A stretch of DNA of 61,739 nt, counting the filler, from Sanchytrium tribonematis (lineage: Eukaryota), in assembly GCA_018985235.1 (NCBI GenBank). It is 14 parts of 14 records of this genome, joined end to end, with 100 filler letters (N's around TTAATTAATTAA, not from the genome) between each part and the next. Parts side by side here need not be neighbours in the genome. Positions count along the whole stretch, not along the records: positions 1 to 21,543 come from JADGIG010000091.1; positions 21,644 to 24,661 come from JADGIG010000931.1; positions 24,762 to 27,777 come from JADGIG010000932.1; positions 27,878 to 30,876 come from JADGIG010000936.1; positions 30,977 to 33,988 come from JADGIG010000933.1; positions 34,089 to 37,092 come from JADGIG010000934.1; positions 37,193 to 40,192 come from JADGIG010000935.1; positions 40,293 to 43,291 come from JADGIG010000937.1; 6 more parts are not named here. One strand, given 5' to 3'. The notes under the pieces were generated by a model that made no database searches, was not told where the DNA came from, and saw nothing but the letters and a program-made list of their open reading frames with translations. Positions 1 to 61,739 of the stretch are shown in pieces; the first letter of the stretch is position 1, and every line of letters starts with the position of its first letter. The position numbers and the translations under genes were made by a program.

Positions 1-60
1 TGTTGCATCATTGACAGATGCATTCAGAGAACCAATTATTTTTGTTGATAACCTTTCTAC

Positions 61-642
61 TCAATATGCATTTTTTGGTTTAATCAATTTGTAAATTAAT
101 GGATGTGAATCAGTGCAAATAAATGGATGAATCGCCATTTTTCCGGATTCTTTTTTCAATCTAATATTCTGATATGGTATGTTGCATTTCCAATTATAAT
201 GAGCAAGAAGTTTGTTGTAAAGAATATTTGGATATTGAAATGTTTTTCTTAACAAAAGATTGGGCATTGATATGGTTGAACCCATTATTAGTTTCAGATG
301 TTTTCTAACAACAGCTTCTAACTGAGCATGTTGATTTGGTGAGAATTTTAATAACATGCATGGTAAAATCAATGGTAGGGGTAAGATGGGAAGTAAGCAG
401 GGTAACGCATATATCCAGGGGAAGCCCATTTCTAAAGACATCAAGACATATTAATTGCTGCATTTTAGCACTAATTGATTTTCATTTCGTTCTAAAAACC
501 ACGTGCATATCACGCACATTTCTAGCTCGAAAATTGAATAGTTCTGTTCCGAGGAATCCAACGCTTTAAAAAACATACCAACTATAAGATCATTTGTGTA
601 CAAAACACCCCCGATTGCCATACGAGTCGCATCAGTGAACAT
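61..642 (-). pseudogene. Degenerate Ty3/gypsy RNase H fragment
   Basis: FTDATRMAIGGVLY...MFFKALDSSEQNYSIFELE (451-642) and HPFICTDSHPL (near 100-135) match LTR-retrotransposon RNase H motifs; the frame is broken. Confidence 0.75.
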
Positions 643-1229
643 GGGGTATCACCTTCACCAAACATATCTATTTTTGTTTTCTCAGCTTTTTTAATGACCC
701 ATCGGTATGATTTTTCACACCGAATAAACGGCGTATTAGCCATAGCGTTGCTGATGCAGCTAGTGGCTTCAGAATACAATAGGAACAAAATTAAAAATTT
801 AACCGAGGATTTCCATTGATTTTCGACATTCCTTTTTATTTTGGGAACTGGCAACAGTATTTAATTCGATAAAGACATTATTTTCATAGTTTAAAGTACG
901 ATTACCTCTATAATGGCCTCTTTTCAAAACTTACTGGTTGGTTTTGTAACAATACTAAAAATTTTGGTGTGTCTAGAGTGAGCCATCTACATACTTAAAA
1001 CAATCTGAGACAAGCACGTCAAAAAATAAAACGAAAAATAATTCGCAAGTTTTATTCGTCGAAAATGCTTGCTCAAATCCCTTTCCAAACAATCGCTACA
1101 TGATATCTACTTCTGAATATTTAGCATTTGAACATGACATGTACAATTCAGATGAATTGCTTTGCGATGACGTATCCTCATAATTTTAACCATGGTTCAA
1201 TGACACTGATCAAGCACAAATCAAAGCCT

Positions 1230-1615
1230 GATGGTCATTTGTGGCGATGTAAATGTTGCAAGAAGATTGTGTCTTGAAGGTGCGGAACATTATTTTCCCA
1301 TTCTAGATTAACAATATTGAAATGCTCCATGCTATGAAACCTGCTTTTTGCAAAAGAAAAAATTAAAAAGTCAGCACACTATGCAAAAATTAATAGATTT
1401 TCGGTTTCTTTTTTTTGCCAAATTGCGAAAATACATGCAGCAGGCAATTAGTGTTTTTAAAGGGTAGAATTGAAGTAGATGAGGCTATTTGGAGAAAAAG
1501 GAAATTTAATAGAGGTCTAAAATGTGCGTTTTGGAAACTTGGTTTTATTGAAAGAACCCAAAACCTGACTGCAAAAAACGTGTAATACTGATGCCAGTGC
1601 TCGATAGAAAGCTTT
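1230..1615 (+). pseudogene. Merlin/IS1595 (ISXO2-like) DDE transposase remnant
   Basis: Manual translation gives DGHLWRCKCCKKIVS*RCGTLFSHSRL and LKGRIEVDEAIWRKRKFNRG...WKLGFIERT; internal stops and frameshifts; absent from the ORF track. Confidence 0.75.
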
Positions 1616-2180
1616 TTATTAGAGTGTTGCTCCAAATTCATAAAAGTTGAACGATTGGATTTACTTAGATTCATTATAAGATTAATCATTCTGAAAATTA
1701 CGTCTATCTCGAAAATTCCAATATTCATACACAAAAATATAAAAGACTGCAAATACTATTGCCACCCAATAGTATAACTCTGCAACAGTTAGGGGGATAA
1801 TTACGAATTTATGATTAGATAGAATTACCCGGATGTTAATTTAAATGCAAAGAATTATGGGAAATTTAAAAAATTATCGTTGACGGCATACCCACCAGGT
1901 TCTAAAAATTGGCAATACAGCACGGACCAAATATGGAAATTTTTGAGCATAAACCATTACTAGTTTGCTTCAATTGCCAACCAATCAACTATTCGAATTT
2001 AAGCCAATTAGATGTCTCAAAACACCCAAAAAAGTCATTATTAAAGAACTTATAAGTCAATCAAGCGATTGAATTTTAGTAAACTTAATCATAAAGAGAT
2101 AACATACTTTTTGCTCCTTTAACAATTCATTGGTTCGTTTTCATTACAAGCCGCGGCGGTCCGAAATTAGGGAATCCATA

Positions 2181-2760
2181 ATGATGCTGAGTAATTTGCC
2201 AAAGATTGTTATCTTTAGAATGACCTCATATTTGAATGAAACTGATATTTGCAATTTCGGAAGAGCGTGTAAAAAGTGGCAATAGTCGATCGAGAATATG
2301 CAAAGCCACTAGGTGATATTGAATTGCGATTAAAATTATTTCTATCGAATGTTTCTAATTTTAGAACTCTCCTTATAAAAACCCAGGCTGTTGTGGGTGG
2401 ATCTTTGATTATAGAGACGTTTTCACAAACAAAAACACTAGAGACACCATCTCTAGAAATTTTTGTCCCTGAAAATACTCATGGTTTTAAAAATCTTGAA
2501 AGATCTTTTTGTTGAAAATCCAGGCACTAAAGATGACAAACACGTAAATAATTCTATTGAACTAGTAAGTACTGGAAAATTAGAGAAACAAAGAGTGAAT
2601 GGCAAAGTCTTATTTTTGAGAACTGCCCCGATAGTATTGCCTCACCATTGGATATTTTGATCATATGATGAATTTTCAACGATTGATTCGGTACTATTCG
2701 AAAAAGCATTAGAGATAATGAGGCACAAGACATATAAAAATACGAAACTGCTGCATTTTG
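2181..2760 (+). pseudogene. F-box plus putative nucleotidyltransferase-like domain, frameshifted
   Basis: MMLSNLPKIVIFRMTSYLNETDICNFGRACKKW (F-box pattern); after a frameshift near 2280, FRTLLIKTQAVVGGS...SLEIFVP; 3' boundary approximate. Confidence 0.5.
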
Positions 2761-3111
2761 GAGACCCACAGCAGCTGCTACCAATTTCTGGATATTGATT
2801 TTATTCATCAACAGCATTTGATTTCTTTAAACGACACGAGCCCACTGTAAATCAAAAAGAGCAAAAAAGATAGATATTTGTAGATAGATAGATAGATCGT
2901 TTATTGATTTAGAGTAGGATTAAGATAAAAGTGGGAATTCCACATCTCGGTACACTCAATTATCCTCTACAAGGACTCATACACACAATACACAGAATCT
3001 CTGAGTAATTTGAGCTGCTTAAAAATAGTGAATTTGGAATTACTTTGCAAGTTTCTGTAGATTGTATTTCTAGAAGTATACTGGGGAATATTGTCATTGC
3101 AAGCATCTCTT

Positions 3112-3550
3112 ATGGTAAGCTTTATCACTATTAATGGAAGACTAGCACAAGAGCCCAAATCTAAAAAAGTCAAAACATTTAAAGGTGAGGTGAAAGTTAT
3201 AGAAATCAGTATAGCTAGTAACAATTACATTGGTAAAAAGATGCATGTTTCTTCTTTTAACATCACTTTGTGGCCTCGAAGAGCAGATGGCATGAAAAAG
3301 CTACTGAGAAAAGGATCTGCATTGATCATCATCGGACAATTCTATCAGCATTAATATAAACATGCATTCAATTGTATTTCCAGTTTGTGATCATCCTTTA
3401 GAAACATCGACAGAGACAGAATATTTGGATGATAATGACCTACAGAATAGTTCTGATCAACCGGTCAATCCACTAAAGCATGATTTAACTACCGATGAAG
3501 AAGAAATTACAGAAAAAAGAAGAGCTAAGAAGCAAATAACCAATAAATTT
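3112..3550 (+). pseudogene. SSB-like OB-fold single-stranded DNA-binding protein, frameshifted
   Basis: ITINGRLAQEP...SIASN...SFNITLW...LRKGSALIIIG follows the SSB pattern; the last strand (ISININMHSIVF) and an acidic tail continue in another frame after about 3345. Confidence 0.6.
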
Positions 3551-4688
3551 CCTAAACTATTTATTAAAATGATTCAGGTCCTTTATACTTATCATCATCA
3601 TAAACTCCATCATACCAATTTGCATTTCCAAATTTATCAGCATTGCGTTCCATAAACTCACCAACAGTTACTGTATTACACAAATTGATGTATAATTCCC
3701 ATATATCTTCCTAATCATTTCCATTTTCATCTTTTCCATCCCTAAGACCAAACAATAAAAGTCTAGATCTGATGGTGCACCATTTGATGTCAATTTCATT
3801 ACCAAAAAATAGCGGGTAAACTAAAAATAAAAATACCCAATCAAAAATAACTCAAATTTGACACAAATTTATTTTATCCAAATCATCTTCTATAATTGTC
3901 CATAAAATGCAAAAAAAATTCTCCTTCGAACGTGTGAAAAATTCATTGACGATTACGTCTAAAGTTTAACCATAATCTCTTGACAAAAACGTCGAAGATA
4001 ATGGTTCTGCTCAATTTATTCATATAAAACAACCCACATCCAATTCATTCAATTGAAAATTAATAATATATATTTAGAAGTCAATGAATATCGACACAAA
4101 TCAATATAGCTGTAGACTCGTCAATTTTTACATTAATGACTTTCGGTGATCCAGAACAAGTCGTCACTTGTCAAAAAGAATCACAAGAGATTGATGCAGT
4201 AGGCGAATCATTTTTAAATAATTTAATCAAAATTATGGCTACAAATGCAATAATTTTATAATATGATTATCTGATGAATTGGATTTAGTCACTTTATTAT
4301 CTAAATCTATTCATTTAAAAGGATTTCATTTGGGTCAATGGCTCTCTAAAACCAATCGAAAGCAAAAAATTAAACAAAAAGAGTTGGATCAATTGGATAT
4401 TTTTGGAGGTAATGAGAAACGTTTTATGATATTCATGATTATAAACAAGTATTTCATCATCAATTGCATCCAAATAATAGTAGAACTGGCAAATTAAAAT
4501 AAATAATTTATTGAAATACGGTACTCCAGTACAATTTAGAGTCATGAAATTTGTTTTATATTCAACTAAATGTTATTAATGACATATTGAATAACACTTC
4601 TAGCCACATTGTTGCATGCTGTCTCTTCACAAACAATTAAAAATGAAGAAAAAGTTTATTCGAGGTTTGAAGACAAAATGGAACTACT

Positions 4689-4725
4689 GCGGCGTAGCCG
4701 CTTAAAATTGAAAGGCGTAGCCTTT
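4689..4725. repeat. Twin GC-rich mini-hairpins with GTA loops
   Basis: GCGGC-GTA-GCCGC (4689-4701) and AAAGGC-GTA-GCCTTT (4711-4725). Confidence 0.85.
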
Positions 4726-5029
4726 ATATTTACGGTAAGTCACTTTCATGGGAGATGGACTTGTACGATACTGGTTGGTATTTAATTTATGTTAATATAT
4801 TGTCACACAAACCTTTTAGTTAATGAAGGTTTTGAATTTAGAGGGTCAGGTATAAAGTACAAAACAATGGAATTGCAGCGACAGGAGAAGTTGATTTAAG
4901 GTATAACATGAGGTCTGCAACAAGGAGGGTTACGTGCCCAATCACCTGAGGGGTTACGAGATGGGCGCTTTAACCAATGACTTATTGAGTTATTAGCTAT
5001 CATTTTACCCAATTAGAATTACCTCAAAG

Positions 5030-5174
5030 TGACACAACCGACTGTAGACTGTAATGTAAAGTTATTTATTGATTGTGTGCAGTTTATAAGGGATTACATG
5101 TGATACAACTGTGTAGATTCTGTGGACATCCTGTGTAGATGTGTCCACTTGTACTACTTGTCATGTTCATGACA
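5030..5174 (-). repeat. 3' LTR (145 bp)
   Basis: Direct repeat of 7541-7685; TG...CA termini; TATAAA and AATAAA on the minus strand. Confidence 0.92.
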
Positions 5175-7540
5175 TTCTACCTTTTTTTTTAAAGGCGAGC
5201 GAAATCCTTTTTCTGGGATTGCTTTTCTAAAGTTGATTCTTGTTTGAATCCCAACCTTATCTATTAGTAAATTGTTGCTTTTGGAAATACTTTTAGTACT
5301 TTAAAAGGCCCAAGATATAATTTATCGAGCTTGTTCTTTCTTTTTTCGTTTTTGATGAAAATTTTATCATTTTCATTGTAAATATGGGGAATTCGAAAAA
5401 TGTTTTTACGATTTAAATTTGCTAATCGTTTCTTTTGTTGTATTTGAATAATAGTAGAAATATCGGGTTTTTTGTAATCTAAATTGACTGGCATTAGCAT
5501 TGGTCTATTGAACACTAATTCTGCAGGACTTGTTTTAATGGAAGAATGGTAACTCGTATTAATTGTCCATTGAACAGATGGCATATTTGTAGCCCATTCC
5601 GTATCATCTGATAATGGCCAATAAAAGTATGTGTATACTGTGTAGTATAATTTTATGTAACCAGGATGCTTTAGATTTTCATGCATCCATTTCAAAATAT
5701 CCTTTTTGACATTATTTGGGATTATGATCGAATCATTCTCACGTTGGCGGCACAAAAGAGAAATATTTTCAATGTATACACGCATTTTTAGCAATTAATG
5801 TTTGATATTTGGTTAATCTCTTTTTAGATGTTGATTGTATATAAGATTCCACAATTTGGAAATCTTTGTTCTCTGATTGACATCTTTTAATGTATTAAAG
5901 CTGCATGGGATAATTCACCGCAACAATAGACAATGTTTCAAAATTATTATTTGGTGGTCTACTCAAATAGTCAGATATTTGTGTCGCCTTTAATTGGGCT
6001 GATTTGGACATTAAACTCTTCAATAATTTGTTTCCAGCGATTACACGCGGACTGTCGAGTTTGTAAAAGTGTTTTAAATTCTTATGGTCTGTAAATGTTT
6101 CAATTTCTGTATCATACAACATGTAGCGTAGAAATAAAATTCCTTTTCAAGAGTGGAATATCTTGATTCTGCTGAAATAAGAGTTTTAGAATAAAAGTAT
6201 ATGGGGTTTTTGTCTTGAACGACAATCACGCCAACAGCTCTGTCAGAAGCGTCACAAAATAAATAAAACTTCTTATTGGGATTCGGATGGATCAAAAGAG
6301 TTCTTTCTGCCATTAATGACTTGATTTTAAGAAACGATTCTTGTTGTAGTGGTCCCCAATCAAATTTTGCTGACTTAGTGAGTAATTTAGTCAAATTTGA
6401 AGTTAGAAGGGACTCATTTTTAATAAAATGCCTGAAGTAATTAGCCAAACCAAGAAATGATTGTAATTCCTTTTTAGTTGTAGGTGGATTAATATCCATT
6501 AAACTTTTAATTTTCTTCTCATCTGGTCTTACATCTTCAGAGGATACTTCAAGACCTCAATAGTCAATATTAGTAAGAAAAAATTTGCATTTTAAAATAT
6601 TTAGTTTCAAACTGGCTTTATTAAGAATTGAGAACACTTCATTTAGATGTTCAATATGTTGTTCAACTGTTTCACTAAAAATTAAAACATCATCCAAATA
6701 CACAATTACATATTTCAAATGAGCCAGAGGTGCATTGGTGAGACCAAAATACATTCTCTTGAATCTATACAATCCCCACGGAAGAGCAATGCAGGTGTAT
6801 TTTTGATTATAGCCTGACATTAAGTCCAAACTAGAAAATATCTTAGCATAAAGCAACATAGCAAGTAAATAATTAATGTGTGGAATTGGATAAGTGAGTA
6901 GTCACTAAGTTGATAAGCCTACAAACAATTACTAGACGTATTTGCCTGTTCTCTTTACTGATTGGAAAACACGCACAAGTAGACTCTGGCCGTTAACAAA
7001 TTGGTGATTTCTCTATCACATCTAGATCACATTGCCGTCGAACCTCTTTTTCAACAGCAGGTTCTAATTTGAGTGGGATTTGATAAGCTTAAGTAAAATG
7101 TAGTGCCGTATCTGAGATTTTTTCAGCATCAGTTGTCACCATAATATCCAGAGACTCTGTGAGGGCCAAGAATCGAAAGTTGAAATTAAAAACTGTCTCA
7201 TCATCTTGCTAATGGATGGATTTTAATTCCTGTAGTTGCATTTGAAATGACGCGCTAGGAACAAAGAGTTTTAATAACTTTTTTTTAGCCTCTGCTAAAG
7301 TTTTTGGCTTAACTCGGATCAAATGTCGACGTGCATGGCCTGAAGTTGCGATTTTCAAATTTCGGATTTCTGTTGGGCATCTGTACATCCGCACATATCG
7401 GAAATTTCTTCAATTTCCAACCAAAAGTCGTGAAATGATTTGTTCATTCCATTGTAAATGTCAATTGGCACTTTTGGGAGCAGTTTAGATTCAATTTGAT
7501 CTAAATATGCTAGTTTGTTTGAGTCAGTTGAATTCAAAAA

Positions 7541-7685
7541 TGTCATAACCGGCTGTAGACTGTAATGTAAAGTTATTTATTGATTGTGTGCCGTTTATAA
7601 GGGATTCCATGCGATACAACTGTGTAGATTCTGTGGACATTCTGTGTAGATGTGTCCACTTGTACTACTTGTCATGTTCATGACA
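7541..7685 (-). repeat. 5' LTR (145 bp)
   Basis: TGTCAT...ATGACA terminal inverted repeat; direct repeat of 5030-5174. Confidence 0.92.
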
Positions 7686-8181
7686 CAAAGTGTTAAACAC
7701 ATTTTAGAAATGGCATTTAGTAGACTTTTTTTAGCATCCAAATTTGGAACACTTTCCATCATTAATCTTAATCCGTTTTCGCACTTCTCAAACACATCCC
7801 TCTCGACATCATAGCTTGTGAATTTTACAACTAAGATCCACAATCATAGATTCAACATGCATCTTTTATTATCATGCGGATTTTTTTTTCGCTTTGAGCA
7901 GCAATTTGCTTCATCTACAAGAGATACAAGCACAAATTGGCATCTAGAATGCCGTTAGCAATATCTTTGATTTCAATTATAAAACAGACGCAAATTCTTC
8001 CGAAAAGTCCGCTATCAAGTCAAATCACAAGTTTACAAACCCGAAACCTGATTTCACAGAACCAACAAAACTGTATAATTTTCATGATAAGCTGTCGCTT
8101 AAAAGTTTTAAACGACAGTAAAAACGCACTGGTGTTTATTTTGGCCTTTGAATCTGTTTGGAAGAATAGTCGGAAGATAAT

Positions 8182-9079
8182 TTACTCATAAGATGTCAAT
8201 TTAGCATCAGAGTGGTCTGTTGAAAATGCAGGCTTGTTATTTTGGCTTCTAAATAATGCTTCTTGCGTCACTTGTAATTCATCAAGCTTAATAAATAAAA
8301 GTTACAGACGGTTGGATTTTTTCTACTCCCGCTGACAATCCAGCTAATAGATCTTTTTTCGCGTGGAAGTACTCAGAGAAGCATCTCAGTGTCTCAGGAT
8401 GCTCAATCGAACTCTTCATGAGCACAGTAGCGTCCTCCACAGATTTCACAAACGCATCTTCAGCCGCTTCTAGTTCTTGTCTGTAATGGTCAACTGTAGC
8501 CGGTTTTGCTGATCTAAATCTACTTTTACAAGCGTCAAGATGTAGCCTAGATGTAGCTACGTTTTGTCTCCCTTTGTTTACCATTTGCATTGTAGTATTC
8601 AAATACGTTTGAAGTGGCAAAATGACTTGTTGTTGGATCTGCTCGAAATAATTTGACCAGTAAGTGTTTCCCTGCAATTGAAAAGTTTGAATATGCGCTA
8701 ATGCTGCACCCAGAGGCTCGTGTTGGTGGAAAAGCCCAGTTGCAATACCAACAACTTGAGTAAAGTCAATTGAAGGAATTAGATCCTCTTTAATTGTGTT
8801 AAAGTTTTTCATAATGTTCGAAATAGGAGACGTAGAATTAACAACAGGAGGAGAATAGTTGCTTCTCATTTCTGTTTGTACTTGTTTGATAAATTGAGTA
8901 ATTAATTCTTTAAGAGCGTCTACTTGTTGTTCCAATAGAAGAAAATCCTCTGGTAGTTTCGTACTATCTTGAGACTGCCCAAGTGATTCTTTTGCCATTT
9001 GCACACTTAGCTCAATTTGCGATGATAATTTGTTTGCAAAAGAATTAAAATTCATCTCCGTTCGTTTCGTTTTAAACAT
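8182..9079 (-). CDS. BAR-domain protein, Gvp36-like (2 exons; start may be 9055)
   Basis: QMAKESLG...TKLPEDFLLLEQQVDALK and RLHLDACK; removing intron 8287-8305 gives PSLDELQVTQEALFR with a stop at 8182. Confidence 0.8.
8287..8305 (-). other. 19-nt intron
   Basis: GTAACTTTTATTTATTAAG; removal restores the BAR C-terminal helix. Confidence 0.85.
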
Positions 9080-9084
9080 TTATT

Positions 9085-9916
9085 TTAGGTATCTAATCGG
9101 CTAGCCAACTGCTGCAGCATCGATTTAGTTGCAAAATCCTCTTGGAAAAATCTGTCCAAACTGCCGTTGATAAGGGTAATAGGAAGAGTCTGTTTTAGCG
9201 CTTCCTTTGCTCTACGTAAAAAAACTATACCTAGGATGATCCATTAGTCTGACATAACATCTAATTATATGCTTTAAAACTCTTTGACTAGGTTGTTCCA
9301 TGAGTTGATTCACCATGTGTGACAGTACAACATTCACTGCATTAAATCGCTCGTAAGTTTGGCAAATATAGTTTAAACCAATTTCATCTGTTAGGATTTT
9401 CTGAACAATAAAAATGGCTACCACGCGGCTAAGCTCTGTTCCGCTTTCCATAATTCTAAGGCAAAGTGGAATTATTTCCGTCGACAATAAAAATGCGATT
9501 ACTTCCGTTGAGTCTTGTTTAACTAAAGCGCCTATAACACCTAAACTAGTTAATCTCAAATATTCAAACGGTTTTAATTTCGACGTAGTATTTAAAAATG
9601 GATAAAGATATAATGGGATATGACAGTGAATAACTGCTTGCTTTGTATCTACATGGCTTGCAAGACATTGCAGGAGTGCTAACGCATTACAAACCCGATT
9701 ACTTTGTACTGAGGTTAATTTTGGCGGGGACAGGTAAGGATAAATAGATGTCATTTCTTGAACTAACAATGTGCAGATTCCTGTTGCATTCCAAACGTAG
9801 AGAGCCATCTCTGGTATAGTCTCTCGTTTTTTAGACAGCTCGAATAATGCAGCTTGTCTAGTTTCCGGATTATAAAGCTGAAATAAAAGCTGTCCAATCT
9901 CAGTTCCAATATTCAT
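9085..9916 (-). CDS. CAF40: CCR4-NOT subunit Rcd1/Caf40/CNOT9 (2 exons)
   Basis: [13 protein letters not shown] and [18 protein letters not shown]; the spliced C-terminus reads [13 protein letters not shown]. Confidence 0.95.
9212..9230 (-). other. 19-nt intron
   Basis: GTATAGTTTTTTTACGTAG; restores HPR-AKEAL. Confidence 0.92.
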
Positions 9917-10055
9917 GTCAACAAAGTCTCAAGGAGACCCAATTCTCCCAAATCATAAGACATAGAAACACTAAGTTTTTAATTATTTAAACGGCTTGCC
10001 AATTATTTTGGTTTACTTAGTATTTAAAAATATTGTGGAAAAACTCCTTGACGTA

Positions 10056-10616
10056 ATGAAAAAAGTATGTGTTTTAGTTTCTGGCAATGGATCTAATCTG
10101 CAAGCTCTGATAAATTGCGCAGATAAAAATTACGAGATTATTCAAGTTATCTCCAACAATTCTTCTGCTAAGGCACTTGAAAGAGCTGAGACCGCAGGAA
10201 TCGCACATACAGTGGTTAATTATGTTAATGGAGAACCTCGAGCAGACTATGACAAAAAACTTTTGTCGGCTATGAATTCTTCGGTGGAACTGGTGGTTTG
10301 TGCTGGCTTTTTAAGAATTTTAAGTTCAATTATTTTGGATAATGTCACAGTAATCAATATACATCCCGCCCTGAGAAACGAATACATAGGTCTTAATGCA
10401 ATTGAAAAGGCCTTTTCGGATTTCAAGTTATTCAAAAAAAATCATTCGGGTGTTATGGTACATTATGTCAGCGAGGTGGTGGATAGAGGCAAACTAATTG
10501 CGGAGCAAGTAGTTCCAATATATCCATTCGATACACTAGAAATTTTGAAAGCTCGAATTCATAAAGCGGAGCATTTATTAATTTGTAAAGCAGTGAAGCA
10601 AGTAGTAGAATATTGA
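10056..10616 (+). CDS. ADE8: Phosphoribosylglycinamide formyltransferase (PurN/Ade8)
   Basis: VLVSGNGSNLQAL, AGFLRIL, NIHPA, GVMVHYV...DRG. Confidence 0.92.
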   Translation: MKKVCVLVSGNGSNLQALINCADKNYEIIQVISNNSSAKALERAETAGIAHTVVNYVNGEPRADYDKKLLSAMNSSVELVVCAGFLRILSSIILDNVTVINIHPALRNEYIGLNAIEKAFSDFKLFKKNHSGVMVHYVSEVVDRGKLIAEQVVPIYPFDTLEILKARIHKAEHLLICKAVKQVVEY

Positions 10617-10673
10617 TTTATTTTTAAGTAAATTTGAAATGTCTGGTCTGATGTTTTTTTCCAATAAGTTTGA

Positions 10674-11974
10674 TTATAATACTTCGGACCCAGCATTTTT
10701 CTTAAGATTACATCTAGTAATGTCTTCAACATTTTCATCTTTGACCCACTTAGAAACTGCAATTGATCCTGATATTCCCATAAATATAAATCCAGCCGCA
10801 ATCACTATATAATTATTCCTAATGCTCTTATTACTACTTCCTAGTTTTAGATGAAGCACTGCCGGGTAGATGAATCCGATAGGAATACATCCAAAGGTTC
10901 CAATCACTGAAATTAATAAATCAAGAGATGAACTGGCCAAATATGCACCAATGCAAACAAAAGTTGTTAGAGAAACTCGTAATTTAGTTGATTGATTCAA
11001 CTGAAATATCGACTCCACAATTTCAAAAGCGGGAAATAGCTGCAATGGGACAGAAAAAATAATGGAAATCGAATATAAAATTTGGACGAGCAATAGCATA
11101 AAAGTGGATTGCAAATTTAGCAGAACTATTGATGCAGTGTTATTTCCAAAACTTATCGATGAAGTTATTGAAACAGCAAAATATAAGAACATTACGCACA
11201 AGATCGTCAACTTCAAAATTTTGGAGAAATCTTTTGGGTGTTCCATCGAGTTTTGTATAGGAACAACCAAACCAACTCCTATGTAAGCTTTAACGACCTT
11301 CAAAGGAATAAATCGCTGTTCCAAGAAATAAAAAGGCGTTAATCTGTTGCTAACACGAGCCGAACGCCATTGTCGACCATATGAAAGGCAGAGTTCCAAA
11401 TGATATAAAAACAACCATAAACTATCAAGGCACTAGCAATAATCATAGTTTTCGAAAGCATTTTCAAATCTTTCAGAAAGCACAGTGGAATATAAATTAG
11501 CAATTGAGGCATAATTAACAGCAAGTTGTCAACATGCTGCAGTTTGCAATCAGAAAAAAATTGGATTAAATCCAAACAATTTTGAGCTATAAATAAAATG
11601 TAAGCCATTGAAAATCCGATCTGAGATAGAAAAATAGACCACAAAATGCATGATCGAGTGCGAGTACCGTATAACTTACCGCCTATTTCCCAGTAAGTTC
11701 CTGAATGAATTATTGCGACCTCTCCTAAAAAGAGCATTCCTAAAGCAGATAGGTATGCCGAGGCACCCATCATGATTATTGATGGCACTAGTCCTGCCTT
11801 GGCGAATCCCCGAGGCAAAAATAAAACTCCCGTTCCAATAAAAGCCTTGAATAATAGAAAAAATGATTTTTTAGTTGTGTTTTTCGGTAAATCCAGGACA
11901 TCATTAACAAAAAGCTCCTCGGTTTCTGGCTTACTAATGTCCGGACTTGAATTTTTCAGCTTCGTGTATATCAT
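10674..11974 (-). CDS. Amino-acid transporter (Avt3/Avt4, SLC36-like); one clear intron and one unresolved frameshift near 11345
   Basis: FKAFIGTGVLFLP, SQIGF; spliced FLGTAIYSFEGVGLVVPIQ; PLQLFPA. Confidence 0.88.
11279..11297 (-). other. 19-nt intron
   Basis: GTCGTTAAAGCTTACATAG; restores YSFEGVGLVVP. Confidence 0.9.
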
Positions 11975-12028
11975 TTAGGAAAATTAAAAACAAAGTCTAC
12001 TCCAGCGTATCAGGAAATCCTTGTGATC

Positions 12029-12601
12029 TTATTTACTATTTTCCAATTGTTTGATTCCTAGTCCTATGCTGGAGTAAGGAAGAGCATTGATCATAGGCTC
12101 TCTTTCTGAAAATATTGTGTTTTCAAACCGAAAGCTATTAATTGGCCAGCATTTTTGAGATTGATGAGGTAACAAAGCCGTTGGGGTGGAAGTGGTTTCC
12201 CCTACAGATTTAATTGGGAGATAATATTCAGTGTCTAAACACTCTGCCTTTTCGATAGCAAGTGACCTTTCATTTATAGTGTTATATTCAAGAATGCGCA
12301 AATTCAAATCAAGAACATTCTTATGCTTAATCTGCTGGTCATCAGCATATTGAATAGAAAAATGTTTGTCTACACAAGGTTTGTAGCTAATTGATGCGGA
12401 CAGAGGTTGTTTCGAAAGTTGGGCCGTTTTACTAAAGACGTCAATATAATAATTGGGGCGATTGAGATTAAGCATTCTATTGTATGCAATAGTATCGCTA
12501 ATCTGTGGTTCAAAAGTCTCTGTATAATATGAAGGGAGTTCTTTCGCGTGCAGTGCGTTTGACAAGTTTTCATGAATCAAATCTAATTCTGATTGACTCA
12601 T
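12029..12601 (-). CDS. Hypothetical protein
   Basis: Open frame of about 190 codons from the ATG at 12601 within a gene-dense block; no recognised motif. Confidence 0.5.
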   Translation of the reverse strand: MSQSELDLIHENLSNALHAKELPSYYTETFEPQISDTIAYNRMLNLNRPNYYIDVFSKTAQLSKQPLSASISYKPCVDKHFSIQYADDQQIKHKNVLDLNLRILEYNTINERSLAIEKAECLDTEYYLPIKSVGETTSTPTALLPHQSQKCWPINSFRFENTIFSEREPMINALPYSSIGLGIKQLENSK

Positions 12602-12611
12602 AACAAAGGGG

Positions 12612-12968
12612 ATGGATTTTAAGAAAAATGTGGAGGATCTTCTTAATTCTGAAAGAAATGAACCATTTAAAATTTCTGAAACCTCAGAGAAACCAACCAA
12701 TATTGTTGTGAAGTATAGAAAAGTCCATTCAAAAAGTAGTGTGGCAGCCCCTTCTGCAGACTATCTCATTTATAAGGACTTAAGAGTCAAAAGCCTAAAA
12801 GAATCTCAAATTGCCAAAGAAATAGAATCGGAAACTAAAAGTCTCGAGGATTTTGATTCAAAAAGGCTAGCAAAAGCCTCGGAAGATTTAAAACGAACAC
12901 TAGTTCGTAAAGAGAAAAGGAGAAAGAAAAAATTTAAAGCTCTTCAACGCTTAAAAAGTAATAATTGA
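12612..12968 (+). CDS. PRKRIP1-like (DUF1168) protein, divergent
   Basis: KVHSKSSVAAPSADYLIYK resembles V.GSSAGAGSGEFHVY, followed by a charged helix and a KEKRRKKK tail. Confidence 0.55.
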   Translation: MDFKKNVEDLLNSERNEPFKISETSEKPTNIVVKYRKVHSKSSVAAPSADYLIYKDLRVKSLKESQIAKEIESETKSLEDFDSKRLAKASEDLKRTLVRKEKRRKKKFKALQRLKSNN

Positions 12969-13054
12969 TGTTGCTGCAGCTGCACATTTTGTTTCTAGGT
13001 TGCTTCAGTAAATTTTTATAAAAACATATTATCCAATCAAGGATCAAACTTGAG

Positions 13055-15134
13055 ATGTCATCTGCGGACCAATTGCAAATCATTCCTCTTGGTAGCGGCA
13101 GGGAGGTGGGTAGAAGCTGCCACATCATAAAATTCAAAGGCAAATGTATAATGCTTGATATGGGAATCCATCCTGCAAATAGCGGCATGGACGCTTTGCC
13201 TTTTATTGATAGTATAGATACAGGTGAAATAGATATTTGTTTGATAAGCCATTTTCATCTGGATCATTCTGCAGCATTAGCATATTTGTTGACTAAAACT
13301 TCATTTACGGGAAGAGTGTTCATGACACATCCCACCAAAGCCATTTATTCTTGGCTGCTTAGCGATTTCATTAAAGTAAGTAATGATCAACTATACACTG
13401 AAGAAGACCTTCAAGACTCATATGACCAGATAGAAACCATTGATTTTCATCAAACGATAGATGTCGAAGGAGTCCGAATCACAACATACTATGCTGGACA
13501 TGTATTAGGTGCTGCGACTTTTATGATTGAGATCGCTGGTGTGAAAATATTTTATACTGGTGACTATTCTCGAGAAGAAGATCGCCATCTCATGCCAGCG
13601 GAAATTCCATCTTCGAAACCAGATGTACTAATTTGTGAGGCCACTTACGGTGTTCAAACTCATGCACCACGAGCCGAGAGAGAAAATAGGCTAACTTCAT
13701 TGGTTCACAGGACTGTTGAACGCAATGGAAGATGTCTTATCCCTATATTTGCCCTTGGGAGAGCTCAAGAATTACTCTTAATATTAGACGAGTATTGGTC
13801 GAGACATCCTGAAATACAGCATATTCCACTTTATTATGCCAGCAATTTGGCCAAAAAATGCATAGCTGTTTATCAAACTTATATCAATCAGATGAATCGC
13901 CGAATAAGACTTCAGTTTGAAAGAAAAAATCCATTTGTTTTTAGATATATACAAAATTTGAGAGGTATGGACCAGTTTGATGATAAGGGTCCTTGTGTAG
14001 TACTTGCATCACCTGGTATGCTTCAAAACGGACTATCTAGAATTCTATTGGAAAAGTGGGGACCTGACAAGAAAAACGGAATCATTATTCCTGGTTATGT
14101 TGTCGAAGGAACGCTCGGAAATGTATTTTAATCTCATTTAGCTTATTCTGTCAGAGCCTAAAGAATTTCCTGCTATGAATGGATCTCGATTACCCTTGCG
14201 AGCATCTATTGACTACATTTCATTCTCGGCTCATGTCGACTTCATTCAAAACAAAGAATTCATCGAGGAACTAAATCCTTCTCACGTCGTGCTTGTTCAC
14301 GGAGAGTCCAATGGAATGCAGCGTCTATGCAATGCTTTGCTTTCGAATGTTGAGGCCAATGAATCTATAATACCGATCGATTCCAGTAATTTACATTACG
14401 AAGTTCATATGCCCAAAAACGCTGAAATACTCTCTTTGACATTTCGCGGTGAATTAAAAGCCAAAATCATTGGAACCCTTTCTTCAAACTTATCAAATTC
14501 AATTAGTGGACTTTTGGTTACAAAAGACCATATCAATACTATTATTTCTACTTCAGAGCTACTTCAATTTACGGACTTATCTTATTCCACGATTCATCAT
14601 CGTGTATATGTGGGTTGGAAAAATACACATACTACCGGTTGGGATTTTCTGTCTAATTCTCTCACCAGGGTGTTTGGGTCTCAAAATGTCCTGGTCTTTA
14701 AAAAACCCGTCAAAAACATTGAAATTAATTGTGTAAAAATATATGGTATTGAGATATTCCCAAAAGATGAACTATCGGACTTAGTCATCGAATGGACCGC
14801 GAATCCGTTTAATGACATGATCGCTGATGCTGTCATGATTTTAGTAATCCAAATCGAAACACTTCCGTTCTCTGTCACAGACTCAAATTCAGGTGTTAAA
14901 TCGGTAACTTTGAAGAAGGTAGTTGAGGATTCAAGAGAAATTGACCAGATGAACAAATGGAGCACCTTTTTTTCAAACCAATTTAATTGTACAATCAAAG
15001 AAAATAATTTACTACTAGAATTGGACGATGAGTTGGCTCTGTTTGACCCGATATTAATGTCGGTAAAAAGCGAGAGTGAGATTTTTCGAAAAAGGGTAGA
15101 GAATCTTGTTCAATTAGCAACCGCATATATTTAG
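13055..15134 (+). CDS. YSH1: CPSF73/Ysh1 pre-mRNA 3'-end endonuclease (2 exons)
   Basis: [44 protein letters not shown]; intron 14123-14141 joins the two ORFs. Confidence 0.96.
14123..14141 (+). other. 19-nt intron
   Basis: GTATTTTAATCTCATTTAG; restores [13 protein letters not shown]. Confidence 0.93.
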
Positions 15135-15144
15135 ACAGAATAAA

Positions 15145-15759
15145 TTATGATTTTACTAATACTCTGCATTTGACTGGCAATTTAAAGGCAGCTTGTTTAA
15201 GAGCTTCTAAAGCAGACATTTGCGGCAACCAGGTCTCCACTTGCTCAGCTGTAGGAATGGGCAACTGGATTCCTAACTTTGGCAAAGAAATCGGTTTGAG
15301 ATGTCGCAACATTGTTCTATTTTTATCTTTTTGCTGCAAAACCAGACCTGAAATATTAAAAGTAGAAGTAGGTGATAGATGCGCCATCATTGGATGGATG
15401 CCAATTTCAAATATAATTTTTCCTTTAGGTACCCTGGCGATATAATGATCGACGTCGCCTTTTCCTTTGCCCATTCTAACACCGATGGGTTTAGATGTCA
15501 CAGGTATGTCAGGTACAACCCGAAGAAACATTTGTAGATTCTTCACATTTAAAGTGCGTTTTACTGTTTTCCTCGCTGCTTCAAGCTGTTGAATAGTCAA
15601 ACGAGCACCATCCACGACTTGCAGTCCATACTGGCCATGTAGCAATTTGCATCCTTTAGTAGAGAGATCGACATTGACTGGGATTCGCCCTTTAAACTTT
15701 TTTCTATACTTGAATTTCTGAGGTTGCTGCAATTCTCTTAAATACCTTTTAAGAAACAT
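15145..15759 (-). CDS. MRPL16: Mitochondrial ribosomal protein L16 (uL16m)
   Basis: KYRKKFKGR, QLEAARK, RMGKGKG, GKIIFEI, KLPVKC. Confidence 0.92.
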   Translation of the reverse strand: MFLKRYLRELQQPQKFKYRKKFKGRIPVNVDLSTKGCKLLHGQYGLQVVDGARLTIQQLEAARKTVKRTLNVKNLQMFLRVVPDIPVTSKPIGVRMGKGKGDVDHYIARVPKGKIIFEIGIHPMMAHLSPTSTFNISGLVLQQKDKNRTMLRHLKPISLPKLGIQLPIPTAEQVETWLPQMSALEALKQAAFKLPVKCRVLVKS

Positions 15760-15860
15760 TCTCCTTTCGGTTGCAAGTTATTTTTTGTCAGCTAAGAACT
15801 CTGTGAAAACTAACAAAGCCACATGTCTCCCTGACACTATTCACTTTTTTATTTGATTTA

Positions 15861-16217
15861 ATGGACCAGCAAATTTCCAAACAAACCTTGACCAGTATTG
15901 AAATTAAGTTTAATAAATTTGTCAAGTCAGTCATAAACGAGCTCGATTTGTTGAAGAAACAAATTAAAAATATCCAAAATTCGAAGGTTGACAAGAGGAT
16001 CATATACAAATATGTTCAAAATTCACAGGAACCAGAAAAAGAAATTATCAAAAATTTACGTGCAAAGAATCAGATAAGCGAAGTTGAAATTGACCATTTG
16101 AGATCAATTATTACAAAATTAACTAATGAAAAAGAATATCAAAAGCAGGGTTATTTAGCAGAAATTAAGATTCTTAATGATGCCTTGAAAAATATGAATG
16201 ATGCTGTTGTGGAATAA
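15861..16217 (+). CDS. Hypothetical coiled-coil protein
   Basis: 118-aa heptad-rich ORF; its stop overlaps AATAAA. Confidence 0.55.
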   Translation: MDQQISKQTLTSIEIKFNKFVKSVINELDLLKKQIKNIQNSKVDKRIIYKYVQNSQEPEKEIIKNLRAKNQISEVEIDHLRSIITKLTNEKEYQKQGYLAEIKILNDALKNMNDAVVE

Positions 16218-16555
16218 TAAATTTAATCAATATGAGAAGTATTTTGCGAAGCTAATTTTAACTAACACCTGAATTTATTGATAATATTTTGCCTAGTCCA
16301 ACTGAAGCCCAGAGAAGTCAATATCATCTTAGCTCTTCCGGTGTTTATGGCGACATAAGATACCTATTAGGTTTACATCTGCAAAATCAGTCTTTCAGCC
16401 GTGACAAATATTATTTCCGTAAAGTGCTTACTTCTGATACCATGTAAATATGTATATAAAGGAGGTTTTTTTAGTGAAAATAGAACATATAGCCTTAGAT
16501 TTTTGCTTCATTAATAAATTTGTCCTCAATATTTCTCCGTCACACAGTTTCTTAA

Positions 16556-17489
16556 ATGAATATAGACGCTACAATTTCGAAATTAAATCAGAAAAAACTG
16601 CTCGAGGAAGACGAAATCCAAGAGCTGTACTATCTTGTAAGAGAGATCTTTATTAATGAAAGCAACGTACAGCAAGTATCAGCACCTGTAACCATTTGTG
16701 GAGACATCCATGGCCAATTTTATGACCTTTTGGAGCTATTTCTAGCTGGTGGAAATTGTCCCGTTACAAACTACTTATTTTTAGGTGACTATGTAGATCG
16801 TGGCTATGACAGTGTTGAAACTATTTTATTACTTGTTGCATTGAAATGTAGATATCCAGACAGAATTACTCTAGTAAGGGGAAATCACGAAAGTCGTCAA
16901 ATTACCTCTATATATGGATTTTATGACGAATGTATAAGGAAGTTCGGGAATGCAAATGTTTGGAGACTATGTTGCGACATCTTCGACTTACTGCCTTTAG
17001 CTGCAATTATAAATAATGAAATTTTATGCGTTCATGGAGGGCTATCTCCCTCAATTCAAAAAATTGATCATATACGCCTTATTGATAGAAAGGTTGAAGT
17101 TCCCCAATCTGGTCCATTTTCTGACTTATTGGTAATATTAAATAACGAAGTGGAGTGACCCAGATGATTCTGAAAAAGGCTGGCGACAATCATCTAGAGG
17201 TGCAGGCTATGTATTTGGTGAGGATGTCACCAAGAAGTTTATTCATCAAAATAAGATTCAGTTTATTACTCGCGCTCATCAATTAGTCATGGAAGGGTAC
17301 AAAGAGCATTTTAATGGCCAAGTAATCACGATCTGGTCAGCACCAAATTACTGCTACAGATGCGGAAATGTTGCCAGTGTACTTCAGCTTGATGAACATT
17401 TAAAAAAAAAATTCGTAGTATTTAAAGAAGCTCCCGAAAATATAAGAGGTCTCCAATCAAAACCTATTGTACCGGAGTATTTTCTATAA
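16556..17489 (+). CDS. PP2A-family Ser/Thr phosphatase catalytic subunit, PP4/Pph3-like (2 exons)
   Basis: GDIHGQ, GDYVDRG, RGNHE, DLL-WSDP after splicing, [16 protein letters not shown]-terminal EYFL. Confidence 0.95.
17132..17150 (+). other. 19-nt intron
   Basis: GTAATATTAAATAACGAAG; restores the conserved DLLWSDP. Confidence 0.95.
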
Positions 17490-17526
17490 AAAATTTATTG
17501 TATTAATTTAATTATATTAATTTAAT

Positions 17527-18162
17527 CTACTGAATTTGATTTTTTAATGGGCGATTTTCTGCATCTAACGCTGAATCTTTTACGAGCGTGAAATCCGAAG
17601 TAAAAGTAGTCTCAAGCAAATTCGTAATATGAGAAAGAATTCCGATATAGGATAAGTCTGACTGTGAACGCAATAATCCAAACTCATCAAATCGTACAAA
17701 AACATCAAGAGCTTCTTGTGGAAAAATTGCGTCATATTCAATAATTAATTGATTGGTATTCGCGCTGTTAAAGCTTTTGCAATGATATAAATGTATTAAT
17801 ATATCTCGTCGCAACCTCGTCGAAATTTCTTTTCGACAGCCAAAGCAAATAAACATGTTATCTTTGATAAAGTAGCCACAGTCCTCAAATACCCCAAAAT
17901 GTTGCAAATTTACATTGTAATTTTGATTCAGATTTCTATTCTTTAAGTGTTGAAGAGCCTCTACCTCTGGGCATGTTCTCAATTGCCCCGTCATAATTTG
18001 ATTCCCGTCCAACGAATGAATTCTACAATCGGGAGTGCCTAGTTGCTCCTTCTGCTTTATTTTATTCTCTGAATATAGGTCCTCAATGTAAATGTTATTC
18101 CAAGAGTCCACAAAGCTCTTTTTGCAACGCATACTAGACCTCATTAAATCTTTTCGGCACAA
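17527..18162 (-). CDS. Hypothetical protein with a possible BIR/C3HC-like zinc finger
   Basis: DCGYF...ICFGC...HLYHC; start codon uncertain. Confidence 0.45.
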   Translation of the reverse strand: MCRKDLMRSSMRCKKSFVDSWNNIYIEDLYSENKIKQKEQLGTPDCRIHSLDGNQIMTGQLRTCPEVEALQHLKNRNLNQNYNVNLQHFGVFEDCGYFIKDNMFICFGCRKEISTRLRRDILIHLYHCKSFNSANTNQLIIEYDAIFPQEALDVFVRFDEFGLLRSQSDLSYIGILSHITNLLETTFTSDFTLVKDSALDAENRPLKNQIQ

Positions 18163-18300
18163 AAGGGGCTGCTTATGATCACGATTTGATGCGAAGCTTG
18201 AGGTTTTCAGAATTGAGTAAATCTATGTACATTCCAATTCAAGTCAAAATTCCAAGTCGAACAGACATAAACAATCCAACGGGGTTGAGGGGCAGACATT

Positions 18301-19209
18301 ATGAGAGGAGATCGCGGAAGTTCAAGAGGCAGAGGTAATTCTAGAGGCAATGACAGAGGCGGAAGAGGAGTCTCAAAGTTTGGAGGCCCTAGAGGCGGCG
18401 GAAGAGGCGGAGATCGTGGCGGAAGAGGCGGAGGCCGAGGATTCTCTAGAGGTAGAGGTGGTCCCCGAGGCGGCCGCGGCGGAAGAGGTGGTAGTAAAAC
18501 TTTCATACAAAATCACAGGCATGCTGGAGTTTATATTGCCAAAGGTCGTGAAGATTTACTTGTTACAAAATCTGTTTCTCCTGGTGAAGTCGTGTATGGG
18601 GAAAAAATAGTAAAGATTGATGGAAATGAAGGCGAAAAGATTGAATATAGAGTATGGAATCCATTTAGATCTAAGTTAGCTGCTGCTATTTTAGGAGGAA
18701 TTGGAGAAATTGGAATCGCGCCTGGCAAGAAAGTGTTGTATTTGGGTGCGTCTGCTGGGACAACTGTCTCTCATGTCTCTGATATAGTTGGACCTAACGG
18801 TATAGTGTATGCAGTTGAATTTTCACATAGAGTCGGTAGAGAATTGATAAATATGGCCAAAAAAAGACCAAATGTGGTTCCAATTGTTGAAGATGCCAGA
18901 CATCCTCACAAATATCGCATGCTAATTTCAATGGTAGATGTGGTATTTGCAGATGTTGCTCAACCTGATCAAGGTCGAATTATTGCCTTGAATGCGCATC
19001 ACTTTTTAAAGGATGACGGATTAGTTGTCATTGCTATAAAAGCTAATTGCATTGACTCGACAATGGAAGCTACCAAAGTCTTTGCAAACGAAGTCAAAAA
19101 AATGCAAGAAGAGGGTGTTAAACCCAAGGAGCAACTTACTTTAGAACCATATGAACGAGATCATTGCGTTGTGGTTGGAAGTTATAGTGGTACAAAATCT
19201 AAGCAATAA
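18301..19209 (+). CDS. NOP1: Fibrillarin
   Basis: N-terminal RGG/GAR region, [40 protein letters not shown]. Confidence 0.98.
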
Positions 19210-19211
19210 AT

Positions 19212-21234
19212 TTATTTGTCTACAGGCGGTATTTGATCATCAGTCAGACAGGATTCCCAAAATTCTCTTGTCCTTTTCAAGTCGGACAGAAAATCTCTAG
19301 TTTTTGGAAAAATTTTCATGATTGACTGAATTAAAGGGTTGCACATAAAATCGTTAAACGATATTCCTAAGCGAGCCTTCTGTGGGTAATTTCGATCCAT
19401 AAATCCACTTATAGGATAGTTTAATTTGCTTTCTTCATCTCCTTGCTGAAACATTTCTTCCTAAGTAAAGCAGAAATACTTGTATGGCTTCACCCCACCT
19501 CTTTGCCAAAGGTAGGGGTCTTAAAACATTGCTGATATCTGCGCACTTCATCAACATCTCTAAGCACCTAGTTCTGTGTTCCTTATCTTCTGGCTTGAAT
19601 GACTGCTCGCTTACAGTGATTTCATTAAATTTTCCCAAAACATTGACGTGCTTAGCAAGATCCGTGGCTAATATACATCGAATTATTATTGACCTTATTT
19701 GTAATCTATCTTCTGTGTCATAATTACTGAGTATTTCAAATTCGTTTAGTAGAAGGAATGCTTGGTGACAGTGATAATTTTCAAGAGGAGATTGATCATT
19801 GTATAACAAGGCCAATGGAGAGATTGTAGATATATGGAAAGTATTTGTTCTTCCGTCATGTCCAAGATCGTGACATAAGCAAGAAAGTAAGAAACCATAA
19901 GCCTCGTTTTCAGTAAATATTCCAAAGTCATTATTTTCCACATATCGAGTAATTAGTAAAAAGCCTGCTTGGGTCACATCGAAAGCATGATGAAAATTGT
20001 GATACGGATTAATTTTTGCTGAATATCCCTTGTAGACAGCGCAGCAAAATTGAGAAAAATTAACTCTTGAAATTTTCGAATATTTTAAGAATCCAACATG
20101 ATCGAATAAATCCACTAAAAATTTGATTAGCTCACTTGGGGTATAATCCCACACATGAAATGACCAGTCCTGCAACAATTCTAGTTTTTTTTTGTCAAAA
20201 TTATTTAATTCAACTTTAATTTTGTTGGTTTCTGGAGATCTTAACATATCTTTTGGTGATCTTGAACTTTCCGAGAGTGTATTTGTCAATAAAGATAGCC
20301 CTTGATGATAGTGTGTGTGGGAATCGTGCTTTTCGATGCCACCATGAGTGCTTTTTTCTACAATATTGTCCAATTGATCTTCCATACTGGAAATTAAAGG
20401 CACTGAAATTTCAATCGAATCTGTGGGGGATGTAGTATTACTCGGTATTGAATGGAACCTTTGGGAATCTCTTAGTCTAGTTTTATCTGACTTTGAGTTG
20501 AAAGAATGTTTTCTGTCTTTCCAATACAATAATCCTAAGCTACTTGCTCGACGTCTATTTCTTTGCATTTCAAAAGAAACTGATTCGGGAGTATCCCTAA
20601 GAACCTCTGTCGCAAGCCAAGACTTTGTTTCACGATCCAAGTCAGCGTCTAGTAGATTTTCAAAATACCTCAGAAAATCAGGTTTGTTTAAATCAGTTTT
20701 TTTTAAATCTTCAGCGATGTATTCCAGCATATTTCTGGTGCTGTCAGTGAGACTTTCCTGATTTAAAAGATTATTAATATTGTTGCTTATGGAGTTAATA
20801 GGCGTTATAACAGTTGAAGTGATATTATTTTTAAAATTTTTGATTTTTTCTTCCAACAGCGCTCGCTTCTTTTTTTCTTCTTGTAATTCGCAATGAAGTT
20901 CATATTCCCTATTTTTCCTGTATGCCAATTGTAAAATTGCATGTACTATCAAGCCAGTATCTTTCAGAAACATTTCCACCGGAAAAACAGCATCGGCAAT
21001 TTGCTTGTCTTTTCTCTTAAGCCAAGAATTTTTATTCTCATATACGTATATGATTGTAATAGGCTCGTGTAGATTTTTCAAGGTATCCCAAGAATTGGAT
21101 ATTACAATCTCTCCACTTTCCACTTCTCCTTGTATTTTAATATTTGTATGAATCAATTTTAGGCTCTCGTACAGGCGGTTATGATTTTGGTCTGATAAAT
21201 CTATTCTTAAATTGATTCCGATACTACCAGACAT
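19212..21234 (-). CDS. Class I cyclic-nucleotide phosphodiesterase (2 exons)
   Basis: NPYHNFHHA, CHDLGHDG, LENYH, ILATD, KCADISN; spliced AIQ-EEMFQQGDEE. Confidence 0.93.
19461..19479 (-). other. 19-nt intron
   Basis: GTATTTCTGCTTTACTTAG; restores EEMFQQGD. Confidence 0.93.
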
Positions 21235-21543
21235 TGTTTCAGATAGATTTGTAAAATTGAAAACTGCAAAACAAATTTATTTTAAAACCCAAAATGTAGG
21301 TTTTTTATTAGAATATTTAAGATCTTTGTTGTGATAAGAACATGAGCAGTAAAAACAGTCTTCTTGGGACTCTTTGAAGTATTTTTCAGAAATATTCGGA
21401 TAACATTCTCGAAGCTTTAATTTAGTGTCATTGAAGAACGAGTTTTTCCTGTGAAGGCAGTCCTGATCACATTTGAGGCATTTCAGTTTGGTATGATTTT
21501 CCATCACTAAATTTATATCTTTGAAGGAGGATACAATGGGGAG

Positions 21544-21643
21544 NNNNNNNNNNNNNNNNNNNNNNNNNNNNNNNNNNNNNNNNNNNNTTAATTAATTAAN
21601 NNNNNNNNNNNNNNNNNNNNNNNNNNNNNNNNNNNNNNNNNNN
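21544..21643. other. Artificial contig spacer (first of 13)
   Basis: N44-TTAATTAATTAA-N44; others start at 24662, 27778, 30877, 33989, 37093, 40193, 43292, 46387, 49477, 52565, 55624 and 58682. Confidence 0.99.
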
Positions 21644-22855
21644 TTGAAAACACCACTACGAAAGTCCATATTCGCGTAATTGACTTCTTAGTGATCCAGA
21701 TTTGGGCGCAGTCTGCCACCAACCAAATTGTGTGCAGCACTGATAGCCCCAATTTCCCATCGAAAGCGTGGGCCATTCCGACTGATTAATCTCCTTGATG
21801 ATTGCTAGATATTTCTCAATGAATGCCTCCAAGTCCAATTTTTGTTTTTTCAGTTTATTTTCTCGCTTTTTTAAATTTTCAATTTCTATTTCTTTCGAGT
21901 TTGTTTTATCTTCAGGGTTCAATTTTAATAATCTAGCAGATGCAAAGCCAAAATAAGATTGGAGGCTTTTAAAATCATCGTTTTCATCATCTGCTTCACC
22001 ATCATTCTCATCCAAGCCATGAGAATTGGAGCTATCTCTATTTTCCATAATTTCAGTCCCATTGCACAAGGAATTGATATATCCACTTGGAAAGTAATTA
22101 TATTGAATAATACCAGCAAAATCATCCGATAATTGAAATAAAAAATCGGCATCATCCATTTCTGTGGTTTGAAAGGTGTTCAATTTCCAGCTGTCAAATT
22201 TCTTTCTATCTTCTTTTTGAACTCTGTCCATTTCAATAGCCGCCAATTGAATCATTTTTCGACACCCTTCTGGCAAAGCACGGGCTACTACTTGGTCGTA
22301 TTCATAGAAATCTTCTTTTGCGTGTAATGGGGCGGAACTTGACCATCCTGTGTGGAACAGTTCAGGGTACTTGCCAACCGTGTAGTGCACAAGGGAGCCA
22401 GAGTAGCTACCTCCAATAAGAATCCATTTCTTGGTGGGGCCAAAGGAATTTGCAAAAGTGGCTAAATCTTCAACGGCCTCATCTGCAGTCACAAATTGTG
22501 TGGGAAATGAACTATTTAGTGCATATCCACGGTGTTCTACCCCGTATTGTACTGCATTGAGCCGCTTAGCTAGTCTACTCATTACAGCATCAGAATTTCT
22601 CACATTTAAAGGTCCTTCTCCACCAATGTATAATATGGCATATTCAGATACACTGCTAGACGGGATACTGTAATATGCTTGCTGCCATGTCTCTGCCAAG
22701 TTGGATTGAAAGTGGCTCACCGGTTGAGTGAAATATTTGAACGGGGAAGCTGTTTGACTAGAGATTTTCATCTTCATTTGTTTTCTATACTTTAAATCTT
22801 CCTGTCCGATCTTTGTGAGAATATCAACAGCGAGAACTAGAGAAAGCAGATGCAT
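21644..22855 (-). CDS. Peptidase S28 family serine carboxypeptidase; 3' end at the contig edge
   Basis: Signal-like leader, IGGEG, EHRGY, GGSYSG, SSAP, YQCCTQFGWWQT. Confidence 0.88.
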
Positions 22856-23067
22856 CAAGTATTTCCCCAAATGACTTCATCTGGATGGGATTAATGCGTC
22901 ATCGCTTAAAAACGTCCAGCGCGTGATCAAATCGTTTTCGAAAATGATTTTTTTAAACAAATATTTATTCTACCTGATAAATCAAGAAACCATCATTTGA
23001 GATTTACTCGTCACCAACGTGATTTTATTGAGATATTCGAATTCTAGGCCAAAAGTTTCACGATAAA

Positions 23068-24463
23068 ATGATGATTTTCCATTATTTAATCATCATTTCC
23101 ACATTTCTACATGTTTATTCCATCTCACCAGACTGTCCACTAGTCATAAGCCTTTTTCAAAGTCTCAATATGCATAACACCGATCCACTTGAATTCCGAC
23201 AACTTCCAACAAATTGCTGTGGATTTACAAGCACATCAAAGCACGTCAAAATATCCTGCAATTTAAATAATGTCACAGTCATCTCATTGGCATTTTTAAA
23301 GATCGATGGGACCATTTCAGCCCAATTTGTTCCACCCAATTTAAAACAACTTTTCATTACTTATAGCGAATCTTTGAAATGTACACTTCCAATCGGCCTC
23401 CCAGATTCCATTACGATTCTCAATTTTGTAGATTGTAGACTGACTGGCAATTTACCACCTTTACCTAAAAGTTTAACTTCTTTAACCCTGGATTACAATA
23501 ATTTAAATGGAACTCTGCCAACCCTACCAGTCAATTTAACATCCATCAAAATAAGTAATAATCAATTTACCGGTAATTTACCTACCATCCCCAATAAAGT
23601 CACTTGGCTCCAGATTTCTCATAATTTGTTATCAGGAAGTTTAAATTTTTTACCCAATTTAATCACAGATTTCTTGGGATATAATAATTTATTTAATGAG
23701 TCTATTTCTAAATTTCCGGATAAACTGCTTAATTTGTATATAGATGCTAATATGATTCCAGGTCCTCTACCAAATATTTGGCCAATTGGATTAAAAATAT
23801 TAGATATGAATACAAATCAATTAAATGGAACTATTCCCTCATCTCTCATCAATTCCAATGTCACTGAGATGTATCTATACAATAATTTACTGAGTGGCAC
23901 CATTGATGGCATTTTTAAAAGCTATATTTGCAGTTTAAGTAAAAATCAATTAAGTGGCGTCATTACAATTTCACAGCCTATTGTAGTGGATATTAGCAAT
24001 AATCAATTCACAAATGTCATTATATTTGATTATACCGACTTGAATTATTGCTCATTGGATAATAATCCATTAGATCTCGCTTTTGCAAATTCGTCATTTG
24101 CATCTTTATGTACTTTCACGACACTTCGTATTTTTGATTTATGTAGGACCAATTAAGAAATTGATTACAACGAGTCAAGTAGATCTAAATACGACTATTT
24201 ATGAGCCATCCATGAATTTGACATTGGGCACATTTCCAAACACGGAATTAAATTTGCAAAAATCACAAATATCTATTCCATTTGATCAAAAAGACGCATC
24301 ACATGCTGCTGTGTCTGCGAATATTACTGTATTTTCTGTATTTAGATGTATGATTGATTTCTTGTTGTTGATTGGATTAATTGTGAGATGCAAAAATGGA
24401 ATTAAGAATAGACATAAGAAAAGAACAGTGGTTTATAGCAGTATGAGTAGTCACAACTTTTAG
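23068..24463 (+). CDS. Receptor-like LRR protein (signal peptide, LRRs, Ser/Thr stalk, TM, basic tail; 2 exons)
   Basis: LxLxxNxLxGxLP repeats; intron 24128-24146 joins it to the TM-encoding ORF. Confidence 0.85.
24128..24146 (+). other. 19-nt intron
   Basis: GTATTTTTGATTTATGTAG; gives TTLR-PIKKL. Confidence 0.85.
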
Positions 24464-24589
24464 ATGCTAGAATAGATTAGTACATAGTAATTATAATAAA
24501 TTCTCTTGTCGTAAATCAAAACAGCCCCAATTAATGACCAAACAGATTTGTATAATATGGATATTTGAGATACATGTCAAAATTTATAA

Positions 24590-24611
24590 TGTTTACCCAT
24601 CCAATTCCCCC
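24590..24611 (+). repeat. Copy of the TIR of the MITE at 38341
   Basis: TGTTTACCCATCCAATTCCCCC is identical to 38344-38365; lies near a contig end. Confidence 0.8.
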
Positions 24612-24761
24612 ATCTTAATCAATCAAAAATACAACCTCCCCCCCCCCCCAAAAAAAAAAAANNNNNNNNNNNNNNNNNNNNNNNNNNNNNNNNNNNNNNN
24701 NNNNNTTAATTAATTAANNNNNNNNNNNNNNNNNNNNNNNNNNNNNNNNNNNNNNNNNNNN

Positions 24762-25602
24762 AGCAGACATAACTGGTCGTATTGATTTCATTAAATGGGG
24801 ATCCGATGGAAGGTCTAAAAGCATCTTTTGTGCTATTCAGCCTGTCTGCTAACCAAATTTCGATAGGATAATGGTGATAGCCTAAAAAGAGCGGTGGTAA
24901 TTTGGGTATAACATCAGCACCATGTGTAACTCGATATGTTTCTTTCGTTATTCTCGGGAGTAATAGAGCAGCTTCTTTATTTCCCACTCTTGGCGCACCG
25001 AAGCTAATAACTGAAATGCGATTAGGATCTACGAAGTCCATAAATACAAGCTGAAATGCAAACATTGGACCAAGTGCACCTCCAAGGCTATGTCCATTTA
25101 ATACTATCGTATAATTAGGAAAGCTCCAAATTGTTTTCATTAATTGTGGATACATTAAGTCATATGTTTCCTTGAAGACTTTGTGAAATCCAAGATGAAC
25201 TTTAACTTTAGAAGGCGAAATTCCAAAAGTTCGATTATTTGGCAAATCCATTGATACTCTGTAGAATTTTAGAAGGTGATTTTTTTGTTGAACGTTCTTG
25301 AGTCCACGAAATGTGACTATTATCTCTGCGTGTTTCGGATTTACAGCAATAAATGAATCCATTTTAAAATAATCGGTTGTAAAATTAATAAATTTCGTGA
25401 TCCCGGAAACTCTGGAAGACTTACACAATTTGCAATCATCAAACGATTTGTATCTTTCGGAGCAATACGATATTGCTGTATATTCCAAATATTTTTGTAA
25501 TCTTAATTGCAAATCAGGAGAGGCCACCCTTAATGATGAGTCGACAAGCGGGAAAAAGGCCCCATAATCTGCGGTAGTCAGTAGCAGCAAAAGAAAAAAC
25601 AT
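24762..25602 (-). CDS. Secreted class 3 lipase (3' truncated)
   Basis: VTFRG, VHLGF, GHSLGG, FGAPRVGN, DVIPKLP. Confidence 0.92.
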
Positions 25603-25769
25603 TTCGCGTAAAAAATATGCACTCAGAGGGGCAAGATGACCATTCACAAGACATTAAATTACGTAATACTTGAAATGCGACACCTCGAGGGTTTGAATTA
25701 AATTTTGTATTTTGTATTTCACAAGCTAATAATGGTCAACTAGATATACTCTTAATTTATTAGAAAAGG

Positions 25770-26180
25770 CTAAAAAATTCCAAATAAAATCAAAATTAGA
25801 AATGGCCAAAATACAGATGCAGCGCTACTTTCATGGTAAATTGGTCTAATTATTGCAAAAGTTTCCGTCTTGTACACATCAAAAGTGGAAGAACCATCTA
25901 CAGACTTACTTAATACAACAGACAAGCTATATTCTATAGTTTTAGATGGATCTAAATTAGTGACTTCTTTCACAGGACCATAAACAGACTCAAAATTTTT
26001 TGCTTCAATTTGTGGAGCTGTTGTTGGTGTTGGTGAAAGAATGGGTGAGTTATCATTTTGATGTTGATTTGAAGTACTTTTTTCATCAGGTTGATTCACG
26101 CTAGTTACTATTGCCAGATATGGAGATACTGGTGATTGGGGAGAATCATTTCTTGGACTTGTCTCAGCGATAGCACTCAT
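25770..26180 (-). CDS. Hypothetical Ser/Pro/Thr-rich protein with a C-terminal hydrophobic anchor
   Basis: 136-aa ORF ending SAASVFWPFLILILFGIF. Confidence 0.5.
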   Translation of the reverse strand: MSAIAETSPRNDSPQSPVSPYLAIVTSVNQPDEKSTSNQHQNDNSPILSPTPTTAPQIEAKNFESVYGPVKEVTNLDPSKTIEYSLSVVLSKSVDGSSTFDVYKTETFAIIRPIYHESSAASVFWPFLILILFGIF

Positions 26181-26279
26181 CTGAGTTATAAAAATTCAAG
26201 TTTCGAATTGATTTATGATTGAAATTAATTTTCAGATTGTCAATGAATTGAAGTTTTCAACAATTCCTGACAATATGGC

Positions 26280-27777
26280 ATGGATCTATTATACGATTTG
26301 TCGCGTTTGACAAATTCTCCTGACAAAAATAAATATTTGATGACGCTCCGAAATTATCAAAAGGATTGCATCATGGCCATCAAAAATGCAATCAAGAAAG
26401 GTATAATGAGGCAAATTATTTCAATGCCTGTAGGATCTGGAAAAACGTTCACTTTCGCGAATTTTTGCAAAGAATATGAGCCAAATACTAAAAAAACGTT
26501 AATTTTGGCTCATAGAATGGAATTGCTGAATCAGGCAGCAGTAACTTGTAAAATACTCATGCCCGAATCCAACGTTCAAATTGAGCAAGGACCTAAAAAA
26601 GCAAATGTTTCAAAGGCTGATATAATTGTCGCCAGTGTTCAGTCCCTAACAGCCAAATCTGGAAGGCGTTTGGTAAATTACGATCCTGAAGAATTTAAGG
26701 CTATTATAGTGGATGAATGTCACCATGCCGTTGCGCCATCATACAAGAAAATATTTACTCACTTTGGGTATTTTGACGAGGAAAGAAACTCTGAGATACC
26801 TCTTTTAGGATTTACTGCGACACCGAGCAGAGACGACTTTAAGCAATTGGGTGAAATTTTTGAACATCTTGTTTATCACAAAGATATTAAGGATTTAATT
26901 CAAAATAATTTTCTTTGCCAAGGCACAGTGGTCTCACTGAGATCAAAGACCGTAATAGAAGCTAATTTAAACTCTAAAAAGACCGATTTTTCTACTATAT
27001 CATTACAATATTCTGTCAACACAAAGAAGCGAAATAATTTTATTGTTGAGGCTTACAAAAATCATGCAATTAAAAGGAAATCTACACTAGTGTTTGCCGT
27101 AGATATAGCTCATGTTCATGATCTGGTAGAAGAATTTCAGTTGCACAATATTGATGCCAAAGGTGTCACCAGCAAAACTGATTTGGACGCTAGGAAAGAA
27201 ATAATTATGGGGTTTAGGAATAAGGAGTTTCCGGTGCTTATCAATTGCGCTATTCTAACAGAAGGGACAGATATTCCCAATATTGATTGTTTAATAATGG
27301 CACGACCGACACTTTCCTCGGTATTGCACCAACAAATGATCGGGCGCGGTTTACGATTGTCACCTGGGAAGTTAAATTGCAAAATTTTAGACATCGTAGA
27401 TGGATGCCAAGACCCCACCTTAACGCCCAAGAGGGTGAAATTAGAAACTGTTACTTTTGAGGTACCAAATACATTGGGACAAATATCCGAGAAACAGCAG
27501 GAAGAGGAATTACCGTTGAAAGACCGCAATATTAAAAATGCTCCTGATTCTTTGCTTAAAGACTTTTCGTGGGTTGAATATGACTTAATGGAAACCTTTG
27601 ACAGTAGGATAAATATTAACATTGATGAACCAATGAGAATGCCCAAAGACTCAGATGTTTCCAAGCCTAAGAAAGAAAAAATTTTAAGGAAATTGGAGTT
27701 TAAAAGGAAAAGAGACCCTAAAGATTTATTCATAGCGTTTCGAAATATCAAGGGCACGCGACTCAAATGGAATAATT
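26280..27777 (+). CDS. IRC3: Irc3-like SF2 (ResIII/DExH) helicase (3' truncated)
   Basis: LRNYQ, PVGSGKT, DECHH, GFTATP, LTEGTDIPNID, RPT, QMIGRGLR. Confidence 0.82.
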
Positions 27778-27877
27778 NNNNNNNNNNNNNNNNNNNNNNN
27801 NNNNNNNNNNNNNNNNNNNNNTTAATTAATTAANNNNNNNNNNNNNNNNNNNNNNNNNNNNNNNNNNNNNNNNNNNN

Positions 27878-27952
27878 TTTTGAGGATTCTAAAAATGATG
27901 TAGTGGTAGGAACGGACATGACCATGGATACCAATAGTAGAATAATTTGCAT
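27878..27952 (-). CDS. Secreted protein family, copy 3 (N-terminus only)
   Basis: MQIILLLVSMVMSVPTT parallels MHFILIYLTMVMAIPIT of copy 2. Confidence 0.6.
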
Positions 27953-28079
27953 TTCAAGGGGGACATCGAAATTTTAGTTAAAACATTTGGGGTAATTTGT
28001 ACAACCACGTGGCACATTTTCATTGGATATCAAAATCAGCGTGATTCTTGACATTTTAGCAGGTCCATGTCATCAAAAT

Positions 28080-30635
28080 TTATTGGATTCCAATTTGCAC
28101 TGATGCAGTTTGTGTAAAATTACCAATTTGAGATTGTGATTTTTTTTTTACTATAAATTATTTATTAGAATTAATCTACTTGTCTCAATAAGTTGATATG
28201 CAAATAGTAGAATCTTTGAAGGCATTGTTGTTTTTGTCCCTCGTTTAAGATTTGGTAATTTTTTAGAAAATGTTTGAATCTGAATCCATCTCCTTTCTCC
28301 TTTGTGACTTTATATTTAGTAATCTTGGATTTTAATTGGCTAAATTTGGCGTTATGATTGTGGCTAAGATAATCCACTAAATGATTGAGAGAATGTTTGT
28401 CGTTAACATCATGTCCTTTGACTTTGATGAATTGACAATTGGGTAAAAATGTTGAAAATTGAGAAATTAGATCAATGGAATAAATATTATAAATATTGTA
28501 GTTTGGGTTTTGATAATTGGCGATAATATTCATTGCAGCCTGTGAATCGGTATAAATTGAAATTTCATAATTATTTAATTCCATACTAAGAAGTGTTGCA
28601 CCAATAATTGCAATTTCTCCTCTAGTGGAGGTGTCAATATGTAGATTATTAAAATTAAATGTTTTCAAATAAAATTTGTTATGAAAAATAATGATGGAGC
28701 CACCGGAGGCATTGATTTTATCGTGCATGCTTGCATCAGTATATATGCAGCATTGATGAATGTCCAAATTGGCCTGTATGTCTTGAATTTTCTCTTTGAA
28801 ACTTGTAATTAATTTTAAATTTTTTTTTGGATTAAAAATGTCGCATTTTGGTATATTTGGCAAAGTATTTAAATGGGAAAGATGACATTTATACATTGAA
28901 TTTACAAATTTGTGTTCATCATTGCAGCTGGTGCAAGTTTTACCTTGTGGTGAAGGATAATTTCGTTTTAAAATAGATTGCATGAATGGAAATTTGTTAT
29001 AAAGATGAATTAATGTCTTATTTAAAGTAAAAGACATTTTAAATTTAGGTGAATAATATAATAAATTGGGTTTGTTGGCTTTTACACTAAGCTTATTGTG
29101 ATAGCGATTGATTAGTTCTTGCCAGCGATGCCCAAAAGAATCAAATTGAAATAAGCAGTGTAAATCGGAGTTTGGAAAATATCTTGGGATTGAGCAAAGA
29201 TTTCTGATAGATCTATTAATAAAAGCATTAATTTTATCTACACATTTTCTATTAATTTGAAACAAACAGAGTCCATACTCGATACATGGACGTACAAATG
29301 ATCCAAATGCACGTGCAAGATGTTGTAATTTTAAACTATTTCTGAAAATTCCACCGTGTCTGATTGATTTTAATTTCAATCGAGCTGCGGTCAAATTTCT
29401 TTCAATTTGGGGTTCAAGGTCTAATCCAAATTTGTTGATTTTGAATCCGAGCCAAGTCACAAATTTCAAATCAATTTCGCAGGTTTTAGATTCATTTAAA
29501 TGTAGCCCCATTTGATTTAGAGCGCAGTTAATGTGGTTTAGTAAATTATCTGTCTCATTCATGTGACAGACAAGTAGCAGGTCATCTGCATACCAGAATA
29601 AATGGCAATCTTGAATTGTGATATGTTTCGTGAAATGATGCACAACTGCCGTGAAAATGATGGGTGAAAGTACTGATCCTTGTAAGATCCCTCGATTAAT
29701 TTTAGCTACGCTTGATGTGTTATTTCCTATCTTCAATTGGATTGTCTGTTTTGTAACCAAATTTAAGATGATGGATTTGACAGAAGGGTTTAGATCGCTC
29801 TGGTTTATGTATTCTTTTATTTTTGAATGTGAAATAGAATCGAAAGCGGCTTCAATATCTGCCTGAATGGTTTTATAATTATAGATTTGGTCCCCAAGTG
29901 ATTCCACTAGTGTCATATAGGAGTAAGCTGCATCAATTGTCGATGATTGTGGTTTGTATGCAAACTGGTTGTTACCAGAGGTGCATTTGAGCATCACTTC
30001 TGTCTTTAATACAATCTCTAGTAGTTTTTTAGCCGCATTTGATAAACAAATGGGTCTATAAAATGTCAAGTTATTGAAGATCTTTGATTTGTTTTTGTGA
30101 ATGGGTCTGATATAGTTTTCATGAAAGATCTGTGGTGTTTTGCCGATTTGGATGGTAATATTGTAAATTTTATGAAGTAGATTGATCATAATTTGTGGTG
30201 TGATGCTTGCAAATGACAAATTCCCTTCATTCCATCCGTCACTGGCACATTTTTCTTAAAATCAAACCAATAAGCGTCTTTTCCATTTGATATGTATCCA
30301 CTAGCTTCAGTTAATGAGCCTGAATATAATGTGACATTATAATCTGAATTCAGACAAGTAAATATCAATTTGAAGTTATTATTTTGAGTAGATACAAAAA
30401 GCGTCTGCACAATAATGGAAATAGAATCACCTCTGTGAAATATTTGACCCATGGATGGTGATTTGAATCCAATTGAGTTTGTAATTCGCAATTCTGACTC
30501 ATTTGGGACAAAGTAGTTGTAGATCCACTGCGCTATACTTACAACAGTAATAATATTGGGTCCAGCTATCATAATGTCTTCCATGGTGATTGGTATTGCC
30601 ATGACCATTGTCAAATAAATTAGAATGAAATGCAT
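28080..30635 (-). pseudogene. Secreted protein family, copy 2, split by a LINE insertion
   Basis: The 5' part (30635-30199) ends GICHLQAS; the 3' remnant (28140-28080) reads SQSQIGNFTQTASVQIGIQ*. Confidence 0.8.
28141..30198 (-). mobile_element. 5'-truncated non-LTR retrotransposon (RT, Cys motif, RNase H) with poly(A) tail and ATCACA TSD
   Basis: YRPICL, DIEAAFDS, GILQGSVLSP, YADD, WLG; RNase H IYTDAS/GEI/YTDSQ/KVKGH; uninterrupted ORF; poly(A) at 28141-28149; TSD at 28135-28140 and 30199-30204. Confidence 0.92.
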
Positions 30636-30700
30636 TTGACGGGGAAGCACATTGGATTTTAATCAGCGTGATTGGGGGTCATTGTACGTTCTTTATTGAT

Positions 30701-30876
30701 TTATTCAATTAAAATGTCCATCGTTTTACTTTGTTGCAAATCCCCGTCTTTTGCTGTTTTTCTCACAACAGTGCCAGTAAGTTGGCATAATCCCTTCATG
30801 CCATCTACAACTTCTACATTTCTTGCAAAATAAAACCAACCTATTTGATTCTTTTTGGGTGACCAATGAGCTAAGT
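30701..30876 (-). CDS. Secreted protein family, copy 1 (C-terminus only)
   Basis: WFYFARNVEVVDGMKGLCQL aligns with WFDFKKNVPVTDGMKGICHL of copy 2. Confidence 0.75.
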
Positions 30877-30976
30877 NNNNNNNNNNNNNNNNNNNNNNNN
30901 NNNNNNNNNNNNNNNNNNNNTTAATTAATTAANNNNNNNNNNNNNNNNNNNNNNNNNNNNNNNNNNNNNNNNNNNN

Positions 30977-32950
30977 TGCTTTAATTTCTTCTTTTTCGGC
31001 TTTTGCACTAGATTTCGTAGTTTTATCACCTCTCAAGTTTTGAGCTTGTACCAATTGGTAAAAATCACCTCCTTTTGCCACTAATTCGTCATATGAACCA
31101 ACTTCACTTATAAATCCTTGATTCATAACTACAATTACATCTGCATCTTTGATTGTCGATAACCTATGAGCAATGATGAAAGTAGTTCGTTCTTTAGACA
31201 CGCGATCCAAGGCTTCTTGCACAATTTTTTCAGAAGTGCTGTCTAATGCAGCAGTAGCTTCATCTAAAAGCATGATTGCCGGATCTTTCATCAGGGCACG
31301 GGCGATAGCGATTCTTTGCTTTTGACCACCTGACATTTGCCCACCACGTTCTCCAACATAAGTCTCGAACTTTTTCGGGAATTTTTGGATAAAATCATAG
31401 GCGAGGGATAACTTGCAACAATCCTCAATTTTGTTCAAATTTTCTGATATAAGTCTCTCTCTTTCTTCAAAATTAAATTCCAAACTACCCAAAATGATGT
31501 TTTCTGCAATTGTTGTATCAAACAAAACAGGCTCTTGACTAACCAATCCAATTTGATCCCTCCACCACTTGGTATCCAAATCTGTTAAAGGTATCCCATC
31601 AACAATAATTTTACCTTCTTCTGGCTCGTAAAATTTTTGTAGTAATTGGACAACTGTCGATTTTCCAGATCCACTACTTCCGACTAAAGCAACCTTTTGA
31701 CCGGGATGAATTTTGAGATTAAATCCTTTAAGAACTTGAGAATCTGGTCTTGTTGGGTAGGTGAATTTCACATTTTGAAATTCGATCTCACCCTTAAAGT
31801 TTTCCTTTGCAATTTCTTTTCCTTTTGTAGGTTCTTTAATATTATTAACATTATCTCGAACAAATTCCCACGCTCCTTTGCCAGTGGATATATCAGCCAT
31901 AGCTGGTCCAATTTGACCTAAGGCAAAAGCTCCAATAAAAACCGCGAAGAAAACATTCAAGACATCTCCTGGAGTCATTTCTCCTGCAATTAGTCTATCC
32001 ACACCATACCAAAAGCCTAATGCGTAACTTCCAAATAAAATTAACATTAAACAAGCTATTGCCAATGATGACTTGATAGACCGATTAACGCCAAGCCTAT
32101 AAGCATCATTAATTTGAATCATAAACTTGGTATGAAAGTATTCTTGAGTGTGGTAAGCGAATACAACTCTCACATTGCTAAATACCTCTTGTGCCAAACC
32201 TCCTGCGTTTGCGTAACTTTTTTGAGCTTTTTCGGCAGCCTGACTAGTTATTTTTCCAAAAAATCCCATGCTTATTGCGATGAGTGGTGCAACTGACAGC
32301 ATCACCAGAGCCATTTTATAGCCTTTAATTATGCCTATTATAAATCCAGTAACAAAAGTCGCAAGTGCCTGAAATGGGACCGGATATCGGTCAGAAATTC
32401 CTTCCTGAATTAAACTTAAGGAACTAACTAAATGAGTTGTCAATTCCCCAGGCTTGTGAGCGTCATGATAACTAACTGATTCATTTAACAAGCTTTTTAG
32501 ATAGAGAAGTCTTAATCTCCTAGTAATGCACTCACCTGTATACATCCAAAATCCTTCTTGTACATAAGAAAAGAAGAAAACTACAGCGCCGACAATAGAG
32601 AGCCACATTACAACTGTTCTTATCTCGTCCTCTAAAGTTTTCTGAGCATCTGATCGCTTTTGCTCGAAGCTGCTACCGAGCAAAGCCTCGTTACCTGTGA
32701 TAGATCCATATGTAGTGAACGCATTAATCGCATTACCCATAAAAATTGACTGTAGTGGTAAGGCAGCCCCGAACAAAATGGCCCCAATTACACCCACCAA
32801 CATCATTGTTATTTCTTTTCCATCTGAGTATTTCTTAAAAATTTCAAATAATGACGCACCAGACTTTTTACGCCCCATTGTTAACGATATGGGATGCTTT
32901 GCTTTATAAAACGACTCAGCCCCAATCAACTGACGAGTATGAAATGCCAC
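30977..32950 (-). CDS. ABCB/MDR P-glycoprotein (N-terminal half, truncated)
   Basis: TM domain, then GSSGSGKS, VSQEPVLF, MSGGQKQRIAIAR, LLDEATAALD, IAHRLST. Confidence 0.95.
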
Positions 32951-33207
32951 ATTGGCGATGTAATTCGATAATACATCTTGATTTGTCTATGCGCTTAGAC
33001 CAAGTGATAAGAGGTCGTTCATCTTGCTTGTGCAAATATGGATGCCTTGGTTTAGTTGGACTGCAATTTTAAATCTTATAATTGTCATGCAAATTTATTC
33101 GTGTTTCCAAACCCTGTTTAAATTTATTTGCATTTAAATTTCATTAAATTATAAATGCCTTTATATACCGCAAATCTTATAATTATCCTTGCTACAATTG
33201 GGGATCG

Positions 33208-33912
33208 ATGATTAGCGCCATCAAGGAAATTAGAAAATTGAAGCCATTAGTTGGGATGTCTAGAATTAAAGCCGTTCTACAGCAGCACAACAATGATGTT
33301 AATGAGTCACTTCAGTATCTAGAAAAGAATGAACTGCAGTTTGGAAAAAATCTTTATGAAACAAAATTGAAAGACAGGATAGTGAAATTTGGAACAATTG
33401 ACTATTTCAGAAATGCAGAAAAATGGATAGTATATGCCACATGGTGTGAAACTGATTTTGTTGCAAATACTAAAGAATTTCAGTCATTAAGGTCAATGCT
33501 TGGAATTTCTTTGGCTAATCAAAATTCAGTCAACACAGAGGATAATATTGAAGTTGATAAAATGTTGTTTAAGCACATGGGATATTTGAAAGAATTAGTC
33601 AGGGTCAAAATTGAAGATAGAGGCAAATTAAGGAACAATTTATTTGTTAGCTTTTATCAACATGATTCTCAAAGGCTCTGCATAGCTATAACATCAAAAT
33701 TTGTTTCTGATATTATCCCCAAATCATTATTTGCTCATGGTCGAGAAGGTCTTTTGCTTAATTCTGATTGTAAAATTTCAGACTTTTTAGATGAAAATGA
33801 TACGGACCTCTTGAGTTTTAAAATAATAGACATGCAGAATAAAGCTTTTCAATTGTATTCAAGTATGACTGATATTAGAAATAGAATTTGTACCTTCTGT
33901 ATTTCCTTGTAA
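33208..33912 (+). CDS. TSF1: Mitochondrial elongation factor Ts, divergent
   Basis: N-terminal UBA-like IKEIRK...KAVL...SLQYL and CETDFVA motif. Confidence 0.7.
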   Translation: MISAIKEIRKLKPLVGMSRIKAVLQQHNNDVNESLQYLEKNELQFGKNLYETKLKDRIVKFGTIDYFRNAEKWIVYATWCETDFVANTKEFQSLRSMLGISLANQNSVNTEDNIEVDKMLFKHMGYLKELVRVKIEDRGKLRNNLFVSFYQHDSQRLCIAITSKFVSDIIPKSLFAHGREGLLLNSDCKISDFLDENDTDLLSFKIIDMQNKAFQLYSSMTDIRNRICTFCISL

Positions 33913-34979
33913 CTATAATCTTGCGACATGATTTGTTGAAAATGGTGTCACTTCAATTTCACATCTCCTCTTAAACAAACTAATTCCCNNNNNNNNNNNN
34001 NNNNNNNNNNNNNNNNNNNNNNNNNNNNNNNNTTAATTAATTAANNNNNNNNNNNNNNNNNNNNNNNNNNNNNNNNNNNNNNNNNNNNGAATTTGTGGCT
34101 TGATTGAGTTGTTCATTTATAAAAATGGGGACAATCCATCCCAAGAAATGTAATTTATTGGACAATTTATCCCCAAAAAGATGATGAATTGGGATTGGTT
34201 TTAGCGTTGATAATATATTCACGAAAAGCTAACGTGAATTCCACAATTTTGATTGGTTCCCAATAAATAAACATCTCTTTCCCCACAAAAAAGACTTTAA
34301 ATTCTAACTGGGAAATTCCAATCGATCCAATCTTTTTATATTAGAGGTCACTGATCTTTTCAATATCTTATGTACATTTACATTGCGTCAAAAACAACCA
34401 ATAAGAGTTTATGGGATGGCAGATTAGATATCATTTGATCAAATTCCTTCATTTTGCAATCATCCCAAATTGTTTTGTTTGCATCCCAAATTGTTTTGCC
34501 ATTCGTCAAAATGCTGTTTTAATCTAAGACGGTTTCAATGCGTAGAGATGTTGATTACTTTAAGAAATTCACAAAATTCTAATGAATCGAGTTGATTGTT
34601 TTCAAATTTAAATAGATTTTATTCCATTGGTTAGTTGTAATTTTAGTTCATGTTGAAATGTAAACAAAACGTCCTCATTGGGGAGCCTCTTGGTGTTCCG
34701 ACGTGGTTTTTTCGGAAAAAAGATCACATTATTATTTTCTAATTCTAATTCAAATAAAAGCCCTATTTGGTCTGAGATATCAAATCTTTCCATAAATTCG
34801 GGGTTTGATGGTCATTTTTTAATAATCGAGAAGAAATGGGTCGCTTTATTTGAGAAAAACACAATTGCGACTTATTGGAAGTGCCAGTTGGTGGCATAAT
34901 TTGGTAATTTGTCAATACCGATGCTTTTTACTTTGGTTGTGATTTTGTCGCCTTTTTAATAGGTGAACACATCACGAAA

Positions 34980-35073
34980 TTGACTTGGATTTGGATTGAC
35001 AAATCCAATTCCAAACCTACTGGAGTTTTGCAGTTTTCCCAGATCAGGATTTGTCAATCCAAATCCAAGTCAA
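34980..35073. repeat. 27-bp perfect inverted repeat with a 40-bp spacer
   Basis: TTGACTTGGATTTGGATTGACAAATCC (34980-35006) and its reverse complement (35047-35073). Confidence 0.9.
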
Positions 35074-35407
35074 ATCCGAACAAATTTGGAAATCGAAGGA
35101 CATCTCCTCAAAACATCAAAGTCAGAAAAAATAAAGACGATTCTAACTATGCACCTTTAAACAATTTCGTCATCAACTATCAGGTTATAAGACTACGTGA
35201 AAAAGGGCCACTATGCACCCGTTTATATAGTTGATGTACATCTAAAATAATGTTTTCCAGATTTTGTTTGGTTACAATGTAGCCGTTGTACGTTAGTTGC
35301 CTTCTAATACATTTAGTTAAGTCTCAAGCTAGATTTAGGCGTGAATTTAATCTTATATATTTTTTTAATCGATTTTAGTGTATTACTTCACTAGTCCTTC
35401 AAACAGA

Positions 35408-36320
35408 ATGCTTTTTGCTATTAAATCTGCTGTACTGAGTATAGTCTTGGATATGATGAGTGAAAACACCAGAGGACCTAACATCACAACAATGCCAGAC
35501 ATTCTGTTTCTAAATAACGATAATGAATATTGTGTCAGTACTTATAGACTAGGCAAAGAAACAGTATTAGAAATTGTAAGTAAGATAGATCCACTTATTC
35601 CAGTCAGTAATACCAAATGCAACACTTTAACCAAAGTTTTAATAACATTATTCTATCTTGCTCACGGATGCTCGTTTACATCAATGCAGGCTACTTTTAA
35701 TGTAAGATCTACAACAATTGAATATATAGTATGGCAAATTGTAGATTTAATTAACAACACGTATAGAGAATCTACGATTAACTATAAACAGTACATGGAA
35801 GACTGGTTTACCAACCAAGCGAATTTATTTGATGAAAGATATGATAAAATCCCATATGGTGTATTTTGGGCTGTAGATTGTACCTATATCTACGTTATTT
35901 CACCAGATAGTGATCAATGGTTTGATTATATTGACAAAGATAAAGATATTTGCGTTAAAGCACAAGTTAGCACAAGTTTTGTGTAATTTTAACTATGAGA
36001 TTCTAGATGTTTTAGTTGGGTATCCAGGTTGCGTCCACGAAGTAAGTAATTTATTTAATTACTTTGAAAACACTAGCAATTTTATAACCAACAGATTTAA
36101 AATACTTGGTGATTCTGCCTATCCTACCAGACATTATATTGTAAAAGCCACAACAGATATTAGCCCTGAATCTGCAAGATCTGCAATAGAGAATTGTTTT
36201 GCCCAATTAAAGCAACAATGGCGAATACTCATGAAGCGGATGGAGTGTCATATTAGTCGCGTTCCTGTACTAGTGGTTGTATGTTGTATTCTATTCAACT
36301 TGTATAAATCTGAATTGTGA
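35408..36320 (+). pseudogene. PIF/Harbinger DDE transposase, frameshifted
   Basis: TLFYLAHG HTH, AVDCTYI, GYPGCVH, GDSAYP, RSAIENCFAQLKQQWRIL; frameshift from a 10-bp duplication at 35959-35978. Confidence 0.88.
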
Positions 36321-36342
36321 TTAAGTAAATGATTTATTCAAA

Positions 36343-37092
36343 ATTACTTTGCAACGTCTGATCTAATGATTCAAAACTTTCAATCAATGGTGCACTGTTG
36401 CTTGAAGAGATTTGTAATGATTGTTGGTCAGTTACACTAGGAGAACTAGACACAGAAGCAACAGGTTCCGCTTCAGCAGATAAATTTGAAATTTCATTTA
36501 CAAGAGCCATGACATCAGTTGCAGACTATCCCTCATTTTCTCTTCGCATATCCATAAATAGTTTTACTCTCATTTATTGTTTGTCTAAACGATTAGCAGT
36601 TGCAATCTCATTCAAAAGGTTTTTACAAACATTTTTTTTATCTTCATGGGCCACTTTACGCTTTTTGCGACCAACACGATCTGATCCAGCTGGTCTAATT
36701 GGCAGCTCATCTTTATTTGTTTTTGGTTCAGAATCGGCTGAATCAATCATTCTGGGAGGTTTTACACTCGGTTTATATCTAGAAATAAGTGCCTTAACTG
36801 CCGTATACTCATGAACAAATTTTAATGCTTCTCGTTCTGCTTTGTCGGGGAGGTAAGTACCTTACCTTTCTTTTCTTGAGCACGAATACCTTTATTGTAT
36901 GCCTTCCTAATTGCTGTCCATTTGGATTTCATATGATCAACCGTATATGGCCAATTTTCTTTCGTTGCTAATACCCGTTCCATTATAACTTCACGCACTT
37001 TTCCAAACGTCTTTTGCTTATCATTAATGGTTCGTCAAAGTTAATATCATTATAGTTTGCATAATCTTTATTAAACTTTAATACAGTCATTG
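36343..37092 (-). pseudogene. Myb/SANT-like DNA-binding ORF of the Harbinger element
   Basis: WPYTVDHMKSKWTAIRKAYNK; convergent with the transposase; frameshift from a 5-bp duplication at 36859-36868; boundaries approximate. Confidence 0.65.
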
Positions 37093-37192
37093 NNNNNNNN
37101 NNNNNNNNNNNNNNNNNNNNNNNNNNNNNNNNNNNNTTAATTAATTAANNNNNNNNNNNNNNNNNNNNNNNNNNNNNNNNNNNNNNNNNNNN

Positions 37193-37411
37193 CCCTCTAA
37201 AAAGCACGCAGACATTATCGTGCCTCGTGGAATTGATAATTTAGTGGCATTAGACTTAATTATTCAACATATTTATGATTTATTCAAATCAGGCCATTTA
37301 AAATTCCCTCAAAGATTAGAAAAGATTTGCGAAGAATCTCCCACATCTCCAAGAATTGACACGTTCTTATTTGATGATGGCATCAGTATTTACAAACCAG
37401 TACCAGAATAA
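37193..37411 (+). CDS. URK1: Uridine kinase (C-terminal fragment)
   Basis: [27 protein letters not shown]. Confidence 0.78.
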
Positions 37412-37420
37412 TAAATGAGT

Positions 37421-37705
37421 TTATTGTAGCACTCTTGGTATTCTGTTTTTGTTAATTTTATAATTTTCGTTTCTATCAATCTCTATCATCTCATTTGATA
37501 TCTCCCTCTCTAATTCCATCAATATATGCTGTAGCTCTGTATATTGGTGTTTATTTAGCATCTTGATATATTCCTCGCTCAAATTTACTATTCGAAAATA
37601 CAAATTTTCTTTTTCTTCGTAAGATTGCGCCAATTGATATGCTCTGGTAATTTTAAAGTACCTAGATATTATAGTAATAGATAGAATCAAGTAAGAAAGA
37701 AGCAT
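37421..37705 (-). CDS. Hypothetical small protein with a hydrophobic N-terminus
   Basis: 94-aa ORF convergent with the uridine kinase. Confidence 0.4.
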   Translation of the reverse strand: MLLSYLILSITIISRYFKITRAYQLAQSYEEKENLYFRIVNLSEEYIKMLNKHQYTELQHILMELEREISNEMIEIDRNENYKINKNRIPRVLQ

Positions 37706-38340
37706 ATAGATATTTAAACTTTTCGAAAGCTTTCTTTTCTTTTTATTGTGCCTCTAATTTTAGATCAGCATGTTCATTATCAACTGAAAATCAAACAAAT
37801 ACTACATCTATGTTAAGCTGTAGATGCAATAATACACGCATACATTGAATCTTTTTCGTGTTTTTGCAAATGCCATTCTGAAACATAAATGACTTTCCCA
37901 ATCTCTTCCATTCGTCATTTAACAGCTTTCTTTCATTCCCTTCACAAATCCAATCATCAAATAAGCCTTCCATTGGAAATACTCATCAAATGCATCCCAC
38001 TTGATCAATGTTACATGCTCAATAAAGCATTAACTGCTTATTATCTCATTTCCAAACCATCATTTCTAACCAATTACCAATATCCCATTCCAATATATTC
38101 CCATATTTCCAAATGATCCAAAAATTAAAATTAAATGAAATCATTTCTCCCCATCTCTATCCATATTTATCCAATTTAAACCATTTATTACTTCATAATC
38201 ACCATTTATATACAATTCATGATAGTAAATGGTACATGTAATCAACTATTTGCTTCCATGAATGTATAAGGCATAGAATTTAATCGTCTAAATACTTCTT
38301 TGACTTTATCCAAAGTTTGATACAGGGATGGCTTATGATA

Positions 38341-38549
38341 AAGTGTTTACCCATCCAATTCCCCCTTCTGATCAAAACCCCGGGGGGAATTGAATAGGAT
38401 TTTGGCTATAAAAATACAATTCCCTGCACCAATACTTCTGGCTTTTCAAAAAAAATTATTAAAATCCATTCAATTCCCCGGGGGTTTTGATCAGGTTATT
38501 TGGTTGAGATTTACAAGTCCCCCGGGGGGAATTGGATGGGTAAACACTT
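38341..38549. mobile_element. 209-bp MITE with nested inverted repeats and TA flanks
   Basis: TIR AAGTGTTTACCCATCCAATTCCCCC at both ends; second internal IR CTGATCAAAACCCC...GGGGTTTTGATCAG; TA at 38339-40 and 38550-51. Confidence 0.85.
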
Positions 38550-38776
38550 TAATGTGAATATGGCGTACAACATGGTAAATATGAGACGCAATGATTAAGA
38601 AATAGATGCAGGGTCATTTTTGAGCTTGTTTGACCAATCAAAATGATTAATAAATTACTTGCAAATTAATTTGTGCTTACAGAGGCAGGCTACCTCCAAA
38701 AATGCTACCTGATCATCTGGGTAAAATTGATTGGTTTTAATGCGAAGAAATTTTTGACGGTAAAACACCCCTAAAA

Positions 38777-40192
38777 ATGGATGTAGCTGCGTGTATTACG
38801 GCATGTGTTACTGCTGCTGATTACGTCAAAAAACTATTACCGATCATAGAAAGAATCGAGCAAGCAATCTCAAATGAAGAAACGGCAAAATATATCAAAA
38901 TTCGATTAGATCTACTCAAATATGATCTAAATCACATTACATTAGACCAATATGATGAAATTAATGCAAATTCCAAATCCAAATTCCATAATTTATATAT
39001 AAAATTAATAGAAATCTCTGATTTTGTAGTCAAATTTGAAGGCAAATGGAAATTCACACATTTTAGATTATCCAGCAATGATAAAGGAACTTTAAGCCAA
39101 TTTGATAAAGAGTTGTCCGATTTATCTCAAAATCTAATCATGGCGTTGGTTTTGGATGTCAAAGATGATACGGTGAAGATTCTTCAAGACTCAAAAGAAA
39201 TTAAATATGATTTAAAGACTCTATTAAGCATGGACAATCTGGAGTTAAAAGAATTGTTATCTAGATCGATTTTGACCCTGAATTTGAATCACCAACAAGT
39301 AATGAACAAATTGGATCTTTTATTACCTCAAAGTGAGTCTGGGACTCTGAAGCAAGCTGAGACCGTTAAAGAAATTTATATTTCCAAATCTAGACCACTT
39401 TTTATTGATTATATTGATAATGTCAAGGTATTTAAAGACAAAGAACTGGGAAAAGGGATATATGGCTTTGTTTATTTAGGAGAATGGCAAAATAAGAAAA
39501 GAGCCATTAAAATATTCAAAAATGTGTCATTTACAAATCCAATGACATGCCAAGTGCTTTCAGATACTGTAGCAAATAGTAGCAGTATTATTAGGGAGAT
39601 TAAAACACTAGATAAATTATTTAGATGTGACTATATTTGCAATTATATCGGAGTTTCTTCAATTGATGGTGATTTGGCACTGGTGATGGAATATATTGAC
39701 AATTATTCACTCCATGAGTGGCTGCACACATTTCCAAACCACATGGAAGATCCAAATTCACTTACAAACCAACAAATTAATCAAATTCAAATTGGTGTTG
39801 CAGCTGGTTTAGCATACATGCATTCGCATGGAATAGCCCATAATGATGTTAAATCAGCCAATATCATGCTAGATAGTCAATTTTATCCCAAATTAATTGA
39901 TTTTGGAATGGTTAAAATTATTAGCACGACAACGAGATCAAGTGGAAATTCTAGCAAGAAACAACTGGGAACAGATTATTGGAGGGCACCAGAGTATTGG
40001 AAATATAATGAAGAGGTTGCTGACACGCGTGCTAAATATCCATATGCAGGAGATGTATTTTCATTTGGAATTGTTTTAGGGGAAATGGCAACAGGCAAAA
40101 TACCATGGGAGGGACTTACAAGCAAGATAATTGAGGATTCAATTTTCAAAGGCATGCGTCCATACTACGAACATCAATTAGAATCCAGTTTA
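38777..40192 (+). CDS. Protein kinase (TKL-like) with an N-terminal MLKL/HeLo-like helical domain (3' truncated)
   Basis: Kinase GKGIYG, AIK, HNDVKSAN, DFG, APE, GDVFSFG; the N-terminal 130 aa fit an MLKL-NTD-like pattern by eye. Confidence 0.8.
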
Positions 40193-40371
40193 NNNNNNNN
40201 NNNNNNNNNNNNNNNNNNNNNNNNNNNNNNNNNNNNTTAATTAATTAANNNNNNNNNNNNNNNNNNNNNNNNNNNNNNNNNNNNNNNNNNNNCGTCATTT
40301 AAAACTTGCCATTTTCTTGCAAATCAAACATCACACCAATCAACTAATTGTTAAAATCTATTTAAGCGGAC

Positions 40372-40734
40372 ATGAATACGCTAATTATGTTGTTCACTGT
40401 CATCTCTGCTCTTTCCATTATCGACCCAAAACCCACTTTTCCTACGAAGCCATGGAATTATTGTATCAAACAATACGCGACTGACTCTACTCAATATTTA
40501 AAAGTAGACAAGACAACATATGTCCAACAATGCATTCCGCCATATCAATATTGTCTAAATATGACAAAAACCATCAAATTTGCCAACAATGCAGCTGCAC
40601 AAGCTTTTATTATCTCTTGTACTCGCAAATACAAGTATTGTTTGGCAGAATTCAACAAGTTGGTATTCATCAGAGCACCTACTGATGATGAAAAACAAAA
40701 ATATATTCAGAATTGTATTCATACTTCAAAGTAA
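40372..40734 (+). CDS. Small secreted Cys-rich repeat protein
   Basis: Signal peptide; repeated YC...YVQQC / FIISC / YIQNC units. Confidence 0.8.
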   Translation: MNTLIMLFTVISALSIIDPKPTFPTKPWNYCIKQYATDSTQYLKVDKTTYVQQCIPPYQYCLNMTKTIKFANNAAAQAFIISCTRKYKYCLAEFNKLVFIRAPTDDEKQKYIQNCIHTSK

Positions 40735-41107
40735 ATCATGTGAATTTGTATTATACGCCCATTTCATTGTTAAAATTGTTCCTATATTTATTCATTAATA
40801 GGTTTCTTTCTTTCTAGAGTTGAGATTTATTCAACGCCCTTTATAACAATGGGCGCTTTGTTCAACGCCCAGATTAATTCAGTTGTGATTTATTTTTCCA
40901 AACACTATTTTCAAATTGAAGAAAATCTAGCAGTACTTTCCCAAGTCATATAGCAAGCACAAGGTATCAATTTCTATCTCTAAATACCACATATTCGTGT
41001 GACAAGCACAAAGTTGTATTAAATCTTGCCCATTCACTTGCAAATCAAAAACCACACCAATCAATCCAACTCACAATCTATTTAACCGAGACATCCGTCT
41101 ATTCATC

Positions 41108-41644
41108 ATGTTGTTCACCACCCTATCTGCAATTTCCATCATTACTCCAAAACCAGTTACTTATCCAAAACAAACATTGGCATATTGTCAAAAGAGATTC
41201 AGCAACATTCAATTCTTTGTGGCTGTTGATAAAGAAGCATGGATCAAGCAATGTATGAATTGTGAAATTGAATGTCAAGTCAAACCACCTGTTAAAAATG
41301 ATGCATACGAATATTGTATGGCAAAAACCCAACTTATTAAATTTGCAAATGCAGCTGCTCAACAAAATTTTATTCAAAATTGTATGAAAACGTATCAATT
41401 TTGTCAAAAACAACAATCCTCATTTCCAAATGCGGATCCAAAAAAAATCATAGCTCAATGTATTGATTTCAATTCAATTTGTGTGGCTAAAACTGCCACC
41501 ATGCTATTTGCATCTGGGTCATCTTCTCAAAATTATATTGATCAATGCACCAAATGTGAATTGGATTTTGCACAACTTCGATTTATCAAGGCACCTACTG
41601 AAGCAGAAAAAGCTACAATGATTAAAAAATGTATGTTAAAGTAA
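41108..41644 (+). CDS. Small secreted Cys-rich repeat protein (paralog)
   Basis: Shares IKFANxAAxQxFIxxC and FIxAPTxxEK with 40372-40734. Confidence 0.8.
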   Translation: MLFTTLSAISIITPKPVTYPKQTLAYCQKRFSNIQFFVAVDKEAWIKQCMNCEIECQVKPPVKNDAYEYCMAKTQLIKFANAAAQQNFIQNCMKTYQFCQKQQSSFPNADPKKIIAQCIDFNSICVAKTATMLFASGSSSQNYIDQCTKCELDFAQLRFIKAPTEAEKATMIKKCMLK

Positions 41645-41870
41645 ATATTTTATGAAATCACTGTTTATCCACCAGATATATGATGATCGTACTGATAAAC
41701 GCAAGTTTATGATTGATTGTGTTGTATATGGGCATAATAGATACGTTACGTCTCTTAAATACATGCAAAACTGTTTATCCCAATATTTGAAATGAGTGGT
41801 TACAAGTCCTAAATCATAATAGCTCATTCACTTGCAAATTAGACTACTACGAATCAACTGTTCGGAAATC

Positions 41871-42127
41871 ATGTTGCCCATCTTCATTATCGCTGCCATC
41901 TTTGCAAAAAACCATGCGGATCCTACTGCCTGGTTAAGGGTCCGACAATTAAACAAGCCGTAGCATATTGAATCAAAAAAAGTGGAGGAGCTCCTACTTC
42001 AATTCATTGGCAATCCCAATGTAACTTGAAGGCAAAAACTTGCAGAAGCAACGCTCCAACTTTTAAAACCAAAGATGAATATCGAAAATACTACGTGGGC
42101 TGCTTAACATTCAGTTATGGTGGATAA
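41871..42127 (+). pseudogene. Divergent third Cys-rich secreted gene, probably a pseudogene
   Basis: Signal-like MLPIFIIAAIFA; frameshift in an A-run; KQAVAY*IKK (TGA at 41969) versus KQTLAYCQKR; shares the upstream motif. Confidence 0.5.
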
Positions 42128-42233
42128 TAAATTCAAAATGAGTTTTCCAATTGATTTTTGGCGACCATACCCCTACTTTGATATTTTATTTTCTCTAAAA
42201 TTAGAGCCATGCTTATAAATAAACCAAACCCAA

Positions 42234-42950
42234 ATGAAATCTATGAAAAGTGCATTGATTACTGGTGCGAATAGGGGACTGGGATTAGAATTCGCAAAGC
42301 AGTTGGGGAAATTGGGATATCAAATATTTGCAACTTCTAGACAAGTGCAAATACCAACAGGGATGTCTAATTATGGGACAGCAGCACAGCCACAAACACA
42401 TACAATTGAATTACATCAAATTGCCAAAGTGATTCCATTAGATGTGGCAGATTCAAAATCCATCTCAGAATTGCCAAATCACATCAAACAGCCAATTGAC
42501 TTGCTCATCAACAATTCTGGTGTATTATTAAAAGATAATCTGCCAAATATCAACCAGGATAGTCTCTTGCAGCAATTTACAGTGAATTCCATTGGTCCCA
42601 TTTTAATTGCACAATCTTTGCTGCCACTTTTAGAGCAATCTAGTGATCCAAAAATAGTCAATATTACGAGTAGAATGGGCAGTATTCAAGATAATACATC
42701 AGGTGGACGATATGGCTACAGAGCATCCAAAGCAGCATTAAATATGATGACAAAATCATTTTCATTGGATAAACCCGCTATTACGACTATTTTATTACAT
42801 CCCGGGTATATTAAGACGGATATGACTCAGCAACAGGGTGATATGGAAGCAGATGAGGCTGTTAAAAGAATGATTAAAGTGATTTCAAATGTTTCAAAAA
42901 ATGAGAGTGGCAAATTCTTTCATCGGGATGGGCAGGAGTTGCCGTGGTGA
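42234..42950 (+). CDS. Short-chain dehydrogenase/reductase, CsgA/C-factor/sniffer-like
   Basis: TGANRGLG, NNSG, YRASK, HPGYIKTDM, C-terminal LPW. Confidence 0.92.
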   Translation: MKSMKSALITGANRGLGLEFAKQLGKLGYQIFATSRQVQIPTGMSNYGTAAQPQTHTIELHQIAKVIPLDVADSKSISELPNHIKQPIDLLINNSGVLLKDNLPNINQDSLLQQFTVNSIGPILIAQSLLPLLEQSSDPKIVNITSRMGSIQDNTSGGRYGYRASKAALNMMTKSFSLDKPAITTILLHPGYIKTDMTQQQGDMEADEAVKRMIKVISNVSKNESGKFFHRDGQELPW

Positions 42951-43391
42951 TTTCAATAAATGATTGAGTTGGCTGTTGTTCATGATGTAAATTTTTCATG
43001 TAATTTCTTTTCTATTACCAAGTCTGTTTTGAAATTACCAAAAATAGCCTCTTCATATTTTTCAAATTGGCAAAAGGGAAATCAAACCAATGGTGAAGCC
43101 ATCATAAAATGAGCTCATAATAGATGCACTTGTGAAACATCCCATTATCGTATTTAAACAGCCAGGTATAGCTTTTTAAATCCATGTTGTTCATTTTGTT
43201 TTTGACATCTATTTTTGCTGAAAGTATTTCCACCTGCCAGGCAGCTGCATGGTATTGGTATGAGGTTGGATATTATAGCTATGACTATTATNNNNNNNNN
43301 NNNNNNNNNNNNNNNNNNNNNNNNNNNNNNNNNNNTTAATTAATTAANNNNNNNNNNNNNNNNNNNNNNNNNNNNNNNNNNNNNNNNNNNN

Positions 43392-44644
43392 CGTCAAAAG
43401 ATCCAGTGACAGAAGAAACAACAGATTACAAGACCACATGTACACAATGGGTGACTATTTTACATTTAACAGCACCGACATTCTTTGTTTACTTTTTTGT
43501 GAGATGTGCGCATGTCGTGTTGATTTGTAAAGCACATTTGGCCAAATATTTCATATCTGAGAAGTCAAATCGAGATGATACATTAGTATGGTCGTATACA
43601 CGAGTAGATGATTTACTTAGATTCATAAATACACATGTAGCGACCTTTTTAGCCCCAAAGAATGAAAATATGGATAAATTCGAGACTTACTCGATTAAAT
43701 CAGATACGAGTCGAGTCTCATTCAAGAATGTCAAGAATAAGCTATTAGATTTCGCAAGAGCACAGAATCAAATCTCATTTTTTGGTGTTGTCAAGTCATT
43801 TTTAGTGGTTTGTATTTTTGAATGTTTGCTGCTCATTATCACGATATCTCTTAATAAAGACCACTTGGGAGACGTAGAACCATGTCCGATGACCAATTAT
43901 ATTGCTATTATGGGCATCGCATCAATGGGTATCCTCGTTTTACCGTGGTTCATTTTAAGTGTCCAACATGTGAATGAGAATTTTGGGATTAAAAAAGAAA
44001 TGATGTGGGTCAGCTTCGAGATTGTATTCTTTATGGCTTTATATGTCATCAATTTAAGTATTAAAAACACAGAGACTGGCCAATCTTTTGAAATCGTCTT
44101 TGGAAGTGATTTATGGATTATTTTGATGTTACTCAGTTTAGCCACCACGTGTTTATTAATCCCTGGTATCAATGGATTAATAGAAATCTACAAACACAAT
44201 ATCACGCAACGTGAAATCAAAAGAAGCGAATCTGAATACGTAGACATGCAATCTCAGTTTCAAAAAACAATTGAAAATTCAGCCATGTTTGACCAATTCA
44301 AAAAGTACTTGGTAGCCGATTTCGCCATTGAAAATGGTCTATTTTATGAGCAATTCATCAAATATACTCGTAAATATAACATGTTACAAGGTGGATATAC
44401 CACAAATGACCGAGAAGATTTATTAAATCATTTGAAAACCATTTACAATGATTTTATTCGATCTAATGCCACGTATGAGTTGAATTTACCAATGGATTTA
44501 AGGGACGAATTTAAATTGGCCTTAGAACAAGAAAGATTGGAATTGGGATTATTAAATCCAATAGCCCGGGAAGTTTCAAAAATGTTGATGGATAATAACT
44601 TTCCACGGTTCTATCATGATATATTAGCAAATAAAAAGAAATAG
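43392..44644 (+). CDS. Multi-pass TM (GPCR-like) protein with a C-terminal RGS domain (5' truncated)
   Basis: Several TM helices, then FKKYLVADFAIENGLFY, IYNDFI...YELNL, NNFPRF. Confidence 0.85.
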
Positions 44645-44767
44645 ATTCTTATTTTTAACCTTTTGTCTACATAAAGATGTTTTAGAATGTTACACAAGAA
44701 ATAAATTTGGGGTATTTTGTGCAACCCCCGTTGTTTAAAAAGAGATTACAGGGAGCCATCGTAAAAC

Positions 44768-45775
44768 ATGTTCACTCTTCTTTCCAATCTAATTGCAATC
44801 ACTCAATGTGTTGTAGGTGCTGGTTTAGCTGGCACTATTGCTGCTAAGAAATTAAAAGTTGCCTTTAATGATCATGAAATCGTTTTGATTGATAAACATT
44901 TCAATGGTGGTACGTTGAGTCAAGTAAAAGATGAATTAAGTATAACAGAGTCTGAATATAAAGAGTTAATCAAGGAATTGAATTTTGGGAAGGGTGCAGA
45001 ATTTAATATCGTTCGAGATCGTCACAAAGTGACTGAAGTAGCAGAATTGTTCAAACAAATTAGAGAATACATGGTCAATCATAATTTAGTGCAACCAATT
45101 CAAGCAGAAGTACTTTCAATTGATCTTGAGGAAGACCCAAAATATCAAATTCGATTAATATTAAGTGAAACAAAGGAAGGAGGTTTTCAAAAATGCGATT
45201 ATGTACACATGGCATTAGGTGGAAGTCCAAGAAAGCCATTTGAACTAATTGGAAATCCACAAATATTCAATATGTTTGAGTCATTAAATTATTTGAATAG
45301 TGAATATGTTGGAGAAGCAGACTTATCTGGTGGCAATATTTATATTGTTGGTGAAGGTGATACTGCGAAATTGATAATTCAAAAATTGGAAGATAAAATG
45401 CCGCATCATAGGTGCTTTTACTTGGTGAAGCGAAAATTAGACGTTATTAGATATGCTACAACACCATTTTATTATGATCCGCTTGGAATTTTGACTGTAG
45501 ATGAATTTAAACAAAGACAATTGAAAGAAGAGGATATTGTATTTTATGCAAATGGACTTGAGCTAGAAACATTGCCAACTGTCTTTTATAAAAACAAGGG
45601 AATTATAATGGACAAAAGAGAAAGGGGGCGGTATACAACTTATACGACATTCCTAAATTCAATTCACTATAAAATATATGCGTTGGGATTAATGCAAGGT
45701 AGAGGGTCAATGTTTGTATTTGTGTGGGCAATCAAAACAATTATTAATGATATAAATAAAGATTTAGGCAAATAA
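44768..45775 (+). CDS. FAD/NAD(P)-binding oxidoreductase-like protein, divergent
   Basis: VVGAGLAG Rossmann motif and a second IVGEGDTA motif. Confidence 0.65.
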   Translation: MFTLLSNLIAITQCVVGAGLAGTIAAKKLKVAFNDHEIVLIDKHFNGGTLSQVKDELSITESEYKELIKELNFGKGAEFNIVRDRHKVTEVAELFKQIREYMVNHNLVQPIQAEVLSIDLEEDPKYQIRLILSETKEGGFQKCDYVHMALGGSPRKPFELIGNPQIFNMFESLNYLNSEYVGEADLSGGNIYIVGEGDTAKLIIQKLEDKMPHHRCFYLVKRKLDVIRYATTPFYYDPLGILTVDEFKQRQLKEEDIVFYANGLELETLPTVFYKNKGIIMDKRERGRYTTYTTFLNSIHYKIYALGLMQGRGSMFVFVWAIKTIINDINKDLGK

Positions 45776-45823
45776 AAAATCTGAAGAATAAAATATTTAA
45801 AAAAAATCTCCGTCGTTTGATCT

Positions 45824-46386
45824 TCATTTATTCAACCATTTCGTAGCAATAATGCAGCATATCAACAACGCACCAATACCATAAATGTAATATAAATAAG
45901 CAGTCACATTTTTATCAAATTGTAGTAAACTATTTATAACAGCAACAAACATCAAGAAATAACCAATCCACCAATGGGATTTATCTCTAGTTGGGATTTC
46001 TGTGCGAATGGCATTGTATTTCTTATCAATATAAAAACCGAGTGCAATTTGGATGACCATGGTGCTTAATAATGCGAAACCAATGATGACATGTAATTTG
46101 GATGGAAAAATGCCATTTCTACTGATCCAAATGGCAATTAAGCCATATAAACTCAATGCGAATACACAGAAATTGATTAATCTGTGAATATGGAACCAAT
46201 ATTTACCAATTTGATGTTTCAATCTAGCAACTAAAACAGCAAATGGGACTAAAATCATCCAACTTAAACTCATGACAATACCATGATTCTGTTTATTATT
46301 GGTGCCACTATTTAATAAATTCAAATAAAATGCATTTTTAGCATTTCCACGATGTTCTGGGAAATCTGCATTTGTTGAGTTTGAAT
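45824..46386 (-). CDS. Cytochrome b561-domain protein (5' truncated)
   Basis: Four heme-ligand His motifs: HGIVM, WFHIH, LHVIIG, SHWWIG. Confidence 0.85.
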
Positions 46387-46486
46387 NNNNNNNNNNNNNN
46401 NNNNNNNNNNNNNNNNNNNNNNNNNNNNNNTTAATTAATTAANNNNNNNNNNNNNNNNNNNNNNNNNNNNNNNNNNNNNNNNNNNN

Positions 46487-47257
46487 CAATGGGGCTTATT
46501 TTGTACAAATGATCATTTATTAAAATATTCTTTATTATTTGGAATTGGTAGTTTTGCGATGCGTGGTGCTGGGTGCACTATAAATGATTTATGGGATGTC
46601 AAATATGATAAACAAGTCACTAGAACCCGTGATAGACCATTAGCAAGTCAATCTATCACTCAAAATCAAGCTATTATTTGGGCAGGTGCTCAATCTTTAA
46701 TAGGTCTCTCCGTATTGCTCCAATTACCATTTCAAACTCAATTAATTGCATTATCTAGTGTCCCACTCGTACTCACTTACCCATTATTCAAAAGATTCAC
46801 ATATTTCCCACAATCCATTTTGGGTCTTACTTTTAATTATGGTGTTTTAGTGGGTTATTCCACGTCATATCCAATAGATTTAAAATGTATTGGATTGTAT
46901 TTGGGTGGGTGGTGTTGGACAATGGTCTATGACACGATTTATGCTCATCAAGATAAATTTGATGATTTGAAAATTGGTGTTAAATCGACTGCTTTAAAAT
47001 TTGGGGAATCAAAGACGCCCTTGTACGCTTTAACTGTTGCACAATTGGGATTATTGTGTACTGCAGTCCCTAGTGCGTGGCAATTAAATTTGATGGCCAT
47101 GTTGTTTCAAAGTGGATTAATATACAAAACAGACTTACAAAACACTCAATCGTGCCAGAAGGGCTTCCAATACTCTGTAATTACTGGTTTATTGATTGCA
47201 TTGGGTATTTACAAGGCTCATTCATCTGAAAAAGTGGAGAAAATTGAAAAATCTTGA
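46487..47257 (+). CDS. COQ2: 4-hydroxybenzoate polyprenyltransferase (5' truncated)
   Basis: MRGAGCTINDLWD...RPLAS, YDTIYAHQD...GVKSTA. Confidence 0.95.
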   Translation, partial: QWGLFCTNDHLLKYSLLFGIGSFAMRGAGCTINDLWDVKYDKQVTRTRDRPLASQSITQNQAIIWAGAQSLIGLSVLLQLPFQTQLIALSSVPLVLTYPLFKRFTYFPQSILGLTFNYGVLVGYSTSYPIDLKCIGLYLGGWCWTMVYDTIYAHQDKFDDLKIGVKSTALKFGESKTPLYALTVAQLGLLCTAVPSAWQLNLMAMLFQSGLIYKTDLQNTQSCQKGFQYSVITGLLIALGIYKAHSSEKVEKIEKS

Positions 47258-47427
47258 GAGAAATGAAATTTAATATTTTGCGCGCATCTGGTACAGACCA
47301 TCAGCATCACAAGATGGACAATACAAATGTTTAAAAGCCACTTAAATAAATATATTTGATTGGTCGACAAAAGCCACGTGCCGACGTCTTTTCTATATAA
47401 ACAGAAGCGCGTCCCGTTTCGGGAAAA

Positions 47428-47816
47428 ATGGTCCACGGTACTTTAGAAGTCATTGTTATTGAAGCAAAGAACTTGAAATCAAGTATCACAGACAAGACTG
47501 ATCCATACGTAGTTTTGACTTGTGGTGGAAAGAAATTAAAAACTACTACCAAGGATAACGCTGGTAAAAATGCAGATTGGAATGAAAAATTCCAATTCGA
47601 TATCTTTGATGGTGTTACTGAATTGTTTTTAGAGGTTTGGGATGAAGGTAAACCCATATTTATGTAGACACTGGAAAAGATGATTTACGAGGAACAAAAG
47701 TGATTGATTTGAACCATGTCTTTGACAAGAAGACACATGATGCATCATTCAGTTTAACCCACAAGGACAAACATGCTGGGGATATCCGATTATGCATGTA
47801 CTTTACCCGAAGATAA
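47428..47816 (+). CDS. Single C2-domain protein (2 exons)
   Basis: GTLEVIVIEAKNL, DPYV, WNEKF; spliced VWDEDTGKDD. Confidence 0.9.
47648..47667 (+). other. 20-nt intron
   Basis: GTAAACCCATATTTATGTAG; restores WDEDTGKDD. Confidence 0.9.
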
Positions 47817-47863
47817 ATAAATATTTATCATTAAAAATGTCAAAATTTATTATCAAAATTGGT

Positions 47864-48196
47864 TTATGGGCAATATCTAGCCCGTGTTTTGCCAGTATCT
47901 GTGTCAAAATAGGTTATAATACTTGGTATCGGCAATACTTTCTCATAAATAGTTTCTTCTTCATCAAAATGTGGTTCTTCTCTAGTGAATAAGCACAAAT
48001 CACAATTCATACACAAACACGTTGTTGCTTTATCGTAATCTGACCAAATAATCTCTTCTTTTTTAGTTAATCTACTCCATTCTTGCTTTAACCTGTTTAG
48101 AATGGATGGTTTCTTAATTTGGTATGGTTTATCAAAATCTGGTGTGCCAATAAATGTCTTTTGATGAAATGATTTCAAGTTCTTTGCATTGACCAT
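47864..48196 (-). CDS. Hypothetical protein
   Basis: ORF of about 110 aa with a CLCMNCDLC motif. Confidence 0.4.
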   Translation of the reverse strand: MVNAKNLKSFHQKTFIGTPDFDKPYQIKKPSILNRLKQEWSRLTKKEEIIWSDYDKATTCLCMNCDLCLFTREEPHFDEEETIYEKVLPIPSIITYFDTDTGKTRARYCP

Positions 48197-48613
48197 GATG
48201 TTTGAGGGAAAGAGCGTATTTATGGTCGATTTTGACACATATGTCAAGACGCATGCCAGGGGCAATATTTCGCCATTCAAATGAGCCAAAGTAAATTGTG
48301 CGTTTTAGCTCGTGTCTAACAATTTGGACACCTTTAAAAATACGATTTGATTTTCATCACTTCAAACATTTAGTGAAACAAATGATGCATCCACGATTCG
48401 CCATGAACCGATGATCCGTTTTCAGCGATCAAGGTCCACAATTTGCCATGATCTGTCGATCACGGTCATGAATATTGCAACTATGCGTAATGAACCTTTT
48501 TTACTCAAGCAAATCAAATGTAAAATGATATCTTTAGTGTTTTGTCAGACATCCGCACTGCAAGAAGGACTAAAACTGACACGCTTCATAAGCAACATTT
48601 AGTCATATATTTA

Positions 48614-49476
48614 TTAGAACCCACTGAAATTCGATACCATATTATTTGGTTTTCTATTTTTTCTTATATGCAGTCTCCAAATAATGTAAATAATCATAAT
48701 TAAGTCGGACACGATTTTAATTATGGGTTGTAAAGAGATATTAATTAGCTTTTGAGTACCATATATGATACTCTGAATTGATGAAATTGCCGTCGTCTTC
48801 AATTTTGAATCCGTGTTTGACGATCTATTTTGAAATGTTGATATATGTTTCTCTGTAAGTGTCGTGACTATGCGTCTAATCGGACCTTGATTAGTTTCAA
48901 CTACGTGTTGGCTGTGTTACAGATGCTGATTCCATTAGTGCTGTGAAATCTATCGAAGACTCAGAAAGATCTGCAGAGTTTGCTATTATTAAAGAAGGAT
49001 TCGAGCTGCTTGTATCCGCTGTCGTCAAATGTGAGGTCATTGTTACTTTCGAGGTCTCAATATTGACTTTAGTTGCTGCTAAATGAGCGTGAAATACGTA
49101 TTACCACTTTATAAGCGCATTTTGATGCAAATGTATTATTTATGAAAATGGCATTTAAAGGATTATAGAGTAAATTGCACGTTGTTAACATGCTGCCATT
49201 CATCAAATTCACATGTGTAAATAAATTATTGCTCAGGTCTAGTAAAGTCGGCTGTTGCAATGTAACAGAACCATTTAATTGATTATTTTTCAAATTACAA
49301 TTTACACAATTTAAAACAGTATTTAATGAGTTACTTAATTGGTTATTGTATAGCTCCAAATTGGTCAATGGCATGCTCAATAATGAGTCAGGAATTGATC
49401 CAGTTATTTTATTATTATACAAATATATATATTTTAATTTGGAAGGCCAAGAGTTGGGCAATGGACCAGGAATCAG
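48614..49476 (-). CDS. Receptor-like LRR protein paralog (5' truncated; 3 visible exons)
   Basis: LRRs homologous to the 23068 gene; two 19-nt introns link them to a Ser/Thr stalk, TM and basic tail. Confidence 0.82.
48886..48904 (-). other. 19-nt intron
   Basis: GTAGTTGAAACTAATCAAG; gives TR-PIRRIVTT. Confidence 0.82.
49079..49097 (-). other. 19-nt intron
   Basis: GTATTTCACGCTCATTTAG; opens the Ser/Thr-rich exon. Confidence 0.82.
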
Positions 49477-49839
49477 NNNNNNNNNNNNNNNNNNNNNNNN
49501 NNNNNNNNNNNNNNNNNNNNTTAATTAATTAANNNNNNNNNNNNNNNNNNNNNNNNNNNNNNNNNNNNNNNNNNNNGAAAATGAAGCAACTGGATGTGAA
49601 TTGGGAATGTGGGAGTGAGGATAAGTGGATCAATGTGGGTTATTTAACTTGGAAAGAATTCAATGAGAAACACTTGGAGGGAAATGGCAATTTGGGAGAG
49701 AAGAATAATAAATGATGTATGTGCGTAGTTTTTTGTGCTCTCTTGCGTTCGTTGTGTAACATTTTGATTGGTCAAATATCAGTCACAAAATACAAAATAG
49801 ATACAAAAGCAATTAAGTATCAAGTAATTTACATTTGAA

Positions 49840-50661
49840 ATGCTCATCGGAAACATATTCGCATACTCTCTCTACAATTTACAAGATATGCATTGTACAA
49901 TAGATGATCCACATAAAACACTTAAATATGGATTCAATCGAGTCCGTTTATCAGCCAGTAAGACAATGGACTTCGATTATAAATTGAAGAATTACTCATG
50001 TCCTATTGACGGTAGCCTATTCACACTTGAAGACCACGGGATTCAAATTATCAAATTAGATGATCCATTTATAGCTGAGAAAATTGCAGAATTGAGAGAT
50101 CTAGATGCTGAAACCATAGAGAAAGACATTTATGATTCGTATTGTGGTTTTATGGAAATGTACTTTAAAAAGAAATTTGACGAAATAATGTTGTGCGTGG
50201 ATTTTCAATCTAGGGATACAAATGCATTTAGACAGCTTCCAGTTTTCCACAAGGACATTATTAATGAACACTTTCAAGGAAGAAGAATCAAGTTGGATTC
50301 TAATTTTGTCCGTTCCAATGAATTAACATTTAAACAACCCAATACATACAATATATGGATAAATGTGGGCAATAAGATTGAAAATCATGCTTTGTATTTC
50401 ATTCGACCAGGACAATCCAATTTCGGAGCAATACTGTCAAATGAGGACACTCTTTATATGATTCCAGATTTTAATTTAATGGAGATATTTCATTTCCCAG
50501 GTATGGAGACTGGTGATGCTATTATTTTTGATTCATCTTACTATTTTCATGCTTCTGTTGATAATGGTATTAAATTTAGAAGACAATCCGTTGAATTTAG
50601 ATTAAAAAAGCGATATCCAGAGGTATCTGGTGACTCATCAGATGAGTATTGGTCAAATTGA
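49840..50661 (+). CDS. CmcJ/NvfI/AsaB-like oxidoreductase
   Basis: FTLEDHGIQ, FHKD, YNIWIN, PGMETGDAIIFDS...HAS...RQSVEFR. Confidence 0.6.
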   Translation: MLIGNIFAYSLYNLQDMHCTIDDPHKTLKYGFNRVRLSASKTMDFDYKLKNYSCPIDGSLFTLEDHGIQIIKLDDPFIAEKIAELRDLDAETIEKDIYDSYCGFMEMYFKKKFDEIMLCVDFQSRDTNAFRQLPVFHKDIINEHFQGRRIKLDSNFVRSNELTFKQPNTYNIWINVGNKIENHALYFIRPGQSNFGAILSNEDTLYMIPDFNLMEIFHFPGMETGDAIIFDSSYYFHASVDNGIKFRRQSVEFRLKKRYPEVSGDSSDEYWSN

Positions 50662-50735
50662 GAGTCGCTTTCCATTTCTAATTTCCTCCAATAAAATCAA
50701 ATTTCAAACTAGGCCAATTGTTTTACTTTTATAAA

Positions 50736-52239
50736 ATGTTGGATATTGGATTAATCATTACATTTCCTATCATGAGTTGTTTAATTATACTAGGATGCTT
50801 TTATTTTCTAGTCTATTTCATCTCTCCAGAGGATAAATGGGTAGCATGGGCTCCAAAAATATTATTTATTTTCTGCATGTCATTGGCGTGTTTTAATGTA
50901 TTAATGCTTCCATTGGATGTTGCTAATAAGACATATGATGATACTGCGAATGGAGGGATTCCATTGCGTCAAATAGCGATTATATGTTTTATGACGTCGA
51001 TTTCATTGGTTTTTACTTTGGTGCCATTTTGTGTGTTTTGGTATGAAGGGATTGATGATGGGAGTGGTTCTAGTCAATTGGGACATGCAATGAAGTGGAC
51101 ATTGCCTACTATAGTCGTGATTACACTGTTATTTGTCATGACATGGTTATTTGAACGAAAAACATCTGTGGACGTGGCCATGTATATTTCACCCATGATG
51201 CCTGTTGCTAATGGTAGTTTAAACTTTAATAATATACAGCCAGGGTGTACGAGAGATATTTGCTCAAAATACACATATTCAGCAGAAAAGAACATTGGAT
51301 TTGTGATATTTGTCATGGGAATTAGTAGTTGCTTGGGATGGTTTATATTAGCTGCATTTGGTGGGATTGGAATGGCCAGTTTACCTATAGATTTAGTCGT
51401 AGCATTCGTTGATCGACCAAAACCAATTACGTTGGATGTTTATTCTAAAAAGAAAATTGAATTATTGGATGAGACAAAGCGATTAATGATTAGTGCAGAA
51501 AGCATTGCAGAGCGTCAAAAGAAAGATATGACTCAAAAAGTGAGGAGAAAATTAAAACTAGAGGAGGCAGCTTTTAAAAGAGATGTCATGAATTTAGAGA
51601 AGAAATATACTAGAAATGAAGATTCGTATCGTCGATTTGGTGGTAATGCATTATTGGGATATATTAAATTCTTAGTGGGCTGCATGGGTGCTGTTTTATC
51701 ATTTATGTGGGTTTTACATTCTTGTTTGTATTTATTGCCCAAATATTGGGATTTGGACTTGAATATGGATATATTGAATCAATTCTTCGTTACTTTTGAT
51801 GAGCAGGATATTCCATTTTTAGGGACATTCTTTTATGGATTATTCAGTTTTTGGCTGATGATGTGCGTCATTAAAGGAAATACAAAGATGGGAATGCGTA
51901 TCTTATTTGTCGCAGTTCATCCACTCAAGTAATTTGTACTTATTTAGAATCGGAGCCACTTTTATGAATTCTTTAATTTTTAATGTTGGTATTATGCTGT
52001 TGACTTCTATTGCAGTCGTGCAATTCTGCACCAAAGCATTCGATATTTATGCCGGTGATACGGCTATCTTGAATATATTTGGAAGCCAGGTAGAACGCAT
52101 TAAAGGCATCAAATGGGTTTACTCTGTTTTTGTCGTCATCTTTTTAATATTTGTTGTCCTGGGATTCTTATGGTCCACCATGTTTAAAAATGCAGAATTA
52201 AAGAAGTTGCGCAAAGATATGGAGATTGAAGTCAATTAA
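50736..52239 (+). CDS. LMBR1/LIMR-family membrane protein (2 exons)
   Basis: VLMLPLDVAN, PFCVFWYEG, FGGIGMASLP, spliced HPLK-IGATFMNS. Confidence 0.9.
51929..51947 (+). other. 19-nt intron
   Basis: GTAATTTGTACTTATTTAG; restores HPLKIGATFMNS. Confidence 0.9.
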
Positions 52240-52275
52240 TAAAGTAGTAAAATTTTTAAAATCACATTTATTAAA

Positions 52276-52564
52276 TCACTCTTCGTAATGATGTTCAATT
52301 GCATTCAACAGACGATCTTCTAATTGACTTAATTTAGATCGCATATCCTGCAATTGAAGCTGCAGCATATTATTTTCTTTAGTAGAATATTGAAAACTCT
52401 TTTTTAATTCTTGATTCTCTTCTTCCAATTCTGCTACTCTATCTTCCAAGTACTGCATCCTAAGGTCCTTCTTTTGTCTCATTTTCTTGGCTGCTTCTGC
52501 ATTTTTAGTTGATTTGACGGCTTTCTGCTCGTTATGTTCAATTTGATCATCCATGTAATCTAGC
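52276..52564 (-). CDS. bZIP transcription factor (probably 5' truncated)
   Basis: KNAEAAKKMRQKK followed by a leucine zipper. Confidence 0.82.
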
Positions 52565-52850
52565 NNNNNNNNNNNNNNNNNNNNNNNNNNNNNNNNNNNN
52601 NNNNNNNNTTAATTAATTAANNNNNNNNNNNNNNNNNNNNNNNNNNNNNNNNNNNNNNNNNNNNAGGTTTCATTTGATGTAGCAGTCATGTGTGTAGAAT
52701 GCATGTTACTTGTTTTAAATGGGCAAATTCAAAATGTAGAAGTATTTGATAGGTCAAGAATTGCGCAGCATACCCCTGACTGAGCACATACAGCGAAATT
52801 TAAAAGTTGCACAAATGAATCAAATTGAAATTGGGATTAAAGAATTCTGT

Positions 52851-53048
52851 TTATTCTTTAGGGAACTCAAATTCAGTATTTTCTCCAGCAGTTAAAATTT
52901 TTTGAATCTCGTCAACTTTATTTTTATATGCTTCCTTGTTTTGAGTGTCTTTCTGCTTGTGTAGAGATAGCTGGTAACTAAAGTATCCATACACTAAACC
53001 TGTTCCTAAAAAAATATATCGCCCGCCACGTAGAATTTGCTGCTCCAT
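52851..53048 (-). CDS. TIM11: Mitochondrial ATP synthase subunit e-like
   Basis: 65 aa; RYIFLGTGLVYG GxxxG TM segment, then a charged helix. Confidence 0.65.
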   Translation of the reverse strand: MEQQILRGGRYIFLGTGLVYGYFSYQLSLHKQKDTQNKEAYKNKVDEIQKILTAGENTEFEFPKE

Positions 53049-53101
53049 TTCTGTTTCTAAGATCTCCTTGTAACCAACCTATCAGATACAATTTATTATC
53101 A

Positions 53102-53557
53102 TCATTCGCTATCGCTTTCGCTGATGACTCTATTTCTCATATTTTTCTTTCCATCATCTGAATCAGCTCCAAGCTCTTTATCAAATATGTCAACTTCTGC
53201 TTCATCATCAACAATCTCATCGTCTTCTTCCTCTTGATATTGATATTGTGGCATTCTTCTAGAGGGAACATCTTCCTCTTCAATGCGATCTTTTCTCATT
53301 CGCTCTTGGATTTTTTCAAAGTTGTCAACCCAATCATGATAAACATCAACAGGCTGCGAAAGATTATTAACTTTAGAGCTGTAAGTTATATTACATAGTC
53401 TGCACATGAGCACAGCCCTTGGATCTATTATATCTTTATCTCTATTCATCTTGACGCTTACTGAATTTTCTTGATTGCAGTTCAGGCAATTGAATTGAGT
53501 GTCTAATTTTAGCTTTATTCTTTTTGCCGGTTTTCTTGTCGACTTCTTCTTTGCCAT
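53102..53557 (-). CDS. ELF1: Transcription elongation factor Elf1
   Basis: KLDTQFNCLNCN...CRLC...PVDVYHDWVD and an acidic tail. Confidence 0.93.
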   Translation of the reverse strand: MAKKKSTRKPAKRIKLKLDTQFNCLNCNQENSVSVKMNRDKDIIDPRAVLMCRLCNITYSSKVNNLSQPVDVYHDWVDNFEKIQERMRKDRIEEEDVPSRRMPQYQYQEEEDDEIVDDEAEVDIFDKELGADSDDGKKNMRNRVISESDSE

Positions 53558-53658
53558 TTTAAAGTTTCAAAACACTCCTCATTTAAATGACGATTCTGAT
53601 CTTCCAATCAATTCTTTGACGTCTGAAGAATAAATAGTCACAGCGTGTCCCATTTAGT

Positions 53659-55602
53659 ATGTATTTTATTGCAGCACCGGAGCTCAAAACGCCTTCCAAA
53701 CTTCCGAAATATCTTGATGAAAGATTTCGAAGCAAAAGCAAGACATATGATAACTTCATTTTTGTCACCGCGAGAAGATCTAAGATGATCTATGAAAGAA
53801 AGAAAAAGATTAATGACAAATATGAAAAAGTCTCGTACCGATTAGATGCAATGGCAGCCTTGAAATTGCAAAGTAAGGAAATTATGTTTTTAGAGATTTC
53901 TAGAAAGTTAGATGCTGCCAAATGTCTTAGAGAATCAAACTTTAAACAATTGTATGAAAAATATAGACTTTCAAATTCAAGAGTGACATTTGTCAAGAAA
54001 AATGTTGAAAAAAAGAGATTAAAGAAATCTTTGACCCTGTCAAAGAATATTTACTCGAAACAATTATTGGCATTTTATAGACGTTCTTTAGCTGGAAAGA
54101 AAAGTGAAACAGGATTAAATCCACAAACCGCGGCTACGAAAATTCAAATTTGGTGGAGATTTAGAGTTTCAAAAGACTTACTTTTTAAGTTACTCAAATC
54201 GACTACAAAAGTTAAATCTTGCAATTTTGAAGAAGCAAGTCGAATTGTTCTTGACTTAGAGATTATTGACTTATTTTCTAATTTTTTTAAAATGTTGAAT
54301 TTGGAGTCAAAAATTAATTCTAAAACTTTTTTGTCGGGCGTAATTCTTCTTCTTCATTTCGATGAAGTCATTAATGAGAGAGATGAGGCAGAAGTATATT
54401 TAAAGACAATTTTCTTCATGGTTTTTAAACTTTTTGAGTTTTTGCTCAGTTCTTATAGTTCATCACAATACGCGACATATAGCTCAATGTTTCGTAAGAT
54501 CTGGATATTTTACAAGGAAATTTTTGGCAGATGGAAGTTGAAAGATAAAAAACGCATTATTGAGTCTACAATTAGTCATTTTTGTGAACTTTCTAAGATA
54601 TGGTCAGTTGTGAGCTCGGAAGAAGGTTCAAGTGTAGAATTTCATGCTGAACTATATAATCAACAAGTTCATCTGCTTAGTCAATTGAAAAAAATGGGGG
54701 ATGTTGCTGCATTCAGACTTTTAAAAATTCGACTCAAAAAATTAAATTTGAGAATAGTTCCGAAGGAATTTAAATTTTGTCTTCCTCGACCTGTGTTTAT
54801 TGCAAGTGTGGAGAGGCCAGTCGTTCATGAAGTAACTGAAAATTTAGATATTTTTGAATCAAATCTTCTATTTGGTCATGAGATCATGGTGAATCCAGAT
54901 TTTCAACTGCCTGATGCATTCGAAAGAAATAATTTGGCTGATAACTTTGACATGCTAAACAAGTTGAATGAACAAAGAAAAGGCGAATTGGTTCTTGACG
55001 CGCTTTCGTCTATTAGACGCATGCTCATTGAAGTGGCACCCAAAAAAGGTGAAGATATTTCAATTATTAAAGATGTCATCGATTTGGACTTGATGAATCA
55101 CCAGATCGTTGGAGGATATATACTTACCCGCGTTCCAGCGTTATGCAAATTTATTTTGGAACTTATGGCTAAATATTGCGCCCCCTCAAGAGATAGTAGC
55201 ATCAAGAGCTTGATGGAGAAAGATGGCATATGCTTTTTGTTGGAAATTCACGACTTGCTGATTCTAATGAAACGAGATTTAGCAAATTTTCATATACAAC
55301 AAATTAGAATCACAATGAAAGATTCGTTTGTACAGTATGAAAGAGACACATTTAAGTCCAAAGCTGTACCTCATACCGAAGCTTGGTTGTCGTCATTTAA
55401 ATCCGAAACATCTCACCTGGAAATTTTCAACAATGCCTTTATTCATTTATTGAAACATGATTTTTCCGTTCATTTCCCCGAAACCTTGGCCTTAGATGTA
55501 CACAGAATCAACAGTATATCAAAAACTGTTAAAGAAATTATCAACAAAGGAGTATTGGTCAATTTATTACATCTTCACATGAATTCGAATGAAAAAGATT
55601 AA
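53659..55602 (+). CDS. TCP11/Sok1-family protein with an IQ motif (3' end probably chimeric)
   Basis: AATKIQIWWR, CAPSRD, MKRDLANF, YER, FPETLALD. Confidence 0.82.
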   Translation: MYFIAAPELKTPSKLPKYLDERFRSKSKTYDNFIFVTARRSKMIYERKKKINDKYEKVSYRLDAMAALKLQSKEIMFLEISRKLDAAKCLRESNFKQLYEKYRLSNSRVTFVKKNVEKKRLKKSLTLSKNIYSKQLLAFYRRSLAGKKSETGLNPQTAATKIQIWWRFRVSKDLLFKLLKSTTKVKSCNFEEASRIVLDLEIIDLFSNFFKMLNLESKINSKTFLSGVILLLHFDEVINERDEAEVYLKTIFFMVFKLFEFLLSSYSSSQYATYSSMFRKIWIFYKEIFGRWKLKDKKRIIESTISHFCELSKIWSVVSSEEGSSVEFHAELYNQQVHLLSQLKKMGDVAAFRLLKIRLKKLNLRIVPKEFKFCLPRPVFIASVERPVVHEVTENLDIFESNLLFGHEIMVNPDFQLPDAFERNNLADNFDMLNKLNEQRKGELVLDALSSIRRMLIEVAPKKGEDISIIKDVIDLDLMNHQIVGGYILTRVPALCKFILELMAKYCAPSRDSSIKSLMEKDGICFLLEIHDLLILMKRDLANFHIQQIRITMKDSFVQYERDTFKSKAVPHTEAWLSSFKSETSHLEIFNNAFIHLLKHDFSVHFPETLALDVHRINSISKTVKEIINKGVLVNLLHLHMNSNEKD

Positions 55603-55723
55603 TGACAAATATGAAAAAGTCTCNNNNNNNNNNNNNNNNNNNNNNNNNNNNNNNNNNNNNNNNNNNNTTAATTAATTAANNNNNNNNNNNNNNNNNNNNN
55701 NNNNNNNNNNNNNNNNNNNNNNN

Positions 55724-56411
55724 GTTTTTAAGCGGGCTATCTTGCAATGAAGACAACTTCATACAGAAGAGTGGAGTATTAAAATATGCTAGCGATTTCA
55801 AAATGGCAGTAGTTGCACCAGACACCTCCCCACGAAACGTCAATTGCAAAAATGACGGAGAATGTTGGGACTTTGGTGAGGGAGCAGGATATTATTTGGA
55901 CGCAATACAAGAGGATTACAAGCAACATTACAATATGTATTCTTTTATTCTTGAGTTCGTCGAATTGTTTCCTAAATTAAACCTGCCAAAAATAATTCAT
56001 TTGAGTGGTCACTCAATGGGCGGACATGGCGCACTAACTATTGGGCTCAAAAATTCTAATATTTTCACCTCCATCACCGCATTTTCACCTATCTTAAATC
56101 CAATTCAAAGTCCTTGGGGAAAGAAAGCATTTCCATTGTTTTTGGGAGATTCTGTAGAACTCTGGAAGCAATACGATGCTTCTGAACTTGTTGCTAGGTA
56201 TGATGGTAAGAAATTGAATGTTTTGATTGACCAAGGTACTGGGGACAAATTTTTACCTACTCAATTAAATGCAGACAATTTTTTGCAAGCCTCTAAAGAT
56301 AAAATAATTGTAGAATACAATTTAAGAGACGGTTACGATCACTCTTATTTTTTCATCTCGACTTTTATAGAAAGTCATTTACGATTCCACAAAAAGTTTT
56401 GCTTTGAATAA
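55724..56411 (+). CDS. S-formylglutathione hydrolase / esterase D (5' truncated)
   Basis: LSGLSCNEDNF, PDTSPR, WDFGEGAGYY, GHSMGG, GYDHSYFF. Confidence 0.95.
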
Positions 56412-56432
56412 AGGAGATTTTGAAACGAATTT

Positions 56433-56858
56433 ATGGACAAAGTTTTTACCGAAACCAAATGGAGGTCAGTTTTGGACGAAGAGTCTGGCAAATATTACTT
56501 TTGGAATATAGAAACAGACGAGGTTACTTGGGAAAATCCATTTAAAGCGAAAGAAAATGTGCCTTCGTCAAATCAAATAAAAGAATCGTCACAATTAAAG
56601 GAAGTCCACAATCCTGGTATGATGTATAAAACTAAAAACGGAACAAAGGCTATCGATCCAGAACAATATTATTCTCAAGAAGTGAAATCGAAAAGACATT
56701 TAGAGCATTTTTTTAATTACGAAGAGTATGAATTACAACGAAATATTGAAAGTCTAAATAAGAAGAAAACCGACAAGCATGATAAGCATTTTCGAAAGCA
56801 GAGAGACGAACTTAAGAGGAAAAAGATTTTACGAAAATATGGCACAGATAAGAAATAA
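56433..56858 (+). CDS. WW-domain protein
   Basis: WRSVLDEESGKYYFWNIETDEVTWENP. Confidence 0.85.
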   Translation: MDKVFTETKWRSVLDEESGKYYFWNIETDEVTWENPFKAKENVPSSNQIKESSQLKEVHNPGMMYKTKNGTKAIDPEQYYSQEVKSKRHLEHFFNYEEYELQRNIESLNKKKTDKHDKHFRKQRDELKRKKILRKYGTDKK

Positions 56859-56882
56859 TGCTAAGATTTACTTACTAATTGA

Positions 56883-58681
56883 TCATGAGGTTTTGGAACA
56901 AAGATAATCCAACTCGCCTGATTCTGCACACATTTTATAAAATAATCCTTGCTTTTGCAATAAATTTTTAGGGGAATCAAACTCCACCAATTTACCTTGA
57001 TCTAAGACCAGAATCTTTTCAAAATCGATAATTGTCCTCAATCTATGGGCGACACAAATGATCGTACTGTTACTAAATTCCTGCCGAATCATTTTCTGTA
57101 TGTTTTCGTCGGTCGAATGATCTATGTTTGCTGTTGCTTCATCTAAAATAAGTAGCTTTGATTGCTTTAAAATAGCTCTAGCTAGGCTAAGTTGCTGCCG
57201 AGTTCCAACACTTAGGTTATTTCCGTTTTCGCTCACATTGTCGTCAAGATTGCAGGAAAGTCGCGCTCGTTTCAAGGACTTGTTTAACTGAAAATCATCG
57301 TATTCTGAGAAAGGATCTAAATTGATGCGGATACTTCCTTTAAACAAAGCAGGATCTTGTGGAATCATTGTTATTGCCTGTCTCAGGTCGTACAGCCCTA
57401 TGTCTTTTATGTTGATTCCATCTATTTCGATCGTTCCTTCAAAGTTATCTATAAATCTAAAAAAGGCGGTAACCAAAGTACTTTTTCCTTAATAAATTAG
57501 AATTACCTGCTCCAGTTCTACCTACAATTCCGACTTTTTGTGTCGGTTCGACATGAAAGCTTACATTCTCTAAAACTGGTTTGACCGATTGACTATAGCA
57601 AAGAGTTAAATTTGTTACAGAAACTTCGCCATTGTGTGGCCATTCTATAGGTGGTCGATTTGTTTCTACGATTCTATCCGATTCAGTCTCTAAATTTACG
57701 TATTCTTTAATTCTTTCCATTGAATTCATATTCATTTCTAGTTCTGCGTTATATCGAACCATCCAAAGAACTTGATCTGTAAATGTGAAAGAGTAGCTCA
57801 AGCACAATCCAGCTAAACCAGGTGATATGTCCGAGCAGACAATGGCCAGACCTGATAAAAATACGACAAAAGCGCCAAGCCATTCAGTTCTCACACCAAG
57901 CCAGCGATTTGCTACCCATAAATAAAAGAAAGCTCTTTGATAATAGTCCACTCTATTATAGTTTTCATTCATAAAATGGTGCTCTTTGTTGAATGCTCTT
58001 ATTACATGTGTACCCATTAAAGTCTCTGAAAATAATGAATAAATTGGACTTTTGTTTATGGATTCTAACCGTTTTAGCTCTCTACTTGTTCGCAAATAAT
58101 ACCTTGAGATGTAGCCATATGCCAACACTATTGGAACTACGAAGATGATAAATAACGGTGCGATAGACACCATTAGTAAAATAACGACCAAGGTTCCCAG
58201 AGAACAATATATCACTTGAAGAATACTGGATGCGATGTTTCTATCGACTACTTGAATGTCTTTAGAGAATCTGTTGATTATTCTTCCAACAGGCGTTTTC
58301 TCATAAAATTGAATTGGAACTTGTAATATATGACTTAAGAACTTCTCATGAATTAATTTGGAACCTTTTAATGAAATCATGTATTCAAAAACGAGAAAAA
58401 GAAATGTGCAGACAATGCAGCTAATACTCAACAAGGCGTAATTGACCAAATAGTAGGTTGAGTTGTCGTTGTGTGTTGACCAAACATTTAACCAATAATC
58501 TTGCGATACCCGAAACGTATGGTTTATAAATTCACCACTCATTAATATACACCATAAAACCAGTCCTCCAGAAGTTGAAATATAAAATCGATGGACCTTC
58601 AAGTCTACATTTCCAACAGCCTTGTCTTCGTCCTCCACTATTTTTGTTCCTTCTGAATTTGATAAATCGAGACTCATCTTT
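56883..58681 (-). CDS. ABCC/MRP transporter (C-terminal half; 2 visible exons)
   Basis: TPVGRIINRFSKD, SRELKRL, spliced GRTGAG-KST, LSVGTRQ, LDEATA, AHRLRT. Confidence 0.94.
57488..57506 (-). other. 19-nt intron inside the Walker A motif
   Basis: GTAATTCTAATTTATTAAG; restores GRTGAGKST. Confidence 0.95.
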
Positions 58682-58781
58682 NNNNNNNNNNNNNNNNNNN
58701 NNNNNNNNNNNNNNNNNNNNNNNNNTTAATTAATTAANNNNNNNNNNNNNNNNNNNNNNNNNNNNNNNNNNNNNNNNNNNN

Positions 58782-61313
58782 TACGATATACACAGCGAAG
58801 ATATTCGGCTGCCAAATGAAAACGGTGAGAATACTATTAATGAGCTAATCATAAATCGTGAATTGGCAGAAAAAGATCAGAGCGCCTTATTTAATATAGC
58901 GAACAAATATACATTACTTTTCGGAATGGAGTCTAAAACAAGTGTTAAAACCAGACATCACATTCGAACAGAATGTGAACCGATTAGATCCGGAATTCCT
59001 AGACTTAGTACTAGAGAATGTCAAATAGTGAGAGACGAATGTGATAAGATGTTACAAAATGACGTCATTGAGCCGTCTAATTCGGATTGGAGATCTGCAG
59101 TGGTTTTAATGCCAAAACCAGATGGATCTGTTCGATTTTGTGTAAACTATAAGCAATTAAACAAACACACGAAATTTGACGCGTATCCGTTACCGAATTT
59201 ACATTCTCTACTAGACAAACTAAATGGATCCAAATATTTTATTTCTTTAGATCTGAAATCGGGATATTGGCAAATTAATTTAGCAGATCCCGACAAAGAA
59301 AAAACGGCCTTTGTGACACCATTTGGGCTTTATCAATTCAAAGTAATGCCATTTGGATTATCAACCGCTCCGGCTACATTTCAAAGACTAATGAATGAAA
59401 TATTTGACAAAATGATAGGTAAAGACTTATTAGTATATTTAGATGATTTATTGATCTTTGCAAAATCTATGGAAGAATTAATAGAAAAGTTTGAAAGGGT
59501 TTTAATTAAACTTGAATCCCACGGCTTAACTTTGAGTGCAAAGAAATGTAAAATTGGAATGACAGAGATCGATTTTCTTGGATTCAAAGTGTCCGGAAAT
59601 GGGATACAAGCATCAAACCAGAAAATAGAGGCGACCAAAAAGTTACAAGCACCAAAATCAGTTACTCAAGTCCGACAATTCCTGGGACTGACAAGCTTTT
59701 ATCGTTGCTTTATTCATAGATACGCAACAATAAGTCAACCACTGTTGGAATTGACTAAAAAGAATGCGATCTTTAGATGGTCCGACGACTGTACAAAAGC
59801 CTTCGAAAGTCTAAAGAAAATAATCGTATCAGATCAAGTAACTTTAGCACATCCGAAATTTGATCAACCATTTTATGTATACACAGATGCAAGTAAATAC
59901 GGAATTGGAGCCGTATTAGCTCAAGATAAACGACCAGTATGGTTTATATCAAGAGTATTACAGGGTGCTGAGACCAACTATGATGTCAGAGAGAAAGAAT
60001 GCTTAGCAATTCTATATGCACTTGATAAGTTTAGGCCATTTTTGTATGGTACTAATGTTACAGTATTTACAGACCACGGTAATCTCAGATGGCTCTTTGA
60101 TTCAGAACAGGAAGGAAGATTAGCTCGTTGGATCTGCAAATTGCAAAGATATCATTTGACAATAGCATATATTCCTGGGCCACAAAATACCGTAGCAGAC
60201 GCGTTAAGTAGATATGGTTACGAGCCATCCACTTCTCAGCTTAATAATATGAAATTAAGATCACGATCTAATTCGGATACGAATGACAAAGTTGTAATAG
60301 ACCCAAACATTAAACAATCATTCCAAAGTATCAATTGGAGTCTAGAGCAAAGTAAAGATTTAGTACTACAAGATTTGGTTAAGAATAAGACAGCAAATAT
60401 TCAAGATATAAAAGGAATTTTATACAAGATTAATCGATGTAGTGAAAAGATATATGTCCCCGAACAATTGGTTGACAGTATTCTATCTATAGCACATAGT
60501 AGCAGTATATCCGCGCACGCTGGTTCCGCTCAAGTGTCGATATACTTGAATGATTACTATTTTCCAGGAAAACAGAATAGGATTCGCAAATTTATTAAAA
60601 GCTGCGAAACCTGCCTAATGGCAAAAGCACCTAGTATAGAACACCATTTCGAAACAAGGCTTCCGGCTGAGCCTTTAGAGAGAATTTATATCGATTTTAA
60701 GGGACCTTTACCAATTAGTTCCACTAATTACGATCAAGACTACAAATATCTGTTCACCATCTTAGATGATGCAACTAGATTTATGAACGCAGTACCCGTC
60801 TCCCGAATACGAGCAATTGATGCACACTTTGGTAATGCAGTTGAACGAAAACATCGAGAACTAGATGTAAAATTAAGGGCATTTAAACATGCTCAAAACT
60901 TAAAATGGACAGAATCACTTCATTATGCGCTTATATCAATGAATAATGCCACAAACAGTGCTACTGGAGAAGCTCCGTCAGTATTACTATTTCAAAGAAA
61001 AATAGACCCAATACAAATGAAAAGAATAACAAGCACAAAAGATCTTACAGAACTACGACAAGATGCAAACCACAGGGCATACAATTATAGAAAGAAACAA
61101 TTGACAAACATAAACTCTAAAAAGGTAATGCCTACATATAAAAGAGGTGACAAGGTCTACATCATCAATTCATGGAAACAAGGTAAATTAGACTATTACT
61201 ATAATCCTGATCCAGTATATTTCGTCAAGAAACTGTCGACAAACATCGCACAGCTTCGCGACGAATACGACAACTTAATTGAATGTCATATGGAACAAAT
61301 AAAGCGTATTTAA
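58782..61313 (+). mobile_element. Ty3/gypsy pol ORF (RT, RNase H, integrase with an in-frame core deletion)
   Basis: RFCVNY, LDLKSGYWQ, MPFGL, YLDD, YTDAS, TDH, ADALSR, HHCC motif, IDFKGP; the segment holding the second catalytic Asp is missing; no LTR seen. Confidence 0.93.
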
Positions 61314-61739
61314 GTGATAAATTGGCTGGCAAACACCAAGCACAATTTTGTTTATTTTAATGGAGGATGAAGATTTATATGGCAAACACCCTCTATAAAT
61401 CCATGTGGTCTTAATAATCTTTATGTAAAAAGATAACAGACTTTTCATCCTATAAAGACCCAAACAATTTAAATTTCGAACAATTTTACAAAAGGTTTCC
61501 AAAATTAGCTATATTACGCCCAAAATAAGCCAAAATTAGGCAATATTGGGACGTTCTAGCCAAATAGTGGTAAAGTAAGCTAATATCAATATCTAGGACT
61601 AAGATACAATAGTCTCCTACCACTACATACTAGACTATGAAAATTAGTCCCAATCAAGGTGTTTCTTAGCATATTTTGGGCACTTTTGAATGAAATACCC
61701 GCCAATCAATTAGTTTTATTAACTTTTTGTATATTTCCA

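Follow-up and report, generated by a model that had tools for sequence, protein, structure and literature searches.

Putative spliceosomal introns of 19–20 nt and near-fixed length in genes of a sanchytrid fungus

Genes and Segments in the Window

The window analyzed here is a 61,739-nt stretch of the Sanchytrium tribonematis assembly, made up of 14 contigs joined end to end, and 11 of the 41 host genes counted in it carry an intron. A preliminary description had listed 12 GT..AG segments on five contigs, and all 12 were confirmed when read on the strand of their gene, eleven being 19 nt and one 20 nt, spread over 5 of the 14 contigs. Six lie on contig 1, in a BAR-domain gene (8287..8305, minus strand, phase 0; gene 9079-8182, 292 aa spliced), the CAF40/Rcd1 gene (9212..9230, minus, phase 2; gene 9916-9085, 270 aa), an amino-acid transporter gene (11279..11297, minus, phase 1, the only one starting GTC; gene 11974-10674), the YSH1/CPSF73 gene (14123..14141, plus, phase 0; gene 13055-15134, 686 aa), a PP4 phosphatase gene (17132..17150, plus, phase 0; gene 16556-17489, 304 aa) and a cyclic-nucleotide phosphodiesterase (PDE) gene (19461..19479, minus, phase 0; gene 21234-19212, 667 aa). 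The others interrupt a leucine-rich-repeat (LRR) gene (24128..24146, plus, phase 1; gene 23068-24463), a C2-domain gene (47648..47667, the 20-nt member, plus, phase 1; gene 47428-47816, 122 aa), a 5′-truncated LRR gene with a first (49079..49097) and a second intron (48886..48904, both minus, phase 1), an LMBR1-like gene (51929..51947, plus, phase 2; gene 50736-52239, 494 aa) and an ABCC transporter gene (57488..57506, minus, phase 1), where the segment lies inside the Walker A motif. With host coding sequence totalling about 37 kb, the 12 introns amount to ~0.33 per kb, and in genes with both ends seen all nine lie at 0.52–0.88 of the coding length, in the 3′ half.

Support falls into three classes: five segments were scored against homologues (YSH1, PP4, CAF40, PDE and ABCC), three show family-profile continuity (transporter, C2 and LMBR1), and four have frame joining and motif only (8287, 24128, 48886 and 49079). 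Precise removal restores a conserved protein at all five junctions with homologue-level tests, and the other seven are less strongly supported. Against homologue profiles, the 19-nt cut was the best of 49 possible cuts in YSH1, of 106 in PP4 (525.2 vs. 488.3 bits), of 508 in CAF40 (457.3 bits; next 449.5, unspliced 418.5) and of 664 in PDE (288.5; next 275.5, unspliced 214.5). Spliced YSH1 aligns ungapped across the junction with the uninterrupted Amoeboradix gromovi protein P0122 (also 686 aa), and spliced YSH1, PP4 and CAF40 have no extra insertions relative to homologues in the parts shown. The PP4 cut restores DLLWSDP as in fungal PP4, and in the ABCC gene the exon 1 glycine and the first glycine of exon 2 both fall on residue 1332 of MRP1 (chain 8vt4_A), with a continuous register in PDB chains.

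Pfam Rcd1 matches the CAF40 gene at 2-221 and then 222-259, while a PDB search with CAF40 exon 2 gave nothing, as did one with transporter exon 1. The 11279 cut connects a short frame ending in SFEG to an exon aligning to PAT1 from residue 272, with the motif present. In the C2-domain gene, exon 1 holds Pfam C2 1-73 of 104 and exon 2 a weak C2-type match (E 0.18), and LMBR1-like exon 2 matches LMBR1 437-507 (E 0.025). The 8287 cut joins frames of 258 and 34 aa, with GT..AG ends and TNAY at −8 to −5. The earlier claim that such cuts repair nearly every broken gene is homologue-scored in five of 12 cases and fails for the transporter, which the 11279 cut alone does not repair: a second frame break near 11340-11355 (11339..11356, minus strand) lies upstream of that intron, and no consensus intron repairs it, which counts against the explanation we prefer below. 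Contigs of DNA run X1, which may be the source and are not independent, have the same letters at this break and contain all six contig 1 introns, ungapped. The window’s transposon genes are broken in other ways.

Sequence Features and Branch-Point-like Motif

The interior of the segments has 19% GC, vs. 34% for the window, and their 3′ ends are TAG (eight) or AAG (four), never CAG. The donor is cut down to GTA with T-rich +5 and +6 positions; at +5 there are nine T, two A, one C and no G, and the extended donor consensus with G at +5 is absent from all 12. A G at this position is not a strict requirement of U2-type introns, as it is also lost in myxozoans and dicyemids (PMC13644364, in the sections consulted). 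The segments share a TNAY motif spanning −8 to −5, with T at −8, A at −6 and Y at −5 in 12/12, which places a putative branch-point adenosine in a YTNAY-like motif near every 3′ end (position 15 in the 20-nt segment). An AG is present upstream of this A in three of the 12.

The segments exceed chance expectation: at 17,314 random coding positions, a 19-nt GT..AG inside a 42-nt donor window occurred in 10.8% and one with the TNAY motif in 0.73%, and two invariant interior columns arose in none of 200,000 shuffles. Strict motif counts over lengths 12–40 gave 14 at 19 nt and 0–5 at each other length, a comparison that is partly circular. Extra 19-nt motif matches at 24614, 29502, 29691, 37066 and 48686 joined no useful frames. 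Two 20-nt matches by transposon breaks (35920 and 6616) were not accepted, the length at 35920 being wrong for restoring the DDE frame, and an 18-nt in-frame match in YSH1 (14386) is unlikely to be an intron, since the alignment to A. gromovi is gapless there.

A gene finder with a flat 10–300-nt length prior and no motif returned 19 as the sole repeated length (4/20, 3/8 and 2/4 introns at three penalties) and recovered the introns at 51929 and 57488. This finder is weak, with 16 of 20 introns of other lengths at the lowest penalty, and it picked a 58-nt intron in PP4 and a 41-nt one in the transporter, the PP4 choice scoring 41 bits lower in the homologue test. The 24128 intron was chosen by a motif-constrained gene finder. 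Long “introns” from the gene finders were mostly fusions of neighbouring genes, and a flank-score intron scan (108 candidates) was too noisy. That all lengths are non-multiples of three and that no longer intron occurs, as first described, is true of the 12 segments but partly a matter of ascertainment, since stop-free introns whose length is a multiple of three leave the frame unbroken and the window is 62 kb.

Host Placement and Conservation in Relatives

YSH1 and CAF40 place the host with A. gromovi, clustering with it at 90%. In a quick single-gene tree built from 34 chosen rows, the YSH1 clade of P0121, P0122 and P0001 has an SH-aLRT of 100 and sits on a long stem. The genome is low in GC and compact, with 34.3% GC in the window vs. 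34.6–36.3% reported for sanchytrids and spacers of 2–338 nt where contig 1 is dense. By clustering and composition, the host is a sanchytrid fungus (Sanchytriomycota), a parasite of algae. The A. gromovi annotation includes Prp8, SF3B1, U1-70K, both U2AF subunits, SF1/BBP and Prp22, and U1-70K is also in the annotation sheet of a second sanchytrid (PMC8371127 supplement, entries consulted). An Rfam search of the window found no snRNA and one weak miRNA match, and a metagenome scan gave 11 loci, none of them sanchytrid.

A. gromovi and environmental relatives show these breaks at identical codons. The CAF40 site is broken in all five cluster relatives, with no outgroup match truncated at the junction. 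Six of eight read-through tails were long enough to decode (those of P0128 and P0129 were too short) and gave 19, 19, 19, 19, 22 and 23 nt, although these are not six independent draws, the relatives’ introns being homologous at only three sites; the decodes of P0126 and P0130 rely on a stop codon read as the 3′ TAG, and that of P0001 also permits 36 nt. In all six, A at −6 and Y at −5 are forced, and the other interior letters differ. The PDE site (in P0371 and P0381) and the CAF40 site come to 19 nt in four relatives, and 22–23 nt is seen in an environmental relative, so by decoding the 19-nt length does not hold throughout the lineage. The preliminary description had missed these longer forms, the fixed branch-point motif and the second transporter break.

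The YSH1 intron position is also found in unrelated eukaryotes, with a 117-nt intron at the same site in L002, and V-starting tails end the YSH1 proteins P0003, P0006, P0019 and P0123 at the same residue; the argument for an ancestral position is that of one gene. The PP4 search gave no sign of positional conservation: its best 120 matches include no sanchytrid relative and truncated matches end elsewhere.

Interpretation and Alternative Explanations

We consider it highly probable that the segments, 19–20-nt GT..AG inserts with a branch-like A, are old introns shrunk near the minimum and removed by the ordinary major (U2-type) spliceosome. Judged from the DNA, their splicing is likely, and the evidence supports segments that act as spliceosomal introns at conserved positions, nearly fixed in length and independent of those in nucleomorphs and ciliates. 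The independent system proposed earlier is supported in Sanchytriomycota, with its near-fixed length loosened by the relatives at 22–23 nt. Minor (U12-type) introns have an RTATCCTT donor and a TCCTTAAC branch, and column counts of the 12 segments show no such conservation.

Frameshift errors or pseudogene decay, with GT..AG ends arising by chance, would suit the fragmentary type of assembly, the one unexplained break and the transposon genes broken otherwise. Identical codons are broken in A. gromovi and environmental relatives, however, conserved motifs are restored exactly, and the interior motif is invariant against the low chance rate per site given above, so this very improbable explanation is already largely refuted. 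Even more remote is a non-spliceosomal removal, by Ire1/HAC1-type or tRNA-type cleavage or by DNA excision like that of ciliate IESs. Introns of the Ire1/HAC1 or tRNA type are about 19–26 nt, and the length seen here does resemble fungal HAC1 introns, but Ire1/HAC1-type introns carry a paired stem-loop and a cleavage motif at each end, whereas the junctions here have no common hairpins (folding −2.4 to −8.6 kcal/mol, with differing structures). GT-AG ends with a branch motif are spliceosomal, the segments have no terminal repeats in common, and the joined form is absent from the X1 contigs (same source).

It is also rather unlikely, though less so, that the window is unrepresentative of a genome with broad intron lengths, 19 nt dominating since only short frame-breaking introns were noticed. 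The sample is small, stop-free introns of 18 or 21 nt would go unseen, and relatives have 22–23 nt introns; against this, five separate contigs agree on length, spliced YSH1, PP4 and CAF40 lack extra insertions, the partly circular motif count peaks at 19 nt, and four relatives give 19 nt at two sites. Somewhat more credible, but still unlikely, is that genuine introns are spliced inefficiently, as they are in microsporidia, most transcripts retaining them and being degraded or truncated, with the 3′-half positions reflecting tolerance of retention. These positions are the opposite of Stentor’s reported 5′ bias, and 30 of 37 short introns in Encephalitozoon cuniculi are spliced below 50% (PMC3629993, sections consulted). 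Retention here would break the Walker A motif, the PP4 core and the C-terminal half of YSH1, and branch letters are conserved across relatives. ABCC, PP4 and YSH1 are expected to be essential genes. Poor splicing would in any case alter the efficiency of the introns and not their identity.

If the segments are spliced as major-class introns, base pairing of U2 snRNA with (Y)TNAY would leave the A at position 14 bulged; the attack of that A on the +1 G would then form a lariat with a loop of 14 nt (15 nt in the 20-mer) and a tail of 5 nt. The acceptor would be the AG 4–5 nt past the branch A, leaving a pyrimidine tract no space, and AGs upstream of the branch would be skipped. Because the donor is reduced to GTA and G is never at +5, intron definition probably relies chiefly on the branch point and distance. 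Length varies only between donor and branch (20 nt here and, by decoding, 22–23 nt in an environmental relative), with a constant branch-to-AG distance. A tentative extension, for which we put the chances slightly below even, is that Sanchytriomycota as a whole have the shortest opisthokont spliceosomal introns, set by a double ruler anchored at the branch point (14 nt from the donor to the branch and 5 nt from there to the end) once +5 G pairing had been lost, with species-tuned loops (19 vs. 22–23 nt) and with introns preserved mostly in the 3′ half of genes. If so, U1/U6 snRNA or branching factors are predicted to have co-evolved, and the phylum would offer a natural fungal series for minimal lariat size.

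Consequences for Annotation

Published sanchytrid proteomes come from an ORF caller that ignores introns (PMC8371127), and 19-nt introns would account for the truncated form of these genes in public protein lists. As suggested earlier for standard predictions, seven of 11 upstream fragments are cut exactly at the intron in EukProt, including the upstream ORFs of the BAR-domain (8287) and LMBR1-like (51929) genes, and YSH1 exon 2 is a separate entry; the four without a match may be wrong start guesses. With 11 of 41 host genes carrying an intron and an intron-blind caller, EukProt may list a quarter of the proteins in truncated or split form, a concern for claims about gene loss and phylogenomics in this phylum.

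Comparison with Known Tiny-Intron Systems

Tiny introns are a known kind, found in nucleomorphs, Stentor and Mikrocytos, and less rare than the preliminary description implied; its comparison with nucleomorphs and Stentor omitted Mikrocytos (16–17 nt), microsporidia (22 nt up), myxozoans and dicyemids. In the literature searched we found no report of tiny introns in sanchytrids and no fungal spliceosomal intron below 22 nt, the shortest being microsporidian. The present case would then add a separate origin of introns shorter than 20 nt, apparently a first for fungi proper and below the 22-nt values in print for microsporidia and myxozoans. The lineage is near enough to yeast to permit tests with reporters. 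The comparisons that follow draw on the consulted sections of the cited papers.

E. cuniculi (22–76 nt; PMC3629993, PMC6349667, PMC2483917) is likewise an intron-poor, fungal-lineage parasite with a branch motif two bases before the AG (TAAYTT; the motif-to-AG spacing in Yarrowia is also 2 nt, PMC2483917), but its introns are longer and more variable, with a strict GTAAGT donor and, in the original set, a strong 5′ bias. As sanchytrids are reported sister to Blastocladiomycota, their introns would have an origin separate from the microsporidian ones. Myxobolids and dicyemids (median 22–27 nt; PMC13644364) are also opisthokont parasites with a donor reduced to GTa, though lengths are broader and a weak A stretch lies at a distance to the AG that grows with length, a distance that is fixed here. 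Mikrocytos mackini (16–17 nt; PMC10245619) is a parasite with few introns of conserved sequence and narrow length range. It differs in being a rhizarian with shorter introns and a strongly reduced spliceosome, where the A. gromovi annotation still has U1-70K, U2AF and SF1, and in having no introns in transporter or metabolic genes as described there, which carry them here.

Chlorarachniophyte nucleomorphs (18–23 nt, mode 19; PMC4035089, PMC2483917) share the modal length, GT-AG ends, weak donor and inherited positions shrunk in place. They are intron-rich relic nuclei for which the sections consulted report no branch signature (WCTRAY 1.4%), whereas introns here are sparse, in the main nucleus, and have an invariant branch A. 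Stentor coeruleus and other heterotrichs (15–16 nt; PMC9505925) are alike in near-fixed length, GTA donor, AU-richness and few introns per gene, and have the same branch geometry, with the A at −6 (position 10 of 15) and a 5-nt 3′ tail. The loop is 14 nt here and 10 nt in Stentor, the (Y)TNAY motif is clearer here, the introns lie in the 3′ half of genes and not toward the 5′ end, and the host is a fungus, not a ciliate. This convergence on branch-to-end distance, with length variation all on the donor side, bears on the smallest lariat a spliceosome can close.

A recurrent set of probable 19-nt introns

The window joins 14 contigs with N linkers between them and has a GC content of 34.3%. All 12 GT..AG segments named in the preliminary description were found at their places, each on the strand of its own gene. 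They are spread over five contigs and 11 genes, which encode a BAR protein, CAF40, an amino-acid transporter (11279), YSH1 (14123), PP4, a phosphodiesterase (PDE), two LRR proteins (one with two introns), a C2 protein (47648), LMBR1 and an ABCC transporter. Eleven segments are 19 nt long and the one in the C2 gene is 20 nt. Using a host-gene inventory compiled by hand (41 genes, 36.9 kb), intron density is 0.33 per kb. In the nine genes with both ends, a small sample, the introns lie at 0.52–0.88 of the coding sequence and always in the 3′ half, the reverse of Stentor and yeast, where a bias toward the 5′ end is reported; the motif scan turned up no 19-nt intron close to a start codon.

To examine the splice cuts in four genes, we scored all GT or GC..AG cuts of 8–300 nt near the break against a homologue profile, keeping for YSH1 and PP4 only cuts that retain the final stop and for PDE the 58 of 149 matches that reach beyond the junction. 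The 19-nt cut ranked first in YSH1 (of 49), PP4 (of 106), CAF40 (of 508) and PDE (of 664). Spliced YSH1 is 686 aa with an ungapped junction, the same length as the uninterrupted Amoeboradix gromovi protein, and in ABCC the last glycine of exon 1 and the first of exon 2 fall on one MRP1 residue. Profile continuity is weaker for C2, LMBR1 and the transporter, and the BAR intron and three LRR introns are based on frame joining and the motif described below. When a gene finder was run under a flat length prior and without the motif, 19 nt was the sole length to recur (only 4/20, 3/8 and 2/4 introns), and its remaining introns mostly fused neighbouring genes; limited to motif-bearing introns, it gave 19 nt in 7/13 and 6/8.

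Contrary to the preliminary description, the transporter keeps a second frame break at 11339–11356 (minus strand) that no consensus intron repairs. The only fitting GT..AG spans there are GC-rich, 13, 16, 22 or 28 nt long, and lack the A at −6; the gene may truly be frameshifted here, the break may have arisen during amplification, or it may mark an atypical intron. The motif also does not repair the breaks in the window's transposon genes (5264–6901, 28171–30255, 35369–36320 and 58782–61313), which comprise Ty3/gypsy-type pol in both degraded and near-intact form, an ORF for a non-LTR RT-RNase H, and a DDE transposase with a frameshift. As a whole, the earlier observation of near-fixed 19-nt introns is confirmed and its interpretation supported, with splicing of the 12 segments inferred from sequence rather than seen.

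A branch-like motif and its conservation in relatives

Aligned at their 3′ ends, all 12 introns carry a T at −8 and an A at −6, the latter always followed by a pyrimidine at −5, giving (Y)TNAY-NN-AG, a motif absent from the preliminary description. Among 200,000 interior shuffles, two invariant columns arose 0 times and one arose 324 times. The donor is GTA in 11/12 with G at +5 in none, and three of the 12 introns skip an AG upstream of the motif.

Proteins of relatives were annotated without splicing and so run on past the exon into tails translated from the intron; six of eight such read-through tails could be decoded. A length of 19 nt fits the A. gromovi CAF40 and P0130 tails, provided the stop is the 3′ TAG, and also the PDE relatives P0371 and P0381, where downstream residues match exon 2 in 4/4 and 7/8. 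For the environmental ENA proteins, the P0127 tail gives 23 nt (6/6 residues) and the P0001 tail 22 nt (3/4), though 36 nt fits the latter too. In all six, the codons allow only A at −6 and only a pyrimidine at −5, although other interior letters have diverged; the six represent three homologous sites and are not independent, and the motif played no part in finding them. The environmental sanchytrid seemingly has 22–23-nt introns with an unchanged branch-to-AG distance, suggesting modal length varies among species.

Lineage and origin of the YSH1 intron

The window's YSH1 and CAF40 ORFs share 90%-identity clusters with A. gromovi EukProt proteins, while named non-sanchytrid matches reach at most 69%. 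A quick single-gene YSH1 tree (34 chosen rows) puts the window in one clade with A. gromovi and an environmental ENA protein (SH-aLRT 100), and the window's GC fits the 34.6–36.3% reported for sanchytrids (PMC8371127). Together these place the window in the sanchytrids, algal parasites reported as sister to Blastocladiomycota, and identity of 76% along full YSH1 makes it distinct from the A. gromovi reference.

The YSH1 intron of the window and P0001 also occurs in unrelated eukaryotes: a 117-nt intron occupies the site in metagenome contig L002, and four more unrelated proteins terminate with V-starting tails at that residue. The site lacks an intron in four other loci in which the motif was found and in A. 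gromovi (P0122). The pattern fits an old intron that would have shrunk in sanchytrids and been lost in some lines. This evidence concerns one gene, and outgroups of PP4 and CAF40 gave no comparable sign. A. gromovi probably lost its YSH1 intron recently and precisely.

Proposed mechanism

The sequence shows the GT..AG ends, an invariant motif, a weak donor, precise repair of the proteins and conservation in relatives. In the proposed mechanism, U2 would pair with the motif, A14 would close a 14-nt lariat loop leaving a 5-nt tail, and the acceptor would be chosen by its spacing from the branch. The whole intron may be recognised as a single unit, the donor adding little past GTA. Term searches of the A. 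gromovi annotation list Prp8, SF3B1, U1-70K, both U2AF subunits, SF1/BBP (branch-point binding protein) and Prp22 among their matches (PMC8371127, supplementary file 4). SF1/BBP appears there as two successive ORFs on one contig (rows 1135–1136), the pattern expected if a tiny intron splits the gene.

Public annotation and other features

Gene finders were also said to miss these introns, and public data bear this out: of 11 upstream fragments checked in EukProt, 7 are present and stop where the intron starts, while exon 2 of YSH1 has an entry of its own. These fragments are consistent with intron-blind annotation; the sanchytrid genome paper reports ORFs predicted by TransDecoder on contigs (PMC8371127). 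In a search of mostly open-access literature, no discussion of sanchytrid spliceosomal introns was found in the text consulted from PMC8371127, PMC10459994 and PMC10406608.

Genes at 8182–21234 are packed very densely, with spacers of 2–338 nt (CAF40/BAR, 5 nt; fibrillarin end to PDE end, 2 nt), which implies that transcripts would overlap. The LRR proteins at 23068–24463 and 48614–49476 are related, both with a hydrophobic C-terminal segment and an intron directly after the LRR block; the complete one also has a signal-peptide-like start, and the pair is possibly a surface-protein family. Two neighbouring ORFs at 40366–41644 each have a hydrophobic N-terminus and resemble one another in their cysteine-spaced repeats; for the longer ORF there is no Pfam match. 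A kinase at 38741–40192 has a weak MLKL-like N-terminal domain match (E 0.0007, under the curated cut-off).

Comparison with known tiny introns

Stentor introns share the 5-nt tail but have a 10-nt loop (PMC9505925), and nucleomorph introns share the 19-nt mode, with no branch signature reported (PMC4035089, PMC2483917). Mikrocytos introns are reported at 16–17 nt (PMC10245619), and the lowest median in animals is given as 22 nt (PMC13644364). For the fungal lineage, the minimum found in the accessible print is set by Encephalitozoon cuniculi, at 22–76 nt (PMC3629993) or about 25 nt (PMC6349667), and Rozella, at about 30 nt, all above 19 nt; Allomyces is reported to have 1.3 introns per kb (PMC8476143). 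Taken together, these comparisons indicate that tiny introns of this kind are known and that their occurrence in this lineage is new.
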